Assembly (NCBI RefSeq): GCF_003018255.1
Contig: NZ_CP027440.1
Source of the DNA: Escherichia coli
GTDB lineage: Bacteria; Pseudomonadota; Gammaproteobacteria; Enterobacterales; Enterobacteriaceae
DNA: 64,000 bases
Strand: one strand, 5' to 3'
In this document: positions 1 through 64,000 of the stretch, one piece after another
How positions within the stretch are numbered: the stretch's first letter is position 1
Layout: the number at the start of each line of letters is the position of its first letter
Made by a program: the position numbers and the translations under genes
The notes under the pieces: generated by a model
What the model was told of the DNA's origin: nothing
The model's input: only the letters and a program-made list of their open reading frames with translations
The model's database searches: none

Positions 1-137
1 TCCATGGTGTCCATAAAGAACGGTTGGGTACTGTTAAATTGATGCGGCTGGGGTTTATCGTTTCGCCAGTGCTGATGTTCACGCAGTAACGCTTCAAGCG
101 CCTGCAACTGGAGACGAACGCGGTCATGAGTGGTCAT
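1..137 (-). CDS. yqcC: DUF446-family protein, N-terminal part only (gene continues past the window start)
   Basis: Minus-strand ATG at 137 opens MTTHDRVRLQLQALEALLREHQHWRNDKPQPHQFNSTQPFFMDTM with no stop before the window edge. Position upstream of csrB and syd matches the K-12 order as I recall it. Confidence 0.6.
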   Translation of the reverse strand, partial: MTTHDRVRLQLQALEALLREHQHWRNDKPQPHQFNSTQPFFMDTM

Positions 138-180
138 AAAGCAACCTCAATAAGAAAAACTGCCGCGAAGGATAGCAGGA

Positions 181-548
181 ATAAAAAAAGGGAGCACTGT
201 ATTCACAGTGCTCCCGGTTCGTTTCGCAGCATTCCGGCTACTTTTGTTGCTCCCTGCTCATCCTTGACAACTTTTCCTCTGGCCTTGCGGCCAATCGTTC
301 ATCCTGAACTATTGCTTCCTGCTCACACCACCCCGATGTGATACTTCATCCTGAAGTGTTCCTGGCCTTCCTGACCCACCGAATCATCCTGACCGGTTCT
401 CATTCTCCATCCTGGAGGTGTCCTTTAACGCGTCCTGCGTCATCCTCTTCGCTTCATCCAGAAGCCTTTCCCTGAAACACCATCCTGGTGTGTCCTTCAG
501 AAGTGTCATCATCCTGATGTTCACTTCGTTGTCTGACTCCCTGTCGAC
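181..548 (-). ncRNA. csrB: CsrB small RNA (CsrA-sequestering sRNA)
   Basis: Minus strand reads GTCGACAGGGAGTCAGACAACGAAGTGAACATCAGGATG... with at least eight CAGGA(T/A)G-type GGA motifs (seen as catcctg on the plus strand). It ends in a hairpin GGGAGCACTGTGAATACAGTGCTCCC plus a T-run (plus-strand 183-215). About 368 nt, matching the CsrB sequence as I recall it; ends are approximate. Confidence 0.9.
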
Positions 549-758
549 GAAGATAGAATCGTCTTTTTCGCGAAGTCTTACAAGGCGCTTACAGACAATG
601 CCTTAAGGAAAATTTCATATGAAAGTTAAGAATTAACAAGCAACATGTTGTTTTTAAATGAGAATAACGATTCTTATCTTTTTAAGTATTCGCTTATTTC
701 CTGGCGATCTCCTACAGAGTCTGTAAGAGATCTCTCACAACCAGATGGGGTATTTGGA

Positions 759-1304
759 TTACAGAAGAGGCTTAAGTTGATTAAGGAATTCCGCAAGATT
801 TGAGGCTAAATGCGTCCGTTTACGTGTTCCTAGCGTCTCTTTGCACACTTCACCGGAGAGATTACACACCGAGATGACCTCTAACTCTTCTTCCAGCGTC
901 GCGATAAATAGCGTGGGCGGCAGTTTTAGCCTTTTCTGAGTCACCAGATGACCAATCAGATTTTCCTGCACCCGACGGAAATCGTCTTCACTCCAGGTTT
1001 GCAGCAATGTCAGTTTGATATCGCCAAACTGCGCGTGCATATCCCCGGCAAACTGAGTCGTATAAAAGGTATGAATCGTGGGTTGTATCACAATATCAAA
1101 AGCGCGTTCAACCGCGTTTACATTTTGTTCCCCGGTAAACGGCTGGGGTTGCCAGTATACGGCATCTTCGGTAGTTGAAATAATGCACGGTGAAGGAACG
1201 CCGTACAGTTCCTCACTTAACGGCCAGCTTTTATGCTCTTCATGCCACGCATCGCAGTAGCGTGCAGTAAAATCTTTCAGGGCTTGTGCGGTCAAATCGT
1301 CCAC
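759..1304 (-). CDS. syd: SecY-interacting protein Syd
   Basis: 181-aa [32 protein letters not shown]... recognised as Syd; conserved position next to csrB and queF. Confidence 0.93.
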
Positions 1305-1371
1305 TAATTTCTCTCTTCACTTAAACCAGATACACTTGTCGTTTAGTTTATCTGGTTTATGACGGTGAAAC

Positions 1372-2220
1372 ATGTCTTCTTATGCAAACCATCAGGCACT
1401 TGCGGGCCTGACTCTTGGAAAATCAACCGATTACCGGGATACCTATGACGCCAGCCTACTGCAAGGCGTTCCACGCAGCCTGAATCGCGACCCGCTGGGT
1501 CTGAAAGCGGATAACCTGCCTTTTCACGGTACGGATATCTGGACGCTGTATGAACTTTCCTGGCTGAATGCGAAAGGTTTGCCGCAGGTCGCTGTCGGTC
1601 ATGTTGAACTTGATTACACCAGCGCAAATCTGATTGAGTCGAAGAGTTTTAAGCTCTATCTCAACAGTTTTAACCAGACGCGTTTTAATAACTGGGATGA
1701 GGTGCGCCAGACGCTGGAGCGCGACTTAAGCACTTGCGCTCAGGGTAAGGTTAGCGTGGCGTTATATCGTCTTGATGAACTGGAAGGCCAACCGATAGGT
1801 CATTTCAATGGCACTTGCATTGATGACCAGGATATCACTATCGATAACTATGAATTCACTACTGACTATCTGGAGAATGCCACCAGTGGCGAAAAAGTAG
1901 TAGAAGAGACGCTCGTCAGCCACCTGCTGAAATCAAATTGCCTGATCACCCATCAACCAGATTGGGGATCGATCCAAATTCAGTATCGTGGACGCCAAAT
2001 TGACAGAGAAAAACTGCTGCGTTACCTGGTTTCTTTCCGTCATCACAACGAGTTCCACGAACAGTGCGTGGAACGCATCTTTAATGACCTGTTACGCTTC
2101 TGCCAGCCAGAGAAATTGAGCGTTTACGCACGTTATACCCGTCGTGGCGGTCTGGACATTAACCCGTGGCGCAGTAATAGCGATTTTGTCCCATCGACCA
2201 CAAGACTGGTTCGGCAATAA
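1372..2220 (+). CDS. queF: NADPH-dependent 7-cyano-7-deazaguanine reductase
   Basis: 282-aa [38 protein letters not shown]...; length and sequence match E. coli QueF (YqcD). Confidence 0.93.
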
Positions 2221-2331
2221 ATTTTTTCTCAATTTTGCGTGCTGGATTCACGCAGAAGGTTGTGAAAGGTCATCAGGCAGGGCTATTGTAATCAAAGGGA
2301 ATGACGATATTCGTCCCATAAGGAGTTTTTC

Positions 2332-3696
2332 TTGATTACACATATTAGCCCGCTTGGCTCCATGGATATGTTGTCGCAGCTGGAAGTGGATATGCTTAAA
2401 CGCACCGCCAGCAGCGACCTCTATCAACTGTTTCGCAACTGTTCACTTGCCGTACTGAACTCCGGTAGTTTGACCGATAACAGCAAAGAATTGCTGTCTC
2501 GTTTTGAAAATTTCGATATTAACGTCCTGCGCCGTGAACGCGGCGTAAAGCTGGAACTGATAAATCCCCCGGAAGAGGCTTTTGTCGATGGGCGAATTAT
2601 TCGCGCTTTGCAGGCCAACTTGTTCGCGGTTCTGCGTGACATTCTCTTCGTTTACGGGCAAATCCATAACACCGTTCGTTTTCCCAACCTGAATCTCGAC
2701 AACTCCGTCCACATCACTAACCTGGTCTTTTCCATCTTGCGTAACGCTCGCGCACTGCATGTCGGTGAAGCGCCAAATATGGTGGTCTGCTGGGGCGGGC
2801 ACTCAATTAACGAAAACGAGTATTTGTATGCCCGTCGCGTCGGGAATCAGCTGGGCCTGCGTGAGCTGAATATCTGCACCGGCTGTGGTCCGGGAGCGAT
2901 GGAAGCGCCGATGAAAGGCGCTGCGGTCGGACACGCACAGCAGCGTTACAAAGACAGTCGTTTTATTGGTATGACAGAGCCGTCGATTATCGCCGCTGAA
3001 CCGCCTAACCCGCTGGTCAACGAATTGATCATCATGCCGGATATCGAAAAACGTCTGGAAGCGTTTGTCCGTATCGCTCACGGTATCATTATCTTCCCTG
3101 GCGGTGTGGGTACGGCAGAAGAGTTGCTGTATTTGCTGGGAATTTTAATGAACCCGGCCAACAAAGATCAGGTTTTACCATTGATCCTCACCGGCCCGAA
3201 AGAGAGCGCCGACTACTTCCGCGTACTGGACGAGTTTGTCGTGCATACATTGGGTGAAAACGCGCGCCGCCATTACCGCATCATCATTGATGACGCCGCT
3301 GAAGTCGCTCGTCAGATGAAAAAATCGATGCCGCTGGTGAAAGAAAATCGCCGCGACACAGGCGATGCCTACAGCTTTAACTGGTCAATGCGCATTGCGC
3401 CAGATTTGCAAATGCCGTTTGAGCCGTCTCACGAGAATATGGCTAATCTGAAGCTTTACCCGGATCAACCCGTTGAAGTGCTGGCTGCCGACCTGCGCCG
3501 TGCGTTCTCCGGTATTGTGGCGGGTAACGTAAAAGAAGTCGGTATTCGCGCCATTGAAGAGTTTGGTCCTTATAAAATCAACGGCGATAAAGAGATTATG
3601 CGTCGTATGGATGACCTGCTACAGGGTTTTGTTGCCCAGCATCGTATGAAGTTGCCAGGCTCAGCCTACATCCCTTGCTACGAAATCTGCACGTAA
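2332..3696 (+). CDS. ppnN: Nucleotide 5'-monophosphate nucleosidase PpnN (LOG family)
   Basis: 454-aa [37 protein letters not shown]... matches YgdH/PpnN. Confidence 0.92.
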
Positions 3697-4251
3697 TCTC
3701 CCTCCCCCGGTGACGTTTGTTGCCGGGTTTTCTCGTTTTTGGTCACATACCCATCAATTTATTTCATTTGTTATATGAATGTTTCTTACCACCCTCATGC
3801 GATAAATTTCATTACAGTTAATATGTCATACAATTTATGTTGTAACGCAAACGTTTCCCTATTTTCATAAACCACATTTTATCGCTATGAAAAAGAAATT
3901 ATCGCCATGATTAACTAAAAGTATTGATTTTTTCAGTTCAACCTACATATATTGCGCGCCCCGGAAGAAGTCAGATGTCGTTTAATGGGCAAATATTGCC
4001 CTTAAATTCTCTTTTACTTTTGATTTACAGAGTAAAGCGTTGGGATAATCTATCTTCCAAGTAGATTATTGTATTTGGGATCAAGATCACTGATAGATAC
4101 ATAACTTGTGTGTATCTTTCCGCCCTCAAATTATTACGGCGGTAAATGATTAAGCCATCGCCTATAGACAGATTTCATTTTTACGGTCAGGCACCTTCCC
4201 GGGCTGAACTGGCTAAAAGCTGAATTATTTGCATTCCTCCAGGAGAAATAG

Positions 4252-5541
4252 ATGGAAACGACTCAAACCAGCACGATTGCGTCGAAAGACTCTCGTAGTG
4301 CCTGGCGCAAGACAGACACCATGTGGATGCTGGGCCTTTACGGCACGGCAATCGGCGCGGGCGTGCTGTTCCTGCCAATCAACGCCGGTGTTGGCGGTAT
4401 GATCCCGCTGATCATCATGGCTATCCTTGCGTTCCCGATGACATTTTTTGCTCACCGCGGTCTGACTCGCTTCGTACTGTCTGGTAAAAACCCGGGCGAA
4501 GACATCACCGAGGTTGTAGAAGAACACTTTGGTATTGGCGCAGGTAAACTGATTACCCTGCTCTACTTCTTCGCTATCTACCCGATTCTGCTGGTTTATA
4601 GCGTGGCAATCACCAATACAGTTGAAAGCTTCATGTCTCACCAGCTGGGTATGACACCACCGCCGCGTGCGATTCTGTCGCTGATCCTGATCGTGGGTAT
4701 GATGACCATCGTTCGCTTCGGTGAGCAGATGATCGTTAAAGCGATGAGTATTCTGGTATTCCCGTTTGTTGGCGTACTGATGCTGCTGGCTCTGTACCTG
4801 ATCCCGCAGTGGAACGGCGCAGCACTGGAAACGCTGTCTCTGGACACTGCATCTGCAACCGGAAACGGTCTTTGGATGACCCTGTGGCTGGCAATTCCGG
4901 TAATGGTGTTCTCGTTCAACCACTCTCCGATCATCTCTTCTTTCGCCGTTGCGAAGCGTGAAGAGTACGGCGATATGGCAGAACAGAAATGCTCGAAGAT
5001 CCTGGCATTCGCACACATCATGATGGTGCTGACCGTAATGTTCTTCGTCTTCAGCTGTGTACTGAGCCTGACTCCAGCAGACCTGGCTGCGGCTAAAGAG
5101 CAGAACATCTCGATTCTGTCTTACCTGGCTAACCACTTTAACGCGCCGATCATCGCGTGGATGGCTCCGATTATCGCGATTATCGCTATCACCAAATCCT
5201 TCCTCGGCCACTACCTGGGCGCACGTGAAGGCTTCAACGGTATGGTGATTAAATCTCTGCGTGGTAAAGGTAAGTCTATCGAAATCAACAAGCTGAACCG
5301 TATCACTGCGCTGTTCATGCTGGTAACGACCTGGATTGTTGCCACCCTGAACCCGAGCATCCTGGGTATGATTGAAACCCTGGGCGGCCCAATCATCGCG
5401 ATGATCCTGTTCCTGATGCCGATGTACGCAATTCAGAAAGTACCGGCAATGCGTAAGTACAGCGGTCACATCAGCAACGTATTCGTTGTCGTGATGGGTC
5501 TGATTGCAATCTCCGCAATCTTCTACTCTCTGTTCAGCTAA
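4252..5541 (+). CDS. sdaC: Serine:H+ symporter
   Basis: 429-aa polytopic membrane protein [42 protein letters not shown]...; preceded by a long AT-rich leader and followed by sdaB. Confidence 0.95.
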
Positions 5542-5598
5542 GTCCTTTCGCGCCGCTTTCGGGCGGCGCTTCCTCCGTTTTAACGCGATGTATTTCCT

Positions 5599-7832
<2,234 letters not shown>

Positions 7833-7886
7833 CGGCGTGCCGGATACGGCGCAAACGTCGCATCCGGCATTATCACATCAGCGCAT

Positions 7887-9035
7887 TTACCAGGCGGTAT
7901 GGTAAAGCTCTACAATATCCTCAAGCGTTGCTTCACGCGGGTTGCCACCGGTACAAACATCATCCAGTGCCGCCTGCGCCAGTGTCGGAATATCTTCCTT
8001 ACGTACACCAACATCACGTAAATGTGGCGGAATACCGACATCACGGTTGAGAGCAAACACCGCTTCAACAGCGGCATTACGCGCCTCTTCCAGGCTCATA
8101 CCTTCCACTTTCACGCCCATAACGCGTGCGATATCGCGGTACTTCTCACCGGTAAAGTCAGCGTTATAACGCATAACATGCGGTAACAGGATGGCGTTCG
8201 CAACACCGTGTGGCGTGTTGTAAAACGCGCCCAGTGGATGCGCCATACCATGCACCAACCCTAACCCAACATTCGAGAATCCCATACCCGCAACATACTG
8301 CCCGAGCGCCATTTCTTCTCCGGCATCCTTATCACCAGCAACCGATCCTCGCAGCGCCCCAGCAATGATTTCAATCGCTTTAATGTGCAGCGCATCGGTT
8401 AGCGCCCACGCGCCACGGGTAATATACCCCTCAATAGCATGAGTGAGCGCATCGACACCCGTCGCAGCTTTCAGCGCTGGAGGCATACCATCCATCATGT
8501 CAGCGTCAATAAACGCCACCTGCGGGATATCATGCGGATCAACGCAAACAAACTTGCGCCGTTTTTCTTCGTCAGTGATCACGTAGTTAATGGTCACTTC
8601 TGCCGCAGTACCTGCTGTGGTGGGGATTGCCAGAATCGGTACACTGGGTTTATTGGTCGGGGAAAGCCCTTCCAGGCTACGCACATCGGCAAACTCCGGG
8701 TTGTTGCTGATAATGCCAATCGCTTTACAAGTATCCTGTGGAGAACCGCCACCAATAGCGATCAGGTAATCCGCGCCGCTATTCTGGAATACACCGAGCC
8801 CTTCTTTGACGACAGTAATTGTTGGGTTCGGCACTACGCCGTCGTAAATCGCCCATGCCAGCCCTGCAGCATCCATCTTATCGGTCACTTTTGCCACCAC
8901 GCCGCATTGCACCAGCGTTTTATCGGTGACGATCAGCGCCTTCTGATAACCACGGCGTTTCACCTCATCGGTTAAAGACCCAACAGCCCCCCGACCAAAC
9001 CATGCCGTTTCGTTCAGAATCATTCTGTTAGCCAT
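7887..9035 (-). CDS. fucO: L-1,2-propanediol oxidoreductase (lactaldehyde reductase)
   Basis: Iron-containing alcohol dehydrogenase MANRMILNETAWFGRG... Start taken at the second Met of the track ORF (382 aa). Confidence 0.95.
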   Translation of the reverse strand: MANRMILNETAWFGRGAVGSLTDEVKRRGYQKALIVTDKTLVQCGVVAKVTDKMDAAGLAWAIYDGVVPNPTITVVKEGLGVFQNSGADYLIAIGGGSPQDTCKAIGIISNNPEFADVRSLEGLSPTNKPSVPILAIPTTAGTAAEVTINYVITDEEKRRKFVCVDPHDIPQVAFIDADMMDGMPPALKAATGVDALTHAIEGYITRGAWALTDALHIKAIEIIAGALRGSVAGDKDAGEEMALGQYVAGMGFSNVGLGLVHGMAHPLGAFYNTPHGVANAILLPHVMRYNADFTGEKYRDIARVMGVKVEGMSLEEARNAAVEAVFALNRDVGIPPHLRDVGVRKEDIPTLAQAALDDVCTGGNPREATLEDIVELYHTAW

Positions 9036-9062
9036 CATCCTTCTCCTTGTTGCTTTACGAAA

Positions 9063-9710
9063 TTACTCTTCAATCCGTAACCCGTAGGTTTTGAATTTCT
9101 CCAGCACTACGGCAATCTCTTCATCGCTCAGCACTGGCACCGGGTCCGTAATCGCCAGGGTCGTCAGGTAAAGTTGTGCCAGCACTTCAACTTCATGCGC
9201 CAGCCATAACGCTTTCTCCAGATTCGCCTCACAAGCGATAAGCCCATGATGTTGTAACAAAGTTGCCTTACGATTTTTGAGAGCCAGCGCAACATGTTCA
9301 GAAAGTTCGCGTGTTCCAAAGGTCGCATAAGGCGCGCAAGGAATAGAATTACCGCCAGCCGCCGCAATCATGTAGTGAATCGCGGGGATCGGTCGGTTAA
9401 GAATGGAAACTGCCGTACAATGAACGGCATGATTGTGAACAACCGCGTTGGCATCCGGTCTGCTTTGATAGGCCGCCATATGGAAACGCCACTCGCTTGA
9501 GGGGAGTTTTCCTTCCTCATGTTTGCCGTTGCCATCAATAAAGACAATATGCGACTCCGTCAGTTTTTCATATGGAATGCCTGTAGGCGTAATCAGCATC
9601 CCATCCTGATAACGTACACTGACGTTACCCGCTGTCCCCTGGTTCAGTCCCAGGCGGGTCATTTCCAGGCAAGTGTCAATAATCTGACGAGCAAGTTTAT
9701 TTCGTTCCAT
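9063..9710 (-). CDS. fucA: L-fuculose-phosphate aldolase
   Basis: 215-aa class II aldolase MERNKLARQIIDTCLEMTRLGLNQGTAGNVSVRY... Confidence 0.95.
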   Translation of the reverse strand: MERNKLARQIIDTCLEMTRLGLNQGTAGNVSVRYQDGMLITPTGIPYEKLTESHIVFIDGNGKHEEGKLPSSEWRFHMAAYQSRPDANAVVHNHAVHCTAVSILNRPIPAIHYMIAAAGGNSIPCAPYATFGTRELSEHVALALKNRKATLLQHHGLIACEANLEKALWLAHEVEVLAQLYLTTLAITDPVPVLSDEEIAVVLEKFKTYGLRIEE

Positions 9711-10256
9711 TAGCTACCTCTCTCTGATTCAAAACAGGGCAATAATGTTGTTCCTTTCACACTATTGAATTAGCCGTTTAATTACCCACCATCTTCTTCC
9801 TGATTAACCAGAAAGAAATTCACAAGCTTATATTTTGTGACCTGGTTCAACTAATCACAGTAAATAACTGCAAGTTCTCTTTTTATAACCCTATTAAAAA
9901 TGACCGCTCTTAAAAATATTTATCAAAACGGTCATTTTTCCATTCCCCCTCGCCAGAAATGCCCGTTTTCGGCACAAACAATTAATACGGTCATCGGGTT
10001 TGTGTTTTTTATGATTTATTTTCTGAAACGGGCATGAAATTTCGATTATTAAAGTGATGGTAGTCACATAAAGTCACCTCCCAACTAATAAGTGTGACCG
10101 CCGTCATATTACAGAGCGTTTTTTATTTGAAAATGAATCCATGAGTTCATTTCTGACAGGCAAATATTCACTGATATGAAGCCCGAACTCGCTGGTTTTG
10201 CACTTTTGAAAACATAACCGATTACGTGCTTAAGCTTCTGAACCTAAGAGGATGCT
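9711..10256. promoter_or_regulatory. Divergent fucAO / fucPIK control region
   Basis: 546-bp AT-rich non-coding spacer between the divergent fucA and fucP starts. Individual CRP/FucR sites were not mapped. Confidence 0.6.
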
Positions 10257-11573
10257 ATGGGAAACACATCAATACAAACGCAGAGTTACCGTGCGGTAGA
10301 TAAAGATGCAGGGCAAAGCAGAAGTTACATTATTCCATTCGCGCTGCTGTGCTCACTGTTTTTTCTTTGGGCGGTAGCCAATAACCTTAACGACATTTTA
10401 TTACCTCAATTCCAGCAGGCTTTTACGCTGACAAATTTCCAGGCTGGCCTGATCCAATCGGCCTTTTACTTTGGTTATTTCATTATCCCAATCCCTGCTG
10501 GGATATTGATGAAAAAACTCAGTTATAAAGCAGGGATTATTACCGGATTATTTTTATATGCCTTGGGCGCTGCATTATTCTGGCCCGCTGCAGAAATAAT
10601 GAACTACACCTTATTTTTAGTTGGCCTATTTATTATTGCAGCTGGATTAGGTTGTCTGGAAACTGCCGCAAACCCTTTTGTTACGGTATTAGGGCCGGAA
10701 AGCAGTGGTCACTTCCGCTTAAATCTTGCGCAAACATTTAACTCGTTTGGCGCAATTATCGCGGTTGTCTTTGGACAAAGTCTTATTTTGTCTAACGTGC
10801 CACATCAATCGCAAGACGTTCTCGATAAAATGTCTCCAGAGCAATTGAGTGCGTATAAACACAGCCTGGTATTATCGGTACAGACACCTTATATGATCAT
10901 CGTGGCTATCGTGTTACTGGTCGCCCTGCTGATCATGCTGACGAAATTCCCGGCATTGCAGAGTGATAATCACAGTGACGCCAAACAAGGATCGTTCTCC
11001 GCATCGCTTTCTCGTCTGGCGCGTATTCGTCACTGGCGCTGGGCGGTATTAGCGCAATTCTGCTATGTCGGCGCGCAAACGGCCTGCTGGAGCTATTTGA
11101 TTCGCTACGCTGTAGAAGAAATTCCAGGTATGACCGCAGGCTTTGCCGCTAACTATTTAACCGGAACCATGGTGTGCTTCTTTATTGGTCGTTTCACCGG
11201 TACCTGGCTCATCAGTCGCTTCGCACCACACAAAGTCCTGGCAGCCTACGCATTAATCGCTATGGCACTGTGCCTGATCTCAGCCTTCGCTGGCGGTCAT
11301 GTGGGCTTAATAGCCCTGACTTTATGCAGCGCCTTTATGTCGATTCAGTACCCAACAATCTTCTCGCTGGGCATTAAGAATCTCGGCCAGGACACCAAAT
11401 ACGGTTCGTCCTTCATCGTTATGACCATCATTGGCGGCGGTATTGTCACTCCGGTCATGGGTTTTGTCAGTGACGCGGCGGGCAACATCCCCACTGCTGA
11501 ACTGATCCCCGCACTCTGCTTCGCGGTCATCTTTATCTTTGCCCGTTTCCGTTCTCAAACAGCAACTAACTGA
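10257..11573 (+). CDS. fucP: L-fucose:H+ symporter (MFS)
   Basis: 438-aa polytopic membrane protein MGNTSIQTQSYRAVDKDAGQSRSYIIPFALLCSLFFLWAVANNLNDILLPQF... Confidence 0.95.
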   Translation: MGNTSIQTQSYRAVDKDAGQSRSYIIPFALLCSLFFLWAVANNLNDILLPQFQQAFTLTNFQAGLIQSAFYFGYFIIPIPAGILMKKLSYKAGIITGLFLYALGAALFWPAAEIMNYTLFLVGLFIIAAGLGCLETAANPFVTVLGPESSGHFRLNLAQTFNSFGAIIAVVFGQSLILSNVPHQSQDVLDKMSPEQLSAYKHSLVLSVQTPYMIIVAIVLLVALLIMLTKFPALQSDNHSDAKQGSFSASLSRLARIRHWRWAVLAQFCYVGAQTACWSYLIRYAVEEIPGMTAGFAANYLTGTMVCFFIGRFTGTWLISRFAPHKVLAAYALIAMALCLISAFAGGHVGLIALTLCSAFMSIQYPTIFSLGIKNLGQDTKYGSSFIVMTIIGGGIVTPVMGFVSDAAGNIPTAELIPALCFAVIFIFARFRSQTATN

Positions 11574-11605
11574 ACATATTTTCCGAATAAAGTGAGGAAT
11601 CTGTA

Positions 11606-13381
11606 ATGAAAAAAATCAGCTTACCGAAAATTGGTATCCGCCCGGTTATTGACGGTCGTCGCATGGGTGTTCGTGAGTCGCTTGAAGAACAAACAATGAA
11701 TATGGCGAAAGCCACGGCTGCACTGCTGACCGAGAAACTGCGCCATGCCTGTGGAGCTGCCGTCGAGTGTGTCATTTCCGATACCTGTATCGCGGGTATG
11801 GCTGAAGCCGCTGCTTGCGAAGAAAAATTCAGCAGTCAGAATGTAGGCCTCACCATTACGGTAACCCCTTGCTGGTGCTATGGCAGTGAAACCATCGATA
11901 TGGATCCAACCCGCCCGAAAGCCATTTGGGGCTTTAACGGCACTGAACGTCCCGGCGCTGTTTACCTGGCAGCGGCTCTGGCAGCTCACAGCCAGAAAGG
12001 CATCCCGGCATTCTCCATTTACGGTCATGACGTTCAGGATGCCGATGACACATCGATTCCTGCCGATGTTGAAGAAAAACTGCTGCGCTTTGCCCGCGCC
12101 GGTTTAGCAGTCGCCAGCATGAAAGGTAAAAGCTATCTGTCGCTGGGCGGCGTTTCGATGGGTATCGCCGGTTCCATCGTTGATCACAACTTCTTTGAAT
12201 CCTGGCTGGGAATGAAAGTCCAGGCGGTGGATATGACCGAACTGCGTCGCCGTATCGATCAGAAGATTTACGACGAAGCCGAACTGGAAATGGCGCTGGC
12301 CTGGGCTGATAAAAACTTCCGCTATGGCGAAGATGAAAATAACAAACAGTATCAACGCAATGCCGAGCAAAGCCGCGCAGTTCTGCGCGAAAGTTTACTG
12401 ATGGCGATGTGTATCCGCGACATGATGCAAGGCAACAGCAAACTGGCCGATATTGGCCGCGTGGAAGAATCACTTGGCTACAACGCCATCGCTGCAGGCT
12501 TCCAGGGGCAACGTCACTGGACCGATCAATATCCCAATGGCGATACCGCTGAAGCGATCCTCAACAGTTCATTTGACTGGAATGGCGTGCGCAAACCGTT
12601 TGTCGTGGCGACCGAAAACGACAGTCTTAACGGCGTGGCAATGTTAATGGGCCACCAGCTCACCGGCACCGCTCAGATATTTGCCGATGTGCGTACCTAC
12701 TGGTCACCAGAAGCAATTGAGCGTGTAACGGGGCATAAACTGGACGGGCTGGCAGAACACGGCATCATCCATTTGATCAACTCCGGTTCTGCTGCGCTGG
12801 ACGGCTCCTGTAAACAACGCGACAGCGAAGGTAAACCGACGATGAAGCCGCACTGGGAAATCTCTCAGCAAGAGGCTGACGCTTGCCTCGCCGCTACCGA
12901 ATGGTGCCCGGCGATCCACGAATACTTCCGTGGCGGCGGTTACTCTTCCCGCTTCCTTACCGAAGGCGGCGTCCCGTTCACCATGACTCGTGTCAACATC
13001 ATCAAAGGCCTGGGACCGGTACTGCAAATCGCGGAAGGCTGGAGCGTGGAATTGCCGAAGGATGTGCATGACATCCTCAACAAACGCACCAACTCAACCT
13101 GGCCAACCACCTGGTTTGCACCGCGCCTCACCGGTAAAGGGCCGTTTACGGATGTGTACTCGGTAATGGCGAACTGGGGCGCTAACCACGGAGTTCTGAC
13201 CATCGGCCACGTTGGCGCAGACTTTATCACTCTTGCCTCCATGCTGCGTATCCCGGTATGTATGCACAACGTTGAAGAGACCAAAGTGTATCGTCCTTCT
13301 GCCTGGGCCGCGCACGGCATGGATATTGAAGGCCAGGATTACCGCGCTTGCCAGAACTACGGCCCGTTGTACAAGCGTTAA
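11606..13381 (+). CDS. fucI: L-fucose isomerase
   Basis: 591-aa [40 protein letters not shown]... Confidence 0.95.
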
Positions 13382-13406
13382 TACATGACTCTCTGATGTG
13401 ATGCCC

Positions 13407-13472
13407 GGTCGCTCCGGCTACCGGGCCTGAACAAGCAAGAGTGGTTAGCCGGATAAGCAATGTTATCCGGCT
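13407..13472. repeat. REP-like palindromic units in the fucI-fucK spacer
   Basis: Two palindromes: gcccggtcgctccggctaccgggc and gccggataagcaatgttatccggc (9-bp stem GCCGGATAA/TTATCCGGC). The track's upstream fucK start at 13460 lies inside the second palindrome. Confidence 0.5.
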
Positions 13473-13489
13473 ATATTGCAGGAGCGATT

Positions 13490-14908
13490 ATGAAACAAGA
13501 AGTTATCCTGGTACTCGACTGTGGCGCGACCAATGTCAGGGCCATCGCGGTTAATCGGCAGGGAAAAATTGTTGCCCGCGCCTCAACGCCTAATGCCAGC
13601 GATATCGCGATGGAAAACAACACCTGGCACCAGTGGTCTTTAGACGCCATTTTGCAACGCTTTGCTGATTGCTGTCGGCAAATCAATAGTGAACTGACTG
13701 ATTGCCATATCCGCGGTATCGCCGTCACCACCTTTGGTGTGGATGGCGCTCTGGTAGATAAGCAAGGCAATCTGCTCTATCCGATCATTAGCTGGAAATG
13801 TCCGCGAACAGCCGCGGTAATGGACAATATTGAACGGTTGATCTCCGCACAGCAGTTGCAGGCTATTTCTGGAGTCGGAGCCTTTAGTTTCAATACGTTA
13901 TATAAGTTGGTGTGGTTGAAAGAAAATCATCCACAACTGCTGGAACGCGCGCACGCCTGGCTCTTTATTTCGTCACTGATTAACCACCGTTTAACCGGCG
14001 AATTCACTACTGATATTACGATGGCCGGAACCAGCCAGATGCTGGATATCCAGCAACGCGATTTCAGTCCGCAAATTTTACAAGCCACCGGTATTCCACG
14101 CCGACTCTTCCCTCGTCTGGTGGAAGCGGGTGAACAGATTGGTACGCTACAGAACAGCGCCGCAGCAATGCTCGGCTTACCCGTTGGCATACCGGTGATT
14201 TCCGCAGGTCACGATACCCAGTTCGCCCTTTTTGGCGCTGGTGCCGAACAAAATGAACCCGTGCTCTCTTCCGGTACATGGGAAATTTTAATGGTCCGCA
14301 GCGCCCAGGTTGATACTTCGCTGTTAAGTCAGTACGCCGGTTCTACTTGCGAACTGGATAGCCAGGCAGGGTTGTATAACCCAGGTATGCAATGGCTGGC
14401 ATCCGGCGTGCTGGAATGGGTGAGAAAACTGTTCTGGACAGCTGAAACTCCCTGGCAAATATTGATTGAAGAAGCTCGCCTGATCGCGCCTGGCGCAGAT
14501 GGAGTGAAAATGCAGTGTGATTTATTGTCGTGCCAGAACGCTGGCTGGCAAGGCGTAACGCTTAATACCACGCGGGGGCATTTCTATCGCGCGGCGCTGG
14601 AAGGGTTAACCACGCAATTACAGCGCAATCTACAGATGCTGGAAAAAATCGGGCACTTTAAAGCCTCTGAATTATTGTTAGTCGGCGGAGGAAGTCGCAA
14701 CACATTGTGGAATCAGATTAAAGCCAATATGCTTGATATTCCGGTAAAAGTTCTCGACGATGCCGAAACGACCGTCGCAGGAGCTGCGCTGTTTGGTTGG
14801 TATGGCGTAGGGGAATTTAACAGTCCGGAAGAAGCCCGCGCGCAGATTCATTATCAGTACCGTTATTTCTACCCGCAAACTGAACCTGAATTTATAGAGG
14901 AGGTGTGA
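13490..14908 (+). CDS. fucK: L-fuculokinase
   Basis: FGGY kinase. Start placed at ATG 13490 ([21 protein letters not shown]) with AGGAG at 13480-13484; the track start at 13460 is inside a REP palindrome. Confidence 0.92.
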
Positions 14909-14909
14909 A

Positions 14910-15332
14910 ATGCTGAAAACAATTTCGCCGTTAATTTCTCCCGAACTATTGAAAGTGCTGGCAGAGATGGGGCATGGAGATGAAATTATTTTTTCCGATG
15001 CTCACTTTCCCGCCCATTCGATGGGACCGCAGGTGATCCGCGCTGATGGCCTGTTGGTGAGCGACTTGCTCCAGGCGATTATCCCGTTATTTGAGCTGGA
15101 CAGTTATGCACCACCGCTGGTGATGATGGCGGCGGTAGAAGGTGACACTCTAGATCCTGAAGTAGAACGACGTTATCGTAATGCGCTTTCACTACAAGCC
15201 CCCTGTCCTGACATCATCCGCATCAATCGTTTTGCGTTTTATGAACGGGCACAAAAAGCCTTTGCGATCGTTATCACAGGCGAACGAGCGAAGTACGGGA
15301 ATATTCTTTTAAAAAAAGGGGTAACACCGTAA
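14910..15332 (+). CDS. fucU: L-fucose mutarotase
   Basis: 140-aa [37 protein letters not shown]... (RbsD/FucU family); start overlaps the fucK stop. Confidence 0.93.
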
Positions 15333-15389
15333 TCTCATACCGGTACGCCCGCATGACGCGGGCGGTTATCGAATGATGGGGTGAAAAAT

Positions 15390-16121
15390 ATGAAAGCGGC
15401 ACGCCAGCAAGCGATAGTCGACCTGCTGCTGAACCATACCAGCCTGACCACGGAAGCTCTCTCTGAACAGCTAAAGGTCAGTAAAGAAACCATTCGTCGC
15501 GATCTCAATGAATTACAGACGCAGGGTAAAATTCTGCGCAATCATGGGCGCGCTAAATATATCCACCGTCAAAATCAAGACAGTGGCGATCCCTTTCACA
15601 TCCGGCTGAAAAGCCATTATGCGCATAAAGCAGATATCGCGCGCGAGGCGCTCGCGTGGATTGAAGAAGGGATGGTAATAGCCTTAGACGCAAGTTCAAC
15701 CTGCTGGTATCTGGCACGCCAGTTGCCTGACATCAACATCCAGGTCTTCACCAATAGCCATCCGATTTGCCATGAACTCGGTAAACGCGAACGCATTCAA
15801 CTGATCAGTTCCGGCGGCACACTTGAGCGCAAATATGGTTGTTACGTCAATCCCTCGCTGATTTCCCAGCTTAAATCGCTGGAAATCGATCTGTTTATTT
15901 TTTCTTGTGAAGGGATCGATAGCAGCGGCGCACTGTGGGACTCCAATGCCATCAACGCTGATTACAAATCGATGCTATTAAAACGTGCCGCGCAATCGTT
16001 GTTATTGATTGATAAAAGTAAATTTAATCGTTCAGGGGAAGCCCGCATCGGGCATCTGGATGAGGTCACGCACATTATTTCTGATGAGCGCCAGGTTGCA
16101 GCTTCTTTGGTAACAGCCTGA
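15390..16121 (+). CDS. fucR: DeoR-family L-fucose operon activator
   Basis: MKAARQQAIVDLLLNHTSLTTEALSEQLKVSKETIRRDLNEL (helix-turn-helix plus DeoR C-terminal domain), 243 aa from ATG 15390; the track begins at GTG 15381. Confidence 0.92.
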   Translation: MKAARQQAIVDLLLNHTSLTTEALSEQLKVSKETIRRDLNELQTQGKILRNHGRAKYIHRQNQDSGDPFHIRLKSHYAHKADIAREALAWIEEGMVIALDASSTCWYLARQLPDINIQVFTNSHPICHELGKRERIQLISSGGTLERKYGCYVNPSLISQLKSLEIDLFIFSCEGIDSSGALWDSNAINADYKSMLLKRAAQSLLLIDKSKFNRSGEARIGHLDEVTHIISDERQVAASLVTA

Positions 16122-16164
16122 CGGAAAGGATAGCAGGCCGGAAACGACGCCCCGGCCTTGCCTG

Positions 16165-17265
16165 TTATCGCTCGTCGCGACGACCACCCACCGCAGCCCA
16201 GATACGGCGGACGTGCACCGTCACTTCTTCGCGATCGTGATACAACTGCCGCGCCTGAATCTGAGCATTTATGCCATGTTCATCAAGCTGTGCCTGAATA
16301 TACGCCAGATTGTGTGACACTTCTTCGTAGCGTTTTTTCATCGGCAGTTTGAGGTTGAAAATGGTTTCACGGCACCAGCCATTAACCAGCCACTGCGCCA
16401 TCAATGCCGCAACTTTCGCCGGTTTTTCAACCATATCGCATACCATCCAGGAGATATTGCTGCGTGTCGGACGGAATTTGAAACCGTCTTCCCGCAGCCA
16501 CGTCACCTGTCCGGTATCCATCAGACTTTGCGCCATCGGGCCGTTGTCGACGGAATAAACCCACATGTTGCGCTTCACCAGTTGGTAGGTCCAGCCGCCT
16601 GGGCAAGCGCCTAAATCCACCGCCCACATCCCGTTCGCCAGGCGTTCATCCCACTCATCCGCAGGAATAAACACATGAAATGCCTCTTCCAGTTTGAGCG
16701 TGGAACGACTCGGCGCATCTGCCGGAAATTTCAGGCGCGGAATGCCCATATAGAACGGCGAATTATTGTTGCTGTATGAGTAACCGGTATAGCAGCAGCC
16801 TGGTGCAATAAAGAATACATGCACAACCGGACGCTTCGGCGTTTCATAGTTCGCCAGCACACCCGCATCGCGCAAGGCAGCGCGTAGCGGCACGGTGAAT
16901 TTACGGCAGAATTTCAGCAACTCTTTGCTTTCGTTGGTATCGGCAACTTCAACACGCAGTTCACCGCCCTTCTCTACTACACCCTGTAACATGCCGACAA
17001 TGGGGGTAATACGATCTTCTGGCGGCAAATGCTGCAGGAGTTCCCCCACCACAAACCACTGGCGGGCAAAAATTAATGAACTGAACGGCAGCTCACGGAT
17101 TAACTTATCGCCATCATCAGGTTGATAACATTCATAAATGACATAACCCGCATTCTCTTTCACGCGGGCAAAACCGAAAATTTCCCGCTGGCCGGCTTTA
17201 TCGGTAATTTCTGCGGCGCACTCTTTTTCAAAGCCCGGACGGCACAGCAATACAACCTTATTCAT
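16165..17265 (-). CDS. rlmM: 23S rRNA 2'-O-ribose C2498 methyltransferase
   Basis: 366-aa [50 protein letters not shown]...; matches YgdE/RlmM. Confidence 0.93.
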
Positions 17266-17653
17266 GACTTACGCCCTTGCGCTTTAAACGGATAGCACCA
17301 ACTAACATTAACGCCCAGCCCGCAAGGAAGCTCACGCCGCCAACCGGTGTGACAAACGCCCACAAACGCAGATGGGACAGCGCCAGGCAATAAAGGCTGC
17401 CGCTGAACAGCACCGTGCCTAACGCGAGGAAAACGCTACTCCAGTAAAACCAGATACTGATGCGACGCTGCATTGCCACCGCCAGACCTAAGATCGCCAG
17501 CGTATGAAACGCCTGGTATTCGAGGCCGGTCTGGATCCAGCCCATCTCAACGGCCCCCATGGTTTTACTTAACACATGCGCGCCAAAAGCGCCCAGAGCT
17601 ACAAAAATGAAGCCGCTAATGGCGGCGAAAATCAGCATAAAACGGCTGGTCAT
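17258..17653 (-). CDS. ygdD: DUF423 inner-membrane protein
   Basis: 131-aa hydrophobic [33 protein letters not shown]...; overlaps the rlmM start by 8 nt. Confidence 0.88.
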
Positions 17654-17671
17654 GGTCGTACCCTACGTAAA

Positions 17672-18589
17672 TTATTGTTCATAACGAAAGCGGAATTTTT
17701 CTTGTTCAGCAGCGGCTTTCGCCAGGATCCATTGGCGAAAGGCGGCTATTTTACCCAGTTCTGCCTGGCTGTCATGACAAACCAGATAAAAAGCGTTTTT
17801 ACTGACCAGAACATCATTAAACGGGCAAACAAGACGTCCGGCCTCAATTTCAGATTGCGCCATCACGTTATTTGCCAGCGCCACTCCCTGCCCGTGGATA
17901 GCCGCTTGCAGCACCATGGCGCTATGGCTAAAAATTGGCCCTTGCTGAACGTTGATATGATTTAACCCCAACTGTCGGGTATATGTCTGCCAGTCACGAC
18001 GCGACGCATCATGTAATAACGTATGTTTAGCCAGATCTTCCGGGGTCTTCAAGGGTTTTTCGCCAGTCAGCAGTAGCGGCGAACACACCGGCAATAAATA
18101 TTCGGCGTAAAGTTTTTCCACCCGTAGCCCCGGCCAGTTGCCCCGACCATAAAATATCGCCACATCAACATCATCCGCCAGCTTATCTTCCTGACGATCA
18201 ACCGCCTGGATTCGAACGTCAATTCCCGGATAAGCTGAATTAAAGCTGGAAAGTCGCGGAACCAACCAATGAATGGCGAAACTGGGGAGTAAACTGACCG
18301 TCAACGCCCCCTTAGCGCTACGGGCCTGGAGTTTACGCGTCGCTTCGGTTAATTGCGAAAATATCTCTTTGATATCGAGGAAATAGCTTTGCCCTTCCTC
18401 GGTCAGCAGGAGTGAACGATTACGGCGGCGGAACAGTTTTAGCCCCAGAAAATCCTCAAGAGACTTGATTTGATGACTTACTGCGGCCTGGGTCACAAAA
18501 AGCTCTTCTGCTGCGCGAGTGAAACTTAAATGGCGTGCTGCGGCATCAAAAACTCGTAAGGCATTTAGCGGTGGTAATCGTTTAGACAT
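17672..18589 (-). CDS. gcvA: LysR-family glycine cleavage system transcriptional activator
   Basis: 305-aa ORF MSKRLPPLNALRVFDAAARHLSFTRAAEELFVTQAAVSHQIKSLE... (LysR helix-turn-helix). Confidence 0.95.
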   Translation of the reverse strand: MSKRLPPLNALRVFDAAARHLSFTRAAEELFVTQAAVSHQIKSLEDFLGLKLFRRRNRSLLLTEEGQSYFLDIKEIFSQLTEATRKLQARSAKGALTVSLLPSFAIHWLVPRLSSFNSAYPGIDVRIQAVDRQEDKLADDVDVAIFYGRGNWPGLRVEKLYAEYLLPVCSPLLLTGEKPLKTPEDLAKHTLLHDASRRDWQTYTRQLGLNHINVQQGPIFSHSAMVLQAAIHGQGVALANNVMAQSEIEAGRLVCPFNDVLVSKNAFYLVCHDSQAELGKIAAFRQWILAKAAAEQEKFRFRYEQ

Positions 18590-18717
18590 GGCTTTTAAAC
18601 TTTGATGTTAAATGAATTTAACAATTAGATTACACTATGTAACCTATTAGTTTTTTTAATCTGAGCCATTATAAATTGTCCGTTGAGCTTCTACCAGCAA
18701 ATACCTATAGTGGCGGC

Positions 18718-18923
18718 ACTTCCTGAGCCGGAACGAAAAGTTTTATCGGAATGCGTGTTCTGGTGAACTTTTGGCTTACGGTTGTGATGTTGTGTTGTTG
18801 TGTTTGCAATTGGTCTGCGATTCAGACCATGGTAGCAAAGCTACCTTTTTTCACTTCCTGTACATTTACCCTGTCTGTCCATAGTGATTAATGTAGCACC
18901 GCCTAATTGCGGTGCTTTTTTTT
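18718..18923 (+). ncRNA. gcvB: GcvB small RNA (Hfq-dependent)
   Basis: Divergent from gcvA. Sequence ACTTCCTGAGCCGGAACGAAAAGTTTTATCGG...GTTGTGATGTTGTGTTGTTGTGTTTGC (G/U-rich R1 region) ending in hairpin GCACCGCCTAATTGCGGTGC plus T8 (18916-18923). About 206 nt. Confidence 0.9.
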
Positions 18924-18939
18924 ACCTTGCGATCGCGAA

Positions 18940-19167
18940 TTACTGATCCAGTTCGACCATCTCTTTCACGTCGGTACGGTTGATCTGCTGTTTGTTGCCA
19001 TTAGCGTCTTTATACGAAATCATACCGGTATCGTTATCAGTCTGTGGTTTGCCGTCAGAGACGATGGTACGTCCGTCATTGGTGTGCATCACATAGTTCG
19101 AACCGGAACAGGCGCTCAGGGCAAAAGTCAGCATACAGGCAGAAATAATTGCGGCAGTCTTTTTCAT
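18940..19167 (-). CDS. ygdI: DUF903 lipoprotein
   Basis: 75-aa [35 protein letters not shown]... with signal peptide and lipobox LSAC; start at the second Met of the track ORF. Confidence 0.88.
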
Positions 19168-19358
19168 CATCTTCTCCTTAAAGCGATTAATAAATCTTAA
19201 TAGTATTGATTAACAGGCTAAAATTAACGCCTAACACTATTCAGCATATGTTACTGACGCGGCTTCGCCAGGATATCCAGATAATTCTGATGGTTAGCAC
19301 TCTCCTTGTATCAAAGTGAATTTTGCGTCACGATCGGTGCATCAAGCCGAGGAGTACC

Positions 19359-20564
19359 ATGAACGTTTTTAATCCCGCGCAGTTTCGCGCCCAGTTTCCC
19401 GCGCTACAGGATGCGGGCGTCTATCTCGACAGCGCCGCGACCACGCTTAAACCTGAAGCCGTGGTTGAAGCCACCCGACAGTTTTACAGCCTGAGCGCCG
19501 GAAACGTCCATCGCAGCCAGTTTGCCGAAGCCCAACGCCTGACCGCGCGTTATGAAGCTGCACGGGAGAAAGTGGCGCAATTACTGAATGCACCAGATGA
19601 CAAAACTATCGTCTGGACGCGCGGCACCACTGAATCCATCAACATGGTGGCGCAATGCTATGCGCGTCCGCATCTGCAACCGGGCGATGAGATTATTGTC
19701 AGCGTGGCAGAACACCACGCCAACCTCGTCCCCTGGCTGATGGTCGCCCAACAAACTGGAGCCAAAGTGGTGAAATTGCCGCTTAATGCGCAGCGACTGC
19801 CGGATGTCGATTTGTTGCCAGAACTGATCACACCTCGTAGTCGAATTCTTGCTCTGGGACAAATGTCGAACGTCACTGGCGGTTGCCCGGATCTGGCGCG
19901 AGCGATTACCTTTGCTCATTCAGCCGGGATGGTGGTGATGGTTGATGGTGCTCAGGGGGCGGTGCATTTCCCCGCGGATGTTCAGCAACTGGATATTGAT
20001 TTCTATGCTTTTTCAGGTCACAAACTGTATGGCCCGACAGGTATCGGCGTGCTGTATGGCAAATCAGAACTGCTGGAAGCGATGTCGCCCTGGCTGGGCG
20101 GCGGCAAAATGGTTCACGAAGTGAGTTTTGACGGCTTCACGACTCAATCTGCGCCGTGGAAACTGGAAGCTGGAACGCCAAATGTCGCTGGTGTCATAGG
20201 ATTAAGCGCGGCGCTGGAATGGCTGGCAGATTACGATATCAACCAGGCCGAAAGCTGGAGCCGTAGCTTAGCAACGCTGGCGGAAGATGCGCTGGCAAAA
20301 CGTCCTGGCTTCCGCTCATTTCGCTGCCAGGATTCCAGCCTGCTGGCCTTTGATTTTGCTGGCGTTCATCACAGCGATATGGTGACGCTGCTGGCGGAGT
20401 ACGGTATTGCCCTGCGGGCCGGGCAGCATTGCGCTCAGCCGCTACTGGCAGAATTAGGCGTAACCGGCACACTGCGCGCCTCATTTGCGCCATATAATAC
20501 AAAGAGTGATGTGGATGCGCTGGTGAATGCCGTTGACCGCGCGCTGGAATTATTGGTGGATTAA
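19359..20564 (+). CDS. csdA: Cysteine desulfurase / sulfinate desulfinase (PLP-dependent)
   Basis: 401 aa from ATG 19359 ([35 protein letters not shown]...); the track's 19323 start adds 12 non-native residues. Confidence 0.93.
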
Positions 20565-21007
20565 TGACAAACCCGCAATTCGCCGGACATCCGTTCGGCA
20601 CAACCGTAACCGCAGAAACGTTACGCAATACCTTCGCACCGTTGACGCAATGGGAAGATAAATATCGCCAGTTGATCATGCTGGGGAAACAGCTTCCGGC
20701 TTTGCCAGAGGAGTTAAAAGCGCAGGCTAAAGAGATTGCCGGATGCGAAAACCGCGTCTGGCTGGGATATACAGTGGCTGAAAACGGCAAGATGCATTTC
20801 TTTGGCGACAGCGAAGGGCGCATTGTGCGCGGCCTGTTGGCGGTGTTGTTGACTGCCGTTGAGGGGAAAACCGCCGCCGAATTGCAGGCACAGTCGCCGC
20901 TGGCATTGTTTGATGAGCTGGGATTACGTGCGCAACTTAGCGCCTCACGCAGCCAGGGGTTGAATGCGTTAAGCGAGGCGATTATCGCTGCGGCGAAGCA
21001 GGTTTAA
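20564..21007 (+). CDS. csdE: Sulfur acceptor protein CsdE (SufE-like)
   Basis: 147-aa [48 protein letters not shown]...; start overlaps the csdA stop (ATGA). Confidence 0.93.
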
Positions 21008-21057
21008 GCACAGAACCAGGTCGGATAAGACGTTCGCGTCGCATCCGACCTGATTGT

Positions 21058-21864
21058 TTACCCCTGACGCGCCGCTTTCGCCATCATCTTCTTCAGCGCA
21101 TGAGAAACCGCAACAAAGCCAAAAGTGGCGGTCACCATCGTCGCCGCGCCAAATCCTGAGGCACAATCCATCCGCTTTGGCCCTTCCGCCGTGGCTTTCA
21201 TCGCACAGACGGTGCCGTCTGACTGCGGGTACACCAGCGCTTCGGTAGAGAACACGCAATCCACGCCGAGCTTACCTTTACTGTTTTTCACTACGCCAAA
21301 ATCGCTTTTCAGGCGCTCGCGCAACTTCGCCGCCAACGGGTCCTGAATCGTTTTCGCCAGATCGGTAACCTGAATCTGCGTCGGGTCAATCTGCCCACCA
21401 GCGCCACCGGTCGTGACCAGCGGGATTTTATTGCGCCGACAATAAGCAATCAGCGCCGCTTTGGGCCGTACACTATCAATAGCATCAATCACGTACGAAT
21501 AACCGGCATTCATATATTGCGCTACGTTATCCGGCGTCACGAAGTCATCCACTACTGTTACACGGCACTCCGGGTTAATCTGGCGAATACGCTCCGCCAT
21601 TACTTCCGCTTTTGCCAGCCCGACGTTATCGCGCAGAGCGTGAATTTGCCGATTGGTATTGGTGACGCACACATCATCCATATCGATAAGCGTGATTGCG
21701 CCAATCCCCGTGCGCGCTAGCGCTTCCGCCGCCCAGGAACCGACACCACCGATACCAACCACACAAATATGCGCGTCAGCAAACAGTTGCAATGCTTTTT
21801 CACCATACAGACGCGCTGTGCCACCAAAACGCTGACGCCATGCATCACTAATTACCACAGACAT
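21058..21864 (-). CDS. tcdA: tRNA threonylcarbamoyladenosine dehydratase (E1-like)
   Basis: 268-aa ORF MSVVISDAWRQRFGGTARLYGEKALQLFADAHICVVGIGGVGSW... (ThiF/MoeB Rossmann motif). Confidence 0.92.
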   Translation of the reverse strand: MSVVISDAWRQRFGGTARLYGEKALQLFADAHICVVGIGGVGSWAAEALARTGIGAITLIDMDDVCVTNTNRQIHALRDNVGLAKAEVMAERIRQINPECRVTVVDDFVTPDNVAQYMNAGYSYVIDAIDSVRPKAALIAYCRRNKIPLVTTGGAGGQIDPTQIQVTDLAKTIQDPLAAKLRERLKSDFGVVKNSKGKLGVDCVFSTEALVYPQSDGTVCAMKATAEGPKRMDCASGFGAATMVTATFGFVAVSHALKKMMAKAARQG

Positions 21865-21940
21865 AGCACCTCAGAATTAAAAAGGGTGAGGTTACCCCTC
21901 ACCCTGTCATATCCGTAAAAACGGCATACAGAATATCACA

Positions 21941-23038
21941 TCAGCCGCTAAAGACGTTACCTGCGCCCGGGGCGGTTTTCAGCACCCAGACACGTCCATA
22001 GTGGTTGTACCAACCTGCGCGGTGTCCGGCTTCCGGCCCGATCCCTTGATAGATATCGAAGTGTTGGCCTTTGATTGCGCCACCGACATCCAGCGCCACC
22101 ATCAGACGCAATTCGTACTGACCGTTAAATTTGCCGTTATTATCCAGCAGCGGCACTTCTGCCAGCAAGGTAGTACCTGGCGGAATAATTGAACGATCGG
22201 AGGCAACAGAAGCACGGCCAACCAGCGGCACCGCACTTGCCCCTTTCACCGGTGCAAAAGATTGCGGTTTAAAGAAGACGAAAGACGGGTTCTGTTCCAG
22301 CAGCTCGCGAACCTCCGCTTCACTGTGTGTTTCGCCCCAGTGACGAATCGCCTGCATCGACATATCTTCTTTTTTCACTTCGCCACGGTCGATCAACACC
22401 TTACCAATGCTGCGATAGGCATGACCGTTTTTCCCTGCATAGCTGAAAAAGTTAAGCGGACTGCCATCACCAAAGTCGATATACCCGCTACCCTGCACAT
22501 CCATAATGAAGTTATCCATCAGGGAGTTACTGTAAGCGAGAATATATTTATCACTCAGCGCTCCTGCGTAGATCTCCGCACGAGACGGCAGACGACCACG
22601 TTTTGGCGGCATACGATAAATCGGATACTGGAACTCGCCCTGACGGGTATGGCGCGCCTGAATTACCGGCGTGTAATAGCCTGTAAACTGCACGTTACCA
22701 TAGTTGTCGACACCTTCCATCTGCCAGGCATCAATGCCGAACTGGCGCATATTGCGGGTATCACCGCCTGCGCGCAGCCACTCTTGCACCGCGTTATAAA
22801 CATTACTCTGGTTGCCATACAGACGCGGTGACGAATTACGGATATGGTTAATTTGCTCGGCAAAATCACCGGCATTAATCGGCGCGCCAACGGCATCTGG
22901 CTGGTTCACCAGAGAGAAAGGCTGGGTAAATTTCCCGTCTTTATATTGCTGTCCGCGATCGGTTGGTTTGGAAGAGCAGGCGGCAAGCATTGCCACAACC
23001 GTGCCCATAAGAAGGTACTTTACCCAACGTCCTTTCAT
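21941..23038 (-). CDS. mltA: Membrane-bound lytic murein transglycosylase A
   Basis: 365 aa from ATG 23038 (MKGRWVKYLLMGTVVAMLAACSSKPTDR..., lipobox LAAC). The track ORF (to 23320) is an artefactual upstream extension that reads through the tRNA genes. Confidence 0.93.
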   Translation of the reverse strand: MKGRWVKYLLMGTVVAMLAACSSKPTDRGQQYKDGKFTQPFSLVNQPDAVGAPINAGDFAEQINHIRNSSPRLYGNQSNVYNAVQEWLRAGGDTRNMRQFGIDAWQMEGVDNYGNVQFTGYYTPVIQARHTRQGEFQYPIYRMPPKRGRLPSRAEIYAGALSDKYILAYSNSLMDNFIMDVQGSGYIDFGDGSPLNFFSYAGKNGHAYRSIGKVLIDRGEVKKEDMSMQAIRHWGETHSEAEVRELLEQNPSFVFFKPQSFAPVKGASAVPLVGRASVASDRSIIPPGTTLLAEVPLLDNNGKFNGQYELRLMVALDVGGAIKGQHFDIYQGIGPEAGHRAGWYNHYGRVWVLKTAPGAGNVFSG

Positions 23039-23246
23039 TGTTCTCTTCTTCAGGTTAAAAAATAAGGCGCAACGAAGATAACAAACCACCGCGTTTAATG
23101 AAATGAGCAGCCTCTCCCTGACGCAAATTTTGCACAAAAAATAGGCTTTAGTGATTTGTTTTTGTTCAAAATCATGCCGAATCCGTGATCGGGGTAAAAA
23201 AAAGGTTGCATGAAAACGCGAGCAGAGTATAGTGCGCATCCACGGA

Positions 23247-23323
<77 letters not shown>

Positions 23324-23356
23324 ATTAAAATTTGATGAAGTAAAGCAGTACGGTGA

Positions 23357-23433
<77 letters not shown>

Positions 23434-23466
23434 ATCAAAATTTGATGAAATAAAGCAGTACGGTGA

Positions 23467-23529
<63 letters not shown>

Positions 23530-23543
<14 letters not shown>

Positions 23544-23570
23544 ATTTATTAGAATGCTGACAAACCGCAA
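23530..23570 (+). repeat. Direct repeat copy 1 (tRNA 3' end plus 27 bp flank); att-like
   Basis: ggcccccgcaaccaatttattagaatgctgacaaaccgcaa recurs identically at 50661-50701. Confidence 0.85.
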
Positions 23571-23596
23571 AGCTACTATTGGCTTGCGGTTTTTTC
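23563..23596 (+). terminator. Intrinsic terminator after the tRNA array
   Basis: Stem AACCGCAA (23563-23570) / TTGCGGTT (23584-23591) followed by a T-run (23592-23596). Confidence 0.55.
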
Positions 23597-24174
23597 GTTT
23601 TTACGCTTCCTTACCCGTTTCAGTGAAGCCTGAGACAATGAGTAAACCGTTAATATCCCTCCATCAAAGCCATCCATCTTATTTATATATTAAACATATA
23701 CCCCATTAATGAATTTTATATATTCTATAAATCAATTTATTTTGGTTATGTTAACATTTCAATATCACAACAGGGCGCTACGCTTATATAATCATTGTAC
23801 AAAAAGCACACAACTTTTTAATTAGTAGAAAAATTAATAATTTTTTGTGAAAGCCCGGACAATAAGTTTAATGAATATCTTAATAGGCTCTCATACTACC
23901 CAATTTCTTAAAAGTGCAAATTTGTGAAGCTTACCCTGTTATTATTTTAAGTTTCATGCCAAATTCTCTCACCAGATAATGCCACCCTCTCCCGAAAAAT
24001 AATCAAGAGGCCAAACAATATCTAAAATGATACAACTGTATCTATTCCCCTGAAAAATACATTATTCATTTGTATATTTTCCTCATCATTGCTTTTTATT
24101 TAAATCATCCGATAATCCCCTGAATATAATTATGTCAATAACCATCAGAAAAAGTGGATGATGAGGAAAAGGAT
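23597..24174 (+). promoter_or_regulatory. AT-rich upstream region of the tssB-led T6SS operon (promoter candidate)
   Basis: About 580 bp of strongly AT-rich non-coding DNA immediately upstream of tssB. Individual sites were not mapped. Confidence 0.45.
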
Positions 24175-24675
24175 ATGGCCGACAGTTTCCAGAATGAAGT
24201 TCCCGCCGCTCGTGTAAATATCAAGCTTGATCTGCATACAGGCAATGCTAAAAAGAAAGTTGAACTCCCCCTCAAGCTTCTTGCCGTAGGCGATTACAGT
24301 AACGGAAAAGAGCAACGTCCGCTGTCCGAACGGGACAAGGTTGATATCAATAAAAACAACTTCAACAGCGTCATGGCTGAGTTTTCGCCTGCGGTTAATT
24401 TAACAGTAGAAGATACGCTAAACGGAAACGGTAATGAACAAAATATCGCGCTTGAATTTAAAAGCCTGAAGGATTTTGAACCCGAACAGGTAGCAAAAAA
24501 TATTCCGCAACTTCGTGTATTACTCGCTATGCGCAATTTACTACGTGACCTGAAATCCAATCTGCTGGATAACGCAACGTTTCGCCGTGAACTGGAAAAT
24601 ATCCTGAAAGACCCGACGCTCAGTTCAGAACTGCGTGATGAACTGGCGAAAATTGCGCCGCAGGAGAACGTTTAA
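24175..24675 (+). CDS. tssB: T6SS contractile sheath small subunit TssB (VipA)
   Basis: MADSFQNEVPAARVNIKLDLHTGNAKKKVELPLKLLAVGDYS...; typical TssB N-terminus and size. Start at ATG 24175 with GAGGAAAAGG upstream; the track begins at GTG 24154. Confidence 0.9.
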   Translation: MADSFQNEVPAARVNIKLDLHTGNAKKKVELPLKLLAVGDYSNGKEQRPLSERDKVDINKNNFNSVMAEFSPAVNLTVEDTLNGNGNEQNIALEFKSLKDFEPEQVAKNIPQLRVLLAMRNLLRDLKSNLLDNATFRRELENILKDPTLSSELRDELAKIAPQENV

Positions 24676-24727
24676 CCCGAACGCGTATTCAGGTTAAACC
24701 GGAGAAGAAAGGATCCCTAAAAAGGAA

Positions 24728-26272
24728 ATGCTGATGTCTGTACAACAAGAATATGCCACCTCTGAAACTGCAACACTCACCACCACTGAGTCCGGCGGCG
24801 TTTATCAGTCCCTGTTTGATAAAATTAATTTAACCCCGGTCTCTTCCATTCAGGAAATCGATTTATGGCAAAACAGCGAAACGCTGGCCGATGCTTCACC
24901 CGATGAGCGCGTGACGGCGGCGATCCACGTTCTGCTTTCCTGTCTGGCGAAATCAGGCGAGGACGTGGTTAAACTCGACAAGAGCCTGCTGGATTTTCAT
25001 ATCGACGATTTGGATCAGAAAATCAGTAAACAGCTTGATGCAGTCATGCACCATCCGGAATTCCAGAAAGTCGAGTCGCTCTGGCGCGGCACATGGTTCG
25101 TCGTACAGCGCACCGATTTTCGCAAAAATGTCAAAATTGAACTGCTGGATATCAGTAAAGAACATCTGCGGCAGGACTTTGATGATTCTCCGGAAATCAT
25201 TCAAAGTGGTTTATATCGCCATACATACATTCAGGAATATGATACGCCGGGTGGCGAACCTGTAGCCTCATTAATATCCAGCTATGAATTCGATAACAGC
25301 CCGCAGGATATTGCCCTGCTGCGTAATATTTCCAGAGTCTCTGCTGCATCACATATGCCCTTTATCGGTTCCGTCGGACCGAAGTTCTTCCTTAAAAACT
25401 CGATGGAAGAAGTCGCCGCAATTAAAGATATCGGCAACTATTTTGACCGCGCGGAATATATCAAATGGAAGTCGTTCCGCGATACCGACGACAGCCGCTA
25501 CGTGGGATTAGTGATGCCGCGCGTGCTGGGCCGTCTGCCCTATGGCCCGGACACGGTGCCGGTACGCAGCTTTAACTATGTGGAAGAGGTCAAAGGCCCG
25601 GATCACGAAAAGTACCTCTGGACAAACGCCTCGTTTGCCTTTGCCGCCAATATGGTGAAGAGTTTTGTGAATAATGGCTGGTGTGTGCAGATCCGTGGTC
25701 CGCAGGCGGGTGGCGCAGTAGCCGATCTGCCGATCCATCTTTACGATCTCGGCACCGGCAATCAGGTCAAAATTCCGTCCGAAGTGATGATCCCGGAAAC
25801 CCGCGAGTTTGAGTTCGCCAACCTTGGCTTTATCCCGCTCTCTTATTATAAGAATCGCGATTACGCCTGCTTCTTCTCAGCGAACTCTGCCCAGAAACCG
25901 GCGCTGTATGATACCGCTGACGCCACCGCCAACAGCCGTATCAACGCCCGTTTGCCCTATATCTTCCTGCTGTCCCGCATTGCTCACTACCTGAAAATCA
26001 TTCAGCGCGAGAATATCGGCACCACCAAAGACAGACGCGTGCTGGAACTGGAGCTGAACACCTGGATCCGCACGCTGGTGACGGAAATGACCGATCCGGG
26101 CGATGAACTTCAGGCTTCGCATCCACTGCGCGACGGGAAAGTTATCGTCGAGGACATAGAGGACAATCCGGGCTTTTTCCGCGTCAGACTCTTTGCCGTG
26201 CCGCATTTCCAGATCGAAGGGATGGACGTCAACCTTTCTCTGGTTTCCCAGATGCCAAAAGCAAAAGCCTGA
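24728..26272 (+). CDS. tssC: T6SS contractile sheath large subunit TssC (VipB)
   Basis: 514-aa ORF immediately downstream of tssB; size and position typical of TssC. True start may be the third codon (ATG 24734). Confidence 0.9.
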   Translation: MLMSVQQEYATSETATLTTTESGGVYQSLFDKINLTPVSSIQEIDLWQNSETLADASPDERVTAAIHVLLSCLAKSGEDVVKLDKSLLDFHIDDLDQKISKQLDAVMHHPEFQKVESLWRGTWFVVQRTDFRKNVKIELLDISKEHLRQDFDDSPEIIQSGLYRHTYIQEYDTPGGEPVASLISSYEFDNSPQDIALLRNISRVSAASHMPFIGSVGPKFFLKNSMEEVAAIKDIGNYFDRAEYIKWKSFRDTDDSRYVGLVMPRVLGRLPYGPDTVPVRSFNYVEEVKGPDHEKYLWTNASFAFAANMVKSFVNNGWCVQIRGPQAGGAVADLPIHLYDLGTGNQVKIPSEVMIPETREFEFANLGFIPLSYYKNRDYACFFSANSAQKPALYDTADATANSRINARLPYIFLLSRIAHYLKIIQRENIGTTKDRRVLELELNTWIRTLVTEMTDPGDELQASHPLRDGKVIVEDIEDNPGFFRVRLFAVPHFQIEGMDVNLSLVSQMPKAKA

Positions 26273-26291
26273 TCGGGCGGTGGTGTGATGT

Positions 26292-36601: not shown

Positions 36602-36980
36602 TTTCTTTTTTTGTTCAAATAGTTACTCCGAAGAAAAAATAGAGATAATAAACATTAATAAACCAATATATATAGGTACCAATCAATCAGATAAGGTGCT
36701 TATTACTGCGTGTAATCATTGGGTGCTTAATTCTAGAGATATTATAGACATATTCAATCTAAGTATAAAGCATGATGATTATGGCGAAATAAACAGAATG
36801 TATTATTGGTTACCTTGTGAAATTAGAGGGAGACTAATGTATGACGGAATAGAATGGAGTTTTGTTATCAATGCTGCTGCAACAGCAATGTGGATGAGCA
36901 ATGATAAAGAGATTTACTGGGGATGCAATAAAAAAGCATGCGATAATTTCTTTTTATTACCATATGATGGGATGAGGTAA
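36543..36980 (+). CDS. Candidate cognate immunity protein (periplasmic, signal peptide)
   Basis: Overlaps the 3' end of the amidase gene. N-terminus MIKLVIKQKVKALISIVLINFFFCSNSYS looks like a Sec signal peptide; Cys-rich; AT-rich. Start among ATG 36531/36537/36543 is uncertain. Confidence 0.5.
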   Translation: MIKLVIKQKVKALISIVLINFFFCSNSYSEEKIEIININKPIYIGTNQSDKVLITACNHWVLNSRDIIDIFNLSIKHDDYGEINRMYYWLPCEIRGRLMYDGIEWSFVINAAATAMWMSNDKEIYWGCNKKACDNFFLLPYDGMR

Positions 36981-37085
36981 ATCACAGTTAATAAAGCAAA
37001 AACATTATGGACAAGTGAATTAATCAGATAGTTCAAGCACCTTGAGATTCATTGTATTCATATTTCAGAATAACGGATTATTACA

Positions 37086-38300
37086 ATGCCCATCCGACTT
37101 AATACCATTCCCGACGCAGAACCCTATCCCGCACCGCCAGCCCGCATTAAATGGCTGTCAGCCTTATTACTGATGCTGTCTGTTGGTGTGGCAATAACCT
37201 CATTATTCGCCAGCGATGAACTGGCAAAAAACGGCCCATATTTCTGGGGGCTGGCCTGCGGCGTGCCTGCTTTTATCTGGTCACTGGTCGGTTCGGTGCG
37301 CTGGCTGGTATTTGTCACTCAACATATTCGTGCCGATGCCTGGAATCAACGTCGCGAAGAAGTCATTTTGCAGGAAACACGGCGGGGACGACGGGCGTTG
37401 CAGATACTCAGTTTTTCCGTACAAACCGCGCTGAATGGTGATTCCGTCGCAGAAACTACAACAGCATTTCTGGCGCGTCATCAGGTGTTGAATACTTACG
37501 CTGATTTGCGCGGAGAAGATACCGTGCGTCGCAGTGTCATTCCCGTATTAACCAATAAACCGGTTACCGGGCGTTTATCCGAAATTATTTCCCGCCTTTT
37601 TATTGATATCAGACCGCAATTGTTTCTGCTGCCCCCTGATTTTCATATCAACGTACTACTGGAAATTGATGCGCCGCTTTCAGGGGCCTCCGTGAGAACT
37701 ATCTGGCAGGACGAATGGCAAAAAGCCGGACTCCCCGAAGCCCGTCTGTTTTCTGCCCCGGAGCCGGGGCTGGCCGCCGTGGACGACTGGCTGGACAACT
37801 TTATTCAGGAAAAGGCCGTACTGCTGGTGATTTCCGTGCGTCTGGAACCGAAGAACCCGGAACGGACGGCAGAATCCGCCACCGCGCTGTTGCTGGCAAA
37901 CCGACTGACGCAAACCGCGCTGACGCCGCTGGCCCTGCTGCATCGTCCTGAACGTATCACAGATACGGAGATGATGGCGTCAGGCATTGCACAGGCGCTG
38001 GACTGGATGCCGGTGCAGCCAGATGCCATATCCGGCATGTGGACAGTCGAACTGAACAGGGAACAGCGCGCCTCGCTGCTGTCATCTAACCAGCCGTTTA
38101 CTCAGGAAGCCCTGATGTACGAGCTGGATGCCTTTCTGGGGTGCTCCGGACCGGCAGCGCCGTGGCTGTCCGTCGCTGCGGCAACGCTGGCGGCAATACA
38201 ATCACAACACCCCCAACTGACGCTCAGCGGCGTTCAGAACGGGCATTATTCATGGGCGACCATGGTGTCGCCATTCGTTTCCCCTCAGGAGGCATCATAG
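37086..38300 (+). CDS. Uncharacterised T6SS-cluster inner-membrane protein (two N-terminal TM helices plus cytoplasmic domain)
   Basis: 404 aa, GC-rich like the core genes. TM segments WLSALLLMLSVGVAITSLF and FWGLACGVPAFIWSLVGSVRWLVFV. Stop TAG overlaps the tssM GTG start. Confidence 0.6.
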   Translation: MPIRLNTIPDAEPYPAPPARIKWLSALLLMLSVGVAITSLFASDELAKNGPYFWGLACGVPAFIWSLVGSVRWLVFVTQHIRADAWNQRREEVILQETRRGRRALQILSFSVQTALNGDSVAETTTAFLARHQVLNTYADLRGEDTVRRSVIPVLTNKPVTGRLSEIISRLFIDIRPQLFLLPPDFHINVLLEIDAPLSGASVRTIWQDEWQKAGLPEARLFSAPEPGLAAVDDWLDNFIQEKAVLLVISVRLEPKNPERTAESATALLLANRLTQTALTPLALLHRPERITDTEMMASGIAQALDWMPVQPDAISGMWTVELNREQRASLLSSNQPFTQEALMYELDAFLGCSGPAAPWLSVAAATLAAIQSQHPQLTLSGVQNGHYSWATMVSPFVSPQEAS

Positions 38301-41300
38301 TGGTTCCGGGATTAAACCGTCTCCGGCCCCGTTCGGTTTCAGGGCCTGCCATCGTCATGACCGTGGCCGTTGTGGTTGCGCTTTGCACGTTTATTCACCG
38401 TAAACCGGCATTGCTGGGCGTTGAACCGGGTAGTTCACAGCAAATGTACTGGATGGCTGGCGTGATTGCCGCAGGTGTGGTCTTTCTGATTATCATGGGG
38501 GTTTATCATCTGCTGAACCGCCACGCTGCCGTACAGAGCTTTGAACTCCACAGACAGCTTGCCGCCGGAGATGACTATCGGGCGGTGACGACAAAGAAAG
38601 CCGACAGCCGTCATCCGGCAATGGTGGAACTCGCCGCCTTCCTGCGCGACCGCTACGGCCCATTCTGGCGGCGTAAAATCCGCCTGCTGCTGGTGACCGG
38701 CGAGCCTGAACAGGCAGAGGCCATCGCGCCGGGGCTGACCGGGCAACACTGGCTGGAGGGCGACCACACGGTGCTGATATATGGCGGCAGGCCATCTACA
38801 GAGCCTGATGTCGCGCTACTGACCGCCTTAAAAAAACTGCGCCGCAGCCGTCCGCTGGACGGCATCATCTGGCCGCTGACAGAAGAACAGAGCCGCCAGA
38901 CGGCGCAACTCGACAAAGGCTGGCGCGAACTGATAAACGGCGGTAAGCGACTCGGTTTTCAGGCTCCACTCTATTTGTGGCAGGTCTGTGACAACGGTGA
39001 TTATCAGACCGGACGCCCCCTGCAAAGCGTCGGCTGCCTGCTGTCGGAACGCTGTACCCCGGAACAACTGGCTGCAATGCTGGAAGCACAAACCCTGCCG
39101 CTGACGGAACAGGGCATGTCGCAGCTGCTTACCGATAACCGCCATGATTTCCTGCTGCGTCTGGCCCATACCCTTGCAGAGCGGGGTATCGCTCACTGGC
39201 AAAGTATCCTGAAACCGCTGCTGGCAGGCGGCGCATTTTCCTCCCTGCGCCTGCGTGGCCTGATGTTCAGCCCGCCGCTTACCGCCGTACCGGAAGCCGC
39301 ACCTCATGCGTGGCTGCCGTCACCGGTCTGGGCGGGCGTGACCGGCGATAACGCGCGGGGTCGCACGGTGGGCTTTCCGTGGCTGCGTATCACGCTGATG
39401 TCTGCTGTCTGCGTACTGGCGATATGGGGGGCCGGAATGACGACCTCGTTCTTCGCCAACCGCGCACTTGTTCAGGAAACCAGCATCCAGACGGCGCGTG
39501 CACTCGATATCCGTCTGCCGCTGTCTGAACAACTGGTGGCGCTGCATACCCTGCAGGGTGAACTGGAGCGCCTGCAGTACCGTATCCGGGAGGGTGCGCC
39601 GTGGTATCAGCGTTTTGGCCTTGAACGTAACCAGCAACTGCTCGCCGCCGCCTTTCCCGGCTATGCGCAGGCGGCAAACCGGCTGGTGCGCGACGTGGCC
39701 GTTGACCATCTGCAACAGCAACTGAATGCCTTTGTCGCGCTGCCGCCCAATAGTCCGCAGCGTACCGCCACCGGCGAACAGCGCTATAAGCAGCTTAAGG
39801 CATTGCTGATGACTTCCCGCCCGGAAAAGGCCGACGCTGCCTTTTTCAGTACCACGCTGATGGCAGATGACCTGCGCTATGCAGGTGTACCGGAAGGTGT
39901 GCGTCAGAGCGTGTTGCCGTCACTGCTGACCTTCTGGATGGCGAATCTGCCGGAACACCCACAGTGGAAAACTTCGCCGCCACCGGAACTGACCGGCGCA
40001 GTGCGCAAAATCCTGCTGCGCCAGATTGGTGTGCGCAATGCCGAAAACACTCTCTACCAGAACGTACTGCAACAGGTGTCCCGCAACTACGCCGATATGA
40101 CGCTGGCGGACATGACCGGGGATACGCTCACCGAATCTCTTTTCAGTACGGAGCAGACGGTGCCGGGGATGTTTACCCGTCAGGCGTGGGAAGGACAGGT
40201 CAGGGAAGCCATCGAGCAGGTGGTGACGGCGCGGCGCGAGGAAATCGACTGGGTACTCAGCGACCGCCAGCAGGATACCTCTGCGGATATCTCGCCGGAT
40301 ATGCTGCGTAACCGTCTCACTTCACGCTACTTTACCGACTTTGCCGGAAGCTGGCTGGCGTTTCTCAACAGCATTCGCTGGAAAAAGGAAGACTCGCTCT
40401 CCGGCATTCTCGACCAGTTGACGCTGATGGCCGATGCCCGCCAGTCACCGCTGATTGCGCTGACAGACACCCTCGCGTGGCAGGCGGCGGCTGGCAGGGA
40501 AAACCGTGGCCTGTCAGACTCGCTGGCGAAATCGGCACAGGAACTGTTTAACGGCAAGGAGAAAACGCCGCAGCAATCCCGTGAAGGCGACGTGCCTGTC
40601 GGGCCGCTGGATAAAACCTTCGCGCCGCTGCTGCGGTTGCTTGGCGATAAGGCAGGAGGCGGCGACAGCCAGCTGAGCCTGCAGACCTACCTCACCCGAG
40701 TCACCCGCGTGCGCCTCAAACTGCAACAGGTGACCAACGCCCCTGACCCGCAGGAGATGACCCAGCAACTGGCGCAGACGGTCTTACAAGGCAAAACCGT
40801 TGACCTTACCGACACCCGCGACTATGGCAGCCTGATAGCCGCCAGTCTGGGTGAAGAGTGGAGTGGCTTCGGTCAGGCGCTGTTCGTCCGCCCGGTGGAG
40901 CAGTCATGGCGGCAGGTGCTGACGCCTGCGGCAGACAGCCTGAACCGCCAGTGGCAGCGGGCGATTGTCAGCCACTGGGATCAGGACTTCGCTGGTCGCT
41001 ACCCGTTCAAAGCCTCACAAAACGATGCCTCCCTCCCCCTGCTGGCGCAGTACCTGCGCGATGACGGGCGCATCAACCAGTTTATCGCCGCCAATCTTTC
41101 CGGCGTACTGAAACGTGAAGGCCGCTACTGGGTGGCTGACGCCATGAACACGCAGGGGCTGACAGTCAATCCGGACTTTATTCGCGCCCTGAACCGCCTG
41201 CGCGATGTGGCCGATACCGCCTTTGCCAGCGGCGATGCAGGGATACATTTTGAACTGCGGGCAAAACCGGCGCGCGACGTGATGAAGACGCATCTGGTGA

Positions 41301-41683
41301 TTGACGGGCAGGAGCTGGAATATTTCAACCAGAAGGAACGCTGGCAGCGTTTTAACTGGCCGGATGAACAGTGGCAACCCGGCGCATCGCTGAGCTGGAC
41401 CAGTACGCAGGCGATGGAACGCATACTGGCGGATTATCGGGGAAGCTGGAGCCTTATTCGCCTGCTGGAACAGGCGCAGGTGACACCGGTGGACAGCAGT
41501 ACCTTTAAAGTGGTGTGGAAAGCGCAGGACGGCCTGCCGCTGAATTACCTGCTGCGGGTTGAACAGGGTAAAGGGCCGCTGGCGCTGCTGGAACTGAAAA
41601 ACTTCCGCCTGCCGGGACAGGTGTTCCTGACCGGCAGGAGTATGAAGGATGCGGAAGAATACGGGGAAGACGCCGATGAGTGA
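38300..41683 (+). CDS. tssM: T6SS membrane-complex protein TssM (IcmF-like)
   Basis: Start placed at GTG 38300 with AGGAGG at 38287-38292, giving 1127 aa with the canonical TM1-TM2-cytoplasmic-TM3-periplasmic layout. The track's ATG 38141 would overlap the upstream gene by 160 nt. Confidence 0.85.
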   Translation: MVPGLNRLRPRSVSGPAIVMTVAVVVALCTFIHRKPALLGVEPGSSQQMYWMAGVIAAGVVFLIIMGVYHLLNRHAAVQSFELHRQLAAGDDYRAVTTKKADSRHPAMVELAAFLRDRYGPFWRRKIRLLLVTGEPEQAEAIAPGLTGQHWLEGDHTVLIYGGRPSTEPDVALLTALKKLRRSRPLDGIIWPLTEEQSRQTAQLDKGWRELINGGKRLGFQAPLYLWQVCDNGDYQTGRPLQSVGCLLSERCTPEQLAAMLEAQTLPLTEQGMSQLLTDNRHDFLLRLAHTLAERGIAHWQSILKPLLAGGAFSSLRLRGLMFSPPLTAVPEAAPHAWLPSPVWAGVTGDNARGRTVGFPWLRITLMSAVCVLAIWGAGMTTSFFANRALVQETSIQTARALDIRLPLSEQLVALHTLQGELERLQYRIREGAPWYQRFGLERNQQLLAAAFPGYAQAANRLVRDVAVDHLQQQLNAFVALPPNSPQRTATGEQRYKQLKALLMTSRPEKADAAFFSTTLMADDLRYAGVPEGVRQSVLPSLLTFWMANLPEHPQWKTSPPPELTGAVRKILLRQIGVRNAENTLYQNVLQQVSRNYADMTLADMTGDTLTESLFSTEQTVPGMFTRQAWEGQVREAIEQVVTARREEIDWVLSDRQQDTSADISPDMLRNRLTSRYFTDFAGSWLAFLNSIRWKKEDSLSGILDQLTLMADARQSPLIALTDTLAWQAAAGRENRGLSDSLAKSAQELFNGKEKTPQQSREGDVPVGPLDKTFAPLLRLLGDKAGGGDSQLSLQTYLTRVTRVRLKLQQVTNAPDPQEMTQQLAQTVLQGKTVDLTDTRDYGSLIAASLGEEWSGFGQALFVRPVEQSWRQVLTPAADSLNRQWQRAIVSHWDQDFAGRYPFKASQNDASLPLLAQYLRDDGRINQFIAANLSGVLKREGRYWVADAMNTQGLTVNPDFIRALNRLRDVADTAFASGDAGIHFELRAKPARDVMKTHLVIDGQELEYFNQKERWQRFNWPDEQWQPGASLSWTSTQAMERILADYRGSWSLIRLLEQAQVTPVDSSTFKVVWKAQDGLPLNYLLRVEQGKGPLALLELKNFRLPGQVFLTGRSMKDAEEYGEDADE

Positions 41684-43286
41684 ACTGTTGCAAAAGCTGA
41701 CCCGTAGCTGTTTTGCCGACCGGGACGCACTGGACTCGGCGCGAACACAGGCGGCGCTGTGGCAGACATGGCTGCTGCCGGTGACGGCAGATACGCCGGT
41801 CGGGGAAGACCCCGGCTACCACGACGATTTCCTGCGTATCCGCGACGAGATGAACAAACTTTCCGGCGCGGATACGGACCTTATCTGCCAGCTTGCCGAA
41901 TCCCTGCTGCTGACGCAGGCAAAAGACGTGCGCATCGCCACTTACTATATCTGGGCGCGACTGCACCGCGATGGCGAACGCGGACTGGCTGAGGGGCTGG
42001 CGCTGTTAGCCGGACTGGTGGAACGCTTCGGTGCGCAACTGCTGCCCTCGCGCCCGGCAAGCCGAAAAATGGCGCTGGAGTGGCTGGCAGGGGAAAAGAT
42101 GCTCGACAGCCTTGCCCGCTACCCGGAAGTGGCAAAAGAGGATTTTGCGAACATTGTTGCCGCTCTTAATCAACTGACGGTTTCCTTCACTGCATGGCCC
42201 GAAGACCAGCATTCCCCCTCCCTGATGCCGCTGATTAACGCGCTGGAATCACGTCTGGCGCAGTCGGGTGGGATGAACGCGGTGGTGCCGCAGAACAGCA
42301 GCGGCGTTCCGGCACCGTCTTCCCCGGTGGATGCGCCACAGGTACAGACCATCACTTCCGGGCGCGACCTGCTCGACCAGGCGAAAGTGCTGGCCCGTTA
42401 TCTGAACGAACAGCCGCAGGGCTGGCTTTCAGCACACCGGCTGATGAAAACCCTGCGCTGGGACACGGTGCATGAACTGCCGCCGGATGTGGACGGAAAA
42501 ACCCGGCTGGCCCCGCCGCGCACAGAATCACGCAACCAGCTTAAGCGGCTGTATGCTCAGCAGAACTGGACGGAACTGCTGGAGCAGGCCGACCTGATGT
42601 TCAGCACCGGCGTCAGCCATTTCTGGCTGGACATTCAGTGGTATCTGCATCAGGCGCTGACTAAGGCGGGCGCACCGTGGGACAGGTGGACAGCGGTTAT
42701 CCGTCAGGACCTGGCGTTACTACTGGAACGCCTGCCGGGGCTGGAAAATCTGGCATGGAACGACGGCACGCCGTTCGCCGATGAGTTGACGCGCAACTGG
42801 ATAGCGCAGCAGGTCATGATGCGGGAAGACGGCGCATGGCTTGCGGGGAAAGCCGCTGTACCGACAGACGACGCCACAAACGACGTACTGGCGCTGGAGC
42901 CGGAAGCGCTGGAGATGGCAGACAGTCAGGGCGTGGAAGCGGCGCTGGGCTGGATACAGACCCGTCCGGGCATCACCACGGCACGCCAGCGCCTGTTATT
43001 GCGACTGCTGATGGCGCGGGTGGCGGAACAGTACGGTAAAAACGAGATGGCGCTCCTGCTGCTGGAAGAACTGGATATCGCCGCACAGGGGCTGACGCTG
43101 ACGCAGTGGGAGCCGGACCTGCTGTTTGAGGTAAAAGCCCGACAGCTGAAACAGCTGCGCCTGCGGGCGCACCGCTATGCGGATAAAGCCCTGCTGAACC
43201 GAAAAATGGAAATCCTGCTGGGAACGCTGGTGACAATAGATCCGGTACGGGCAGCGGTATTGTGTGATACGCAACATAAGGACTGA
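41676..43286 (+). CDS. tssA: T6SS protein TssA (ImpA N-terminal domain)
   Basis: MSELLQKLTRSCFADRDALDSARTQAALWQTWLLPVTADTPVGEDPGYHDDFLRIRDEM... (ImpA_N signature). ATG 41676 overlaps the tssM stop (ATGAGTGA). Confidence 0.8.
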   Translation: MSELLQKLTRSCFADRDALDSARTQAALWQTWLLPVTADTPVGEDPGYHDDFLRIRDEMNKLSGADTDLICQLAESLLLTQAKDVRIATYYIWARLHRDGERGLAEGLALLAGLVERFGAQLLPSRPASRKMALEWLAGEKMLDSLARYPEVAKEDFANIVAALNQLTVSFTAWPEDQHSPSLMPLINALESRLAQSGGMNAVVPQNSSGVPAPSSPVDAPQVQTITSGRDLLDQAKVLARYLNEQPQGWLSAHRLMKTLRWDTVHELPPDVDGKTRLAPPRTESRNQLKRLYAQQNWTELLEQADLMFSTGVSHFWLDIQWYLHQALTKAGAPWDRWTAVIRQDLALLLERLPGLENLAWNDGTPFADELTRNWIAQQVMMREDGAWLAGKAAVPTDDATNDVLALEPEALEMADSQGVEAALGWIQTRPGITTARQRLLLRLLMARVAEQYGKNEMALLLLEELDIAAQGLTLTQWEPDLLFEVKARQLKQLRLRAHRYADKALLNRKMEILLGTLVTIDPVRAAVLCDTQHKD

Positions 43287-44698
43287 TGGCAATGGGAACA
43301 GGCTACTTTCTGGTCAGGGGGGACAAAACCACCTGCGGCGGCAAAATTATTGAAGGCGCGGACGACCATACGATCATGGGTATCCCGCAGGCGCGGGATA
43401 TGGACCGGGTCACCTGCGGCAGATATCCGGGAATGTTTATTATTGTGGGCGGCGTTCCTGAAACAGATATTCACGGCAGGCTGATGGCGGGGACGCTGGA
43501 CAGTCAGAGCAGTTGCCCGTGTAAGGCACGGTTTATTGCGTCAATGATGGATGATACGTATGAGACGGATGACGGGGAAAGTGAAGCGGAACAACATGCG
43601 CAGTCGGCGAAAAAGGATCTGACTTCTGGTTCTGATTCATCCTCTGATGATGTAAAACTGGATTACAGAATTAAATTATCAGGTAATAAGATACTGACGC
43701 CACTGAATATACCTGATTATAAAGAAATGATTAGCGGTGGTAGTACGAAGAATACAGAAAAAATAGATTTTACCATCACAAATAAAGGCGATGAGGCTGA
43801 AGCGCTTTCTCTGGAAGTGCTTGATGGTAATGAAGTGATTTATAGTGAACGGCAGACCGGTAAATATTGTGATAAGGGAGAGCATGCCTGGCAATGGGAT
43901 GGCTACAGTAATCAAGGCATACTGGATACAACTAAGATAAAAAGCAAATCACTACTCGTAAGACTGATTGCTTTATGTGGTGATATGATGATAAAAGTTG
44001 ATTATCCATTGAAAAATGCTGCGAAAGAAGAAGAGTGGGTTGATGTAAAAGTTGACAGAAATAATAAAGTGGTCGATATAACATGGAGATTATCTGTTAA
44101 GGATAGCGGTACAAAAGGCAGTAACCCTGAGTTATCGCCAATACCTTATAGCGATTTAGTTAGTCTTACTAAAAATGGCGTGGAGTTTTACTGGTCACGA
44201 AATGGAAGTCGCGGCGGGGGAATTGGTGGTAATATCGTTACAGCGATTGGGGTTTTTAAAGTAAATGTAAAGGCTGAGATAAATATTACTCCATCTATGC
44301 GAACTTTTGATTTGATATCATCGTTAGATCCAGATATGCAGTCGTCGGTAAGTCTTTTGGGGTTTGAAAAAATATACCATAACTATGGTGGCTATTATAA
44401 TAACAGCAAGGATGAAATAAAGGCTCTTCTATATAGTAATGAAAGATATAAATGGGATAGTGCTCATGAGATGGGACATAAAGTTATGGATAAATATGGT
44501 TCTGAATCATGGACACATAAGGGGACATCCACGCGGGGTCAAAGTACCATCCCTAATACTCCAATGCCATCTTCAGGAGAGATTGATATAATGAAATATG
44601 CAGATAGCTATGCACCTGATAGATATAAGAGATTGGTCGCGGCAGATGAAGATGTTCAGGCATTGATCTGGTTGAGCAGGGTGAGTTTTAATGATTAG
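43286..44698 (+). CDS. PAAR-domain protein with C-terminal HExxH (zincin-like) putative toxin domain; candidate specialised T6SS effector
   Basis: N-terminal about 85 aa is PAAR-like (GDKTTCGG...GIPQARDMDRVTCG...SSCPCKA) and GC-rich. The remainder is AT-rich and contains SAHEMGHKV. Start overlaps the tssA stop (TGATG). Confidence 0.7.
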   Translation: MAMGTGYFLVRGDKTTCGGKIIEGADDHTIMGIPQARDMDRVTCGRYPGMFIIVGGVPETDIHGRLMAGTLDSQSSCPCKARFIASMMDDTYETDDGESEAEQHAQSAKKDLTSGSDSSSDDVKLDYRIKLSGNKILTPLNIPDYKEMISGGSTKNTEKIDFTITNKGDEAEALSLEVLDGNEVIYSERQTGKYCDKGEHAWQWDGYSNQGILDTTKIKSKSLLVRLIALCGDMMIKVDYPLKNAAKEEEWVDVKVDRNNKVVDITWRLSVKDSGTKGSNPELSPIPYSDLVSLTKNGVEFYWSRNGSRGGGIGGNIVTAIGVFKVNVKAEINITPSMRTFDLISSLDPDMQSSVSLLGFEKIYHNYGGYYNNSKDEIKALLYSNERYKWDSAHEMGHKVMDKYGSESWTHKGTSTRGQSTIPNTPMPSSGEIDIMKYADSYAPDRYKRLVAADEDVQALIWLSRVSFND

Positions 44699-44713
44699 AA
44701 TAATTGTTTTTTA

Positions 44714-45115
44714 TTGTTTTTTTTGAGTGGGTGTACTTCACAAAAAGAGTATTCCAATATAGTCAGGATTGAGAATAGATGCTCCTCAGATATCGATGTC
44801 TTTATTCAGGGATATGTTTCCGGTTCTACGCTGATTTATCAGCATAATATACACTTGCCAGTTGGTGATAGTGATGTATTAGTATATTTTTCCACGGCAG
44901 ATATTGATGATGGTTTTAAATATGAGGGGGCATTCATGATATATAAAGATAGCCGCGGTGAATTGGATTATCCATTCACCATTTCATTGTCAGGGCGCGA
45001 AAAAAAATTTGGGAAGAATGACTTAATTAGATTATCACGAGATATTTCAACAAAAGACGACAGAAAATACGGAGTTATAAGATATATAATCGACAGTCAG
45101 GAAATTTGCCCGTGA
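44714..45115 (+). CDS. Candidate immunity lipoprotein for the PAAR-HExxH protein (5' end disrupted or phase-variable at a T8 tract)
   Basis: Track ORF starts at TTG 44714 (FFLSGCTSQ..., lipobox LSGC without a signal peptide). ATG 44691 in another frame encodes MIRIIVFYCFF then stops; one extra T in the T8 run (44717-44724) would fuse it into a canonical lipoprotein signal peptide. Confidence 0.5.
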   Translation: MFFLSGCTSQKEYSNIVRIENRCSSDIDVFIQGYVSGSTLIYQHNIHLPVGDSDVLVYFSTADIDDGFKYEGAFMIYKDSRGELDYPFTISLSGREKKFGKNDLIRLSRDISTKDDRKYGVIRYIIDSQEICP

Positions 45116-45324
45116 TGTTTTAAGTTATTCGTTCACAATTATTAATTATTGCCTATTATGTAAGGTAAATTTAATTTGGTTCAGAAAAGACAAGAATACA
45201 TCATTATTAAAATCAATAAGTCAGCAACTATCCATAATATATTCACATAGAATAAATTTAACTATGATGTTACTTCTACACCTGCATGATATTCACTTTC
45301 AATGAAAGGAAGATAATCCCTCCG

Positions 45325-47085
45325 ATGGACGATCTAACCCAACGCTACTACGAAGCCGAAATGCGCTACCTGCGTGAAGCGGGGAAAGAATTTGCGCAGG
45401 CTTACCCCGACCGCGCCGCGATGCTCAATCTTGATAAACCCGGCGCACGCGATCCCTATGTGGAGCGCCTGTTCGAAGGCTTCGCTTTTTTAATGGGTCG
45501 CCTGCGTGAAAAGCTGGATGACGACCTGCCCGAACTGACCGAGGGGCTGGTCAGCCTGCTGTGGCCTCACTACCTGCGAACCATCCCGTCACTTTCCGTG
45601 GTTGAACTGTCGACAGATCACCGGCAGATGAAGCAGAGCGAAACACTGAGTAATTTTCAGGTATTGTCGCGTCCTGTTGGCGAGCGCAGAACCCGCTGTG
45701 TCTACAGTGCTACGCGGGATATCACGCTGCATCCGCTGGCGCTGCCGGACGTGTCATTGCAATATGAACCGGACGGGCGCTCGGTTATCCGTCTGCGCTT
45801 TGAATGCGGCCCGCTGGTTGGTGACTGGTCACAGATCGATCTATCCCGTTTGCCGCTCTATCTCAATGCCGACAGCCCGGTGGCCTGTGCGCTGCACCGG
45901 GCTTTAACGCTTGGCACCCAGCAGTTCTGGCTGCGTCTGCCGGGGCAGGAACGCCGTGTGCTGGACGCGCACTTTTCCCCGATGGGTTTTGATGACAATG
46001 ACCGACTGTGGCCAAAAGGCGAGTCGGCGTTCAGCGGCTACCAGTTGCTGCTGGAGTATTTCACCTTCCGCGAAAAGTTTATGTTTGTGGCGCTGAACGG
46101 GCTGGAGAACGTCATCTGGCCGGAAGGGATGAGCGGCTTTGAGATTGACGTGGTGCTGAGCGAGAACTGGCCTCACGACCTGCCGTTTGACAGCGATAAT
46201 ATCCGTCTGCACTGCGTGCCGGTCATCAACCTGTTCCCGCTGGAAGCCGATCCGTTACACCTTTCGCCACTGGAAAACGAATTTCTGCTGCGCCCGATGC
46301 GTATTCAGGACGGGCATACCGAGATTTATTCCGTCGACAACATTATTTCTTCGCGCCATACCGGCAGTCAGGCGTATGTCCCGTTTTCCAGCTTTCGTCA
46401 CCGGGGCGGGATGCTGCGCCACGATGCACCGGAACGCTATTACCATACGCGGGTTAAGCGCGGCCCTTCCGGCCTGCATGATACCTGGCTGATTCTGGGC
46501 GGCGATGCGTTTGATTCCGACCGGATGCTGGAGGATGAAACGCTCTCTTTAAGCCTGACCGGCACTAACGGACAGCTTCCCCGTAAGGCTTTACAGAGCA
46601 CGCTGCTTGATACGCCAGTTCATGCCTCACAGAACGTCCTGCGGGTGCGCAACCTGTGCGCCCCGACGCAGCCCTGTTATCCCCCGGCGCGTGACCGCTT
46701 CCACTGGCGGGTGCTCAGCCACCTCGGTTCTAACTTTCTTTCAATGATGGATAACGCCGAAATTCTGCGCGGCACGCTGGCGCTGTACGACTGGACCGAA
46801 AGCGAGATGAACCGCCGCCGTCTGTCGGCGATTGTCGACGTTCAGCACAGCCTGATACAGCGTTTTGAAAGAGGCTTTCTGCTGCGTGGCGTGGATATTC
46901 AGGTGACGCTGGACAGCACCGGCTTTGCCGGAGAGGGTGATATCACGCTGTTTGGCGAACTGCTGCACCGCTTCTTTGCACTGTATGCCGATATCCACTT
47001 ATTCACTCAACTGACCTTAATTCTGCAACCCACAGGAAAGTGCCTGCAATGGACAGAGCATCACAGCCAGCGCGTACCGGGCTGA
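45325..47085 (+). CDS. tssF: T6SS baseplate protein TssF
   Basis: MDDLTQRYYEAEMRYLREAGKEFAQAYPDRAAMLNL... (typical TssF N-terminus), 586 aa from ATG 45325 with AAGGAAG upstream; the track begins at 45286. Confidence 0.88.
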   Translation: MDDLTQRYYEAEMRYLREAGKEFAQAYPDRAAMLNLDKPGARDPYVERLFEGFAFLMGRLREKLDDDLPELTEGLVSLLWPHYLRTIPSLSVVELSTDHRQMKQSETLSNFQVLSRPVGERRTRCVYSATRDITLHPLALPDVSLQYEPDGRSVIRLRFECGPLVGDWSQIDLSRLPLYLNADSPVACALHRALTLGTQQFWLRLPGQERRVLDAHFSPMGFDDNDRLWPKGESAFSGYQLLLEYFTFREKFMFVALNGLENVIWPEGMSGFEIDVVLSENWPHDLPFDSDNIRLHCVPVINLFPLEADPLHLSPLENEFLLRPMRIQDGHTEIYSVDNIISSRHTGSQAYVPFSSFRHRGGMLRHDAPERYYHTRVKRGPSGLHDTWLILGGDAFDSDRMLEDETLSLSLTGTNGQLPRKALQSTLLDTPVHASQNVLRVRNLCAPTQPCYPPARDRFHWRVLSHLGSNFLSMMDNAEILRGTLALYDWTESEMNRRRLSAIVDVQHSLIQRFERGFLLRGVDIQVTLDSTGFAGEGDITLFGELLHRFFALYADIHLFTQLTLILQPTGKCLQWTEHHSQRVPG

Positions 47086-48128
47086 CCGACCGGCTGGCCC
47101 CGGATATTGCGCGGATCAATTTTTACCGTTTTTGCCAGTTGCTGGAACAGAGCCCGCAGAACGCGCCGCTGGGCAGTACCGACAGCCCCGCCACCGATGC
47201 GGTGCGCTTTCGTCCTCATCCAGGTATGGGCTTTCCGGTCAGCGAGTTAAAAAACGTTGAACGTGACGTGGGCAATCCCGACGCGCCCCCCACGGTGCGC
47301 ACCACTTTTCTCGGCCTGTACGGCGTGGATTCGCCGCTGCCAACCGCCTATCTGGACTACATTACCCAGCGTCATGACGGACATGACGCAGTGATGGCGT
47401 TTCTCGATATTTTTAACCATCGCTTTATTACTCAGTACTACCGCATCTGGCGCAAATATAACTACCCGGCGTCGTTTGAAGCAGGTGCCGTGGATGACAT
47501 TTCCCGTTGTCTGCTGGGACTCATCGGGCTGGGTATTCCCGGCAGCGAGAACCATATCGCCACGCCGGTATCCCGTTTTCTGGCCCTGCTCAGCGTGATG
47601 CGCCTGCCGACGCGCACGGCGGAAGGCGTTACGGCACTGGTGGGACTGCTTGCCCCGCTGACGAAAGCGACGGTGGTGCCTCATGATCCGCAGCCTGTAA
47701 TTCTCCCGGCCCCTGCGGGTCTGTCAAAAAATTCACGCATCAGCCTGAAAACGCGAACGCTGCTGGGGCGTACCGGTACCGACGTCAACAGCCAGTTGCT
47801 GCTGAAACTGTATACCGAAGATGCCGCAGAAGCGCGTGGCTGGCTGCCCGGCGGGCAACTGCACAGCGATTTGCTGGTGCTGCTGCGCGTTTATCTGGGC
47901 TGGCGCTGTCAGGCCCGTCTGCAACTGACGCTGCCCGTCAGCCTGTTGCCTGCTGCCCGGCTGGGAAAACAGCGTGTACAGATTAGCCGTACCGGCATCC
48001 TTCGCGCCTCCTTTGCCGCGCCCGCGACCGGAACAGTGACGGTCAGTCTGGGGCGTTATCAGGGATTAATACCCGCTTTTTCCATTCGTAACAGGGAGAG
48101 TATGACTCATGTTTCCTATTCGTTTTAA
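47040..48128 (+). CDS. tssG: T6SS baseplate protein TssG
   Basis: 362-aa ORF overlapping the tssF 3' end, with INFYRFCQLLEQ near the N-terminus; start may be ATG 47049. Confidence 0.8.
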   Translation: MPAMDRASQPARTGLTDRLAPDIARINFYRFCQLLEQSPQNAPLGSTDSPATDAVRFRPHPGMGFPVSELKNVERDVGNPDAPPTVRTTFLGLYGVDSPLPTAYLDYITQRHDGHDAVMAFLDIFNHRFITQYYRIWRKYNYPASFEAGAVDDISRCLLGLIGLGIPGSENHIATPVSRFLALLSVMRLPTRTAEGVTALVGLLAPLTKATVVPHDPQPVILPAPAGLSKNSRISLKTRTLLGRTGTDVNSQLLLKLYTEDAAEARGWLPGGQLHSDLLVLLRVYLGWRCQARLQLTLPVSLLPAARLGKQRVQISRTGILRASFAAPATGTVTVSLGRYQGLIPAFSIRNRESMTHVSYSF

Positions 48129-48645
48129 ACGTCCGGCGTTGCTCTGTATGGCGATGCTGACGGTTGTTCTGAGTGGCTGCGGGCTGATTCAGAAAGTGGT
48201 GGATGAATCGAAAAGCGTGGCCTCAGCCGTTTTCTACAAACAAATCAAAATACTGCATCTCGATTTCTTCTCCCGCAGCGCCCTGAATACGGATGCGGAA
48301 GATACGCCGCTTTCCACGATGGTGCATGTCTGGCAACTGAAAACCCGCGAAGATTTTGATAAGGCGGATTATGACACCCTGTTTATGCAGGAAGAGAAGA
48401 CGCTGGAGAAGGACGTACTGGCAAAACACACCGTCTGGGTAAAACCTGAAGGCACGGCATCCCTGAATGTGCCGCTGGATAAAGAGACGCAGTTTGTCGC
48501 CATTATTGGGCAGTTTTATCACCCGGATGAAAAAAGCGACAGCTGGCGTCTGGTGATCAAAAGGGACGAACTGGAGGCCGACAAGCCGCGCTCGATTGAA
48601 CTGATGAGAAGCGACCTGCGACTGCTGCCTCTCAAGGATAAATAA
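48109..48645 (+). CDS. tssJ: T6SS outer-membrane lipoprotein TssJ
   Basis: 178 aa with signal peptide and lipobox (MLTVVLSGCG); size and position typical of TssJ/SciN. Confidence 0.85.
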   Translation: MFPIRFKRPALLCMAMLTVVLSGCGLIQKVVDESKSVASAVFYKQIKILHLDFFSRSALNTDAEDTPLSTMVHVWQLKTREDFDKADYDTLFMQEEKTLEKDVLAKHTVWVKPEGTASLNVPLDKETQFVAIIGQFYHPDEKSDSWRLVIKRDELEADKPRSIELMRSDLRLLPLKDK

Positions 48646-48648
48646 CCG

Positions 48649-49077
48649 ATGGCGACACCTTCCTTATATGAAATGCTGACGTTCAGTTTCAGCGGCGAGT
48701 TACCGCTGGAACAGGTCAGTGAGCGGGATCAGCTTATCCTTTCCGTGATGGACAATATGCAACGCATTATCAACTGTCGGGCAGGCACACTGGCGCATTT
48801 GCCGGATTACGGTCTGCCGGATCTCAGCCTGATCCATCAGGGGATGGCTGCGGGTATTCATAGCCTGATGCGCCAGATTGAAGAAACGCTGCTGCGTTAT
48901 GAACCACGCCTGAATCAGATACAGGTGGAGTTACTGCCCCAGCCCGGTCCGGGGCATCTTAATTACCTGATCCACGCGCAGCTTCCCGATACCGGCTGGA
49001 TACGCTTTGATGGCGTATTTTCTCCGGAAGGACGAATTGTTCTGCGTCATCTCAAACAACAGGAGCGGGCGTACTGA
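48649..49077 (+). CDS. tssE: T6SS baseplate protein TssE (gp25-like)
   Basis: 142-aa ORF between tssJ and the tagA-like gene; size and context fit TssE. Confidence 0.75.
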   Translation: MATPSLYEMLTFSFSGELPLEQVSERDQLILSVMDNMQRIINCRAGTLAHLPDYGLPDLSLIHQGMAAGIHSLMRQIEETLLRYEPRLNQIQVELLPQPGPGHLNYLIHAQLPDTGWIRFDGVFSPEGRIVLRHLKQQERAY

Positions 49078-50453
49078 TGGCAAGTAACGCGAATTTTATC
49101 AGCCAGTTCGTCATGGGCGGCGATCCCTGTACTTATAAGGAATCCGGTGAACTGCAGGCTGAAATGAGTAAACTGACTCACCCGGCCCGACCGGATGTGG
49201 ACTGGCGTCAGGTGGAAAAACTCTGCCTCGCGCTGTTCCGGCAAAATGGCGTGGAACTACAGACGCTGGTCTGTTACGTGCTGGCAATAACCAGACGGCA
49301 GGGGCTGGCAGGGATGGCAGACGGACTCGGTTCACTGGATATACTGCTCCAGCGCTGGGCTGACTTCTGGCCGGTACAGGTACATTCCAGAATATCACTG
49401 CTCAGCTGGGTCACAGAAAAAATGCAGCAGGCACTGAGAACGCTGGATATTCAGTATCAGGATCTGCCGCAGATCTACCGTTGTGTACAGCATCTTTCCG
49501 CCATCGAAACCACGCTGCAACAGTGTGAACTGTGGCATATGACGAAGCTGGACGTATTGTCCGGGCAGTTTCGCAATGCGGCTCTGCGTCTGGAACGGCT
49601 GGCGCCTCAGGGAGCGGAAACCATTATCACTCCCCCTGAATTACCCCGCCGGGAAATGAATCAACCGAAAAAGTCAGAGGAAAGTCCACAGCCGGTTTTT
49701 GCAACCAGATCCGTTCAGCAAAACGATAAGGATGCCAGTCCACCCGTGCCATCCCCTGAAATCTCCCGGCAGCGGACATGGCCGATATTTATGGCCGGAA
49801 TGGTTGTGATGGCCGGTCTCGGCGGAACAGGATTATGGGGCTGGTCGCAGCTTAATCAGCCGGACGCGCTAATCCAGCGAATACAACTGTCTGTCATGCC
49901 GTTGCCGCAGTCGCTGGAGAGCGGCGAACTGGCAAAGCTGGATGTAAAGGATAAGGCGCTGCTGGCTCAGGACAGAACAATTGCGGCAAGTCAGATGCAA
50001 CTGGAGCAGTTAAACAAATTGCCTGCCCGCTGGCCACTGGAGCAGGGATATCGCCAGCTACGCCAGCTTGATGCCCTGTGGCCGGATAATCCTCAGGTCA
50101 GGGCGCTGAACGCGCAGTGGCGCAAACAGCGGGAGCTGAGCGCCCTGTCTGCTGAGGCACTGAATGGCTATGCTCAGGCGCAGAGCCAGCTACAGCGCCT
50201 GTCGGCGCAGCTGGATGCACTGGATGAACGTAAGGGGAGATATCTGACCGGTTCGGAACTAAAAACGGCGGTGTACGGCATCCGGCAGTCGTTAAAGGAG
50301 CCGCCGCTGGAAGAACTGCTTCGGCAACTGGAAGAGCAAAAACAGACCGGAGAGGTTTCGCCAACGCTGTTGACGCAAATTGATACCCGGTTAAATCAGT
50401 TGTTGAATCGCTATGTCATTTTACTGGATACGAAGGTGGAACAAAGTCAGTAA
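49077..50453 (+). CDS. tagA: TagA-like TssA-family accessory protein (ImpA_N-like domain, internal hydrophobic segment, C-terminal coiled coil)
   Basis: 458 aa; N-terminal region resembles ImpA_N (DPCTYKESGELQAEMSKL...DVDWRQVEKLCLALFRQNGVELQTLVCYVLA); hydrophobic segment WPIFMAGMVVMAGLGGTGLWGW; Q/L-rich C-terminus. ATG overlaps the tssE stop. Confidence 0.6.
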   Translation: MASNANFISQFVMGGDPCTYKESGELQAEMSKLTHPARPDVDWRQVEKLCLALFRQNGVELQTLVCYVLAITRRQGLAGMADGLGSLDILLQRWADFWPVQVHSRISLLSWVTEKMQQALRTLDIQYQDLPQIYRCVQHLSAIETTLQQCELWHMTKLDVLSGQFRNAALRLERLAPQGAETIITPPELPRREMNQPKKSEESPQPVFATRSVQQNDKDASPPVPSPEISRQRTWPIFMAGMVVMAGLGGTGLWGWSQLNQPDALIQRIQLSVMPLPQSLESGELAKLDVKDKALLAQDRTIAASQMQLEQLNKLPARWPLEQGYRQLRQLDALWPDNPQVRALNAQWRKQRELSALSAEALNGYAQAQSQLQRLSAQLDALDERKGRYLTGSELKTAVYGIRQSLKEPPLEELLRQLEEQKQTGEVSPTLLTQIDTRLNQLLNRYVILLDTKVEQSQ

Positions 50454-50660
50454 ACATCGGGGGATTTATGTACCAATAAGGGATATGTGACCTTGCCATT
50501 TTTTAAAATGGAGTCTCTGTGTACAAAAAAGAGAGGAACAGGCCATTCGATCTACTCGTTGATTCACATCAGATAATGAGTGTATATTTCGGTAGATAGC
50601 TTGGGTTCGGGAACAGTGAATACCTTAAGTTTCAAAAGATTGGATTAACCTCTTGACTGT

Positions 50661-50701
50661 GGCCCCCGCAACCAATTTATTAGAATGCTGACAAACCGCA
50701 A
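50661..50701 (+). repeat. Direct repeat copy 2 (duplicate of tRNA-fMet 3' end plus 27 bp); att-like module boundary
   Basis: Identical to 23530-23570, with no tRNA body upstream. Confidence 0.85.
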
Positions 50702-50727
50702 TGTGTTCTACAAATTGCGGTTTTTTT
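50693..50727 (+). terminator. Intrinsic terminator-like hairpin at the second repeat
   Basis: Stem AACCGCAAT / ATTGCGGTT followed by T7 (50721-50727); same stem as at 23563-23591 but with a different loop. Confidence 0.5.
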
Positions 50728-50753
50728 GTATTTAAAATCTTTGTTCGCTGAAC

Positions 50754-51710
50754 TCACAACACGTTTTTTATCTCCCTTCCTGCGAAGTAATCAATTATCG
50801 ACTGGGCAACGTGTATCCCGGTTTGCTGGTATGACTCAACGGTGGCGGCCGCGATATGCGGCGTTGTAATGATATTTTTGGCATGTAGCAGTGGGCTAAA
50901 TTGCGCCAACGGTTCAGAGCTAAACACATCCAGCGCCGCAAACACATTTCGTTCTTCAATCACCTGAAGTAAAGCGCCCTCATCCAGCAACTTTCCCCTT
51001 GCGGCATTGATGATCAGAGCACCATTGCGCATCATCGACAAATATTTATGACTAATGAAGTTCTCCAGCTCAGAAGAAAAAGGCAAAAGAACAATGATGA
51101 CATGCGACTGCATAAAGATATCTTCAATTGATACAAACTGAACTCCAGCTTTGTCAGCAACCTGATAGTCGGGTTGTTTGTCAAAAGCTAAAAGCTCAAC
51201 ATCAAAACCAGATAACCTTTTCGCCAGTGTTTTGCCAATATTGCCGTAGCCAAGCAGGCCAATACGTTTACCTTGTAACTCGCAGCCATGCGACTCACCC
51301 CAATAACCATTTTGCATTGCATGATAGCTACCGGGGATATTTCTCATGCTCGCAAAAATAAGACCGATGATAAATTCCGCGACTGCGTTTGAATTAATCC
51401 CAACAGCATTATTGACCACAATACCTGATTGTCGAGCCGTATGAAGATCAATATTATCAATCCCTGTCCCGAATCTCGATATTATTTTCACTCCTGGTAG
51501 TCGCGATAACGTATCCGCTTGATAACAATCTTTTCCGGCAATGACTGCGCAAATAGATTCTCGTAATACTGTGGATTCTGATTTAACCAGATGCTCCACA
51601 TTATTCTTGATAATAAGGTTAAAATGATTTTCTCTTAGCAGCTTGCTGGCAGAAACACAACGCGCTGAAAAGCTGGGAACGGTGACCAGAACGTTTTTCA
51701 TAGCTGACAC
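50754..51710 (-). CDS. D-isomer-specific 2-hydroxyacid dehydrogenase family protein (NAD-binding)
   Basis: 318 aa with Rossmann motif LLGYGNIGKTLAKRL; last gene of the minus-strand operon. Confidence 0.8.
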   Translation of the reverse strand: MSAMKNVLVTVPSFSARCVSASKLLRENHFNLIIKNNVEHLVKSESTVLRESICAVIAGKDCYQADTLSRLPGVKIISRFGTGIDNIDLHTARQSGIVVNNAVGINSNAVAEFIIGLIFASMRNIPGSYHAMQNGYWGESHGCELQGKRIGLLGYGNIGKTLAKRLSGFDVELLAFDKQPDYQVADKAGVQFVSIEDIFMQSHVIIVLLPFSSELENFISHKYLSMMRNGALIINAARGKLLDEGALLQVIEERNVFAALDVFSSEPLAQFSPLLHAKNIITTPHIAAATVESYQQTGIHVAQSIIDYFAGREIKNVL

Positions 51711-51771
51711 TCACATCAATGAACGCCACCCCAAAAGATGGCGTGACCGGTTACTGTTTTATATTCTAAAA

Positions 51772-52368
51772 TTATGAGTTTGCTTTAATACCGAGCGCAC
51801 CTCCTGGATGATATAAGCCGAAATCAGCACGAGTAAACTTTTTCAATTCGGAGAGCGCAAGCGCCACCGCATCACCAACAACCAGAACGACTGTTGATGA
51901 GCATGACGGCGCTAAACCTAAATTATCCGCCTCACTTTTTACGGGAATTTCAACGGATAAATCACAACTTATCGCAAGCGATGAGCGATGACTGCGGGTA
52001 AAGGAGATCAAATAATTACCCATTTTTTTCAGACTAGGTAGTGTTGCCAGGATTTCTGTCGTCTCACCACTGTTTGAAATAAGAATAACAACATCATCTT
52101 TCGCCACCATCCCAAGATCGCCGTGTACGGCTTCAGTACCGTGAACAAAAAACGAGGGAGTTCCAGTGCTGGCAAATGTTGCGGCGAGTTTTCGGGCAAT
52201 AATACCGGACTTACCGACACCAATAAAAACAACTTTCCCCTGACAAGACTGTAATACTTTAATTAAATTTGCGACCTCCGAAAGGGGGGAATCAATAACT
52301 TCTTCAACTGCTTTATGTTCGTTACGCATAAAATGTTTAATGAGATGGATAAGATCCGTACTGTTCAT
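51772..52368 (-). CDS. SIS-domain (sugar isomerase / sugar-phosphate binding) protein
   Basis: 198 aa with SIS motif VVFIGVGKSGIIARKLAATFASTGTPSFFVH. Confidence 0.8.
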   Translation of the reverse strand: MNSTDLIHLIKHFMRNEHKAVEEVIDSPLSEVANLIKVLQSCQGKVVFIGVGKSGIIARKLAATFASTGTPSFFVHGTEAVHGDLGMVAKDDVVILISNSGETTEILATLPSLKKMGNYLISFTRSHRSSLAISCDLSVEIPVKSEADNLGLAPSCSSTVVLVVGDAVALALSELKKFTRADFGLYHPGGALGIKANS

Positions 52369-52370
52369 TT

Positions 52371-53546
52371 TTATTTTCCTTGATTAATATTTTTAATTAC
52401 ACTCGCAAGACGCGTAAGCCCCATATATAATTTTTCTCGACCGCAGGCCAGGTTCAGACGAAGGTAGCCCTCCCCCTCCGTTCCATAGACATTCCCCGCC
52501 ATAATGCCCACTTTGCCTTCATGAATTAATCGACTGTAGAATTCATCAAAGGAATAACCAATAGCAGAGCAATCTATCCACGAAAAATAGCAACCATCAG
52601 CTGGCCTTACGATCAATTCTGGAGTATTTTCGTTCAGATACTGCTGGGTGAATTGAATGTTAGAGGCGATATGTGCCTTTAATGACTTTAACCATCCCTC
52701 ACATTCATTATAGGCAACAATGGTTGCAATTATATTCAGTACTGATGGGGAGTTTACGAAATCGCGATACCTCGATATCGTTCTGAACTTATGATTATAA
52801 TCCTCGTCAGTTGAAATCAGATACGATCCTGTTAGCGCAGGAACATTAAATGTTTTCGATATCGAGTTAAATACCACTACTTTTTCTTTTTTTATTTTAA
52901 GCGCGGATGTAAAGCTACGATTAAAAACAAAATCACTATGAATTTCATCTGAACATAACCAGACATTATGCCTTGTACAGCTTGTAGCGATTTTAAGCAG
53001 TTCTTCTTCCGACCAGACTGTTCCTGTCGGATTATGAGGATTACATAATAACACCATCTTTGCGCTTTTAATCTTAAGATCAAAATCTTGCCAGTTGATA
53101 GCGTAGCCCCCCTCATTTTTTATAATCAAAGAGGCTGTCAGAATATTTCGCTCGCTATGTTTAATTACATCAAAAAATGCATTATAGACAGGTGTAAAAA
53201 CGAGAATATTATCACCATGCGATGTCAATAACTCTATTGCCTTTGCAATAGAGTACATCACACTGGGGCTATAGGTTATCCATTCAGGTTTAATGTCTGT
53301 TTGATATTGTTGATGATACCAGTTTACTATCGCATTCAGATATTCACCATGTTGCCAACGACTGTACCCTAAAATCGGGTGTTCCAGGCGTTTTTTTAAT
53401 GCTCTGGTGATAGCGTCTGGTATCGGAAGATCCATATCTGAAATAGAGAAGGGTAATACATCTTTTACACCAAATCTGTCCTCGCAAAAGTCCCATTGGG
53501 TGCAATATGTTCCTTTACGGGAAATAGGAGTATTAAAAATATCCAT
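52371..53546 (-). CDS. PLP-dependent class I/II aminotransferase-fold enzyme, MalY/PatB-like C-S lyase
   Basis: 391 aa with PLP-lysine motif SISKTFN; similar in size and features to MalY. Confidence 0.8.
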   Translation of the reverse strand: MDIFNTPISRKGTYCTQWDFCEDRFGVKDVLPFSISDMDLPIPDAITRALKKRLEHPILGYSRWQHGEYLNAIVNWYHQQYQTDIKPEWITYSPSVMYSIAKAIELLTSHGDNILVFTPVYNAFFDVIKHSERNILTASLIIKNEGGYAINWQDFDLKIKSAKMVLLCNPHNPTGTVWSEEELLKIATSCTRHNVWLCSDEIHSDFVFNRSFTSALKIKKEKVVVFNSISKTFNVPALTGSYLISTDEDYNHKFRTISRYRDFVNSPSVLNIIATIVAYNECEGWLKSLKAHIASNIQFTQQYLNENTPELIVRPADGCYFSWIDCSAIGYSFDEFYSRLIHEGKVGIMAGNVYGTEGEGYLRLNLACGREKLYMGLTRLASVIKNINQGK

Positions 53547-55126
53547 CAGCGCATCCCCATGTAGTTATCCATATCCCTACGCAGGGCGATGACTTTAGTG
53601 CCGATAATGACTTGTAGGGTATTTTGATCAAGTTTAACAACCGCAATCCCGCCAGCTCTTTTTATTGCAACTTCATCAATCAATCCCATATCTGCGATTG
53701 TTAAACGTAAACGAGTTACGCAATTATCCAGTGACTTAATATTCTCTTTACCACCAAGTGCCTTAACCATCTGCTCCGCTGCTTGCAACTCTGATTTATC
53801 AAGAGTTGGGGTATCCGCTATAGCCGTATCTTCGTGAGCGTTCAGCGTGACAGGACTGGACTCTTCACGTCCTACGGTCATCAGGTTAAATTTGAGAATG
53901 GTCCAACGGAACACAAAGTAATAAATGAAGAAATAGGCCACTTCAACACACACCGCGATCGGCCAACCTGTTCTTGTGCCACGCAATACGCCAAAGCTAA
54001 TAAATTGAATCAGATCGCCAGTAAATCCCATCTTCACGCCCATATATGGCAAGACCATGTTGGCGAATCCATTCATAAAGGCATGGAAGACAAACAGCAG
54101 CGGACTGACAAATAAGAACAGAAATTCAATCGGTTCGCTGACGCCACCAATAATAACCGTAAGCACACCGGAAATAAGCAATGCTTTGATAGCCTTTCTG
54201 TTTTGAGCATGAGCAGTGCGATACATGGCCAGTGCAGCACCAGCCAGACCGTACTGAATCATCAGTTTGCCCTGCTCCATTTTCCCCGCCAAATCCAGCG
54301 GAATGACCGCATTCTCTTTGACGTACGCCATAAACATGTTCAGGGTGCCGTAATACTCTTCGCCGCCAATCACAGCCGAACCGCCGATTGGCGTAAAGCG
54401 GAACACTGACGTCACCAGATGGTTTAAGCCAAAAGGAATCGTCACACGTTCGGCAACTGCATAGAAGAAATAACCAACAGGACCGGAAGTTGATATCCAG
54501 TGGCCAATGAGCATGAAGAGATTGAAAAATGGCGGCCAGATAAAAGGAATGATCAGACCAAATCCACTCATCACAATCAGTGTAATGATAGGCACCAGAC
54601 GTGGGCCGCTATAAAAACCTAATGATTCTGGAATGCGTAAATTAACGATCTTTTTATACATGCTGGCGACTAATAACCCAGCAACAATTCCCCCTAACAC
54701 GCTGGTATTGTAGGACTGGATCCCCAGAATGATGTTTTGCCCATGTGTCGACATTTGGTCAGCAACGACCAATAAGTCGTGCTGTTTAAGATAAAAGTTC
54801 GTTCCCAGATGCATCGCCATAAAACCAATTAAGCCAGAAAAAGCACCATAGGCTTTATCCTCTTTATCTTTTAATAATCCTAAGGGAATCGCTATCGCAA
54901 ACAATACAGGTAAATTAACAAAGGCAAACAAACCAAGACTAACAATGAAATCAAGTATGGTTTTAATTATTGGAATAGCCAGAAATGGAATTAACTTTGC
55001 CATATCATCACTGGCTAAACCACTTCCCAGCCCTAGCATCATGCCACATACACTTAGCAGAGCAATGGGATACATAAATGCCTTCCCCAGGCTCTGAAAA
55101 AAACTCCAGGCTTTCTTTTGTTTCAT
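53546..55126 (-). CDS. PTS glucose/maltose-family EIICB component (MalX/PtsG-like)
   Basis: 526 aa; polytopic EIIC followed by an EIIB domain with the active-site cysteine motif NCVTRLRL. Confidence 0.85.
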   Translation of the reverse strand: MKQKKAWSFFQSLGKAFMYPIALLSVCGMMLGLGSGLASDDMAKLIPFLAIPIIKTILDFIVSLGLFAFVNLPVLFAIAIPLGLLKDKEDKAYGAFSGLIGFMAMHLGTNFYLKQHDLLVVADQMSTHGQNIILGIQSYNTSVLGGIVAGLLVASMYKKIVNLRIPESLGFYSGPRLVPIITLIVMSGFGLIIPFIWPPFFNLFMLIGHWISTSGPVGYFFYAVAERVTIPFGLNHLVTSVFRFTPIGGSAVIGGEEYYGTLNMFMAYVKENAVIPLDLAGKMEQGKLMIQYGLAGAALAMYRTAHAQNRKAIKALLISGVLTVIIGGVSEPIEFLFLFVSPLLFVFHAFMNGFANMVLPYMGVKMGFTGDLIQFISFGVLRGTRTGWPIAVCVEVAYFFIYYFVFRWTILKFNLMTVGREESSPVTLNAHEDTAIADTPTLDKSELQAAEQMVKALGGKENIKSLDNCVTRLRLTIADMGLIDEVAIKRAGGIAVVKLDQNTLQVIIGTKVIALRRDMDNYMGMR

Positions 55127-55157
55127 GTGGGTTATCTCATATAAATGTTATATATAA

Positions 55158-55982
55158 TTAGTCCATTAATACTTTGGTACGAATAGAGAGATATAGTTTT
55201 TCTTCTAAAATTAATTCATATTTAAAAGTGGCATACAGATACCGTTCAATTTCATGAATTGCGCGCTGTAACAGGATGTCCTTTTCAAGAAACTGTTCAT
55301 AGATATCACCAATATCTTTCTGTTTTATTTTTTCATTGCATAACACGCGACTTGAAAAATATTTAAGGTGCATCATAAATCTGGAATAGTTAAATGAACT
55401 TCTGTCCACCTTTCTGTTATAAACAACTTCAATAAGCTCCGTGATTATTTGCGACAACTCAATAATCCGTACTGATTCATAATCAACTGAATTTTCATAA
55501 TTATTTAAAATATGCAATGCTATAAAACCAATCTCATCATCAGGAAGTTGAACGCTGAATTGCTCATTAATGATAGTTAATGCATCGCGACTTATCGCAT
55601 ACTCTGCTTTGTACAACGCTTTGATTTCATCAAGGAAAACATTATTAATTTGTATACCTGAAACTACTCGGGATATTGCATTCGAAATGTGATCCGCAAG
55701 AATCAATAGTAGCGATGGATTGAGATTTTTTTCGAGATTTTTCTCCGCATATTGCACTATTTTTTCGGCAACAAAAATATACTCAATATCCACATGTTCA
55801 ATCAATTTGTAGAGTTTATTTTTTTGTTCGTTTCTGACATAAAAAATCCGGTTAGCCGGATGTTCAGGGACCGACATTCCATATTTTTTGTTATAACCGA
55901 CGCCAGGTCCAGAAATGATAACCTCCTGTCCATTCATCGATGCCTGTACACAATTATTGTTCATGACTTTTTCGATGATCAT
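55158..55982 (-). CDS. BglG/SacY/GlcT-family transcriptional antiterminator (CAT RNA-binding domain plus two PRDs)
   Basis: MIIEKVMNNNCVQASMNGQEVIISGPGVGYNKKYG (CAT domain) followed by PRD-like regions. Start placed at ATG 55982; the track extension to 56039 translates the leader RAT/terminator. Confidence 0.8.
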   Translation of the reverse strand: MIIEKVMNNNCVQASMNGQEVIISGPGVGYNKKYGMSVPEHPANRIFYVRNEQKNKLYKLIEHVDIEYIFVAEKIVQYAEKNLEKNLNPSLLLILADHISNAISRVVSGIQINNVFLDEIKALYKAEYAISRDALTIINEQFSVQLPDDEIGFIALHILNNYENSVDYESVRIIELSQIITELIEVVYNRKVDRSSFNYSRFMMHLKYFSSRVLCNEKIKQKDIGDIYEQFLEKDILLQRAIHEIERYLYATFKYELILEEKLYLSIRTKVLMD

Positions 55983-55993
55983 TCCATGACTCC

Positions 55994-56068
55994 AAAAAAA
56001 AAGGCAAGGCACGTCAGAAGTAATAATTACTTCAAACATTGCCTTGCCTGATTTAACAGTTACAAGAT
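55994..56068 (-). promoter_or_regulatory. RAT (ribonucleic antiterminator) overlapping an intrinsic terminator in the leader of the antiterminator/PTS operon
   Basis: Minus strand: TCTTGTAACTGTTAAATCAGGCAAGGCA (close to sacB/bgl RAT consensus), whose 3' half GGCAAGGCA pairs with TGCCTTGCC (inner stem GAAGTA/TACTTC), followed by T9 and the start codon. Confidence 0.75.
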
Positions 56069-56118
56069 GATTAACTAATGCGTATACATTACACGGAATT
56101 GTGCTTAATTAAAGAGAT

Positions 56119-56143
56119 GGTCGGCTTATTTTTCAAGCCGACA
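56119..56143 (-). terminator. Hairpin candidate downstream of amiC
   Basis: Stem GTCGGCTT / AAGCCGAC with a 7-nt loop; the following U-tract on the minus strand is interrupted (CATCTCTTTAATT), so it is weak. Confidence 0.3.
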
Positions 56144-56239
56144 TTCAAATATTCGACATCAGTCACAAAACCAGCATCTAATATTCATGAAAATGTTATC
56201 TATTCAACGAAATATAAATTCATTGAATAAATAAAAACA

Positions 56240-57493
56240 TCATCCCCTTCTCGCCAGCGTCGCCCCATCGGCAAAATACGCTTTAATCCCCGCAAGAATA
56301 GACTCCGCAACTTCCTGCTGGAAAGTCGCCGTTTTCAGTTTACGTTCTTCCTCAACGTTACTGATAAACGCCGTTTCGACCAGAATGGAGGGAATATCTG
56401 GTGCCTTTAGTACGGCAAACCCGGCCTGTTCAACTTGATTTTTATGCAGCTTGTTGATTTTACCGAGCTTATTCAGCACCGCTTTACCAAACTTCAGGCT
56501 GTCGGCAATGGTCAGCGACTGCACCATATCGAACATGGTGTGGTCGACATAGCGGTCACCGCTTTTGCTCACGCCACCAATCAAGTCCGAGGCGTTCTGG
56601 GTTTGTGCCAGATATTTTGCCGCAGTACTGGTTGCACCTTTGGTTGAGAGCGCAAACACAGAGGAACCGCTCGGCTGACGACTGGTAAAGGCGTCGGCAT
56701 GGATAGAGACAAACAGGTCAGCACGCTGTTTCTGGGCTTTTGCTACGCGCACTTGCAACGGAATGAAGATGTCTTCATTGCGCGTCATGTACACCTTCAT
56801 ATTGCCCTCTTTCTCGATCAGAGAGCGCAGACGGCGAGCTATTTGCAATACCACGTCTTTTTCGCGCGTTTTGTATTTCCCCACCGCACCGGAGTCTTCG
56901 CCACCGTGGCCAGGGTCAAGCATAATGACAATAGGACGATCGCGCCCTGCTTTACCCGGTTGTGGACCACTTTGTGCTGGCGGCACCTGCTTTTCGAGGT
57001 CGCCTTTGTTGTAATCCTCCAGCAGCGCCAGCAGCGGGTCCTGCATATCCTGTGCATTGGCCGGATAGAGGTCCATCACCAGACGCTCTTTAAACCCGGC
57101 GACCGGCGCAAGGGCAAACAGCTGCGGTTTTACGTTTTGCTTTAATTCAAAAACCATACGTACGGTTTGCGGGTCAAATTGCCCGACGCGCGCCGACTTG
57201 ATGAACGGGTCGTCAGCGCGGATTTGCGCAGCCATCCCCTTGAGTACCGAGTTCAGGTTTACATCTTCGATATCCACCACCACGCGTTCAGGATTACTCA
57301 ACGCGAACTGCTTATATTTCAGCTGACGATTTGATTCTACCGTCACGCGGGTGTAGCTGGACGCAGGCCAGACGCGCACCGCCACGACCTGGCTGACCGC
57401 AGCCAGGCTGACCTGACTTACGCTCAATAGCCACATGGCACCCGCGCCTTGCAGTAAACGACGACGGCTGATTGCAGTGTTGGATCCTGACAT
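56240..57493 (-). CDS. amiC: N-acetylmuramoyl-L-alanine amidase AmiC (Tat-exported, Amidase_3)
   Basis: [31 protein letters not shown] (twin-arginine signal) ...; 417 aa from ATG 57493; the track's 30 upstream codons are a non-native extension. Confidence 0.93.
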
Positions 57494-57724
57494 GCCTCTC
57501 CCGAGCAAAAGAAATCTAAGCTGTGTAACAAGTAAACGACCAATTTGACCGGAAACTTTAGCGAAAGACGCATAATCTGTCATCTATAAAACGGTAAACA
57601 TTCTTTTTATATTCACGGTATTACTGATAAAAAACTCGCTCCCGCATAAAATTTACACTTGCACCCTGCGAAAAAACAGAATAAAAATACAATAATTTCG
57701 AATAATCATGCAAAGAGGTGTACC

Positions 57725-59030
57725 GTGGTAAAGGAACGTAAAACCGAGCTGGTCGAGGGATTCCGCCATTCGGTTCCCTATATCAATACCCACCGGGGAA
57801 AAACATTTGTCATCATGCTCGGCGGTGAAGCCATTGAGCATGAGAATTTCTCCAGTATCGTTAATGATATCGGGTTGTTGCACAGCCTCGGCATCCGTCT
57901 GGTGGTGGTCTATGGCGCACGTCCGCAGATCGACGCAAATCTGGCTGCGCATCACCACGAACCGCTGTATCACAAGAATATACGTGTGACCGACGCCAAA
58001 ACACTGGAACTGGTGAAGCAGGCTGCGGGAACATTGCAACTGGATATTACTGCTCGCCTGTCGATGAGTCTCAATAACACGCCGCTACAGGGCGCGCATA
58101 TCAACGTCGTCAGTGGCAATTTTATTATCGCCCAGCCGCTGGGCGTCGATGACGGCGTGGATTACTGCCATAGCGGGCGTATCCGGCGGATTGATGAAGA
58201 CGCGATCCATCGTCAACTGGACAGCGGTGCAATAGTGCTAATGGGGCCGGTCGCTGTTTCAGTCACTGGCGAGAGCTTTAATCTGACCTCGGAAGAGATT
58301 GCCACTCAACTGGCCATCAAACTGAAAGCTGAAAAGATGATTGGTTTTTGCTCTTCCCAGGGCGTCACTAATGACGACGGTGATATTGTCTCCGAACTTT
58401 TCCCTAACGAAGCGCAAGCACGGGTAGAAGCCCAGGAAGAGAAAGGTGATTACAACTCCGGTACGGTGCGCTTTTTGCGTGGCGCAGTGAAAGCCTGCCG
58501 CAGCGGCGTGCGTCGCTGTCATTTAATCAGTTATCAGGAAGATGGCGCGCTATTGCAAGAGTTGTTCTCACGCGACGGTATCGGTACGCAGATTGTGATG
58601 GAAAGCGCCGAGCAGATTCGTCGCGCAACAATCAACGATATTGGCGGTATTCTGGAGTTGATTCGCCCGCTGGAGCAGCAAGGTATTCTGGTACGCCGTT
58701 CTCGCGAGCAGCTAGAGATGGAAATCGACAAATTCACCATTATTCAGCGCGATAACACGACTATTGCCTGCGCCGCGCTCTATCCGTTCCCGGAAGAGAA
58801 GATTGGGGAAATGGCCTGTGTGGCAGTTCACCCGGATTACCGCAGCTCATCAAGGGGCGAGGTTCTGCTGGAACGCATTGCCGCTCAGGCGAAGCAGAGC
58901 GGCTTAAGCAAATTGTTTGTGCTGACCACGCGCAGTATTCACTGGTTCCAGGAACGTGGATTTACCCCGGTGGATATTGATTTACTCCCCGAGAGCAAAA
59001 AGCAGTTGTACAACTACCAGCGTAAATCCA

Positions 59031-59056
<26 letters not shown>
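57725..59056 (+). CDS. argA: Amino-acid N-acetyltransferase (N-acetylglutamate synthase)
   Basis: Start at GTG 57725 ([33 protein letters not shown]...), 443 aa; the track extension from 57659 is non-native. Confidence 0.93.
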
Positions 59057-59259
<203 letters not shown>

Positions 59260-59293
59260 CAGGACGCGCATGCGTCGCATCAGGCAATCACGT

Positions 59294-61120
59294 TTATTCC
59301 CGCGAACTAAACAATGCCGCCAGACCACTGCGCCGCTCAGTGCGCGTGGCAATTGCCGCACTTAAAATGCGCTCATCGGCATACAGCGACAGACGGCGAC
59401 GCGCGCGGGTCACTGCGGTGTAAACCAGCTCTCGCGTTACTACCGGCGTGCGTTGACTCGGTAAAATCAACGCCGCATGGTCGAACTCCGATCCCTGCGA
59501 TTTATGTACCGTCATCGCCCACGTCGTTTCGTGCTCTGGCAGGCGACTCGGTTGCACAGACTTAATATTGCCGTCCGGCATCGCAAACCAAACGCGCGTC
59601 CCCTGCCCGCGATCCAGCGCAATACCGATATCGCCATTAAACAACCCAAGCGCGCTGTCATTACGGGCAATCATCACCGGTCGGCCTTCGTACCAACGAG
59701 AGTGCGGATTACGATGAATTTTGCGCTTCTGTTGCATAAACTGCTCAATTCGCTCATTCAGTCCAGCCACGCCAAACGGCCCTTCCCGCAGGGCGCACAA
59801 AAGCTGGTACTCATTGAACGCCTGAATGATTAAATCCGGCTCGGCACGCGCTTGCAGCAGATCCAGATAACGCCCGTAACCCGCAAGAGCCTCCTCAAGC
59901 ATCGCAATATAGTCTTCGCCGCTCTGTAAGAGCCGTTTTTCGATATCAGTAAAATCCTGCTGAAAAACGGTTTTCACTGCCGTTTTATCACCACGGTTGA
60001 TCGCCGCAGCTAACTGACCAATGCCAGAATCGCTGCCGAAACGATAGCTTTTTTGCAGCAGGCAGAGACTGTCGCGCAAAGATGCCGCTTCTGTGCCAGT
60101 TCCTGACGGAACGTGAGTTCCCGTCAGGCGGCTCAACTGCCCGGCACGCTCGGCGGTAAAGCCCGCGTTGGCATAAGCGCAGATATCGCCCAGCACAGCT
60201 CCAGCCTCAACTGAGGCCAGTTGATCGCGATCACCGAGGAAGATCACTCGCGCATGATCGGGCAACGCATCGATCAGGCGCGACATCATGGGGAGATCGA
60301 TCATTGACGCTTCATCCACCACCAGCACATCAAGATGCAGCGGGTTACCGGCATGATGACGTAAACGCTGGCTACCCGGCTGCGCACCCAGCAATCGGTG
60401 CAAAGTGCTGGCATCTTCCGGAATGCGTTTCTTTTGTTCATCGGTCAGCGGTAACTGGCGCAAAGCCTTGCCGAGAGATTCGGTTAAGCGCGCGGCAGCT
60501 TTACCCGTTGGTGCAGCCAGACGGATACGGCAGCGTTCGCCGTCTGCCATTTGAATTAACGCTGCCAGCAACTTCGCTACGGTGGTCGTTTTACCGGTGC
60601 CAGGGCCGCCGGAAATCACCGAGATCCGCCGCGTCAGCGCCACTGCCGCCGCCACTTTTTGCCAGTTAATTTCATCGCTTACTGGAAAAAGTTTGTCCAG
60701 GGTTTGCGCCAGTAGAGCTTCATCAACCTCAATGGCATGATTCACTTCGTTGAAAAAGCGTGCCACTGTGCGCTCGTTACACCACATGCGATTCAAATAA
60801 AGACGATCACCACAGAGGATCATCGGCGTTGGTTCATCTCCCCGGCTGACCGCTTGTGAAGCCAGCAAGCATTCTTCCCAATTTTGTAACTCACCGATTT
60901 CGCTGACGCAGGTTGCTAACAGCGGATGTGACGCCTCGTTATTTTCCAGTCGTGAGAGCGGTAAACAGACATGCCCTTCCCCGGCGTCGTGGCTTAACAG
61001 GGCTGCCGCGAGGGTGACGGCAGGATGTTCATCTCCCGCCACGGTCAGGGCAAATTGCACATCCAGCGGGCGTAACTGTTTGTGCTCCACAGCTTCCAGT
61101 AATTGCTTTTGCAATTTCAT
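59294..61120 (-). CDS. recD: Exodeoxyribonuclease V alpha subunit (RecD helicase)
   Basis: 608 aa with Walker [12 protein letters not shown]; start overlaps the recB stop (TAATG). Confidence 0.95.
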
Positions 61121-63999
61121 TACGCCTCCTCCAGGGTGATACCGGCAAACATCTCATCCATCAGGTCAATCAACCCGGCGTTGGGTCGGGTCGCGTAGAT
61201 CCCTTGTTGCGGATGTTCTTTATCAACACCACGCAGGAACAGATAAATAACGCCGCCAAAGTGGCGCTCATAGTCGTAATCAGCAATGCGATGGCGCAGA
61301 TAACGGTGCAGCGCCAGGGTATAAAGCTGATATTGCAGATCATAGCGGTGTGCCTGCATTGCCGCTGCCATAGCCTGTTGGGTGTAAGCAGAACTGTCTT
61401 CACCCAACCAGTTGGATTTATAGTCGAGCAGGTAATAACGCCCTTCGTGGCGGAACACCAGGTCAATAAAGCCTTTTAACATGCCGCGTACCTGCATGAA
61501 CTCCAGCGGCGGGCAGCCAGCGGATAGCGAGTCAAACTGGCGAATTAGTGCATCAAGCTGGCTGGCGATGAGCGGTTCGCTAATCGGCAGGTAAAACTCC
61601 ATCTCCACCTGTTTATCGCGGTCGGAAAGCTGACTCAGGCTAACACCCGTTTCATTGAGAGGTGCCTGGAGGACAGCCGTGATCCACTCGGTCAACACCG
61701 GTTCCCACTGCGATTCAAAGCCGCCGAGTTCCAGTTTTTCCTGTACCCAGTTCGGGTCAACCGGCTGGGTAAAATCGAGGTCTTCAAACAAACTGTGCAA
61801 GAATGTCCCCGGTGACGCACCGCGCGGGAACTGATGCGGTGTTAACGTCGGTTCGTCAACGACGCTGACCACGCCTGCGGCATCAACATCCAGCCGTGGC
61901 ATCAGATCCTGAGCGATACCGTGACCACGCTGCTGCAAACCGGAGTAGCTGGTGACACGCCAGTTATCGCCGGGCAATCGTTGTAGCGTCCTCGCATTCA
62001 GTTCTGCAGTTATAGCATCATTAACCTGCCAGGGCTGGTTATCACCAGTTTGTGCCGTTTGCCAGGCAATATCATCATCGCATAACGCTTCAATACAGGT
62101 GCGAAGCCCTGCCGCATCTTGCGGTTCCCCTTTTTGCAGCAAACGCCCGAGCGCACTTTGGTGGACGTCGGTGTCACCTTTTTTATCGCCACGACGGCGC
62201 ACCAGCGGTGCAACGCCGAGACTGCAATGCCAAACCGAACGCGTCAGCGCCACGTAAAGCAAACGCAGATCTTCCGCCAGACGTTCGGCCTCCGCGAGAT
62301 CGACGCTTTCTGGCGCAGCATTAAGATCCAGAACAGCCTCAAACGAGTGGCGATCGTGATAGAACGCCTGATCCTGGACGCGGAAATTGGTAATAAATGG
62401 CAACCAGACCAGCGGATATTCCAGCCCTTTTGATTTATGGATCGTGACAATCTGCACCAGATGTTTATCACTTTCGAGGCGCATTTGTTGGCTGGAGGCA
62501 TTACTGTCTGGCTCGAGGATATGTTGCGATAACCAGCGTACCAGCGCATGTTCACTTTCCAGCTGCGTTCCGGCTTCTTGTAGCAATTCGCTGATATGCA
62601 AGATATCGGTAAGACGCCGCTCACCGCCTGCTGTTGCCAGCAAGTTTTCTGCAATGTTACGCGCCGACATCAGCGCCCGCAGCATCGGCATAACGCCACG
62701 TTTGCGCCAGATTTGCCGATAACCATCGAACTCTTCGACGACCGCATCCCACGCATGTTCGTCATTATTCAGCGTTTCAATATCCAGCGCATTCAGCCCC
62801 ATCATTGACGTTGCCAGCGCACTGCGCAGGGTGTTCTCACGTTCGGGAGTCATCACCGCCTGCAACAGCCAAAGCATCTCCTGCGCTTCCAGAGTTTCAA
62901 AAACACTGTCGCGGTTCGAAAGGTAAACGGAAGGGATTTCCAGCAGCATTAAGGCATCGCGCACCTGGGCGGCCTCCTGGCGGCTGCGCACCAGCACACT
63001 GATGTCCGAAGCACGCACCGGACGCGCGTCGTCGCCGTTCATCAGCAACGCTTCGCCCCGCTGTCCGGCTTGTAGCCAGTCGCGGATTTGCGCAGCACAT
63101 ACCTGCGCCATGGTACTTTGATAGTCGCCAACGCCGCAGCTTTCGCCTTCCATCAGCCACATTTTCATCGCAGGCTGCGTTTCACCTTTAAACACAAAAC
63201 GTAACGCCTGATTTTTGCCGGCAGATTTCACAGGAATAAACGGTATTTCACGAAACATGAACGCGTCATCAGTCTGGCTGAAAAGTTTGTTAACGCTGTT
63301 CACCATTCCCGGTGCGGAACGCCAGTTGGTATCTAAGGTGTAGTGAGCATGAACTTCGCTACGCGCCTTCATATAAGTGAAGATATCCGCACCCCGGAAT
63401 GCATAAATAGCCTGTTTCGGGTCGCCAATCAGCAACAATGCGGTTTCCGGCTGATGGTGCCAGATACGGCGAAAAATTCGATACTGCTGGGGGTCGGTAT
63501 CCTGAAATTCATCGATCATTGCCACCGGGAATCGCGTACGGATCGCCGCTGCCAATACCTCGCCGCTTTCACTACGCAGCGCGGAATCGAGCCGACTTAA
63601 CATGTCATCAAAACCCAATTCGCCACGGCGGCGTTTTTCACGCGCTACTGTTTCGCGGATCTCAGCCAATGCGCTGGTGATCACCAGATCGCGGATCGAC
63701 AATGGTTCTGCAAGCAGTTGATCGATCGCCTCAAACAGTGGATGTCGCGGGGTTTCCCCCCCGGCTTTCGTGCGATCTTCTAAGAAACGCTGAGAGAATT
63801 TTTCCAGCGACTCCGGCAACTGATAGCTGTTGGTCTCTTCTTCTGCCCAGGCGCTGATCTTGTCGATCCATTTAGCCTGATTGCTACGGTTAAACTTGCG
63901 TCGATCAATACCAGAAGATTCGATCAGCGCATCCAGTTCACCCACTGCGTCGCGCCACTGCTGTTTTACGGCATCAATACGCGCCACAATTTGCGCGTG
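61120..63999 (-). CDS. recB: Exodeoxyribonuclease V beta subunit (RecB), C-terminal about 960 codons; N-terminus lies beyond the window end
   Basis: Open frame with no stop to the window edge; UvrD-like helicase and nuclease-domain sequence. The track's Met at 63987 is internal. Confidence 0.93.
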
Positions 64000-64000
64000 G

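Follow-up and report, generated by a model that had tools for sequence, protein, structure and literature searches.

The csrB locus and its extent

The DNA analysed here comprises 64 kb, and this whole stretch is referred to as the window. Three genes on the minus strand lie at its beginning:

1-137, minus strand: yqcC, 5′ part, running off the window edge (coordinates carried over from the MG1655 and PGAP annotations)
180-548, minus strand: csrB, the gene of the 369-nt noncoding RNA CsrB, with +1 at 548 and the 3′ end at 180 (Rfam RF00018 and alignment with MG1655 b4408)
759-1304, minus strand: syd, coding for the SecY-interacting protein and located upstream of csrB (ORF list and annotation)

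The covariance model of the CsrB/RsmB family (RF00018) matched the minus strand at 539-180 over its full length (model positions 1-356 of 356) with 381.7 bits at a gathering score of 71 (E = 4.9e-111); overlapping Rfam matches to families of one clan were resolved to the best one. The MG1655 csrB gene (b4408, 369 nt) aligned to the minus strand without gaps and from end to end, with 365 of 369 positions identical. The first-pass annotation had assigned the region to CsrB and had named a covariance-model search and an alignment with the MG1655 locus as checks, and both returned the RNA. Of the extent proposed there (181-548), position 548 was exact; since MG1655 csrB aligns end to end on 180-548, the 3′ end lies at 180, and the earlier value fell one base short in the U-tail. 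Positions 180-548 are thus, with near certainty, E. coli csrB, specifying an untranslated RNA of 369 nt that starts at 548.

The genomic context was in agreement. In the curated MG1655 record, the ncRNA gene csrB (b4408) is located at 2924156-2924524 of NC_000913.3 on the minus strand between yqcC and syd, and the gene order yqcC-csrB-syd-queF-ppnN is common to the window and MG1655. The alignment of positions 1-3700 with MG1655 was collinear and free of indels, with 48 mismatches. A 601-nt query (window 100-700), consisting of csrB with flanks of about 80 and 150 nt, matched 5,425 of 5,426 complete E. coli genomes at an identity of at least 95%; at least six of the matches listed, all in other complete genomes of E. 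coli, were 100% identical. The allele of the window is a common natural one. CsrB has been characterised since 1997, and the copy described here is an already known gene with known regulatory and decay elements and nothing unusual about it.

The same search gave some minor observations on the distribution of the locus: one of the 5,426 complete genomes had no match and 22 had a partial match only, some genomes carried the locus in two places, and one match was located on a plasmid.

GGA motifs, hairpin array and 3′ end of the RNA

The following features were assigned within the transcribed region, all on the minus strand:

226-519, minus strand: array of 11 short hairpins whose loops contain GGA (Rfam consensus structure mapped to these positions)
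216-225, minus strand: unstructured segment GAAACGAACC just upstream of the terminator (matches the published RNase E "necessary cleavage site")
190-215, minus strand: intrinsic terminator hairpin GGGAGCACUGU-GAAU-ACAGUGCUCCC (terminator scan and MFE fold)
180-189, minus strand: U-tract UUUUUUUAUU completing the terminator (sequence, terminator scan and MG1655 alignment)

Repeated CAGGATG units with a GGA core on the minus strand had been reported in the first-pass annotation, and six exact copies were located (300-306, 347-353, 385-391, 408-414, 481-487, and 510-516). On both strands of the 64-kb window, CAGGATG occurred 17 times versus 7.9 times expected, a number that was reached in none of 100 shuffles. 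The GGA core itself was found 22 times on the minus strand of 180-548 versus twice on the plus strand. This region is the densest 369-nt stretch of the window for minus-strand GGA (mean 4.6, SD 2.4), and the next best stretch outside the first 1 kb contained 13. The loops of the 11 hairpins read CAGGAUG, AGGAU, UGGAU, AGGAC, CAGGAAG, AGGAA, AAGGAU, or CGGAAU. In an MFE fold of the single sequence (−117.7 kcal/mol, z = −3.5), most GGA motifs were likewise placed in hairpin loops. As judged from the sequence, the GGA motifs in the loops and the further ones in single-stranded parts are the predicted CsrA-binding sites.

Conservation of this array was evaluated with orthologues, for which 100,044 species genomes were scanned for an exact 18-mer given in upper case (conserved) in the Rfam consensus. 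CsrB was delimited by Rfam in 20 Enterobacterales loci (203-382 bits), and 18 orthologues together with the window formed an alignment of 19 Enterobacterales species. In this alignment, 92.7% of the cells assigned to pairs by the Rfam structure were paired, versus 37-51% when the 3′ partners were slid by one to three columns. Compensatory double changes were present at 26 of 54 pairs, compared with 10.3 ± 2.3 expected, and none of 500 shuffles gave a value as high. Each orthologue contained 19-27 GGA on the RNA strand and one to three on the opposite strand, while the identity dropped to about 50%. Long-range pairs proposed by RNAalifold (MAFFT columns 31-46 with 311-323) were set aside because they are nearly invariant, and as such uninformative, and are absent from the Rfam structure.

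At the 3′ end, the strong hairpin followed by a T-run that had been noticed earlier was recovered by the terminator scan. Its stem comprises 11 pairs, seven of them G-C, closes a 4-nt loop and is directly followed by TTTTTTTATT, with seven U in a row. Across the 19 species the terminator helix was 97.9% paired and contained three covarying pairs. The adjoining segment GAAACGAACC is identical to that of MG1655 and almost invariant in the 19 species. The published RNase E cuts in the unstructured part of CsrB that precedes the terminator are at A327 and A331 (PMC5027483); these correspond to window 222 and 218, inside GAAACGAACC. For the CsrB fragment +263-369, five GGA motifs, one of them in the terminator, were described (PMC5027483); five GGA at RNA positions 272, 286, 296, 314, and 335 of the window copy match this description exactly.

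The scan for orthologues also returned two findings that stand apart from the window copy. In Enterobacillus tribolii DSM 103736 (NZ_QRAP01000005.1, 7700-9299), three full-length CsrB genes are arranged in a head-to-tail tandem, all on the minus strand (7700-8078, 8311-8690, and 8922-9299; 232-239 bits; 27 GGA each). The three copies are about 97% identical to each other, and each has a UvrY-like inverted repeat about 190 nt upstream. To our knowledge, a tandem triplication of csrB has not been reported in Enterobacterales. The second finding concerns about 25 contigs from outside the Enterobacterales (Cytophagaceae, Firmicutes, and others) that contain the exact 18-mer. Roughly nine chance matches are expected for an exact 18-mer in 298 Gb on both strands, and these contigs were treated as unrelated to CsrB. 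Five of them, all Cytophagaceae/Spirosoma and hence from one family, share the 18-mer AAGGATGAGCAGGGAGCA, which is above chance for one family and probably reflects conserved coding sequence unrelated to CsrB.

Control region and predicted mode of action

Upstream of +1, three elements were located between csrB and syd:

722-739, minus strand: UvrY-P inverted repeat TGTGAGAGATCTCTTACA, 18 bp (sequence and position as in PMC4682653)
708-716, minus strand: half-site-like TGTAGGAGA, 5 bp downstream of the inverted repeat (sequence; reported in PMC4682653)
638-653, no strand assigned: candidate IHF site, palindromic, with one mismatch to WATCAANNNNTTR on either strand (pattern scan)

According to Zere et al. 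2015 (PMC4682653), the TGTGAGAGATCTCTTACA sequence centred at −183/−182 is the binding site of UvrY-P at E. coli csrB. Measured from +1 at 548, the centre of the repeat in the window is at −183/−182, as published; by its sequence and spacing, the element at 739-722 on the minus strand is recognised as this UvrY-P site. It is separated by 20 bp from the stop codon of syd. For the position of +1, the analysis relied on the 5′ end as annotated and on the spacing from the UvrY box given in the literature; this spacing fits exactly. The box recurred at a comparable distance, with zero to two mismatches, in 16 other loci that extended far enough upstream; among 300 random pieces of 300 nt taken from the window, the best chance match had at least five mismatches. 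The same study reports the 9-mer TGTAGGAGA downstream of the repeat for csrB of E. coli and Salmonella, and states that csrB requires IHF, with a putative IHF site between two UvrY cross-linking regions (PMC4682653). Located downstream of the UvrY box and upstream of the promoter (about −105 to −90), the match at 638-653 is a weak candidate for such an IHF site. A simple sigma-70 scan of positions 1-1400 revealed no consensus promoter on either strand, including the region upstream of 548, which would be consistent with an activator-dependent promoter.

The following course of events is proposed for the locus. Phosphorylated UvrY bound to the inverted repeat at −183/−182 would, aided by IHF, activate transcription of csrB from 548. 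The transcript would fold into a string of short hairpins that present GGA, typically within CAGGAUG, in their loops, with additional GGA motifs in single-stranded linkers, and would end at the strong intrinsic terminator. Through its multiple high-affinity GGA sites, the RNA is expected to sequester CsrA and so keep it from mRNAs. By SELEX, CsrA has the consensus RUACARGGAUGU, in which GGA occupies the loop of a short hairpin, and one CsrA dimer can bridge two sites (PMC7652899). RNase E would initiate decay by cutting in the unstructured GAAACGAACC immediately ahead of the terminator. In CsrB, the RNase E segment is shielded by CsrA occupying the last GGA sites, and CsrD overcomes this protection (PMC5027483); the same shielding of GAAACGAACC, and its relief by CsrD, may be assumed for the window copy. 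The binding of CsrA, the dependence on UvrY and IHF, and the decay via RNase E and CsrD are taken from the literature and should carry over to this copy by virtue of sequence identity.

CsrB of the window and CsrB of K-12 MG1655 are alike in length (369 nt), neighbouring genes, the number of GGA (22), terminator, RNase E segment, and UvrY box, and differ at four points (window 209, 236, 360, and 497). At 209, an A-U pair in the terminator stem of the window takes the place of a G·U pair in K-12; the change at 236 lies in a hairpin loop beside a GGA that is kept; at 360, one GGA is moved by a base (CAGGGAC to CAGGAAC); and at 497, CUGCAGGAC is changed to CUGAAGGAC, which is the Rfam consensus. 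In all four cases either the GGA count or the pairing is kept, and the substitutions appear to be conservative.

The window sequence matches CsrB and not CsrC in Rfam. E. coli CsrC resembles CsrB as a GGA-rich decoy of CsrA that is activated by UvrY and turned over by CsrD and RNase E (PMC4682653, PMC5027483, PMC7652899). It differs in its shorter length, its locus, the weaker inverted repeat for UvrY, and its independence of IHF (PMC4682653). RsmY/RsmZ/RsmX of Pseudomonas and CsrB/C/D of Vibrio also titrate CsrA/RsmA by multiple GGA hairpin loops under GacA/UvrY-type control (PMC7652899). Unlike CsrB, these RNAs are much shorter, have fewer sites, and belong to different Rfam families. Titration by GGA loops is the principle common to all of them and CsrB. 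Pseudomonads are devoid of CsrD, and RsmA protects the sRNA from decay there (PMC5027483).

Reading frames across csrB and their annotation

Four open reading frames cross the csrB gene:

126-341, plus strand: spurious ORF, 71 aa, ATG start, antisense to the 3′ part of csrB (ORF list)
418-606, plus strand: spurious ORF, 62 aa, GTG start, antisense to the 5′ part of csrB and its promoter (ORF list)
338-475, plus strand: ORF, 45 aa (ORF list)
384-524, minus strand: ORF, 46 aa, GTG start, on the sense strand (ORF list)

The first-pass annotation had cited the frames at 126-341 and 418-606, both of which were returned by the mechanical ORF list, and had dismissed them as artefacts inside a noncoding RNA. 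This judgement was upheld by the absence of Pfam matches and RefSeq coding sequences and by frames that are broken in sister species in which GGA is kept. A Pfam scan with the translations of all four ORFs gave no match at E ≤ 1. At the csrB locus, the curated MG1655 record and a PGAP record with 100% identity over 100-700 are both free of CDS annotations. Frame conservation was judged by the length modulo 3 and by in-frame stops only, as indel counts per row were inflated by gap columns of the alignment. All four ORFs lose their start or frame in related species.

Composition accounts for the length of the antisense frames. CsrB consists of 64% purines, and its antisense strand accordingly of 64% pyrimidines, giving 0.030 expected stops per codon versus 0.045 for the whole window; long antisense frames occur because the pyrimidine-rich composition lowers the stop frequency. 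The frames crossing csrB are by-products of this composition and encode no proteins.

Three alternatives, each of which we consider extremely improbable, were weighed against this reading. One of them takes the 46-aa frame at 384-524 on the sense strand, with its GTG start, as a second product of CsrB, which would then be a dual-function RNA. Dual-function sRNAs such as SgrS/SgrT are known in E. coli, and this frame is uninterrupted in E. albertii and E. whittamii as well as in the window. However, Citrobacter and more distant genera have GAG, GCG, or ACG instead of the GTG, and most of them also show stops or frameshifts; the translation has no Pfam counterpart, and the frame is situated in the part of the RNA occupied by CsrA. 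In ribosome profiling of EHEC, CsrB had a ribosomal coverage value of 0.04, determined for the RNA strand only, and was used to exemplify RNAs that are not translated (PMC5331693). A coding function of CsrB in addition to that of a CsrA decoy is consequently given hardly any credence.

Equally little speaks for the plus-strand frames at 126-341, 418-606, or both as real small-protein genes antisense to csrB, although they do exist with 71 and 62 codons' worth of translation and some of the records examined might seem to favour them. E. whittamii has an uninterrupted frame at 418-606. In E. albertii this frame is truncated by a stop at codon 51, in C. sedlakii it is shifted, and in Citrobacter portucalensis, Yokenella, Trabulsiella, and others codon 15 is a stop; in-frame stops are present in most other genera. 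At 97% DNA identity, E. albertii and E. whittamii differ by 1 nt in the length of the frame at 126-341, and both have a stop at its codon 17. The frame at 126-341 would start inside the start region of yqcC, whose first 12 nt it overlaps on the opposite strand, and would read through the terminator hairpin. The sigma-70 scan of 1-1400 mentioned above offered no promoter-like site on either strand, neither antisense translation has a Pfam match at E ≤ 1, no CDS is present in the curated MG1655 record or the PGAP record of identical sequence, and long open frames are expected on a strand with 64% pyrimidines.

Database entries for the two translations were inspected by exact look-up in a collection of 15 billion proteins. 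The 62-aa translation of 418-606 was absent from this collection, and the 71-aa translation of 126-341 was present. Four NCBI accessions give the latter as "hypothetical protein, partial [Escherichia coli]" (HHU8161389.1, MFW8406410.1, MGS5120525.1, and MGS5252404.1), and close variants are found under MCO1592211.1, HHE2955858.1, MGS5155004.1, and WP_447325250.1; among the cluster members listed, five NCBI-sourced entries (eight accessions) contain the 71-aa ORF or a close variant. These deposits might be read in favour of an antisense gene, but they are automated "hypothetical, partial" calls. A "636-member" cluster was rejected as support: the representative of this 90%-identity cluster (P0002, 96 aa) is unrelated, and therefore the cluster size is uninformative on the 71-aa ORF, whose placement there looks like a clustering error.

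The third alternative is restricted to Escherichia and regards either the sense frame at 384-524 or the antisense frame at 418-606 as a very young, lineage-specific translated small ORF, a view to which we attach a negligible probability. If it were true, csrB would be a dual-function or overlapping-gene locus in Escherichia only. We retain the reading of csrB as an untranslated RNA whose crossing frames result from composition.

The practical value of these results is in annotation quality, with the csrB locus serving as an annotation mask, and they hold no discovery value. The gene is annotated in the curated MG1655 record and not in the PGAP/RefSeq record NZ_AP025214.2, which is identical over 100-700 and shows no feature between yqcC and syd (window 138-758). 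A few automated submissions have filled this gap with a "hypothetical protein" that is the antisense of CsrB. In scans of ORF tracks, the csrB locus should be masked with the Rfam match; an ncRNA feature belongs at 180-548 on the minus strand, and overlapping CDS calls should be dropped. More broadly, where a long frame runs antisense to a purine-rich (GGA-rich) RNA, it is best regarded as a compositional artefact.

Other features of the window were recorded in passing. The small RNA GcvB gave a full-length Rfam match (199 bits) at 18718-18923 on the plus strand. At 23247-23543 on the plus strand, three tandem tRNA-Met (CAT) genes with equal scores and a spacing of 110 bp were found, presumably the metZ-metW-metV initiator tRNA cluster. 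Two large ORFs of 1180 aa and 545 aa with overlapping ends occupy 38141-43286 on the plus strand and, judging by their translations, look like type VI secretion components (TssM/IcmF-like and TssA-like). We take them to be absent from K-12 at the same position, which would make the window part of a non-K-12 strain with an island. Coding sequence within the 1180-aa ORF accounts for the second-densest GGA stretch of the window, which begins at about 41297 on the plus strand and has 19 GGA per 369 nt.

Follow-up and report, generated by a model that had tools for sequence, protein, structure and literature searches.

The stretch of DNA analysed here, referred to as the window, is 64 kb long and almost certainly carries, at 18718-18923 on the plus strand, the gcvB gene from the chromosome of an Escherichia coli strain (probability about 0.98). 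The gene is flanked by gcvA and ygdI. The features of the locus are as follows.

17672-18589, minus strand: gcvA, encoding the LysR-type regulator that activates gcvB (305-aa ORF; protein identical to K-12 GcvA, b2808)
18590-18717, no strand: control region shared by gcvA and gcvB, 128 bp (from the alignment with K-12)
18646-18660, no strand: IR1, inverted repeat of the GcvA-site type, ATTAG-TTTTT-TTAAT (from the sequence, with CTAAT on the minus strand at 18646-18650)
18668-18682, no strand: IR2, putative degenerate GcvA-site repeat, ATTAT-AAATT-GTCCG (placed from PMC5002191 and the sequence)
18683-18711, plus strand: sigma-70-type promoter of gcvB (consensus scan, 9/12 matches)
18718-18923, plus strand: gcvB, full-length 206-nt GcvB small RNA (RF00022 match and identity to K-12 b4443)
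18940-19167, minus strand: ygdI, DUF903 lipoprotein gene (75-aa ORF; protein identical to K-12 YgdI, b2809)

The complete window was searched against Rfam 15 at the gathering threshold, and the segment 18400-19300 was additionally rescanned on both strands with permissive settings. The covariance model of GcvB (RF00022) matched at 18718-18923 (+) with 199 bits, compared to a gathering score of 42 (E = 1e-46), and the alignment spanned the full model (positions 1-204 of 204). The same match was recovered in the permissive rescan. A sequence-only reading of the region had described a GcvB small RNA of 206 nt, located between gcvA and ygdI and divergent from gcvA, and had named a covariance-model search and a comparison with the K-12 gene as the checks to be made. 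Both checks agree with this description: the unit is the 206 nt at 18718-18923, and the positions of the two minus-strand ORFs correspond to the arrangement in K-12. The interval assigned to the unit (18590-18923) was less accurate. It contains gcvB, but it comprises 334 nt instead of 206, as it includes the 128-nt control region 18590-18717.

Besides GcvB, the permissive rescan of 18400-19300 on both strands yielded only one sub-threshold match, to RF02631 (Hrs13, "Hfq-regulated sRNA 13"; 28.1 bits compared to a threshold of 52) at 18852-18923 (+). Since this match falls wholly within the much stronger GcvB match, in its 3' third, it was rejected as a separate element. The overlap may reflect sequence common to the two Rfam models, and the Hrs13 and GcvB families may be related or overlapping.

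In K-12 MG1655, the ncRNA gcvB (b4443) is annotated at 2942696-2942901 of NC_000913.3, between gcvA (b2808) and ygdI (b2809). The window copy is identical to it in 206 of 206 nt. The gene order rlmM-ygdD-gcvA, divergent gcvB, convergent ygdI and then csdA is also shared between the two sequences. The stop codon of ygdI lies 16 nt past the 3' end of gcvB, and the longest ygdI ORF begins one Met earlier, at 19170. At this locus, sequence identity, family membership, secondary-structure elements, promoter, terminator and operator motifs as well as synteny were established directly.

The boundaries of the parts of the RNA were read off the structure line in the cmscan alignment. An independent thermodynamic fold recovered the same helices, with a minimum free energy (MFE) of -62.1 kcal/mol (z = -3.63); none of 200 dinucleotide shuffles was as stable. 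The parts are listed in 5' to 3' order.

18718-18725, plus strand: 5' single strand (cmscan structure)
18726-18776, plus strand: stem-loop 1, SL1 (cmscan structure, also in the MFE fold)
18777-18810, plus strand: linker carrying R1 (cmscan structure)
18781-18807, plus strand: R1, G/U-rich seed, GcvB nt 64-90 (exact unique match)
18811-18829, plus strand: stem-loop 2, SL2 (cmscan structure and MFE fold)
18831-18845, then U6 to 18851, plus strand: SL3, internal Rho-independent terminator t1 (terminator scan)
18846-18861, plus strand: linker carrying R2, UUUUUUCACUUCCUGU, GcvB nt 129-144 (cmscan structure)
18862-18894, plus strand: stem-loop 4, SL4; its 23-nt loop carries seed R3 (cmscan structure)
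18895-18916, T8 run at 18916-18923, plus strand: SL5, terminator t2 (terminator scan and cmscan structure)

The G/U-rich stretch singled out in the sequence-only reading as characteristic of GcvB, GTTGTGATGTTGTGTTGTTGTGTTTGC, is found exactly at 18781-18807 (+) and corresponds to R1. It occurs once in the 64-kb window and had no match in 100 shuffles; 25 of its 27 bases are G or U (15 T and 10 G). R1 lies between SL1 and SL2. Both the Rfam consensus and the centroid fold leave it unpaired, while the MFE fold places 10 of its bases into a weak 5-bp hairpin. In SL2, the innermost pair of the model (C18818/U18822) is non-canonical.

Two terminator-like sites were detected in the region, compared to 0.8 expected from shuffles. 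The first, t1, consists of GGTAGC-AAA-GCTACC followed by T6 and would end a short form of roughly 130 nt. The second, t2, is the hairpin AGCACCGC-CTAATT-GCGGTGCT with an 8-bp stem, six G-C pairs and a 6-nt loop. The T run behind it (18916-18923) has exactly eight T, the first of which closes the stem, in agreement with the terminal hairpin plus T8 that had been noticed from the letters. The 3' U-tail of GcvB is the expected Hfq-binding end, as is general for Hfq-dependent small RNAs. We do not claim that the t2 hairpin works in both directions and also terminates ygdI; its continuation on the minus strand is ACATTAAT and not a U tract.

The linker UUUUUUCACUUCCUGU agrees with the Rfam consensus UUUuCACUUCCUGU, which is unpaired. 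The conserved part of R2 in this linker, CACUUCCUGU at 18852-18861, lies downstream of the internal hairpin and is an exact match to the consensus. For the exact boundaries of R2 we presumed those of Sharma et al. 2007. In the loop of SL4, the bases at GcvB nt 156, 160 and 162 (18873, 18877, and 18879) read G, G and C. As the R3 point mutants named in PMC9299463 are G156C, G160C, and C162G, the numbering fits a +1 at 18718.

An ATG-initiated ORF of 46 codons is present within the gene at 18751-18891 (+), and its translation would turn the transcript into an mRNA or a dual-function RNA encoding a small protein. We regard this as highly improbable and rejected the coding reading. The sequence upstream of the ATG, UUUUAUCGGA, is devoid of a GGAGG-type Shine-Dalgarno motif, and the ATG itself is buried in the SL1 stem. 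Moreover, the ORF crosses t1. In E. coli, roughly 90% of transcripts end at t1 and 10% at t2 (PMC1557403), and those ending at t1 could not encode it. The same source, citing Urbanowski et al., reports the E. coli GcvB RNAs as untranslated. The ORF is therefore considered a chance ORF in a non-coding gcvB.

Upstream of gcvB, the promoter is composed of the -35 hexamer TTGAGC (18683-18688), a 17-bp spacer and the -10 hexamer TATAGT (18706-18711). The last base of the -10 hexamer lies 7 bp before A18718 (+1), a spacing that fits the 5' end of both the Rfam match and the K-12 feature. According to PMC5002191, gcvB has two GcvA inverted repeats with the pattern ATTAG-n5-CTAAT, whose centres lie at -65 and -43; the promoter-proximal one (-43) adjoins the -35 box and is the least conserved. 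The centre of IR1, 18653, corresponds to -65 from the gcvB +1, the same position as published. IR2, the 15 bp ATTATAAATTGTCCG, is centred at -43 and ends immediately before the -35 hexamer; the motif match itself is weak. The CTAAT motif occurs 47 times in the window compared to about 99 matches expected, a count that is uninformative as statistics. The motif is meaningful solely by its position relative to +1.

Alignment of 18560-18960 with K-12 (401 columns) revealed two differences, each of which lies upstream of +1: 18594 is T (K-12 A) and 18631 is T (K-12 C). T18594, located 5 nt upstream of the gcvA start codon, is the common allele (exact 61-mer in 4119 of 5425 E. coli records). T18631, at -87 from the gcvB start, is a minority allele, with the exact 61-mer in 147 of 5266 matching E. 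coli records; among others, it is carried by Nissle 1917 and ATCC 25922. Since neither SNP touches the RNA, the promoter hexamers or IR1/IR2, a regulatory effect of either base is not expected. T18631 falls in the divergent gcvA transcript's leader, at a distance of three bases from an extra CTAAT (18624-18628, minus strand). There is a slim chance that it alters GcvA autoregulation or gcvA translation, and hence the set-point of GcvB in this lineage.

Two SNPs in the control region, one of them a minority allele, are what might be cited for a decayed or silent relic, that is, a GcvB-like sequence whose expression or function was lost in this strain. Such a loss is barely conceivable for an RNA with 100% identity to the functional K-12 gene. 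No change from K-12 is seen in the promoter hexamers, IR1, IR2 or either terminator, GcvA is intact and identical to its K-12 counterpart, and the 334-nt sequence (18590-18923) recurs without alteration in many strains, among them Nissle 1917 and ATCC 25922. These observations favor an intact gcvB gene over a relic.

Among 5426 complete E. coli genomes, the 206-nt gcvB sequence was matched in 5425, with at least 99% identity in 5389. One genome is without a match; of the matches, one is on a plasmid record, and in a few genomes two places are matched. In E. coli JNE23-011 and JNE112863, the 10 kb around the locus are 100% identical to the window, which identifies the window as E. coli chromosome. 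In Nissle 1917 the 334-nt interval is identical, but the surrounding 4.6 kb are just 98.4% identical, and the idea that the window comes from this strain was rejected.

The unit had also been described as invisible to ORF-based annotation, and this holds in practice. No annotated feature was found under the gcvB match among the 40 matches listed, and in the PGAP records of Nissle 1917 and OkiPb01677 gcvA is followed by the next annotated gene, with nothing annotated at the match. An ncRNA feature for gcvB is present in the curated K-12 record. The absence of gcvB from annotation is a matter of annotation policy and not of biology.

In the bovine isolate OkiPb01677 (NZ_AP042483.1), an IS4-like ISVsa5 element interrupts gcvB behind nt 125, shortly before completion of the t1 stem. 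Judged from the sequence, this looks like a natural disruption.

The GcvB family (RF00022) comprises members from Enterobacteriaceae, Pasteurellaceae, and Vibrionaceae. Its five stem-loops, the G/U-rich R1 linker and the R2 stretch are all present in the window copy. Compared to the family consensus, R1 of E. coli has an 8-nt insertion, uuguguug (18790-18797), and the RNA shows a few loop deletions of 1-2 nt; these are normal E. coli features. GcvB of Salmonella and of Yersinia pestis likewise has two terminators, which give RNAs of about 130 and 206 nt, and is controlled by GcvA/GcvR (PMC1557403). The Salmonella RNA differs from that of E. coli in 10 nt and has the same seeds R1, R2, and R3 (PMC9299463), while the Y. 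pestis RNA is 77% identical (PMC1557403).

Expression of the gene, its control by GcvA and glycine, its Hfq dependence and the repression of targets would follow by analogy with the K-12 and Salmonella literature on identical or near-identical RNA. GcvA activates gcvB when glycine is present, and GcvA together with GcvR represses it otherwise (PMC1557403; PMC9299463). The terminators t1 and t2 give products of 130 and 206 nt (PMC1557403). GcvB is Hfq-dependent; R1 serves most targets, R2 is apparently used for cycA only, and R3 in SL4 is used for phoP, lrp, and others (PMC9299463). In PMC3658540, +73 to +82 and +124 to +161 are given as complementary to cycA. In the window, these regions read TTGTGTTGTT and CTACCTTTTTTCACTTCCTGTACATTTACCCTGTCTGT, respectively, and the R2 linker 18846-18861 falls inside the second of them. 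The sponge RNA SroC pairs with GcvB at SL1 and SL4 and triggers its decay by RNase E (PMC9299463). The GcvB mechanism is also supported by the abstract of PMC4474525.

Applied to the window copy, transcription would start at A18718 from the promoter TTGAGC-17-TATAGT. The divergently encoded GcvA would activate this promoter, bound at the -65 repeat and at the weaker site adjoining the -35 box. If regulation is as in K-12, activation would occur when glycine is abundant, and GcvA with GcvR would repress the gene when glycine is scarce. The RNA would then act in trans together with Hfq. The single-stranded R1 linker and, to a smaller degree, R2 and the SL4 loop with R3 would pair with the leaders of target mRNAs, predicted to be those of amino-acid and peptide transporters and of amino-acid biosynthesis (e.g., oppA, dppA, cycA, sstT, gdhA, lrp, and phoP). 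Pairing would block translation initiation and promote mRNA decay. Pairing of SroC at SL1 and SL4 would in turn lead to decay of GcvB by RNase E.

Further RNA genes were observed in the window. A full-length CsrB RNA, a well-known non-coding regulatory RNA that ORF-based annotation would also miss, lies at 180-539 (-) (RF00018, 381.7 bits compared to a gathering score of 71). At 23247-23543 (+), three identical tandem tRNA-Met (CAT) genes with 110 bp spacing were found; by their sequence and their position beside this locus, they are probably the E. coli metZ-metW-metV initiator tRNA cluster.

GcvB, which has been studied since 2000, ranks among the major regulators of amino-acid transport and metabolism. 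The gcvB gene at 18718-18923 is an already known gene, and this copy adds nothing new to it. The result matters only as a quality check, in that an ncRNA gene was recognized from raw sequence at a place left blank in routine ORF-based annotation.

Follow-up and report, generated by a model that had tools for sequence, protein, structure and literature searches.

The T6SS-2 block at metV of Escherichia coli: a probable degenerate integrative genomic island bounded by a tRNA-fMet 3'-end repeat

Genomic islands that insert at tRNA genes and carry P4/CP4-57-like tyrosine integrases include the asnT high-pathogenicity island and the PAIs of E. coli 536, and the loss of the integrase or of an att site, which "fixes" an island, is a known fate of these elements. 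At the metV locus, PAI-CFT073-metV has been described as the genomic island c3385-c3410 (Lloyd et al. 2007/2009, as summarized in PMC2660368, PMC6315130, and PMC3573123), is given in the literature as about 32 kb long, and has been recorded with 0 integrases and 0 transposases (PMC6315130). Its T6SS part was named T6SS-2, or "ETSS2" in E. coli W (PMC3032704).

The DNA analyzed here, a stretch of 64,000 nucleotides from E. coli (the window), contains PAI-CFT073-metV (T6SS-2, also ETSS2) in another strain. The order in the window was mltA, metZWV, a 27-kb T6SS block, a 5.5-kb PTS module and amiC, with the following features:

23247-23323, 23357-23433 and 23467-23543, + strand: metZ, metW and metV, three tandem tRNA-fMet (CAT) genes (ARAGORN, Rfam tRNA, PGAP); the third, metV (23467-23543), is the integration target
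23530..23570, + strand: left direct-repeat copy (attL side), 14 nt of the metV 3' end plus 27 nt of flank
23562..23595, + strand: island-borne "type II" terminator hairpin with T-run, ending the tRNA operon (RNA fold)
23637..23647, + strand: AATGAGTAAAC, putative arm-type integrase-binding site of the left (P') arm (motif scans)
23648..24153, no strand: AT-rich 0.5-kb non-coding spacer (GC 42%; only ORFs of at most 56 aa), probably the T6SS promoter region
24154..50453, + strand: T6SS-2 gene block (ORFs), in order tssB, tssC, tssK, tssL, an OmpA-family (TagL-like) gene, hcp, tssH/clpV and vgrG; an amidase-type effector with neighbours, a 404-aa T6SS protein, tssM, tssA and a PAAR-toxin with its neighbour; tssF, tssG, tssJ, tssE and a VasL-domain protein
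50519..50550, + strand: what is left of the 5' part of a Ros/MucR-family regulator gene after a deletion of about 660 bp
50575..50585, + strand: AATGAGTGTAT, putative arm-type site of the right (P) arm, 76 bp before the core (motif scan)
50661..50701, + strand: right direct-repeat copy (attR side), tRNA 3'-end core without a tRNA body, then 27 nt
50693..50727, + strand: resident terminator hairpin with T-run, of the loop type of PTS-only genomes (fold, loop comparison)
50754..56039, - strand: PTS module (c3405-c3410 equivalent; ORFs, PGAP names), with 2-hydroxyacid/phosphoglycerate dehydrogenase, SIS isomerase, MalY/PatB aminotransferase, PTS EIIBC and PRD antiterminator genes
56240..57493, - strand: amiC, the first conserved gene on the right; its stop codon marks the end of the island region

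The T6SS gene names were transferred from the PGAP annotation of JNE23-011, which was 99.27% identical and collinear over 35 kb, and the tRNA names were also taken from its 100%-identical junction. The T6SS core set (TssA-TssM, Hcp, VgrG, and PAAR) was complete, with all genes intact in the 99.3% identical JNE23-011 island, and was also backed by the Pfam families of the orthologous genes. Both T6SS-only E. coli and Entomohabitans had a complete gene for the Ros/MucR-family regulator, coding for 182 aa; no match to this protein was obtained in NCBIfam or PHROGs, and the precomputed Pfam assignment ROS_MUCR was the only one that fitted.

The window resembled PAI-CFT073-metV in its location between metV and amiC, in the order of its two modules (T6SS followed by the c3405-10-type PTS operon), in the same 41-bp repeat and in its collinearity with CFT073 positions 3222000-3259000 at 94.5-97% DNA identity. 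The differences lay in the effector/immunity cargo, the window segments 35.0-38.6 kb and 43.3-45.3 kb having no CFT073 counterpart, and in tssF, which carries a frameshift in CFT073, whereas the window's closest relative has an intact copy. With the P4/CP4-57-type islands it shared the tRNA 3'-end insertion with a direct repeat, an atypical G+C content, a strain-variable presence and, in an intact Entomohabitans relative, a DUF4102/Arm-DNA-bind integrase beside the tRNA; nevertheless, the E. coli copies examined lacked the integrase and most arm sites, and the repeat in the window was unusually long, including arm/terminator homology with the resident element. SPI-20 likewise carries a complete T6SS cluster of a related phylogenetic group beside a tRNA gene, but it uses another tRNA target and has been reported without obvious direct repeats, whereas the window keeps both att junctions.

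The repeat GGCCCCCGCAACCAATTTATTAGAATGCTGACAAACCGCAA was found at 23530-23570 and 50661-50701, identical at 41/41 positions, as the original prediction had stated, and a third copy of the 41-mer was absent from the window even when 3 mismatches were allowed. The 14 nt at the start of the left copy (23530-23543) were the 3' end of the third tRNA-fMet gene, and no tRNA body was detected by ARAGORN at the right copy (50661-50701), again in agreement with that prediction. Both copies led into a hairpin with a common lower stem (AAACCGCAA/TTGCGGTTT), a differing 13-nt upper part and then a T-run. The anticipated combination of the same stem with a different loop was borne out by folding, the left and right hairpins being terminator-like with dG values of -15.8 and -14.0 kcal/mol (z -3.3 and -3.5); folding was used since the terminator pattern scan called neither hairpin, their loops exceeding its 3-8 nt limit. 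Past the divergent 13 nt the repeat picked up again (TTGCGGTTTTTT.GT.TTTA, 18/20 matching) at the same 27,131-bp spacing, and hence the duplicated segment extends over about 74 bp with a divergent middle.

In a search of 5,426 complete E. coli genomes, the locus was empty in 3,501, PTS-only in 597, T6SS-only in 250 and occupied by both modules in 1,087, four counts that add up to about the number of genomes searched. The junctions of all these states fell on the repeat, those of the single-module strains included. The right end of the T6SS block was constant (...CTCTTGACTGT followed by GGCCCCCGCAACCA) in K-12-type, PTS-type and Entomohabitans flanks. The T6SS-only strains had the K-12 flank immediately after ...TGACTGT and GGCCCCCGCAACCA, and the empty-site sequence was the exact flank that follows the core at attR. 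Between the T6SS-only and "both" states, the island lineages were about 6% apart. Furthermore, metV was complete (23467-23543) and the island began directly after it. Site-specific insertion at the tRNA 3' end, as originally proposed, was thus sustained by the constant right end in three downstream contexts and by the integrase that an intact relative has by the tRNA. The separate acquisition of the two modules was upheld as well, since all four states exist with junctions on the repeats and the GC content of the T6SS block (58-62%) contrasts with that of the PTS module (about 40%), the core being at about 52%. H29 was discarded as an alternative metV island, as it showed merely an expansion to five tRNA-fMet copies. 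The Kluyvera amiC locus was rearranged and uninformative.

In the T6SS-only strains the repeat measured just 17 bp (GGCCCCCGCAACCAATT), which indicated that the att core was the tRNA 3' end. The putative core, placed like the crossover position from identity blocks, is 14-17 bp of the 41 bp, and in the remaining 27 bp the left arm of the island, which brings a terminator hairpin of its own, is read as homologous to the flank resident on the PTS side. The loop of the right-copy hairpin matched that of PTS-only genomes, while the left-copy loop was island-specific; the right hairpin was hence taken as the pre-insertion metV terminator. A target-site duplication by a transposon was rejected, there being no transposase and the repeat length varying with context.

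No integrase, transposase or IS was annotated by PGAP in the 99.3% identical JNE23-011 island, and no remnant was found by tblastn with the cognate integrases, so that the original statement on their absence held, in line with the counts in PMC6315130. An exact look-up of TssB returned E. coli contexts only, none with an integrase; several of these contexts showed internal T6SS deletions. The phage collection searched with the right arm, core and flank gave no match, and no phage with such an attP. The integrase and most arm sites were absent from all E. coli copies examined.

Entomohabitans teleogrylli contained a T6SS island at the same tRNA that was 94-98% identical (T6SS DNA 97.0-97.7% identical to E. 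coli ECC-1470 and 94.3-96.2% to the window), whereas the flanking mltA, amiC and argA were only 74-79% identical to those of E. coli. This locus, which ended just past the MucR gene, was the only one returned by a scan of genome contigs with the VasL-domain protein, and its left end was reached by a contig walk with exact-protein look-ups. Homology with E. coli stopped 2 bp past the 14-nt att core, which was present again at the Entomohabitans attR; no internal copy of the core was found in that island. The interval from the tRNA to tssB held an integrase of 405 aa (Arm-DNA-bind_3, Phage_int_M and Phage_integrase), of the P4-like tyrosine type and adjoining the tRNA, and an Integrase_1-family gene. 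In the window the place of this module of about 4.5 kb was occupied by the spacer at 23648..24153, which had no blastn or tblastn similarity to it.

Additionally, an island with this integrase module (68% aa identity) and this hairpin was present at the same mltA-tRNA-fMet site in Salmonella, together with T6SS cargo, VgrG and Rhs. A hairpin homologous to the left one of the window sat at attL of both integrase-bearing islands. Between hairpin and int, both had two direct and one inverted copy of AATGAGTRNAY (0.09 expected), a motif defined after seeing the sequences and only presumed to act as an arm site. Of these three putative left-arm sites the window keeps one. The right arm had a single copy, at a conserved distance from the core and at the same relative position in Entomohabitans.

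That the near-identical Entomohabitans island still has its P4-like tyrosine integrase next to the tRNA shows that the presumed ancestor of the T6SS block carried one too. With the integrase absent from the window and present in this relative, the window island is a degenerate derivative and not an autonomous element. The whole reading, with the inferred tandem accretion included, takes the 27.1-kb T6SS block to be a degenerate integrative genomic island, and a probability of about 0.75 was assigned to it from these comparisons. The ancestor would have entered the chromosome by site-specific recombination, in which an attP with a copy of the tRNA-fMet 3' end (core GGCCCCCGCAACCA(ATT)) recombined with the 3' end of metV. 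On integration, metV would have been restored, followed at attL by the terminator hairpin that the island brought, and a tRNA 3' end without its body would have stayed behind at attR. The E. coli lineage would later have deleted the integrase module of about 4.5 kb and two of the three binding-site-like repeats of the left arm, a loss that would leave the island unable to excise by itself. In the window, the target would already have borne the PTS module, whose metV-adjacent flank (27-nt stretch and hairpin) is homologous to the left arm of the island; the earlier-island remnant around this module would have lost its integrase, attR and native terminator. Of the 41-bp repeat, 14 bp would then be the core and 27 bp would reflect homology of one arm to the other, which gene conversion may have homogenised.

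This reading of mobility is wholly comparative, and it qualifies the description of the island as "fixed": the island is apparently incapable of excision on its own, as that description implies, but loss and gain at the population level appear to continue, and some PTS-only genomes were 100% identical over 234 nt to the predicted excision/deletion product. The repeat bounds the T6SS block, whose junctions lie on it, and not the PTS module, which had no flanking repeat, no attR and no degenerate copy of the core near amiC.

The origin of the PTS side is the point at which the most serious alternative enters, according to which the type II hairpin and the 27-nt flank are native to an old "PTS-type" metV-amiC locus that Atlantibacter has by common descent, the attP of the island copied tRNA-distal sequence, the PTS module was never an island, and the 41 bp are a long attP/attB identity block. 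The PTS module does occupy the same amiC-metZWV locus, in the same orientation, in Atlantibacter hermannii, and the type II hairpin directly follows metV in PTS-type E. coli and in Atlantibacter. The PTS proteins of E. coli and Atlantibacter were 68-86% identical (aa) against 84-92% for the neighbouring core proteins, a roughly core-like divergence that fits old co-residence and makes it possible that a type II terminator of the chromosome has long been inherited vertically. The PTS side also had no integrase, no attR and no arm sites. Nevertheless, Salmonella and K-12 have a terminator of another type (type I) in common at their unoccupied sites, whereas at the occupied site in Salmonella the type II hairpin is found in attL beside the integrase, suggesting that the hairpin travels with the island. 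A rough end-gap-free alignment put the similarity of the Atlantibacter PTS flank to the arm of the Salmonella island at about 90% identity; free end gaps inflated the values in the pairwise matrix of short flanks, and this similarity alone, obvious by eye, was relied on. A horizontal origin is also indicated by the GC content of the PTS module, by EIIBC, whose nearest relatives outside Enterobacteriaceae are from Firmicutes, and by a further enterobacterial metagenome contig that carries the module at another locus. This native origin was accordingly regarded as unlikely, although worth serious consideration. The type II hairpin after metV in PTS-type loci, Atlantibacter included, suggests instead that what surrounds the PTS module is probably left over from an older member of the same island family, as the tandem accretion proposed above would have it.

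A still less probable explanation is that the long repeat (41-74 bp) owes its origin or maintenance to homologous recombination, two copies of the metV flank having undergone gene conversion or a Campbell-type RecA crossover, and that PTS-only genomes arose by RecA-mediated deletion between the repeats. In 5/5 genomes of the "both" state examined, the two 27-nt segments were identical to one another and chimeric-looking relative to the other states, differing both from the T6SS-only left arm (atcagaa) and from the PTS-only sites of other lineages (atactt.../acactt...gctgataa). The 27-nt flank alleles comprised atttatt.../atactt.../acactt... and gctgaca/gctgata/atcagaa. Such identical pairs are not predicted by a simple reciprocal core crossover, so that gene conversion or an already identical target is needed, and the PTS-only genomes that match the predicted deletion product over 234 nt also fit this explanation. 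It fails, however, at the junctions of the T6SS-only strains and of Entomohabitans, which have no more than 14-17 bp in common, and leaves unexplained the dedicated integrase with its clusters of arm sites in the intact relative. Homologous recombination can only be, at most, a secondary process acting on the extended repeat. Finally, that the repeat is a chance match or a dispersed REP/BIME-like intergenic element, uninformative on insertion, has virtually no likelihood, as nothing more than its intergenic position and hairpin content speaks for it, while 0/100 shuffles yielded two matches to the 41-mer, queries holding the repeat hit at most 2-3 places per genome, all at the metV locus, in the 5,426 genomes, and the junctions of every state coincide with it.

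Returning to the degenerate integrative island, a broader suggestion is made tentatively, at somewhat less than even odds. T6SS-2 may represent a reduced version of an integrative element of about 34 kb that is still in circulation, with an integrase of the P4-like type specific for the tRNA-fMet 3' end and full T6SS cargo, and that entered E. coli at least twice (at K-12-type and PTS-type sites). It may have moved between genera recently, because only 2-3% divergence separates the Entomohabitans copy from that of E. coli, compared with more than 20% in the core genes on either side. On this view, successive islands of one family would be stacked between metV and amiC. The E. coli copies without an integrase keep both att cores and one putative arm site per side, and an integrase provided in trans might still mobilise them.

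PAI-metV/T6SS-2 is a well-known island of uropathogenic and avian-pathogenic E. coli whose lack of an integrase is already on record in the literature, and the repeat is the att scar expected from textbook island biology, so that the general understanding of such islands is unchanged. What is added is modest: the census of four locus states in complete genomes, an att core narrowed to 14-17 bp, a near-identical, integrase-bearing relative in another genus that explains an "immobile" T6SS cluster at a tRNA gene, and evidence that an older scar, left by the same island family, probably underlies the PTS operon. These results can be used in annotating metV islands and in tracing the gain and loss of T6SS-2.

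Two copies of the 41-bp sequence GGCCCCCGCAACCAATTTATTAGAATGCTGACAAACCGCAA were present in the window, identical at 41/41 positions, with no further copy when up to three mismatches were allowed; two copies arose in 0 of 100 shuffles. ARAGORN called three tandem tRNA-fMet genes (metZWV) and no tRNA at 50.6 kb. Hence, the left copy starts within the third gene, taking in its final 14 nt, and continues for 27 nt into the flank; the right copy lacks a tRNA body.

23247-23323, first tRNA-fMet gene
23357-23433, second tRNA-fMet gene
23467-23543, third tRNA-fMet gene
23530-23570, left copy of the repeat
50661-50701, right copy of the repeat

Each copy was followed by a hairpin and a T-run. The lower stem (AAACCGCAA/TTGCGGTTT) was common to both hairpins and the 13-nt upper part, self-complementary in each, differed; folding gave dG values of -15.8 (left) and -14.0 (right) kcal/mol, with z about -3.4. 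Beyond the divergent 13 nt the copies matched again (18/20, spacing unchanged), so about 74 bp are in fact duplicated. The exact repeat, the missing tRNA body and the shared stem with different loops were thus confirmed as originally predicted. Full-length CsrB (180-539, minus strand) and GcvB (18718-18923, plus strand) sRNAs, identified with Rfam, are usual features of the core and have no bearing on the repeat.

The gene order of this E. coli window was gcvA-csdAE-tcdA-mltA-metZWV-[T6SS]-[PTS operon]-amiC-argA-recD-recB. The island was collinear with that of strain JNE23-011 across 35 kb (99.27% identical) and 94.5-97% identical to that of CFT073; it is the published PAI-CFT073-metV (c3385-c3410, about 32 kb, 25 CDS, no integrases or transposases; PMC6315130; PMC2660368; PMC3573123), and its T6SS was named ETSS2 in E. 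coli W, where it was placed downstream of metV (PMC3032704). According to the PGAP names of a near-identical island, the T6SS is complete (tssA-M, hcp, vgrG, PAAR and effector/immunity cargo) and the PTS operon has five genes (dehydrogenase, SIS isomerase, MalY/PatB, EIIBC and PRD antiterminator). The G+C content was 58-62% in most of the T6SS, about 40% in the PTS operon and about 52% in the flanks. Unlike the window, CFT073 has no counterpart of two low-GC cargo segments inside the T6SS, where genes for an amidase-type effector and a PAAR-toxin lie next to small ORFs:

35045-38645, low-GC cargo segment, 31% G+C
43287-45324, low-GC cargo segment, 37.5% G+C

Effector/immunity cassettes are exchanged among strains. 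In the argA-recD spacer (59024-59259), a unit of about 80 nt was repeated in tandem, the two copies being about 155 bp from each other (55 nt at 89% and 23 nt at 96% identity); this spacer measured about 238 bp in the window and JNE23-011 vs. about 62 bp in K-12.

Four states of the locus were distinguished when 5,426 complete E. coli genomes were searched by BLAST with queries specific to each junction.

States of the metV locus, query used and number of genomes
Empty: K-12 flank immediately after metV; 3,501
T6SS-only: T6SS right end, tRNA 3' end and K-12 flank; 250
PTS-only: metV and PTS flank; 597
Both: T6SS right end, repeat and PTS flank; 1,087

These counts add up to about the total of 5,426, and the T6SS left junction was found in 1,319 genomes, near the 1,087 plus 250 carrying a T6SS right end. 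The breakpoints fell on the repeat in all four states, and the existence of all four supported the proposal that the modules were acquired separately. A REP-like element was rejected, since repeat-containing queries matched at most 2-3 places per genome.

In the T6SS-only strains examined (ECC-1470, EC7072022BGR and 02B17CRGN002), the right junction read ...AACCTCTTGACTGT-GGCCCCCGCAACCA-ATTATTGAACACCCTAACGGGTG..., that is, the tRNA 3' end and then a sequence identical to the one after metV in K-12; the left junction carried a flank and hairpin belonging to the island (ATTTATTAGAATATCAGAAACCGCAA-CGCTACCTTTAGC-TTGCGGTTTTTTCG); the direct repeat in these strains was only 17 bp. In the window, the loop of the right copy (TGTGTTCTACAAA) was of the type found in PTS-only genomes (TGTGTTCCACAAA, TGTGTTTCACAGA) and that of the left copy (AGCTACTATTGGC) was island-specific. 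The loop types therefore mark the right copy as the resident pre-insertion flank and the left one as delivered by the island. Judged from sequence, this assignment matches the predicted arrangement, attL being tRNA + P' and attR being P + core + B' (P and P', island arms; B', chromosomal flank), and an att-type repeat at the tRNA 3' end was thereby upheld.

The T6SS-only island lineage was only about 93.5% identical to that of the window, whereas the flanks were 98-99% identical. Furthermore, a Ros/MucR-family gene (182 aa; compare L004 4617-5165) was intact at the island right end in T6SS-only E. coli and Entomohabitans, and the window retained only its 5' remnant:

50519-50550, 5' remnant of the Ros/MucR-family regulator gene, about 660 bp deleted

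The same deletion, apparently at a TTCGA microhomology, was found in the other T6SS+PTS genomes examined. These identities, and the retention of MucR in one lineage only, would agree with two or more separate integration events, into a K-12-type site in one case and a PTS-type site in another. The metV T6SS was often inactivated in E. coli (L005, L006, L011, L012, L027, L028, L031, L034): ISEc12 lay at its right end in ST131 and, in GN04096, interrupted tssM, IS1 truncated the cluster, ISEc1 was in tssA, a group II intron/IS followed tssC, several large internal deletions left tssB...VasL stubs, and tssF was frameshifted in CFT073.

The island gaps of the window (left 610 bp, right 207 bp) held ORFs of at most 56 aa, leaving no room for an integrase. 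When the two integrase-family proteins of Entomohabitans were used as tblastn queries, the window and eight other loci (seven E. coli, one Atlantibacter) yielded a best E of 0.37, with no match in the left gap of the window, in agreement with the absence originally reported; this integrase module occurred at metV in no complete E. coli genome. An intact relative was found in Entomohabitans teleogrylli SCU-B244 (contig LLXO01000037.1) and Logan contigs, in the order mltA, two tRNA-fMet genes, homologous hairpin, integrase (405 aa; Arm-DNA-bind_3, Phage_int_M and Phage_integrase), Integrase_1-family gene (264 aa), tssB ... VasL, MucR, ...CTCTTGACTGT-GGCCCCCGCAACCA-ATCTCAGAG..., two genus-specific genes and amiC, with no extra core copy between integrase and T6SS. 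Identity of its T6SS DNA to that of E. coli ECC-1470 was 97.0-97.7%, and to that of the window 94.3-96.2%; the match stopped 2 bp past the 14-nt core, whereas the DNA of mltA, amiC and argA was only 74-79% identical to E. coli. In Salmonella enterica, integrase relatives (68-71% aa) occupied the same mltA-tRNA-fMet site with the same hairpin and Integrase_1 gene, the cargo being VgrG-Rhs. On a Logan contig (L049 7690-8001), a related integrase (71% aa) followed the same arm and hairpin; the sequence ahead of it, ...TTCGAATTCCGTCCGTTCCGCCA, resembled another tRNA at its 3' end, and ARAGORN made no tRNA call there. This locus may represent either a member of the family that uses a different target or a junction of the attR/attP type. 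The tRNA-fMet copy number varied: five in tandem in E. coli CRE389 (L008 20348-20866), two under the match in some E. coli, two in Entomohabitans (L044 963-1176) and one Salmonella strain, and a single core copy at another Salmonella locus (L022 8373-8386).

The motif AATGAGTRNAY occurred in two direct and one inverted copy between hairpin and integrase in both intact islands (0.09 expected per locus), with a further copy about 76 bp inside the right end, and the window retained one per side (23637-23647 and 50575-50585). Because the motif was defined post hoc, from sequences already viewed, we only infer that these are putative arm-type integrase sites.

The type I terminator (AACACCC..GGGTGTTTTTTT) was found in K-12 and Salmonella alike where the site is unoccupied. 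The type II hairpin (AAACCGCA..TGCGGTTTTTT) stood at attL of integrase-bearing islands and so travels with the island; it also directly followed metV in PTS-type E. coli and in Atlantibacter hermannii, which has a PTS operon at the same amiC-metZWV locus and a flank closely matching the Salmonella island arm, loop GCCATCAACGGC included. The PTS side showed neither an attR-like core nor a type I terminator. The nearest relatives of PTS EIIBC (53546-55126, minus strand) outside E. coli, Atlantibacter and Enterobacter were from Firmicutes (68% identity to that of Clostridioides difficile), which fits the 40% G+C of the operon, and the operon lay at another position in another enterobacterial contig. 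Most simply, and probably, the PTS operon occupies what is left of an older island belonging to the same family. The T6SS island would have integrated later, upstream of the operon, and the 41-bp repeat would combine the 14-bp core with 27 bp over which two left arms are homologous. Alternatively, though less probably, type II may be an old chromosomal terminator copied into attP, with which the identities between E. coli and Atlantibacter (68-86% for PTS proteins, 84-92% for neighboring core proteins) are compatible.

The two 27-nt segments were identical (ATTTATTAGAATGCTGACAAACCGCAA) in all five genomes examined with both modules; the T6SS-only left arm reads ...ATCAGAAACCGCAA, and PTS-only sites of other lineages read ATACTT.../ACACTT...GCTGATAA. 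This identity looks like homogenization by gene conversion, or integration into an already identical target. PTS-only strains A20, A36 and an O170:H18 strain matched the predicted excision product at 100% identity across 234 nt, and EPEC E2348/69, also PTS-only, at 99.1%; such genomes may represent targets that are unoccupied or may have arisen by deletion between the repeats.

Overall, this is a known island with a textbook mechanism, and only two things are added to the known picture: a relative, from a different genus, that bears an integrase, and two islands that are probably stacked.

What the first reader, a model, noticed from the sequence alone, without database searches (positions are those of the whole stretch)
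23544..56230. About 32.6 kb accessory island at the metV tRNA carrying a complete T6SS plus a PTS module
The backbone on both sides is K-12-like, but everything between the third tRNA-fMet and amiC is extra relative to the K-12 order as I recall it. The first 27 kb encodes all 13 T6SS core components (tssA, B, C, E, F, G, J, K, L, M, hcp, clpV, vgrG) plus PAAR, tagL and tagA-like genes, organised with overlapping start/stop codons. T6SS-bearing metV islands are known in extraintestinal pathogenic E. coli (for example PAI-CFT073-metV, from memory), so the system class is not new; the interest is in the cargo content.
Basis: partly seen in the sequence, partly recalled or inferred. Interest (0 to 1): 0.6.

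Follow-up and report, generated by a model that had tools for sequence, protein, structure and literature searches.

The report
Known metV T6SS island, two modules
The extra DNA between the metV tRNA and amiC is the well-known E. coli "PAI-metV" region: a complete bacterial-killing type VI secretion system, inserted at the tRNA end next to a separate sugar-uptake operon, carrying a rare pair of predicted cell-envelope-attacking toxins.

Summary
K-12-type genomes match the window only up to ~23554 and again from ~56239; K-12 has a 73-bp metV–amiC spacer there.

HMM scans recover all 13 T6SS core families, plus a TagL-like OmpA protein, a TagA-like ImpA_N protein and PAAR. TssM falls below its NCBIfam cut-off but has three Pfam IcmF domains.

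The region corresponds to the published 32-kb PAI-CFT073-metV, including its c3405–c3410 PTS genes, so the island class is already known.

New detail: it is two independent modules.
- The 27.1-kb T6SS (23544–50660) is bracketed by a perfect 41-bp direct repeat containing the last 14 nt of tRNA-Met. It has no integrase.
- All four site states exist among complete genomes: empty, PTS only, T6SS+PTS, T6SS only.
- Prevalence in 5426 genomes: T6SS 3′ half 1280, PTS module 1686.

The cargo is a rare haplotype (79 genomes, mostly poultry and human ExPEC):
- A VgrG-linked Amidase_2/PGRP-fold effector, with a conserved, secreted, Cys-rich partner.
- A PAAR–Ig-like–HExxH metzincin-like toxin from an unnamed family, with a lipoprotein partner. 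In this window that partner carries a private homopolymer frameshift.

Both toxins are predicted, not tested. Overall interest is low to moderate.

The parts
23247..23543 (+). Three tandem tRNA-Met(CAU) genes (metZ/W/V array): 23247-23323, 23357-23433, 23467-23543
   Evidence: ARAGORN; Rfam RF00005
23530..23570 (+). Left copy of the perfect 41-bp direct repeat (last 14 nt of the third tRNA-Met plus 27 nt downstream); attL-like
   Evidence: 2 exact matches, 0 expected by chance; alignment; also in L001 and L004
23571..24174 (+). AT-rich (31% GC) non-coding leader upstream of tssB; includes the metV terminator-like hairpin and one 10/12 sigma-70-like site at 23764-23792
   Evidence: No GATC and no Fur box above shuffled background
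24175..24675 (+). tssB (sheath small subunit)
   Evidence: TIGR03358, 163.5 bits vs cut-off 97
24734..26272 (+). tssC (sheath large subunit)
   Evidence: TIGR03355, 663.7 bits vs 271.5
26292..27629 (+). tssK (baseplate)
   Evidence: TIGR03353, 398.3 bits vs 100
27626..28291 (+). tssL, short form (membrane complex)
   Evidence: NF038239, 278.2 bits vs 180
28304..29956 (+). TagL-like accessory protein: 550 aa with a C-terminal OmpA/peptidoglycan-binding domain (residues ~416-540)
   Evidence: OmpA-type hits, all below equivalog cut-offs; PGAP 'OmpA family protein'. The name TagL rests on position and domain only
30014..30505 (+). hcp / tssD (tube)
   Evidence: TIGR03344, 172.5 bits vs 58.9
30697..33342 (+). 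tssH / clpV (sheath-recycling AAA+ ATPase)
   Evidence: TIGR03345, 1106.9 bits vs 885
33354..35834 (+). vgrG / tssI (spike), 826 aa, with an ~80-aa allele-specific C-terminal extension (residues 744-826) beyond DUF2345
   Evidence: TIGR01646, 462.6 bits. Pfam Phage_GPD, Phage_base_V, T6SS_Vgr, DUF2345. Homology to another strain's vgrG stops at ~35642 (H7)
35867..36601 (+). Cargo 1 effector: 244-aa Amidase_2/PGRP-fold protein, a predicted Zn-dependent N-acetylmuramoyl-L-alanine amidase; 31.6% GC
   Evidence: Pfam PF01510, E 3.4e-11. H85/H226/E236/K232 conserved in the family. AF2 pLDDT ~90 over residues 50-240. Foldseek top hits PGRP, AmpD, LysCS, T7 lysozyme. VgrG- or PAAR-adjacent in Salmonella and Pseudomonas
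36537..36980 (+). Cargo 1 putative immunity protein, ~147 aa, with an N-terminal signal-like hydrophobic segment and conserved cysteines; overlaps the effector gene by 65 nt; 30.9% GC
   Evidence: Homologous partner downstream of the amidase in Salmonella (47%), Pseudomonas (31%) and Archangium (30%), but not S12's SLT partner. No PDB or NCBIfam hit
37086..38300 (+). Conserved 404-aa protein with two N-terminal hydrophobic segments, always just upstream of tssM; unknown function (PGAP: 'KPHS_23130 family T6SS system protein' for the d1-58 homologue)
   Evidence: No Pfam or NCBIfam hit. Homologues in E. coli, Salmonella, Pseudomonas. Same position in L001, L004, L009
38357..41683 (+). tssM (membrane complex), 1108 aa
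   Evidence: Pfam IcmF-related, IcmF_helical, IcmF_C. TIGR03348 259 bits, below cut-off 388, C-terminal two-thirds only
41676..43286 (+). tssA
   Evidence: TIGR03362, 469.5 bits vs 230
43286..44698 (+). Cargo 2 effector: PAAR (residues 12-68), disordered linker, Ig-like beta-sandwiches (~125-280), then a C-terminal HExxH metzincin-like domain (AHEMGH 393-398; invariant H411, E432, D434, M436, Y438). PGAP start is 43292
44691..45115 (+). Cargo 2 putative immunity lipoprotein. In the window it is frameshifted in its signal peptide (T6 at 44707-44712 instead of T7): ATG 44691 stops at 44724-44726, and the remainder is readable as ORF 44714-45115
   Evidence: Intact allele MIRIIVFLLFFLSGC... in GPEC1165. 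At least 58 of 60 sampled same-allele genomes are 1 nt longer than the window. S12 allele 67% identical, with lipobox LAGC
45325..47085 (+). tssF (baseplate); the mechanical ORF starts at 45286
   Evidence: TIGR03359, 578.5 bits vs 260
47049..48128 (+). tssG (baseplate)
   Evidence: TIGR03347, 258.6 bits vs 143
48109..48645 (+). tssJ (outer-membrane lipoprotein)
   Evidence: TIGR03352, 79.7 bits vs 31.6
48649..49077 (+). tssE (baseplate, gp25-like)
   Evidence: TIGR03357, 87.9 bits vs 53
49077..50453 (+). TagA-like accessory protein (ImpA_N / VasL domain), 458 aa
   Evidence: N-terminal partial match to TssA models, below cut-off. PGAP 'VasL domain-containing' / 'ImpA domain-containing'
50661..50701 (+). 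Right copy of the 41-bp direct repeat (attR-like). The T6SS module ends at ...CTCTTGACTGT (50660), the same boundary as in strain d1-58
50754..51710 (-). PTS module: D-2-hydroxyacid / phosphoglycerate-dehydrogenase-family protein
   Evidence: TIGR01327 216.7 bits, below cut-off; PGAP name
51772..52368 (-). PTS module: SIS-domain sugar-phosphate isomerase (KpsF/GutQ N-terminal half only, 198 aa)
   Evidence: TIGR00393 191.8 bits vs 203.7, profile positions 1-152 of 268
52371..53546 (-). PTS module: PatB/MalY-family PLP-dependent C-S lyase
   Evidence: TIGR04350, 368.4 bits vs 340
53546..55126 (-). PTS module: EIICB transporter of the glucose/maltose (MalX-like) family, with no EIIA domain
   Evidence: TIGR02004 536 bits, below cut-off 632
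55158..56039 (-). PTS module: BglG/LicT-family PRD antiterminator
   Evidence: NF046042 225.3 bits, below cut-off 300; PGAP 'PRD domain-containing protein'
56240..57493 (-). amiC (backbone gene, right flank)
   Evidence: NF038267, 799.5 bits vs 700. K-12 homology resumes at ~56239

Best explanation
The segment 23544-56238 is this strain's version of the known E. coli metV genomic island (PAI-metV). It consists of two independently acquired modules placed side by side.

Module 1 (23544-50660, 27.1 kb, ~58% GC) is a complete, intact T6SS of the E. coli T6SS-1 / EAEC Sci-1 type. It inserted at the 3' end of a tRNA-Met gene, leaving a 14-bp core (41 bp in this lineage) direct repeat, and no longer carries an integrase.

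Module 2 (50702-56238) is a five-gene catabolic operon: a BglG-type antiterminator, a MalX-like EIICB, a PatB/MalY C-S lyase, a SIS isomerase and a 2-hydroxyacid dehydrogenase. Its substrate is unknown. It already lay next to metV when the T6SS inserted.

Inferred mechanism. The TssJLM/TagL membrane complex and the TssEFGK baseplate assemble an Hcp tube inside a TssBC sheath. The tube is tipped by VgrG and the PAAR protein. Contraction drives the tip into a neighbouring Gram-negative cell, and ClpV recycles the sheath.

Two low-GC (31-34%) cassettes supply the payload.
- A 244-aa Amidase_2/PGRP-fold Zn amidase, probably carried on the allele-specific C-terminal extension of VgrG. It is predicted to cut the N-acetylmuramoyl-L-alanine bond of peptidoglycan.
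- The PAAR protein itself, whose C-terminus is an Ig-like plus HExxH metzincin-like metallopeptidase. It is predicted to act on a periplasmic or cell-envelope substrate.

Each toxin is followed by an overlapping gene for a small exported protein (a signal peptide for the first, a lipoprotein for the second). These are predicted to protect sister cells in the periplasm.

Shown here: gene content, boundaries, repeats, distribution, domain and fold assignments, and conservation of catalytic residues and of the effector-partner pairs. Inferred: secretion, enzymatic activities, targets and immunity function.
For: Boundaries and empty site.

T6SS core families.

Two modules:
- Perfect 41-bp repeat at 23530-23570 and 50661-50701, also present in JNE112863 and S12.
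- A PTS-only genome, MS 21-1, whose metV-proximal junction matches the window's T6SS/PTS boundary.
- A T6SS-only genome, d1-58, with the identical T6SS right end followed by the 14-nt tRNA fragment, an inter-tRNA spacer, a full tRNA-Met and the K-12-type junction.
- Different prevalences: 1280 vs 1686 of 5426 genomes.

Literature identity with PAI-CFT073-metV: PMC2660368, PMC3032704, PMC3573123, PMC2831201.

Cargo cassettes are compositionally distinct and allele-variable between strains: Tle1/DUF4123, SLT, M35 peptidase, pyocin-S and Ntox44 alternatives.

Amidase: Pfam; conserved H85/H226/E236/K232; fold; T6SS neighbourhood in other genera; conserved partner.

Against: - No integrase, excisionase or transfer gene lies in or next to the T6SS module. 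The repeat could therefore reflect homologous recombination among tRNA-Met copies rather than site-specific integration.
- The 27 nt of identity beyond the 14-bp core are not explained by a simple att model.
- The third Zn ligand of the amidase is Glu rather than the usual Cys or Asp, and its position is inferred from alignment only.
- In this window the second immunity gene is frameshifted. If real, that is hard to reconcile with an active toxin, unless translation starts at TTG 44714 or the toxin is not expressed.
- No expression, secretion or killing data exist for this haplotype.
Confidence: 0.85

Rival explanations
1. The whole 32.6 kb is a single island acquired in one event. PTS-only and T6SS-only strains are secondary deletions.
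For: CFT073's PAI-metV has been treated as one 32-kb unit in the literature (PMC3573123). 1082 genomes carry the T6SS 3' end and the PTS module contiguously. The internal direct repeat could itself mediate precise T6SS deletion, producing PTS-only strains.
Against: The internal 41-bp repeat reproduces the tRNA 3' end exactly at the T6SS/PTS boundary. Strain d1-58 has the T6SS inserted with the same right end but with a K-12-type junction and no trace of the PTS module. The PTS module is more prevalent than the T6SS (1686 vs 1280 genomes) and differs in composition (34-44% GC vs ~58%).
Confidence: 0.1
2. The region is ancestral to E. coli and K-12-like strains lost it. The repeats are the substrate of deletion, not the scar of insertion.
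For: There is no integrase. The T6SS-1 is spread over many lineages (24% of complete genomes; 'broadly present' across phylogroups, PMC12282107). Many loci show decay: an IS in tssM, partial clusters.
Against: The T6SS has markedly higher GC than the flanks. It lies at a tRNA 3' end with a partial-tRNA direct repeat, the standard signature of insertion. The same module end abuts different tRNA-array copies and contexts in different strains, which implies independent insertions or transfers. The closest relatives of the system are islands in Salmonella, SPI-20/21 (PMC2907695).
Confidence: 0.15
3. The T6SS here mainly serves host-directed virulence, and the two 'cargo' enzymes are not antibacterial toxins. 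The amidase could be a housekeeping or phage-derived lysin, and the PAAR extension a structural or host-targeting domain.
For: The haplotype is enriched in poultry and human extraintestinal isolates. ExPEC and APEC T6SS components have been linked to host-cell interactions (review PMC6730261). The VgrG2b metallopeptidase has been described as a trans-kingdom effector (PMC12992299).
Against: Both enzymes are followed by overlapping genes for small exported proteins that co-vary with them across genera, which is the hallmark of antibacterial effector-immunity pairs. An NAM-L-Ala amidase has no eukaryotic substrate. The amidase family sits beside VgrG or PAAR, not in prophages. CFT073 ΔPAI-metV showed no defect in zebrafish (PMC3573123, Table 1).
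Confidence: 0.1

Closest known systems
PAI-CFT073-metV (UPEC CFT073, c3385-c3410) and 'ETSS2' of E. coli W
   Same: Same chromosomal site downstream of metV, same size (32 kb), a T6SS of the same type followed by the c3405-c3410 maltose/glucose-type PTS gene set, and absence from K-12 (PMC2660368, PMC3032704, PMC3573123, PMC2831201).
   Different: I did not align CFT073 directly. The variable slots after vgrG and in the PAAR gene differ between strains. Here they hold an Amidase_2 cassette and a specific metzincin-like PAAR allele found in only 79 of 5426 complete genomes. The two-module structure and the internal tRNA-derived repeat are not mentioned in the papers I could read.
EAEC Sci-1 / E. 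coli T6SS-1 (subclass i1) gene cluster
   Same: Same gene order: tssB-tssC-tssK-tssL-tagL-hcp-clpV-vgrG-[cargo]-tssM-tssA-paar-tssF-tssG-tssJ-tssE-tagA. It also has a 'vgrG-effector-immunity...paar' variable fragment, as described for EAEC 042, LF82 and UTI89 (PMC6730261).
   Different: Those strains carry Tle1, Tle3 or Tle4 phospholipases in the vgrG slot (PMC6730261). This one carries a peptidoglycan amidase. The leader has no GATC site and no Fur box above background, so the Fur/Dam control I recall for Sci-1 is not supported here. The subclass was assigned by synteny, not by phylogeny.
VT1/VTI1, the ETEC vgrG-island amidase effector (Ma et al. 2018, as summarised in PMC6730261)
   Same: An E. 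coli T6SS effector encoded downstream of vgrG with an immunity partner. It is reported to cleave the N-acetylmuramoyl-L-alanine bond and to be phylogenetically distinct from Tae1-4. That is the same predicted chemistry and genetic layout as cargo 1.
   Different: The VT1 sequence (KX118292) and the original paper were not available, so whether cargo 1 is VT1, a relative, or an independent Amidase_2 recruit is untested. Genomes carrying cargo 1 are mostly APEC and ExPEC, not ETEC.
VgrG2b C-terminal metallopeptidase of P. aeruginosa and SARI_02727 of Salmonella SPI-20
   Same: T6SS-delivered HExxH zinc metallopeptidase toxins that act in the periplasm and are neutralised by an exported immunity protein (PMC6899460 abstract; PMC12992299). 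SPI-20 is the Salmonella relative of the PAI-metV T6SS (PMC2907695).
   Different: Those toxins are fused to VgrG or are small stand-alone proteins. Cargo 2 is PAAR-fused, has Ig-like domains, shows no detectable sequence similarity to any PDB chain including 6H56, and its best structural matches are adamalysin/ADAM-type metzincins.
AmpD / T7 lysozyme / PGRP / phage endolysin amidases (Pfam Amidase_2, PF01510)
   Same: Same fold, and conserved Zn-binding His pair and catalytic Lys positions.
   Different: Only 10-19% identity to solved structures. The family has a specific ~45-residue insert (residues ~130-175). The putative third ligand is Glu236, at AmpD-like H+10 spacing. An N-terminal ~50-residue disordered extension is present. 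The genomic context is T6SS, not cell-wall recycling or a phage lysis cassette.

Membership tests
Type VI secretion system (canonical T6SS-i) | Presence of all 13 core components TssA-TssM | tested here: met
   12 families above NCBIfam curated cut-offs. TssM below cut-off (259 vs 388 bits) but with Pfam IcmF-related, IcmF_helical and IcmF_C.
Type VI secretion system (canonical T6SS-i) | Genes intact (no frameshifts, IS elements or truncations in core genes) | tested here: met
   Every core ORF is full length relative to its profile. Other strains have IS-disrupted tssM or tssA.
Type VI secretion system (canonical T6SS-i) | Hcp/VgrG secretion and contact-dependent killing | not testable with these tools
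   Requires secretion and competition assays.
E. coli T6SS-1 / EAEC Sci-1-type cluster (subclass i1) | Characteristic gene order with tagL after tssL, short-form TssL, and tagA at the 3' end | tested here: met
   Order shown. TssL short form NF038239. OmpA-domain protein after tssL. ImpA_N/VasL protein after tssE.
E. coli T6SS-1 / EAEC Sci-1-type cluster (subclass i1) | Phylogenetic placement of TssB/TssC in the i1 clade | not tested
   No reference tree was built. The literature places the PAI-metV T6SS with SPI-20/21 in one group (PMC2907695).
PAI-CFT073-metV genomic island | Location between metV and amiC, absent from K-12 | tested here: met
PAI-CFT073-metV genomic island | Content: T6SS plus the c3405-c3410 maltose/glucose-type PTS gene set, ~32 kb | tested here: met
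   Content, size 32.7 kb. Literature description in PMC2831201 and PMC3573123. No direct nucleotide alignment to CFT073 was made.
tRNA-integrated mobile genomic island | Direct repeat of the tRNA 3' end at the distal boundary | tested here: met
   41-bp perfect repeat including 14 nt of tRNA-Met. The same 14-nt junction occurs in d1-58.
tRNA-integrated mobile genomic island | Island-encoded integrase next to the tRNA | tested here: not met
   No integrase-like ORF or family hit between 23544 and 56238. PGAP annotations of four related loci list none.
Amidase_2 N-acetylmuramoyl-L-alanine amidases (PF01510) | Profile match and PGRP/T7-lysozyme fold | tested here: met
   E 3.4e-11. Foldseek probability 1.0 to PGRP, AmpD, LysCS and T7 lysozyme.
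Amidase_2 N-acetylmuramoyl-L-alanine amidases (PF01510) | Zn-binding triad (His, His, Cys/Asp) and catalytic Lys/Tyr | tested here: inconclusive
   H85, H226 and K232 are invariant and align with T7 lysozyme H17, H122 and K128. The Cys130 position is variable. Near-invariant E236 lies at AmpD-like H+10 spacing. T7 Tyr46 aligns with Thr105. Metal binding was not modelled.
Amidase_2 N-acetylmuramoyl-L-alanine amidases (PF01510) | Cleavage of the MurNAc-L-Ala bond | not testable with these tools
   Needs muropeptide analysis.
VT1/VTI1 effector-immunity family (Ma et al. 2018) | Sequence homology to VT1 (GenBank KX118292) | not testable with these tools
   Neither the sequence nor the paper is held. 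Only the review summary is available.
T6SS effector-immunity pair (generic) | Effector adjacent to vgrG/PAAR, with a co-inherited small downstream partner bearing an export signal | tested here: met
   Cargo 1. Cargo 2. In the window the cargo 2 partner is frameshifted.
Metzincin / zincin metallopeptidases | HExxH motif with conserved downstream ligand and Met-turn | tested here: inconclusive
   AHExGH is invariant, as are H411, E432, D434, M436 and Y438. The spacing does not fit the canonical HExxHxxGxxH. Which residue is the third ligand is unknown.
Metzincin / zincin metallopeptidases | Catalytic-domain fold | tested here: inconclusive
VgrG2b-type T6SS metallopeptidase effectors | Detectable homology to the VgrG2b C-terminal domain (PDB 6H56) | tested here: not met

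The most novel reading that the evidence does not exclude
The C-terminal ~350 residues of the PAAR protein (Ig-like sandwiches plus an HExxH metzincin-like domain) may define an uncharacterised family of periplasm-acting T6SS and polymorphic-toxin metallopeptidases.
- It has 368 representatives at 50% identity.
- It is fused to PAAR in Enterobacteriaceae and Pseudomonas, and stand-alone with a small partner in Bacteroidota.
- It is present in some allele in about 865 of 5426 complete E. coli genomes.

Its envelope substrate and lipoprotein immunity mechanism would differ from VgrG2b-type toxins. Alongside it, the Amidase_2 cassette may be a second, independent recruitment of a PGRP-fold amidase as a T6SS effector, using a Glu third ligand and a Cys-rich immunity protein.
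Probability: 0.4. Interest if true: 0.45.

Novelty: already known. Interest (0 to 1): 0.27.

Why it matters
The island itself adds nothing new. It is the textbook metV T6SS island of extraintestinal E. coli, and the same haplotype is already in 79 RefSeq genomes.

Three points have modest value:
- The "island" is two separately acquired modules. The T6SS has clean tRNA-derived att-like ends but no integrase, which bears on how T6SS-1 spreads and is lost in E. coli.
- An APEC/ExPEC-associated haplotype combines two predicted cell-envelope toxins that have not, as far as I could find, been characterised.
- The PAAR-fused metzincin-like domain is common in E. coli T6SS-1 loci, including widespread clinical lineages, yet has no family name or known substrate. 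That makes it a reasonable target for a focused biochemical study.

Tried and rejected
- **25-nt tRNA 3'-end search.** It found only the three tRNAs. It missed the partial repeat because only 14 nt of the tRNA are duplicated. The repeat was found by reading the spacer and then confirmed.
- **Fur box and Dam (GATC) control of the leader, recalled for EAEC Sci-1.** There is no GATC in 23571-24174, and the best Fur match (13/19) is within the shuffled background. Rejected as unsupported.
- **Sigma-70 and terminator scan of the leader.** 6 sites vs 3.5±2 expected. Uninformative.
- **Phase-variable immunity via T-runs.** Rejected. At least 58 of 60 sampled same-allele genomes have the intact length, and no genome shares the window's T6.
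- **Sequence searches of both toxins and both partners against PDB.** Nothing significant. The fucose-lectin hit is a short repeated-motif artefact.
- **NCBIfam on the five cargo or accessory proteins.** No hits.
- **Rfam scan.** No structured RNA inside the island.
- **Retrieving the VT1 paper.** Not held.
- **STEC T6SS1 preprint and EHEC in-silico paper.** No information on these two cargo proteins.
- **Context of a stand-alone PAAR-CT homologue in Limnobaculum.** No T6SS genes nearby. Uninformative.

Full report

Yes. ARAGORN and Rfam place three tRNA-Met(CAU) genes at 23247-23323, 23357-23433 and 23467-23543. I searched 23000-47999 and 48000-57600 against 5426 complete E. coli genomes. Every K-12-type genome matches only the first ~555 bases (mltA and the tRNAs, to window ~23554) and then again from query position 8240 (window ~56239, the amiC stop). 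In K-12 the third tRNA-Met is followed 73 bp later by amiC. The flanks are ordinary backbone: csrB, syd, queF, sdaCB, the fuc operon, gcvA/gcvB, csdAE and mltA on the left, and amiC, argA and recD on the right.

**2. T6SS gene content**

NCBIfam HMMs give above-cut-off matches for TssB, TssC, TssK, TssL (short form), Hcp, TssH/ClpV, VgrG, TssA, TssF, TssG, TssJ and TssE. TssM scores 259 bits against a curated cut-off of 388 and matches only over its C-terminal two-thirds. Pfam nevertheless finds IcmF-related, IcmF_helical and IcmF_C, so it is a TssM with a divergent N-terminal cytoplasmic part.

Accessory genes are as follows:
- A 550-aa protein with a C-terminal OmpA-type peptidoglycan-binding domain follows tssL, in the TagL position.
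- A 458-aa ImpA_N/VasL protein follows tssE, in the TagA position.
- A 404-aa protein with two N-terminal hydrophobic segments lies immediately upstream of tssM. It has no Pfam or NCBIfam hit. It is conserved at that position in every related locus I examined, and in Salmonella and Pseudomonas. PGAP calls one homologue a 'KPHS_23130 family T6SS system protein'.

All core ORFs are full length. The gene order is that of the EAEC Sci-1 / E. coli T6SS-1 type.

**3. The island is two modules, not one**

Reading the spacer after tagA showed a second copy of the end of metV. A perfect 41-bp direct repeat, GGCCCCCGCAACCAATTTATTAGAATGCTGACAAACCGCAA, lies at 23530-23570 and 50661-50701. It comprises the last 14 nt of the tRNA plus 27 nt downstream, and none is expected by chance. 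It brackets only the T6SS. The same pair of repeats is present in JNE112863 and S12.

Four states of the site exist among complete genomes:
- Empty, as in K-12.
- PTS only, as in MS 21-1, where metV is followed directly by the PTS module. Its junction matches the window's T6SS/PTS boundary.
- T6SS plus PTS, as in the window.
- T6SS only, as in d1-58.

In d1-58 the T6SS ends at exactly the same base (...CTCTTGACTGT). It is followed by the same 14-nt tRNA fragment, then an inter-tRNA spacer, a complete fourth tRNA-Met and the K-12-type junction to amiC. A 14-bp core repeat of a tRNA 3' end at a fixed island boundary, abutting different chromosomal contexts, is the usual scar of integration at a tRNA gene.

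No integrase is present in the window or in four annotated relatives. The element is therefore either an immobilised island or one now exchanged by homologous recombination of its flanks.

Prevalences differ among the 5426 genomes:

| Segment | Genomes with ≥80% coverage |
|---|---|
| T6SS 3' half (45286-50660) | 1280 |
| PTS module (50700-56200) | 1686 |
| First 25 kb (23000-47999) | 297 |

The low figure for the first 25 kb arises because the cargo slots vary and many loci are decayed, for example by an IS in tssM or tssA, or as half-clusters. Composition also separates the parts: structural T6SS genes are 50-61% GC, the PTS module is 34-44%, and the flanks are about 52%.

**4. The PTS module (50754-56039, minus strand)**

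It encodes five proteins:
- a BglG/LicT-type PRD antiterminator;
- an EIICB of the glucose/maltose family, closest to MalX but below its cut-off, with no EIIA domain;
- a PatB/MalY-family C-S lyase, above its cut-off;
- a 198-aa SIS domain corresponding to the N-terminal half of KpsF/GutQ;
- a D-2-hydroxyacid dehydrogenase.

It matches the literature description of c3405-c3410 in PAI-CFT073-metV, annotated 'PTS system, maltose/glucose specific' and retained in all UPEC examined (PMC2831201). The substrate is unknown. The malX-malY-like pairing suggests uptake and processing of a glucoside or an amino-acid-conjugated sugar, but that is inference only.

**5. Cargo 1**

Directly after vgrG lies a 31.6%-GC gene for a 244-aa protein, followed by a 65-nt-overlapping gene for a ~147-aa protein (30.9% GC).

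Evidence that the 244-aa protein is an amidase:
- It matches Pfam Amidase_2 with E 3.4e-11.
- Its family is small, with 33 clusters at 90% identity, but spans Enterobacterales, Pseudomonas and a myxobacterium.
- In the family alignment H85, H226 and K232 are invariant. They align with T7 lysozyme H17, H122 and K128.
- The Cys130 position is not conserved, but E236 is near-invariant at the H+10 spacing that AmpD uses for its Asp ligand.
- An AlphaFold model has pLDDT ~90 over residues 50-240. It matches PGRPs, AmpD, clostridial and Bacillus endolysin amidases, and T7 lysozyme.

Evidence that it is a T6SS effector with an immunity partner:
- In Salmonella the homologue lies directly after Hcp-VgrG inside a T6SS. 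In Pseudomonas it follows a PAAR gene next to tssM.
- In Salmonella, Pseudomonas and Archangium it is followed by an overlapping small ORF homologous to the window's partner (47%, 31% and 30% identity). These share invariant cysteines and signal-like N-termini.
- The partner of a different effector, S12's SLT transglycosylase, does not align.

VgrG has an ~80-residue extension beyond DUF2345. Homology to another strain's vgrG ends near 35642 (H7). This is consistent with a swapped unit of VgrG tail, effector and immunity gene, and the idea that the tail holds the effector is inference. The cassette occurs in 78-79 of 5426 genomes, mostly poultry/APEC and human isolates.

A MurNAc-L-Ala amidase effector encoded downstream of vgrG, VT1/VTI1, has been described in ETEC (Ma et al. 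2018, as summarised in PMC6730261). I could not obtain its sequence or the paper. Whether cargo 1 belongs to that family is therefore open, but the kind of effector is known.

**6. Cargo 2**

The gene after tssA encodes a 470-aa protein. It has PAAR at residues 12-68, a disordered linker, and a C-terminal ~350 residues with no Pfam, NCBIfam or PDB sequence match.

The C-terminal region forms a family:
- It is fused to PAAR in Enterobacteriaceae and Pseudomonas, and is stand-alone in Limnobaculum, Hahella and several Bacteroidota.
- An exhaustive search finds 368 representatives at 50% identity. The domain is usually at the C-terminus of proteins of 350-1378 aa, as expected for a polymorphic-toxin module.
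- AHExGH (393-398) is invariant, as are H411, K412, E432, D434, M436 and Y438.

The downstream gene encodes a small lipoprotein in intact alleles: MIRIIVFLLFFLSGC... in GPEC1165 and MTRVVIALLFLAGC... in S12. That points to a periplasmic site of action. Bacteroidota homologues also have a small overlapping downstream ORF.

The closest characterised analogues are the VgrG2b metallopeptidase and Salmonella SPI-20 SARI_02727 (PMC6899460, PMC12992299). I found no detectable homology to them.

Some allele of this PAAR C-terminal domain is present in 865 genomes, mostly at ~81% nucleotide identity. The window's allele is in 79. Other strains carry pyocin-S, Ntox44 or DUF2235 C-termini on a near-identical PAAR.

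**7. A defect in the window**

The cargo 2 immunity gene is frameshifted in its signal-peptide region. The window has T6 at 44707-44712 where the intact allele has T7. At least 58 of 60 sampled genomes with this allele are one base longer than the window, and none matches it exactly. The two JNE strains carry an independent deletion in the next T-run.

The frameshift is therefore private to this sequence. It is either a homopolymer sequencing error or a very recent mutation. I reject phase variation.

**8. Comparison, novelty and verdict**

The island is the known PAI-metV / T6SS-1 island (PMC2660368, PMC3032704, PMC3573123, PMC2831201, PMC2907695, PMC6730261). This exact haplotype is already deposited and machine-annotated in 79 RefSeq genomes.

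This analysis adds three things: the two-module architecture, the att-like tRNA-derived repeats around an integrase-less T6SS, and a description of two predicted but uncharacterised envelope-targeting toxins. The most novel reading that survives is that the PAAR-fused metzincin-like domain is an unnamed, fairly common T6SS toxin family with an unknown periplasmic substrate. That is plausible but rests on sequence motifs, a predicted fold and gene context only.

Noticed in passing
window 44691-44726 (T-run 44707-44712): The lipoprotein immunity gene downstream of the PAAR toxin has a 1-nt deletion in a T7 homopolymer, which frameshifts its signal peptide. No other complete genome shares it. The two JNE strains have an independent 1-nt deletion in the adjacent T8 run.
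   Followed up: yes
L001 24869-25495 (JNE112863), equivalent to window 35867-36601: The closest complete genome carries a frameshifted 208-aa version of the amidase effector (P0005, P0008), whereas the window copy is the full-length 244 aa. So effector or immunity genes of this haplotype are independently damaged in different strains.
   Followed up: partly
window 37086-38300: A conserved 404-aa protein with two N-terminal hydrophobic segments always lies just upstream of tssM. It has no Pfam or NCBIfam hit here, PGAP calls a homologue 'KPHS_23130 family T6SS system protein', and homologues occur in Salmonella and Pseudomonas. Its function is unknown.
   Followed up: partly
L008 6519-7067 (strain d1-58); also H146-H149: Some T6SS-1 loci carry an extra MucR-family transcriptional regulator gene between tagA and the distal tRNA fragment. 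It is absent from the window, and may be a lineage-specific regulator of the cluster.
   Followed up: no
L008 7330-7450 and L010 1616-1912 (strain d1-58): This strain has four tRNA-Met genes, three before the T6SS and a complete one after it. So the T6SS sits in a different register of the tRNA array than in the window, where only 14 nt of the distal copy remain.
   Followed up: yes
window 23571-24174: The 604-bp leader upstream of tssB is 31% GC and lacks any GATC site or above-background Fur box. Regulation may therefore differ from what I recall for the EAEC Sci-1 promoter.
   Followed up: partly
(genome lists): The amidase cassette and this PAAR-CT/immunity allele are each found in 79 genomes, with many of the same strain names (APEC O78:H4, APEC O2-211, the GPEC series, MDR_56). 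This suggests one linked haplotype enriched in poultry-associated and human extraintestinal lineages.
   Followed up: partly
L012 842-2176 and 6001-7312 (Archangium sp.): A myxobacterial homologue of the amidase with the same overlapping partner gene lies outside any visible T6SS cluster, next to a second, larger Amidase_2 protein. The effector-partner pair is therefore not restricted to T6SS loci.
   Followed up: no
window 180-539 (-) and 18718-18923 (+): The backbone sRNA genes CsrB and GcvB are present at their expected K-12-like positions.
   Followed up: no
window 51772-52368 (-): The SIS-domain protein of the PTS module is only 198 aa. It matches just the N-terminal 152 of 268 positions of the KpsF/GutQ profile, lacks the CBS pair, and so is not a canonical arabinose-5-phosphate isomerase.
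   Followed up: no

Follow-up and report, generated by a model that had tools for sequence, protein, structure and literature searches.

The sci1 T6SS of EAEC is governed by an epigenetic switch involving Fur and Dam (Brunet et al., 2011; PMC3145626). The DNA upstream of its tssB gene is AT-rich, has a predicted σ70 promoter and carries Fur boxes that are weak by consensus (13/19 and 11/19 matches), one of which overlaps the -10 element. In Salmonella, the horizontally acquired SPI-6 T6SS also has an AT-rich upstream region and is reported to be silenced by H-NS and silent in LB (Brunet, 2015). Locus I of K. pneumoniae is likewise a horizontally acquired T6SS with AT-rich upstream DNA and no expression in LB; loss of hns derepresses a tssB reporter there, and Fur has a positive role (Storey, 2020; PMC7108748). 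The 'T6SS1' of the APEC/ExPEC strain TW-XM (XM) was studied by Ma et al. (2018), who reported that Fur shifts a promoter fragment in EMSA, that hcp1 and clpV1 are induced when fur is deleted or iron is limiting, and that the proximal promoter has two predicted Fur boxes; point mutations in these boxes abolished the shift and increased vipA/tssB expression from a plasmid carrying approximately 250 bp of upstream DNA together with vipAB (PMC5874247). In contrast to K. pneumoniae, Fur is a repressor of XM T6SS1 (PMC5874247), and whereas loss of hns alone is sufficient for derepression in K. pneumoniae, a single hns deletion in XM did not activate hcp1-clpV1-vgrG1 (Fig. S6 of PMC5874247).

Here we analysed a 64,000-nucleotide stretch of an Escherichia coli genome (NZ_CP027440.1), hereafter the window, in which a T6SS operon follows the tRNA gene metV. 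XM has the same metV-gap-tssB locus, differing from the window by seven substitutions and one 4-nt indel, and the primers published for XM (EMSA, negative control and deletion) all have their sites in the window. The EMSA primers T6SS1-F/R match with one and zero mismatches, respectively, the negative-control primers of Ma et al. (2018) map inside tssB, and the hcp1 primers map to hcp at approximately 30.0 kb. Five positions within the EMSA probe differ in the XM allele. Position 24136 is a T in XM, and this C24136T difference raises a proximal Fur-like 19-mer from 12/19 matches in the window to 13/19; the data on regulation come from XM.

The locus is also similar to sci1, since both are AT-rich upstream of tssB and the two systems belong to the same broad group of E. 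coli T6SS. However, the tssB genes are 66% identical, nothing upstream of them aligns, and sci1 is found in the pheU island rather than at metV. In addition, the sci1-type region has three GATC sites whereas the metV–tssB gap has none, and a sci1-like Dam switch is therefore impossible here. By analogy, the metV gap would match sci1 Fur control minus Dam, with the H-NS silencing of SPI-6 and Klebsiella added. Two further regulatory studies proved to concern other loci: a report on FNR and an APEC T6SS (PMC5481319) deals with a locus at 263 kb in APEC O1, and a report on CpxR (PMC6534853) with the hcp2B operon of the other T6SS.

The metV island junction and the composition of the gap

Genes were taken from the RefSeq annotation of E. 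coli JNE23-011, which is 100% identical over the query. The gap is preceded by sdaCB, the fuc operon, gcvA, csdAE, tcdA, mltA and three initiator tRNA-Met genes (RefSeq annotation, ARAGORN), and is followed by tssB-tssC-tssK-tssL, an OmpA-family gene, hcp, tssH, vgrG and further genes (RefSeq annotation). The tRNA genes, at 23247–23323, 23357–23433 and 23467–23543, are an identical trio, metZ, metW and metV. The features around the junction, in window coordinates, are as follows.

23467–23543, plus strand: metV, third gene of metZ/metW/metV, core genome (ARAGORN, Rfam RF00005, RefSeq annotation of the 100%-identical strain, K-12)
23544–23555, no strand: left junction of the 32.7-kb metV island (BLAST of the K-12 mltA-recD region against the window)
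23562–23602, plus strand: island-borne intrinsic terminator of the metZWV operon, a hairpin at 23562–23592 followed by TTTTTTCGTTTTT (RNA fold)
23597–24174, no strand: AT-rich block of 30.6% GC; the distal ~470 bp of the gap are fast-evolving and the proximal ~160 bp conserved (composition, allele differences)
24151–24174, plus strand: last 24 nt before the ATG, with the ribosome-binding site GAGGA at 24164–24168 (BLAST, alignments)
24175–24675, plus strand: tssB (vipA), first gene of the T6SS operon, encoding a protein identical to CFT073 WP_001443093.1 (RefSeq annotation)

When the K-12 mltA-recD region was compared with the window by BLAST, homology ended at 23554 and restarted at 56239, at amiC. 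The intervening 23555–56238 is thus a 32.7-kb island that lies directly after metV, is absent from K-12, and contains a complete T6SS together with a block of PTS/sugar genes. The annotation includes no integrase, and a search of 500 bp around the right junction (55901–56400) for a repeat of the tRNA 3' end gave a longest match of 8 nt. The gap between metV and tssB spans 23544–24174 (631 bp), most of which is made up by the 578 bp of 23597–24174. The original prediction described this block as island DNA lying between the junction and tssB; the homology break at 23554 agrees with this, and its end at 24174 is exact because the tssB ATG is at 24175. Its start at 23597 falls in the T-tract (23590–23602) of the hairpin terminator that follows metV. 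That hairpin has a folding energy of -17.3 kcal/mol (z = -3.7) and its sequence differs from that of the K-12 terminator; the stem ends are kept in 6/6 alleles while loop and bulge vary, and a consensus terminator scan overlooked it owing to the bulge.

The AT-richness that had been noted for the block is real. Its GC content is 30.6%, that of the whole metV–tssB gap 31.2% and that of the window 51.6%; 100-bp sub-windows drop to 23–27%, and the block contains the ATATA and TTTAT runs that had been pointed out (five and four occurrences, respectively). Only 0.7% of all 578-bp segments of the window are equally AT-rich, and the others all lie inside the same island. The contrast implied by 'markedly' is weaker against the long core regulatory gaps of the window, which are themselves AT-rich (ppnN-sdaC 36.9%, fucA-fucP 36.6% and gcvA-ygdI 39.4% GC). 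Compared with such ordinary long intergenic DNA of E. coli, the GC content of the metV–tssB gap is lower by 5–8 points rather than by 20. No other gap in the window is as long. Among the shorter ones, three of 100 bp or more, all in the island, have a GC content under the 30.6% of the block, and for two of these (28.6% and 26.3%) it is under the 31.2% of the whole gap as well.

Three more AT-rich blocks (30–44% GC) occur within the island, the remainder of which has 55–64% GC. The block at 35500–37000 covers the 3' end of vgrG, a peptidoglycan-recognition/amidase-family gene and hypothetical genes, that at 43500–45300 covers the 3' half of a PAAR gene and a small ORF, and that at 50500–56240 corresponds to the PTS/sugar genes. 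The first and second resemble effector/immunity modules that can be exchanged. Two CFT073 genes in these AT-rich areas, c3394 and c3405, are listed as H-NS-bound. Outside the island, the argA-recD gap (59086–59272) exceeds its K-12 counterpart by approximately 190 bp, part of which is a 63-bp repeat of adjacent sequence at 87% identity, and this is possibly a REP/BIME-type expansion.

Distribution and divergence of the upstream region

The gap was found in 1,337 of 5,426 complete E. coli genomes (25%), at 91–100% identity, as a single copy that invariably lies between metV and tssB. Among the carriers are CFT073, ST131, Nissle-type and APEC strains. In the seven alleles fetched and in 25 listed rows out of the 1,337 genomes, RefSeq places no feature within the gap.

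Conservation was assessed by comparing the window allele with six further metV-type alleles. Relative to the CRE10 lineage, the number of differences per consecutive 79-bp block across 23544–24175 is 11, 7, 14, 5, 12, 6, 3 and 2, and tssB has 17 differences per 400 nt. The two main lineages differ at 3% of positions in the 158 bp preceding the ATG, at approximately 12% in the rest of the gap and at 4% in tssB. Despite the 9–12% divergence, the GC content of the gap is 30.7–31.3% in all seven alleles. This pattern fits a constrained core promoter/operator beside a stretch that is constrained mainly in composition.

Two observations concern the distal part of the gap. The window allele lacks 4 nt (TTCA) at 23714/23715 that are present in the six other metV-type alleles, at a site in the fast-evolving part. 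In one E. coli isolate (L009; NZ_OZ040950.1) an IS1 element is inserted approximately 194 nt after metV, equivalent to ~23735, and tssB and the neighbouring T6SS genes are missing from the 2.5 kb fetched downstream; this marks the gap as a site of island decay.

A scan for TssB proteins, using one genome per species, returned only Entomohabitans teleogrylli at 99% protein identity, with all others at 79% or below. The Entomohabitans tssBC genes are 94% identical to the window at the DNA level, and homology stops 24 nt before the ATG. The Entomohabitans type of upstream DNA was found in approximately nine complete E. coli genomes, at 80–90% identity to the Entomohabitans sequence. In the O158:H23 strain CFIAFB20140388 (L092; NZ_CP076709.1:299669-306994) the same T6SS is located at a tRNA-Asp island with genes for ISEc31, ParB and AlpA, an insertion site unlike the metV site of the window. 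Comparison of O158 tssB with that of the metV-type CRE10 showed 5 differences in 400 nt and an identical TssB protein. The O158 tRNA-Asp-type upstream region is 638 bp long with 30.3% GC, and upstream of -24 it gives no significant alignment with the metV type. The last 24 nt (24151–24174) are the only upstream stretch common to the metV, tRNA-Asp and Entomohabitans types, and a TATAAT/Fur-like segment present in the metV type is not found in the tRNA-Asp/Entomohabitans type. We tentatively raise the possibility, though we would not favour it, that the ~635-bp AT-rich upstream region is a site-specific regulatory cassette that has been exchanged independently of the T6SS genes, with a switch point at -24. 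If so, the same weapon would be wired to different signals according to insertion site, and length and ~30% GC would be preserved as needs of H-NS/StpA silencing.

Comparison beyond E. coli gave little that could be aligned. Cross-genus footprinting of 80 tssB loci found no alignable upstream DNA outside E. coli, and apparent conserved blocks relative to Entomohabitans and the tRNA-Asp allele were at noise level by alignment score. Low GC upstream of tssB is the rule: in 64/68 enterobacterial tssB relatives the upstream 300 nt are more than 10 GC points below tssBC (medians 34% versus 51%).

A pair of 10-mers was also noted in the proximal half of the gap. CCGAAAAATA (23992–24001) and CTGAAAAATA (24050–24059) are near-identical to each other and 58 bp apart, and the same two exact 10-mers occur with the same 58-bp spacing upstream of Entomohabitans tssB, within unaligned surroundings (p ~3e-4, calculated post hoc). 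The O158 tRNA-Asp-type allele lacks the first 10-mer and also the -10 of the σ70-like site at 24050–24078. The pair could be a pair of binding sites or an AT-rich coincidence, and is a weak lead.

Promoter candidates and binding of Fur, H-NS and StpA

The candidate regulatory features of the gap are as follows.

23764–23792, plus strand: distal σ70-like site ATCACA-17-TATAAT, 10/12 (promoter scan, PWM 7.6)
23915–24174, no strand: equivalent of the published XM 'T6SS1 promoter' EMSA probe, Fur-shifted (primers T6SS1-F/R, Table S2 of PMC5874247)
24050–24078, plus strand: σ70-like site CTGAAA-17-TATATT, 9/12 (promoter scan)
24089–24116, plus strand: weak σ70-like site TTGCTT-16-GATAAT, where conservation of the gap is highest (PWM 5.1, not above chance)
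24116–24152, no strand: best proximal Fur-like array, overlapping 11–12/19 matches in 3- and 6-bp register (Fur-consensus scan)

Placing a σ70 promoter by sequence alone was unsuccessful, as prediction listed four candidates in the gap and none was above chance. A consensus scan of the gap gave six matches against 3.4 ± 1.9 expected, and by PWM the best listed candidate scored 7.6 and an uncurated one at 23579–23607 scored 7.9, compared with a mean best score of 7.9 for shuffled sequences. The hexamers of the distal site at 23764–23792 are invariant in all alleles while its spacer varies at five positions. In the CRE10 lineage T24051A weakens the -35 of the site at 24050–24078, and the site at 24089–24116 is near-invariant among six alleles. 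An exact TATAAT is present at 24125–24130, without a usable -35. A search of the literature gave no mapped transcription start for tssB. The original prediction considered this block the likely place of the main T6SS promoter: the published EMSA probe, which covers 23915–24174, and the XM plasmid expression speak for a promoter here, but 'main' may overstate its role given the separate ops-containing leader of tssH.

An ops/RfaH site is absent from the gap. The only perfect ops element in the window, GGCGGTAGCGT at 30637–30647 on the plus strand, is 50–60 nt upstream of tssH/clpV within the hcp-tssH gap (30506–30696), and corresponds to the cryptic CFT073 RfaH target 'c3392-tssH'. In CFT073, H-NS is reported to be bound upstream of and within the tssH region, and RfaH to reach the leader of tssH only when both hns and stpA are deleted (PMC9765446). 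We speculate that the RfaH-bound polymerase at tssH might have started transcription at a derepressed promoter of tssB, 6.5 kb upstream, and not at a local one.

Scans with Fur consensus sequences (19-mer and 7-1-7) found nothing above chance. The best match to GATAATGATAATCATTATC in the gap has 13/19 positions and lies at 23861–23885, outside the EMSA probe; a score of 13/19 or better is reached by 44% of composition-matched random sequences. The view reached by eye, that there is no convincing Fur box, was thus reproduced by the motif scan, and the lack of a GATC cluster extends to a complete lack of GATC across 23544–24174. As a calibration, the validated boxes of EAEC sci1 have 13/19 and 11/19 matches, and the best score in the sci1-type region is 13/19. 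Since validated boxes score equally low, a weak score is no argument against Fur, and the scan has no discriminating power. Within the proximal array, the best 19-mer is AATTATGTCAATAACCATC at 24128–24146 (12/19), and the array overlaps the TATAAT at 24125–24130. Judged from sequence, this array is probably the location of the published Fur boxes.

In vivo data for Fur are available for CFT073. ChIP-seq gave no peak entry in the gap and one weak peak at 3228862, at the start of hcp, with a height of 16.55 against >1000 for classical targets (Banerjee, 2020; PMC7157518). ChIP-exo assigned peak P109 to the transcription unit running from tssB to the OmpA-family gene (Gao, 2023; PMC10164565). P109, at 3224065–3224077, is inside tssC, and there is no Fur-like sequence there. 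Neither of the two data sets therefore has a peak called in the gap. The two weak peaks, equivalent to ~30015 (hcp start) and ~25217–25229 (tssC) in the window, come one from each study, differ in position and have Fur-like matches of at most 12/19. Direct Fur control via the gap is thus as reported from XM, and the in vivo data disagree with the binding seen in vitro. Part of the EMSA shift could be due to Fur favouring AT-rich DNA in general, the probe being 260 bp of ~30% GC and the coding control having higher GC.

Binding of H-NS and StpA in CFT073 was mapped by ChIP-seq (Hustmyer et al., 2022; PMC9765446). The 501-nt tssB and the 77-nt gene preceding it are listed there as bound by both proteins (data set S1, sheet 1E); by length and position, the 77-nt gene is one of the metZWV tRNAs. 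The H-NS signal at tssB is 0.32 in the wild type, 0.31 without StpA, 0.17 without H-NS and 0.07 without both, and the StpA signal is comparable to it; for scale, a gene with an occupancy of 0.44 has an IP/input ratio of 36.7 (PMC9765446). The CFT073 gap, at NC_004431.1:3222388–3223022, is ~99% identical to that of the window (five substitutions and one 4-nt indel), and the TssB proteins are identical. Since the gap lies between two genes flagged in this per-gene table, it is itself almost certainly bound by H-NS/StpA in CFT073. The expectation that such DNA is a target of nucleoid proteins is thereby upheld, directly for the two flanking genes and by extension for the gap. The high-affinity H-NS motif TCGATAAATT is not enriched, with two two-mismatch matches in the gap. 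The signal kept in the hns single mutant also offers a possible explanation for the negative hns result in XM, namely that StpA substitutes for H-NS.

A model for control of the metV-island T6SS

Taking these data together, we consider it likely that the metV–tssB gap is the H-NS/StpA-silenced, Fur-modulated promoter region of the metV-island T6SS ('T6SS1'). In this model the island's own terminator after metV, which is evident from the sequence, would shield the T6SS genes from the high transcription of the initiator-tRNA operon. The 31% GC DNA that follows would act as a loading platform for an H-NS/StpA filament, as the occupancy of its flanks suggests, and the filament would reach into tssB and prevent expression of the operon in rich medium. 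With StpA as a probable backup for H-NS, loss of H-NS alone would be insufficient for derepression. The plasmid and in vitro assays on XM place a σ70 promoter within, at most, the conserved proximal 260 bp, with exact sites that are predictions, and show binding of Fur there; Fur most plausibly occupies the TATAAT/Fur-like array of 24116–24152 and would block RNA polymerase at high iron. With silencing and Fur repression combined, expression would require relief of silencing and low iron together. The distal ~470 bp would be constrained mainly in base composition, not in sequence.

An alternative is that Fur is the sole specific regulator, with AT-richness a by-product of island origin and H-NS/StpA binding passive and without control over the promoter. 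The XM genetics are in line with this, as the hns deletion was without effect on hcp1-clpV1-vgrG1 whereas fur deletion, iron limitation and Fur-box mutations were effective, and the high-affinity H-NS motif is absent from the gap. However, because tssB in CFT073 is bound by both proteins and keeps its signal in the hns single mutant, the null result for the XM single mutant is uninformative, and RfaH in CFT073 is reported to arrive at the leader of tssH only when H-NS and StpA are both missing. As neither Fur data set has a peak called in the gap in vivo, we regard this explanation as unlikely. The opposite simplification, that only the proximal ~160 bp are functional as core promoter and operator and that the distal ~470 bp are neutral sequence remaining from the insertion of the island, seems to us improbable to a similar degree. 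The distal part does diverge approximately three times faster than tssB, its small ORFs are broken by indels, the window allele lacks 4 nt at 23714, and one strain carries IS1 approximately 194 nt after metV. Against this stand the narrow range of GC (30.7–31.3%) kept by seven metV-type alleles that are 9–12% divergent, the same length and GC in the unrelated tRNA-Asp-type region (638 bp, 30.3%), the occurrence of a long AT-rich upstream region in 64/68 relatives, and the distal promoter-like hexamers that are invariant while their spacer varies.

Two further explanations carry much less weight. The length of the gap, 631 bp and the longest in the window, together with mechanical ORFs of 21–51 aa, might point to an unannotated gene for a small protein or sRNA, or to a structured leader or riboswitch. 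This is very improbable, as Rfam returned only tRNAs at E <= 1, the 51-aa and 38-aa ORFs are struck by 1-nt and 4-nt indels between alleles, none of the small ORFs survives allele comparison, and RefSeq annotates nothing here in the 25 rows listed of 1,337 genomes or in the seven alleles. Control by σ54 is known for some T6SS clusters of Vibrio, Pseudomonas and Aeromonas, which gives a precedent in other T6SS families for an operon driven by a σ54 promoter and an enhancer-binding protein. Nevertheless, there is no match to TGGCAC-N5-TTGCW with up to two mismatches in 23544–24174, the annotation of the island includes no gene for an enhancer-binding protein, and we give this possibility next to no credence. 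The silenced, Fur-modulated promoter region thus remains our preferred reading of the gap.

That the gap is a promoter region is already known and is an ordinary finding, and the current understanding of T6SS regulation is unchanged by it. The analysis does join two literatures that do not cite each other at this locus, that on Fur in APEC XM and that on H-NS/StpA in CFT073, and it draws attention to Fur binding in vitro that is unmatched by ChIP peaks in vivo. The T6SS downstream of the gap is carried by a quarter of the complete E. coli genomes searched, and the time at which it fires bears on competition in the gut and on extraintestinal virulence.

Follow-up and report, generated by a model that had tools for sequence, protein, structure and literature searches.

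Which protein is encoded directly upstream of the T6SS gene tssM in this Escherichia coli DNA, what might it do, and where does tssM itself start? In the 64,000-nucleotide stretch analyzed here (the window), an ORF encoding 404 aa ends in a TAG at 38298-38300, where it meets a tssM reading frame with several possible start codons.

The gene upstream of tssM and its family

37086..38300, + strand: gene of a 404-aa T6SS accessory protein of the KPHS_23130 family, putatively membrane anchored and Tla3-like with a ketosynthase fold (from the ORF, its homologues, and the RefSeq name)
37881..37922, + strand: two 9-bp direct repeats, ACCGCGCTG, at 37881-37889 and 37914-37922 (from the sequence)

Full-length homologues of the 404-aa protein share 75 to 95% identity with it in E. 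coli and Salmonella and 31 to 38% in Pseudomonas, so 37086-38300 is not a chance ORF. We obtained 71 word-indexed matches and 563 representative clusters, almost all full length at ~400 aa, and relatives in AFDB came from Yersinia, Photorhabdus, Klebsiella, Pantoea, Serratia, Pseudomonas, Burkholderia, and Cupriavidus. The family has an N-terminal MPxRL motif, with M1 present in 95% of 110 representatives. The GC content of the gene (49 to 61%) differs from that of the cargo just upstream (30 to 31% at 35800-37000) and approaches that of core genes (55 to 64%), in agreement with the first-pass annotation, which had called the gene GC-rich like core genes. That annotation had also taken the ORF for a genuine gene kept upstream of tssM in related clusters; indeed, tssM lay directly downstream of the family gene in 65 of the 80 species sampled. 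Together, these comparisons of sequence and gene order show that 37086-38300 encodes a genuine T6SS accessory protein, whose family is large, widely conserved, and uncharacterized.

The protein had initially been described as not assignable to a named family, a statement now superseded, since the newest RefSeq names identical or near-identical proteins "KPHS_23130 family T6SS system protein." Under this name, WP_001145241.1 (404 aa) fills the same slot in E. coli 20595; the H48 record, 100% identical over window positions 37840-37960, carries the name too, and the window protein is 94 to 95% identical to those of common E. coli clusters. This NCBI name is the sole name of the family. As NCBIfam release 20.0 gave no match for either the window protein or the RefSeq-named protein itself, the name must stem from another rule or a later model. 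In the literature searched, KPHS_23130 appeared once, in a virulence-gene list. The two direct repeats flank 33 nt that are absent from a rare 393-aa allele; P0005 lacks residues 265-275, and the stretch is intact in 988 of 994 complete genomes.

The start of tssM

38287..38292, + strand: Shine-Dalgarno sequence AGGAGG for tssM, lying where the upstream gene encodes its C-terminal ...PQEAS
38300..41683, + strand: tssM CDS re-started at GTG 38300, 1127 aa, overlapping the upstream TAG by one base
38141..38143, + strand: rejected start GTG of the 1180-aa ORF (GCG in relatives)
38252..38254, + strand: rejected start ATG (-48), in frame, arising from the upstream gene's conserved W390 codon (TC-A TG-G)
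38357..38359, + strand: rejected start ATG chosen by RefSeq/PGAP, giving 1108 aa (PGAP coordinates)

The longest tssM ORF begins at GTG 38141; it codes for 1180 aa, and its first 160 nt lie within the upstream gene. The first-pass annotation had given these coordinates correctly and had moved the start to GTG 38300, behind an AGGAGG. Both elements are present: AGGAGG lies 7 nt before the in-frame GTG at 38300-38302, whose first G is the last G of the upstream TAG. CAGGAGG is kept in E. coli 20595, a Citrobacter MAG, Entomohabitans, Salmonella, and two metagenomic relatives. The GTG is conserved with its AGGAGG, and substitutions change reading frame exactly there. Within 38300-38356, their counts at tssM codon positions 1/2/3 are 9/8/19, which shows that this segment is translated. 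We also compared the window TssM with EAEC TssM (PDB 6hs7/6ixh, 1129 aa; E around 1e-282), residue 20 of which aligns with residue 24 of the protein counted from GTG 38300; the EAEC start lies at the equivalent overlap. In 49 of 53 full-length pairs, tssM began between -12 and +15 relative to the upstream stop, 22 times in a GTGA overlap and 14 times with an ATG at +10. TIGR03348 matched the 1180-aa ORF only from residue 417 (259 bits; cutoff, 388). Counted from GTG 38300, Kyte-Doolittle TM segments at residues 14-32, 54-72, and ~357-382 reproduce the three-TM layout previously proposed for the 1127-aa TssM. The reassigned start has thus stood up: the conserved Shine-Dalgarno sequence and GTG, the codon-position pattern, and the EAEC alignment make GTG 38300 the best-supported candidate. 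The one-base GTG/TAG overlap behind AGGAGG suggests that translation of the 404-aa protein and that of TssM are coupled.

Among the alternatives, the RefSeq codon ATG 38357 most needed refuting. ATG starts are the more common kind, and PGAP took this one, but it is not conserved (ATC in Salmonella and in the relative L009, absent from the relative L010), it is preceded by 57 nt that change in the manner of coding sequence in the tssM frame, and a TssM begun there would keep just 13 residues of TM1. Start-like codons at -48 or -51 recur in relatives and are chosen by gene callers in Salmonella. However, ATG 38252 is forced by the W390 codon, and in the two closest relatives our motif scan detected no Shine-Dalgarno sequence ahead of the matching -48 ATG. 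Counted by tssM-frame codon positions 1/2/3, the substitutions between -48 and -1 number 17/8/6, a distribution that follows the frame of the upstream gene. GTG 38141 would give the longest ORF but is a window-specific SNP, GCG being found in all six relatives examined, and stops at -54 and -66 close the tssM frame in L009 and L010. With EAEC TssM beginning at the equivalent overlap, we consider a start at any of these three codons distinctly improbable.

Predicted membrane hairpin and fold of the 404-aa protein

37155..37211, + strand: predicted TM1 (residues 24-42; Kyte-Doolittle score, 2.23; AF2 helix 20-41)
37242..37316, + strand: predicted TM2 (residues 53-77), moderately hydrophobic, with a helix continuing to residue 100 (AF2 helix 50-100)
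37395..38273, + strand: predicted cytoplasmic thiolase/ketosynthase-fold domain, catalytically degenerate (residues 104-396)
37938..37952, + strand: LHRPE motif (L285-E289), common to Tla3 (LARLHRPV), from alignments and conservation
38139..38168, + strand: G352-x-x-G355-x-A-A-P-W360 motif, common to Tla3 (LGDTGAASPF)

A Kyte-Doolittle scan and the AF2 model bear out the N-terminal TM hairpin followed by a cytoplasmic domain that had been read from the window, with TM2 borderline: residues 53-71 score ~1.59 by hand against a threshold of 1.6. In the members from UTI89 and P. fluorescens, the corresponding segment scores above this value. Hairpin residues W23, W54, P61, W65, and R72 are conserved across the family, all but W23 within TM2. 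The net charges (+1 in the N-tail, -1 in the loop, and +3 after TM2) fit an N-in/C-in topology, and this distribution indicates that both ends of the protein are probably cytoplasmic.

The AF2 model (pLDDT 81) gives the cytoplasmic domain a thiolase-like fold that matches true ketosynthases as strongly as it matches Tla3. Ketosynthases carry the motif GHxxGAAG, which we take the G352-W360 motif to resemble; this likeness is one of motif, without structural alignment. By the same resemblance, H286 and residue 353 would correspond to the ketosynthase His pair. H286 is present in 92% of members, next to an invariant R287, whereas position 353, after the invariant G352, is His in only 24% (110 representatives). 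In the alignment of these representatives, no Cys column exceeded 17%, and no column conserved a Cys, Ser, or Gln that could serve as nucleophile; the protein is probably noncatalytic.

A family HMM built from the 110 sequences matched PDB 8yz3_A (E, 5e-6; query 275-387 versus Tla3 297-424), the only PDB match below an E of 0.9, in an alignment spanning the LHRP and GxxGAAxP motifs. In hhalign, the family matched Tla3_C fragments at 93.7% (E, 1.9e-7). Pfam Tla3_C matched 2 of the 110 members weakly (best E, 0.038); Pfam gave no match to the window protein even at E<=10, and DUF2875 and Tla3_C were not reached at threshold. Sequence-level homology to Tla3 is confined to the last ~110 residues. 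These profile comparisons show the family to be remotely homologous to Tla3/DUF2875.

Gene neighborhoods and allele classes

Across the 80 loci, a small PAAR gene adjoins the family gene in 35 (directly upstream in 31 and directly downstream in 4), and in most loci having enough flank VgrG is found no more than 8 kb upstream. Orphan copies end VgrG-toxin-immunity(-PAAR) modules without tssM. Some genomes hold 2 to 4 copies, with intact orphans far from any tssM. All nine Pseudomonas orphans come after one polymorphic toxin family of ~900 aa, in which the N-terminal 640 aa are conserved, the C termini vary, and small ORFs follow each toxin. The same toxin family stands ahead of the family gene in many main clusters, and several Pseudomonas main clusters lack it. 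The window-type allele occurs alongside different effectors, an amidase in the window and an SLT transglycosylase in strain 20595. We found no acyl-carrier or CoA-handling genes in the neighborhoods examined. None of 54 neighboring TssMs has a Walker A motif in its cytoplasmic domain, the sole regex match adjoining TM2.

Among 5,426 complete E. coli genomes, ~1,200 have the gene in one of three allele classes (994 to 996, 186, and 55 genomes). The classes are only ~17 to 21% identical to one another and have their own cargo types: a peptidoglycan hydrolase, Tle1 with PAAR, and a lipase with Tli4 and PAAR. The EAEC-type PAAR and family gene occur in H86 with a different upstream region. In the UTI89 mosaic, cargo, PAAR, the family gene, and the first 117 aa of TssM were swapped as a unit, and the remainder of TssM is 87 to 100% identical. 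Distances within the family correlate better with those of the TssM hairpin region (partial r, 0.69) than with those of the rest of TssM (partial r, 0.32). Physical linkage of neighboring DNA, instead of protein contact, could account for both the mosaic and the mirror-tree signal.

Proposed role and competing explanations

As a whole, the explanation that we favor, with moderate confidence, is that the 404-aa protein is a membrane-tethered, dead-ketosynthase relative of Tla3 linking the spike or cargo to the membrane complex, with tssM starting at GTG 38300. The protein would catalyze nothing; its place would be in the inner membrane, next to the TM1-TM2 hairpin of TssM. The dead-ketosynthase domain, Tla3-like, would hold the PAAR/VgrG spike or cargo at the cytoplasmic face of TssJLM. 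It might thereby aid docking of the loaded baseplate, and it would remain behind after firing. Points against this explanation are the Pfam thresholds not reached, the short span of Tla3 homology, a fold equally close to true ketosynthases, and the linkage that could underlie the mosaic and mirror-tree signals. Two EAEC structures also count against it. The EAEC membrane complex with TssM (6hs7) was reportedly made from tssJLM alone. The EAEC VgrG-Tle1-PAAR complex was solved from purified components, the 404-aa family protein being unmentioned (PMC10715212). On these accounts, the family protein is not an obligatory structural subunit of either complex. A bolder version, which we consider doubtful, makes the protein a near-core component of a T6SS subtype: a membrane-tethered receptor on the TssM TM1-TM2 hairpin, whose domain would recognize the PAAR-capped, cargo-loaded VgrG spike and license baseplate docking as a cargo checkpoint, its own allele, the PAAR allele, and the TssM hairpin being exchanged as one compatibility cassette.

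Much of the same evidence would suit a dedicated TssM partner without a cargo role, that is, an assembly, stability, or regulatory factor, perhaps replacing a lost NTPase function of this TssM subclass. Apparent translational coupling to tssM and adjacency to it in 65 of 80 species, the core-like GC content, the recurrence of one allele with different effectors, the covariation with the TssM TM hairpin, and a Walker A motif in the cytoplasmic domain of 0 of 54 neighboring TssMs all speak for such a partner. We nevertheless regard it as unlikely, if still a serious contender, because intact orphans lie beside toxin/VgrG modules far from tssM and some genomes have 2 to 4 copies, because Tla3, the nearest characterized relative, is a cargo adaptor, and because EAEC TssJLM is said to assemble without a family protein. 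Conversely, the nine Pseudomonas orphans behind a single toxin family and the pairing of each E. coli allele class with its own cargo type would be expected of an effector-specific adaptor or chaperone exactly like Tla3, part of the cargo module and merely encoded last. However, effectors are swapped within an allele class while the gene stays (amidase or SLT with the window type; H86), and the toxin family is missing from several Pseudomonas main clusters. The different effectors found with the window-type allele, together with a GC content that resembles the core and not the cargo, argue against effector specificity, and this explanation appears improbable to us.

The remaining two explanations concern the origin and chemistry of the protein. 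Were the protein an active enzyme of the thiolase superfamily, such as an acyltransferase with a lipid or a T6SS component at the membrane as its target, it could build a site from the conserved polar residues D233, D237, E263, and H286 and the invariant R287, and one AFDB relative is annotated as a 3-oxoacyl-ACP synthase. Such activity is very improbable given the missing nucleophile column (Cys maximum, 17%), the degenerate position of the second catalytic His, neighborhoods without acyl-carrier or CoA-handling genes, and a closest sequence relative, Tla3, that is a binding adaptor (PMC6560169). Kinship with the TssM N terminus, an echo of which the first-pass annotation had seen in the topology, fared worst. 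A paralogue or split-off copy of that region would share with it only the outline of a two-helix hairpin followed by a cytoplasmic domain. Against it, hhalign with the first 420 aa of TssM gave a probability of 0.08%, the fold is thiolase-like, and the best 150 matches of a profile search of 1.84 billion proteins were ~400-aa members and fragments, none of TssM length. The paralogy is refuted at the sequence and fold levels and is hardly credible at all.

Significance

Structural work on T6SS membrane complexes and on spike loading takes EAEC Sci-1 as its model, and this system has a diverged family member, EC042_4538, between paar and tssM; the family further reaches Klebsiella, Yersinia, Salmonella, Pseudomonas, and Burkholderia. 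If the proposed link between spike or cargo and the membrane complex is true, it would bear on how the loaded baseplate reaches TssJLM and on why cargo cassettes move together with the 5' end of tssM. As RefSeq places the tssM start at an ATG inside TM1 and other callers choose upstream codons, many database TssM N termini of this subtype are wrong, which affects construct design and topology models.

Comparison with known systems

Beta-ketoacyl synthases and chain-length factors of the thiolase superfamily share the predicted fold of the 404-aa protein. In contrast to the synthases, the family lacks a nucleophilic Cys and has a degenerate second His, identity is 8 to 17%, the 404-aa protein is putatively membrane anchored, and its gene has no fatty-acid or polyketide gene context.

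Tla3 (PA0259; tandem DUF2875/Pfam Tla3_C; PDB 8yz3) is a cytoplasmic adaptor through which the lipase Tle3 is loaded on VgrG2b in the P. aeruginosa H2-T6SS (PMC6560169). The two are alike in their profile homology over the C-terminal half, including LHRP and GxxGAAxP, and in the placement of their genes beside vgrG, effector, immunity, and PAAR genes. The 404-aa family has no conserved catalytic Cys. Unlike Tla3, which is soluble and cytoplasmic and has 500 aa, family members have ~400 aa and a predicted N-terminal TM hairpin, are not bound to Tle3-type lipases, and are encoded at a fixed position directly upstream of tssM, with apparent translational coupling. DUF2875 was reported as limited to alpha and beta (PMC6560169), whereas the 404-aa family is common in gamma-proteobacteria. 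Thiolase-like PA0098 (IPR040771) occurs in vgrG1b-type modules with DUF2169 and PIPY effectors (PMC11883445, PMC7970981). By the descriptions, it resembles the 404-aa protein as a thiolase-fold protein of unassigned role within a T6SS spike-loading module, but PA0098-type proteins are encoded between DUF2169 and a PAAR-like effector and not beside tssM, and no membrane anchor is reported for them. From Tla3 (PMC6560169) and PA0098 (PMC11883445, PMC7970981), the thiolase fold recurs in T6SS spike-loading modules.

In other variants of the E. coli T6SS-1, the slot is taken by EC042_4538 of EAEC Sci-1 and by a 378-aa protein of UTI89. The tag EC042_4538, which was found in no paper of the literature searched, was deduced from neighboring tags in the literature. 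Between either of them and the window protein, and between the two, identity is only ~17 to 21%, and several family motifs are degraded in them, with LLRPM in place of LHRPE in the EAEC member; unlike in the window, a small PAAR gene lies directly upstream. Yet they match the family profile in hhalign (98.5% and 99.1%, respectively), and on this basis both are highly diverged family members. Both share the predicted hairpin-plus-domain layout and occupy the same slot, PAAR followed by the family gene and tssM, with tssM adjoining in each case: its start overlaps by 8 nt with the stop in the EAEC type and lies 10 nt downstream in UTI89.

A gene of core-like GC content precedes tssM

The window is E. 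coli chromosome, and the region is 100% identical to several complete genomes; the locus is carried by 996 of 5,426 complete E. coli genomes. The 404-aa open reading frame (ORF) belongs to a T6SS-1-type cluster that occupies ∼24.1 to 50.5 kb on the plus strand.

Gene order of the T6SS cluster in the window
5' part, + strand: tssB, tssC, tssK, tssL, OmpA/TagL-like gene, hcp, clpV, vgrG, in this order (a few small unnamed ORFs omitted)
Middle, + strand: 244-aa amidase gene and small ORF (cargo module, 35867-36980), then the 404-aa ORF (37086-38300)
3' part, + strand: tssM (38300-41683), tssA, PAAR-domain gene, tssF, tssG, tssJ, tssE, VasL/TagA-like gene

The positions in the first-pass annotation were all correct: the ORF ends with TAG at 38298-38300, AGGAGG lies at 38287-38292, and the longest tssM ORF, which begins at GTG 38141 and encodes 1180 aa, shares 160 nt with the upstream gene. 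The GC content of the 404-aa gene (49 to 61%) also agrees with its description as GC rich like the core genes (55 to 64%). The cargo just upstream has a GC content of only 30 to 31%. Its 244-aa product is annotated in RefSeq as an N-acetylmuramoyl-L-alanine amidase; a small ORF follows, given as 129 aa by RefSeq (the longest ORF there codes for 149 aa), and the two presumably form an effector-immunity pair. In other strains, the same slot holds either a pair with an SLT transglycosylase or additional vgrG-Tle1 modules.

On comparative sequence evidence, the 404-aa ORF is a genuine gene. Full-length homologues show 95% identity in E. coli/Shigella, 75 to 77% in Salmonella, 60 to 63% in metagenomic Enterobacteriaceae, and 31 to 38% in Pseudomonas and other Enterobacterales. 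Searching 1.84 billion representatives with a profile retrieved 563 clusters (E ≤ 1e-3; 178 with E ≤ 1e-30). Nearly all were ∼400 aa long and aligned end to end. Foldseek against AFDB added Yersinia pestis, Photorhabdus, Klebsiella, Pantoea, Serratia, Burkholderia, and Cupriavidus, with relatives mostly annotated as "uncharacterized" or "type VI secretion protein." Conserved features include MPxRLxxIP at the N terminus; W23, W54, P61, W65, and R72; RRGRRALQIL just after the second predicted helix (TM2); and D233-x-W-L-D237, E263, L-H286-R287-P-E, W319, G352-x-x-G-x-A-A-P-W360, and A366. A second 404-aa ORF in a related locus (L009) was considered as a family paralogue and found to be unrelated (hhalign, 0.11%).

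A 393-aa allele (P0005; E. coli B171, O103:H2) lacks 33 nt (11 aa) and with them the conserved strand TALLLANRLTQ. The missing segment is bracketed in the window by two 9-bp direct repeats, ACCGCGCTG, at 37881-37889 and 37914-37922. This allele is recorded on at least 1000 contigs; as a common E. coli form it was ruled out, since the stretch is intact in 988 of 994 complete genomes and the 393-aa allele, found in about 6 of the 994, is rare.

The family gene is linked to tssM across species

We surveyed neighboring genes in one genome per species (80 loci located with a 21-sequence family alignment), classing them by tblastn with the T6SS proteins of the window and of P. fluorescens. tssM stood immediately downstream of the family gene in 65/80 loci, which answers the first-pass question of whether the gene is conserved upstream of tssM in related clusters; in 1 further locus, a PAAR gene lay between the two. 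The constant order was vgrG, variable cargo, family gene, tssM, tssA, sometimes PAAR, tssF, and tssG. A small PAAR gene was found directly upstream of the family gene in 31 loci (typical gap, 6 nt), directly downstream in 4, and after tssM/tssA in 27.

About 14 of the 80 loci had no tssM. Six of these (L029, L031, L035, L060, L063, and L078) are auxiliary vgrG islands ending with the family gene. In orphan loci of Pseudomonas (L005, L040, L041, L054, L056, and L089), a ∼900-aa toxin is followed by one or more small ORFs and the family gene, and neither VgrG nor any other T6SS gene was detected within 8 kb, except in L054, which has a small PAAR gene directly upstream. The orphan-locus toxins share their N-terminal ∼640 aa (48 to 90% identity) and vary at their C termini, and the same toxin family is encoded 5' of the family gene in many Pseudomonas main clusters. 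Several genomes carry two to four copies of the family gene.

These polymorphic toxins (L005 6714-9422; L006 5840-8320; also L040, L041, L054, L056, L063, L078, and L089) precede small ORFs and a family member, in many cases away from any T6SS cluster. Their conserved part contains GLWHGGVHF and matched no Pfam or NCBIfam model; the C terminus of the L005 toxin gave a weak GH19/chitinase-like match. In a degraded metagenomic T6SS cluster (L007 5765-15398), tssM, tssA, and the majority of the remaining core genes are gone and tssK and tssF are truncated, while an intact 408-aa family member persists beside a PAAR gene. A contig labeled as a Negativicutes MAG (L066) carries a Pseudomonas-like toxin, a family member, and tssM, and probably reflects a binning error rather than a T6SS in a Firmicute.

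tssM starts at a GTG overlapping the upstream stop codon

We weighed four candidate starts for tssM: GTG 38141, ATG 38252, GTG 38300, and ATG 38357. The codon at GTG 38141 is GCG in E. coli 20595, a Citrobacter MAG, Entomohabitans, Salmonella, and two metagenomic relatives, and stop codons (-54 and -66) interrupt the tssM frame in two of these six relatives; judged from these aligned codons, GTG 38141 is an SNP artifact specific to the window. ATG 38252 (-48) is a by-product of the conserved upstream Trp390 codon (xxA/G TGG). A motif scan found no Shine-Dalgarno (SD) sequence before the equivalent ATG in the two closest relatives, and the substitutions from -48 to -1 (17/8/6 at tssM-frame codon positions 1/2/3) follow the pattern of the other frame. 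At ATG 38357, the RefSeq choice, Salmonella and L009 read ATC and another relative (L010) has no such codon; a start here would retain just 13 residues of TM1. The 57 nt preceding it have an excess of substitutions at third positions of the tssM frame (9/8/19 at positions 1/2/3) and encode the peptide VVPGLNRLRPRSVSGPAIV, of which 11 to 17 of 19 residues are identical across three relatives.

GTG 38300, whose first base is also the last of the upstream stop codon and from which TssM has 1127 aa, is kept together with CAGGAGG in all close relatives. Distant Enterobacterales have a GTG or ATG at -3 (GTGA overlap) with a 5-nt SD at a spacing of 8 (22 loci), and Pseudomonas has an ATG at +10 (14 loci); overall, tssM starts within -12 to +15 of the upstream stop in 49 of 53 full-length pairs. 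In EAEC, the ATG of the 1129-aa TssM (6hs7, 6ixh) overlaps the upstream stop by 8 nt, and residue 20 of that protein aligns with residue 24 of the protein initiated at GTG 38300. The first-pass reassignment of the start to this GTG is therefore well supported by the conserved GTG and CAGGAGG, the substitution frames, and the EAEC alignment. The tssM SD falls within the stretch that encodes the conserved C terminus (...PQEAS) of the upstream protein, an arrangement suggesting that the two genes are translationally coupled.

Start calls for tssM of the window subtype are inconsistent: RefSeq/PGAP uses ATG 38357, inside TM1 (1108 aa), and other gene callers choose the -48 ATG or a downstream ATG (also at L002 11167, L004 6952, and L011 1410). 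Since conservation usually points to a GTG that overlaps the upstream stop, many database TssM N termini of this subtype are probably wrong.

Within the end of the upstream gene, 15 nt 5' of the tssM SD, a stem-loop (GGCGAC-CATGGT-GTCGCC, 38255-38272) retains its pairing as G-U upon an A-to-G change in Salmonella and L009. It may modulate coupled initiation or merely reflect the conserved peptide WATMVSP. Rfam gave no match within 35800-38600.

Allele classes and mosaic tssM genes in E. coli

Two further versions of the family gene occur in E. coli. The EAEC Sci-1-type order is vgrG, tle1, tli1, PAAR, a 382-aa hypothetical gene, and tssM, and the 382-aa protein matches the family profile in hhalign (98.5%, E 2.7e-15). 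As this gene stands between EC042_4537 (PAAR) and EC042_4539 (TssM), named in the literature, its locus tag should be EC042_4538, of which we found no mention in the searchable literature. In UTI89-type clusters, vgrG, lipase, Tli4, and PAAR are followed by a gene for a 378-aa protein and then tssM. This protein too belongs to the family (99.1%, hhalign against the family profile), with only ∼20% identity to the EAEC member.

The UTI89 TssM (L094 6686-10039) is only 19 to 30% identical to the window TssM over its first ∼117 residues, which form the TM1-TM2 hairpin and linker, and 87 to 100% identical from RYGPFWRRK onward. Partial tssM matches in UTI89-like genomes are thus mosaics with a divergent 5' end and not 5' truncations, and the unit exchanged between strains comprises cargo, PAAR, family gene, and TssM hairpin. 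In a second class of genomes (H37-H44), the match begins only at tssM nt 1623. Within allele classes, the PAAR-family gene-tssM unit is steadier than the effector upstream. Across 54 pairs, family distances correlated with TssM hairpin distances (r = 0.90; partial r = 0.69 given the rest of TssM), compared with a partial r of only 0.32 for the rest of TssM. This correlation fits coadaptation but is no proof of it, because the segments are adjacent DNA.

Fold and relation to Tla3

AlphaFold2 with the family alignment modeled the 404-aa protein (pLDDT 81, pTM 0.72) as a helix (residues 20-41) joined by a short loop to a long one (50-100), with an alpha/beta domain spanning 104-396. Hydropathy and charge indicate an N-in/C-in membrane hairpin, in line with the two N-terminal TM helices and cytoplasmic domain read initially. 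The accompanying idea of kinship with the TssM N terminus, drawn from a similar topology, was rejected (hhalign probability, 0.08%). The first pass could not name a family, and indeed scans against Pfam, NCBIfam release 20, and PADLOC gave no match at threshold for the protein or its relatives; a label exists nonetheless in the newest RefSeq annotations, "KPHS_23130 family T6SS system protein." It derives from a Klebsiella locus tag found in virulence-gene lists and has no functional content. In the searchable literature, we found no account of how the family folds, of its topology, or of its kinship with Tla3; what is already known of the family is a database name only.

In PDB searches, the family matched Tla3 (8yz3_A), the P. 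aeruginosa adaptor that loads Tle3 on VgrG2b, with E 0.015 for the 21-sequence profile and 5e-6 for a 110-sequence profile. The latter pairs LHRPE with LARLHRPV and LGxxGAAAPW with LGDTGAASPF. Ketosynthases were absent from these family profile searches even at E ≤ 10. An alignment of Tla3_C fragments matched the family in hhalign (93.7%, E 1.9e-7); the Tla3 search behind it, from a 128-aa aligned piece, yielded fragments only and was used just for this C-terminal profile comparison. The Pfam Tla3_C model matched 2 of 110 family members, weakly. The sequence evidence singles out Tla3. Among the 110 representatives, no alignment column exceeds 17% Cys, and the residue after the invariant G352 is His in only 24% of members; therefore, the active site of condensing enzymes appears to be gone. 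H286 is retained in 92%.

Proposed role and comparison with known systems

From the fold, the apparently lost active site, the homology to Tla3, the membrane hairpin, the tssM junction, the PAAR adjacency, the copies in orphan toxin modules, and the cassette-like exchange with the TssM hairpin, we infer that the 404-aa protein would act as a noncatalytic inner-membrane tether connecting the PAAR/VgrG/cargo spike to the TssJLM complex. The Walker A motif is absent from the cytoplasmic domain of all 54 TssMs adjoining family genes (the window TssM has LLLVTGEPEQAEA at this place), which hints at an association of the family with a TssM subclass whose NTPase is degenerate.

A strictly effector-specific role, as for Tla3, is disfavored by the pairing of one allele with different effectors, by the core-like GC content, and by the membrane anchor, for which no precedent is known among adaptors. 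An obligatory structural role is disfavored too: the EAEC TssJLM complex was reportedly made, in structural work, from tssJLM alone. Likewise, VgrG-Tle1-PAAR was solved from purified components without a protein of this type (PMC10715212). The protein represents a concrete gap in the heavily studied T6SS, alongside a systematic annotation error in tssM starts.

Tla3/DUF2875 is the closest known protein, although by Pfam criteria the 404-aa protein is no member. It differs from Tla3 in its membrane anchor, size, gene position, and taxonomic range; the most apt description is that of a new branch, membrane anchored and coupled to tssM, within the thiolase-like T6SS accessory proteins.
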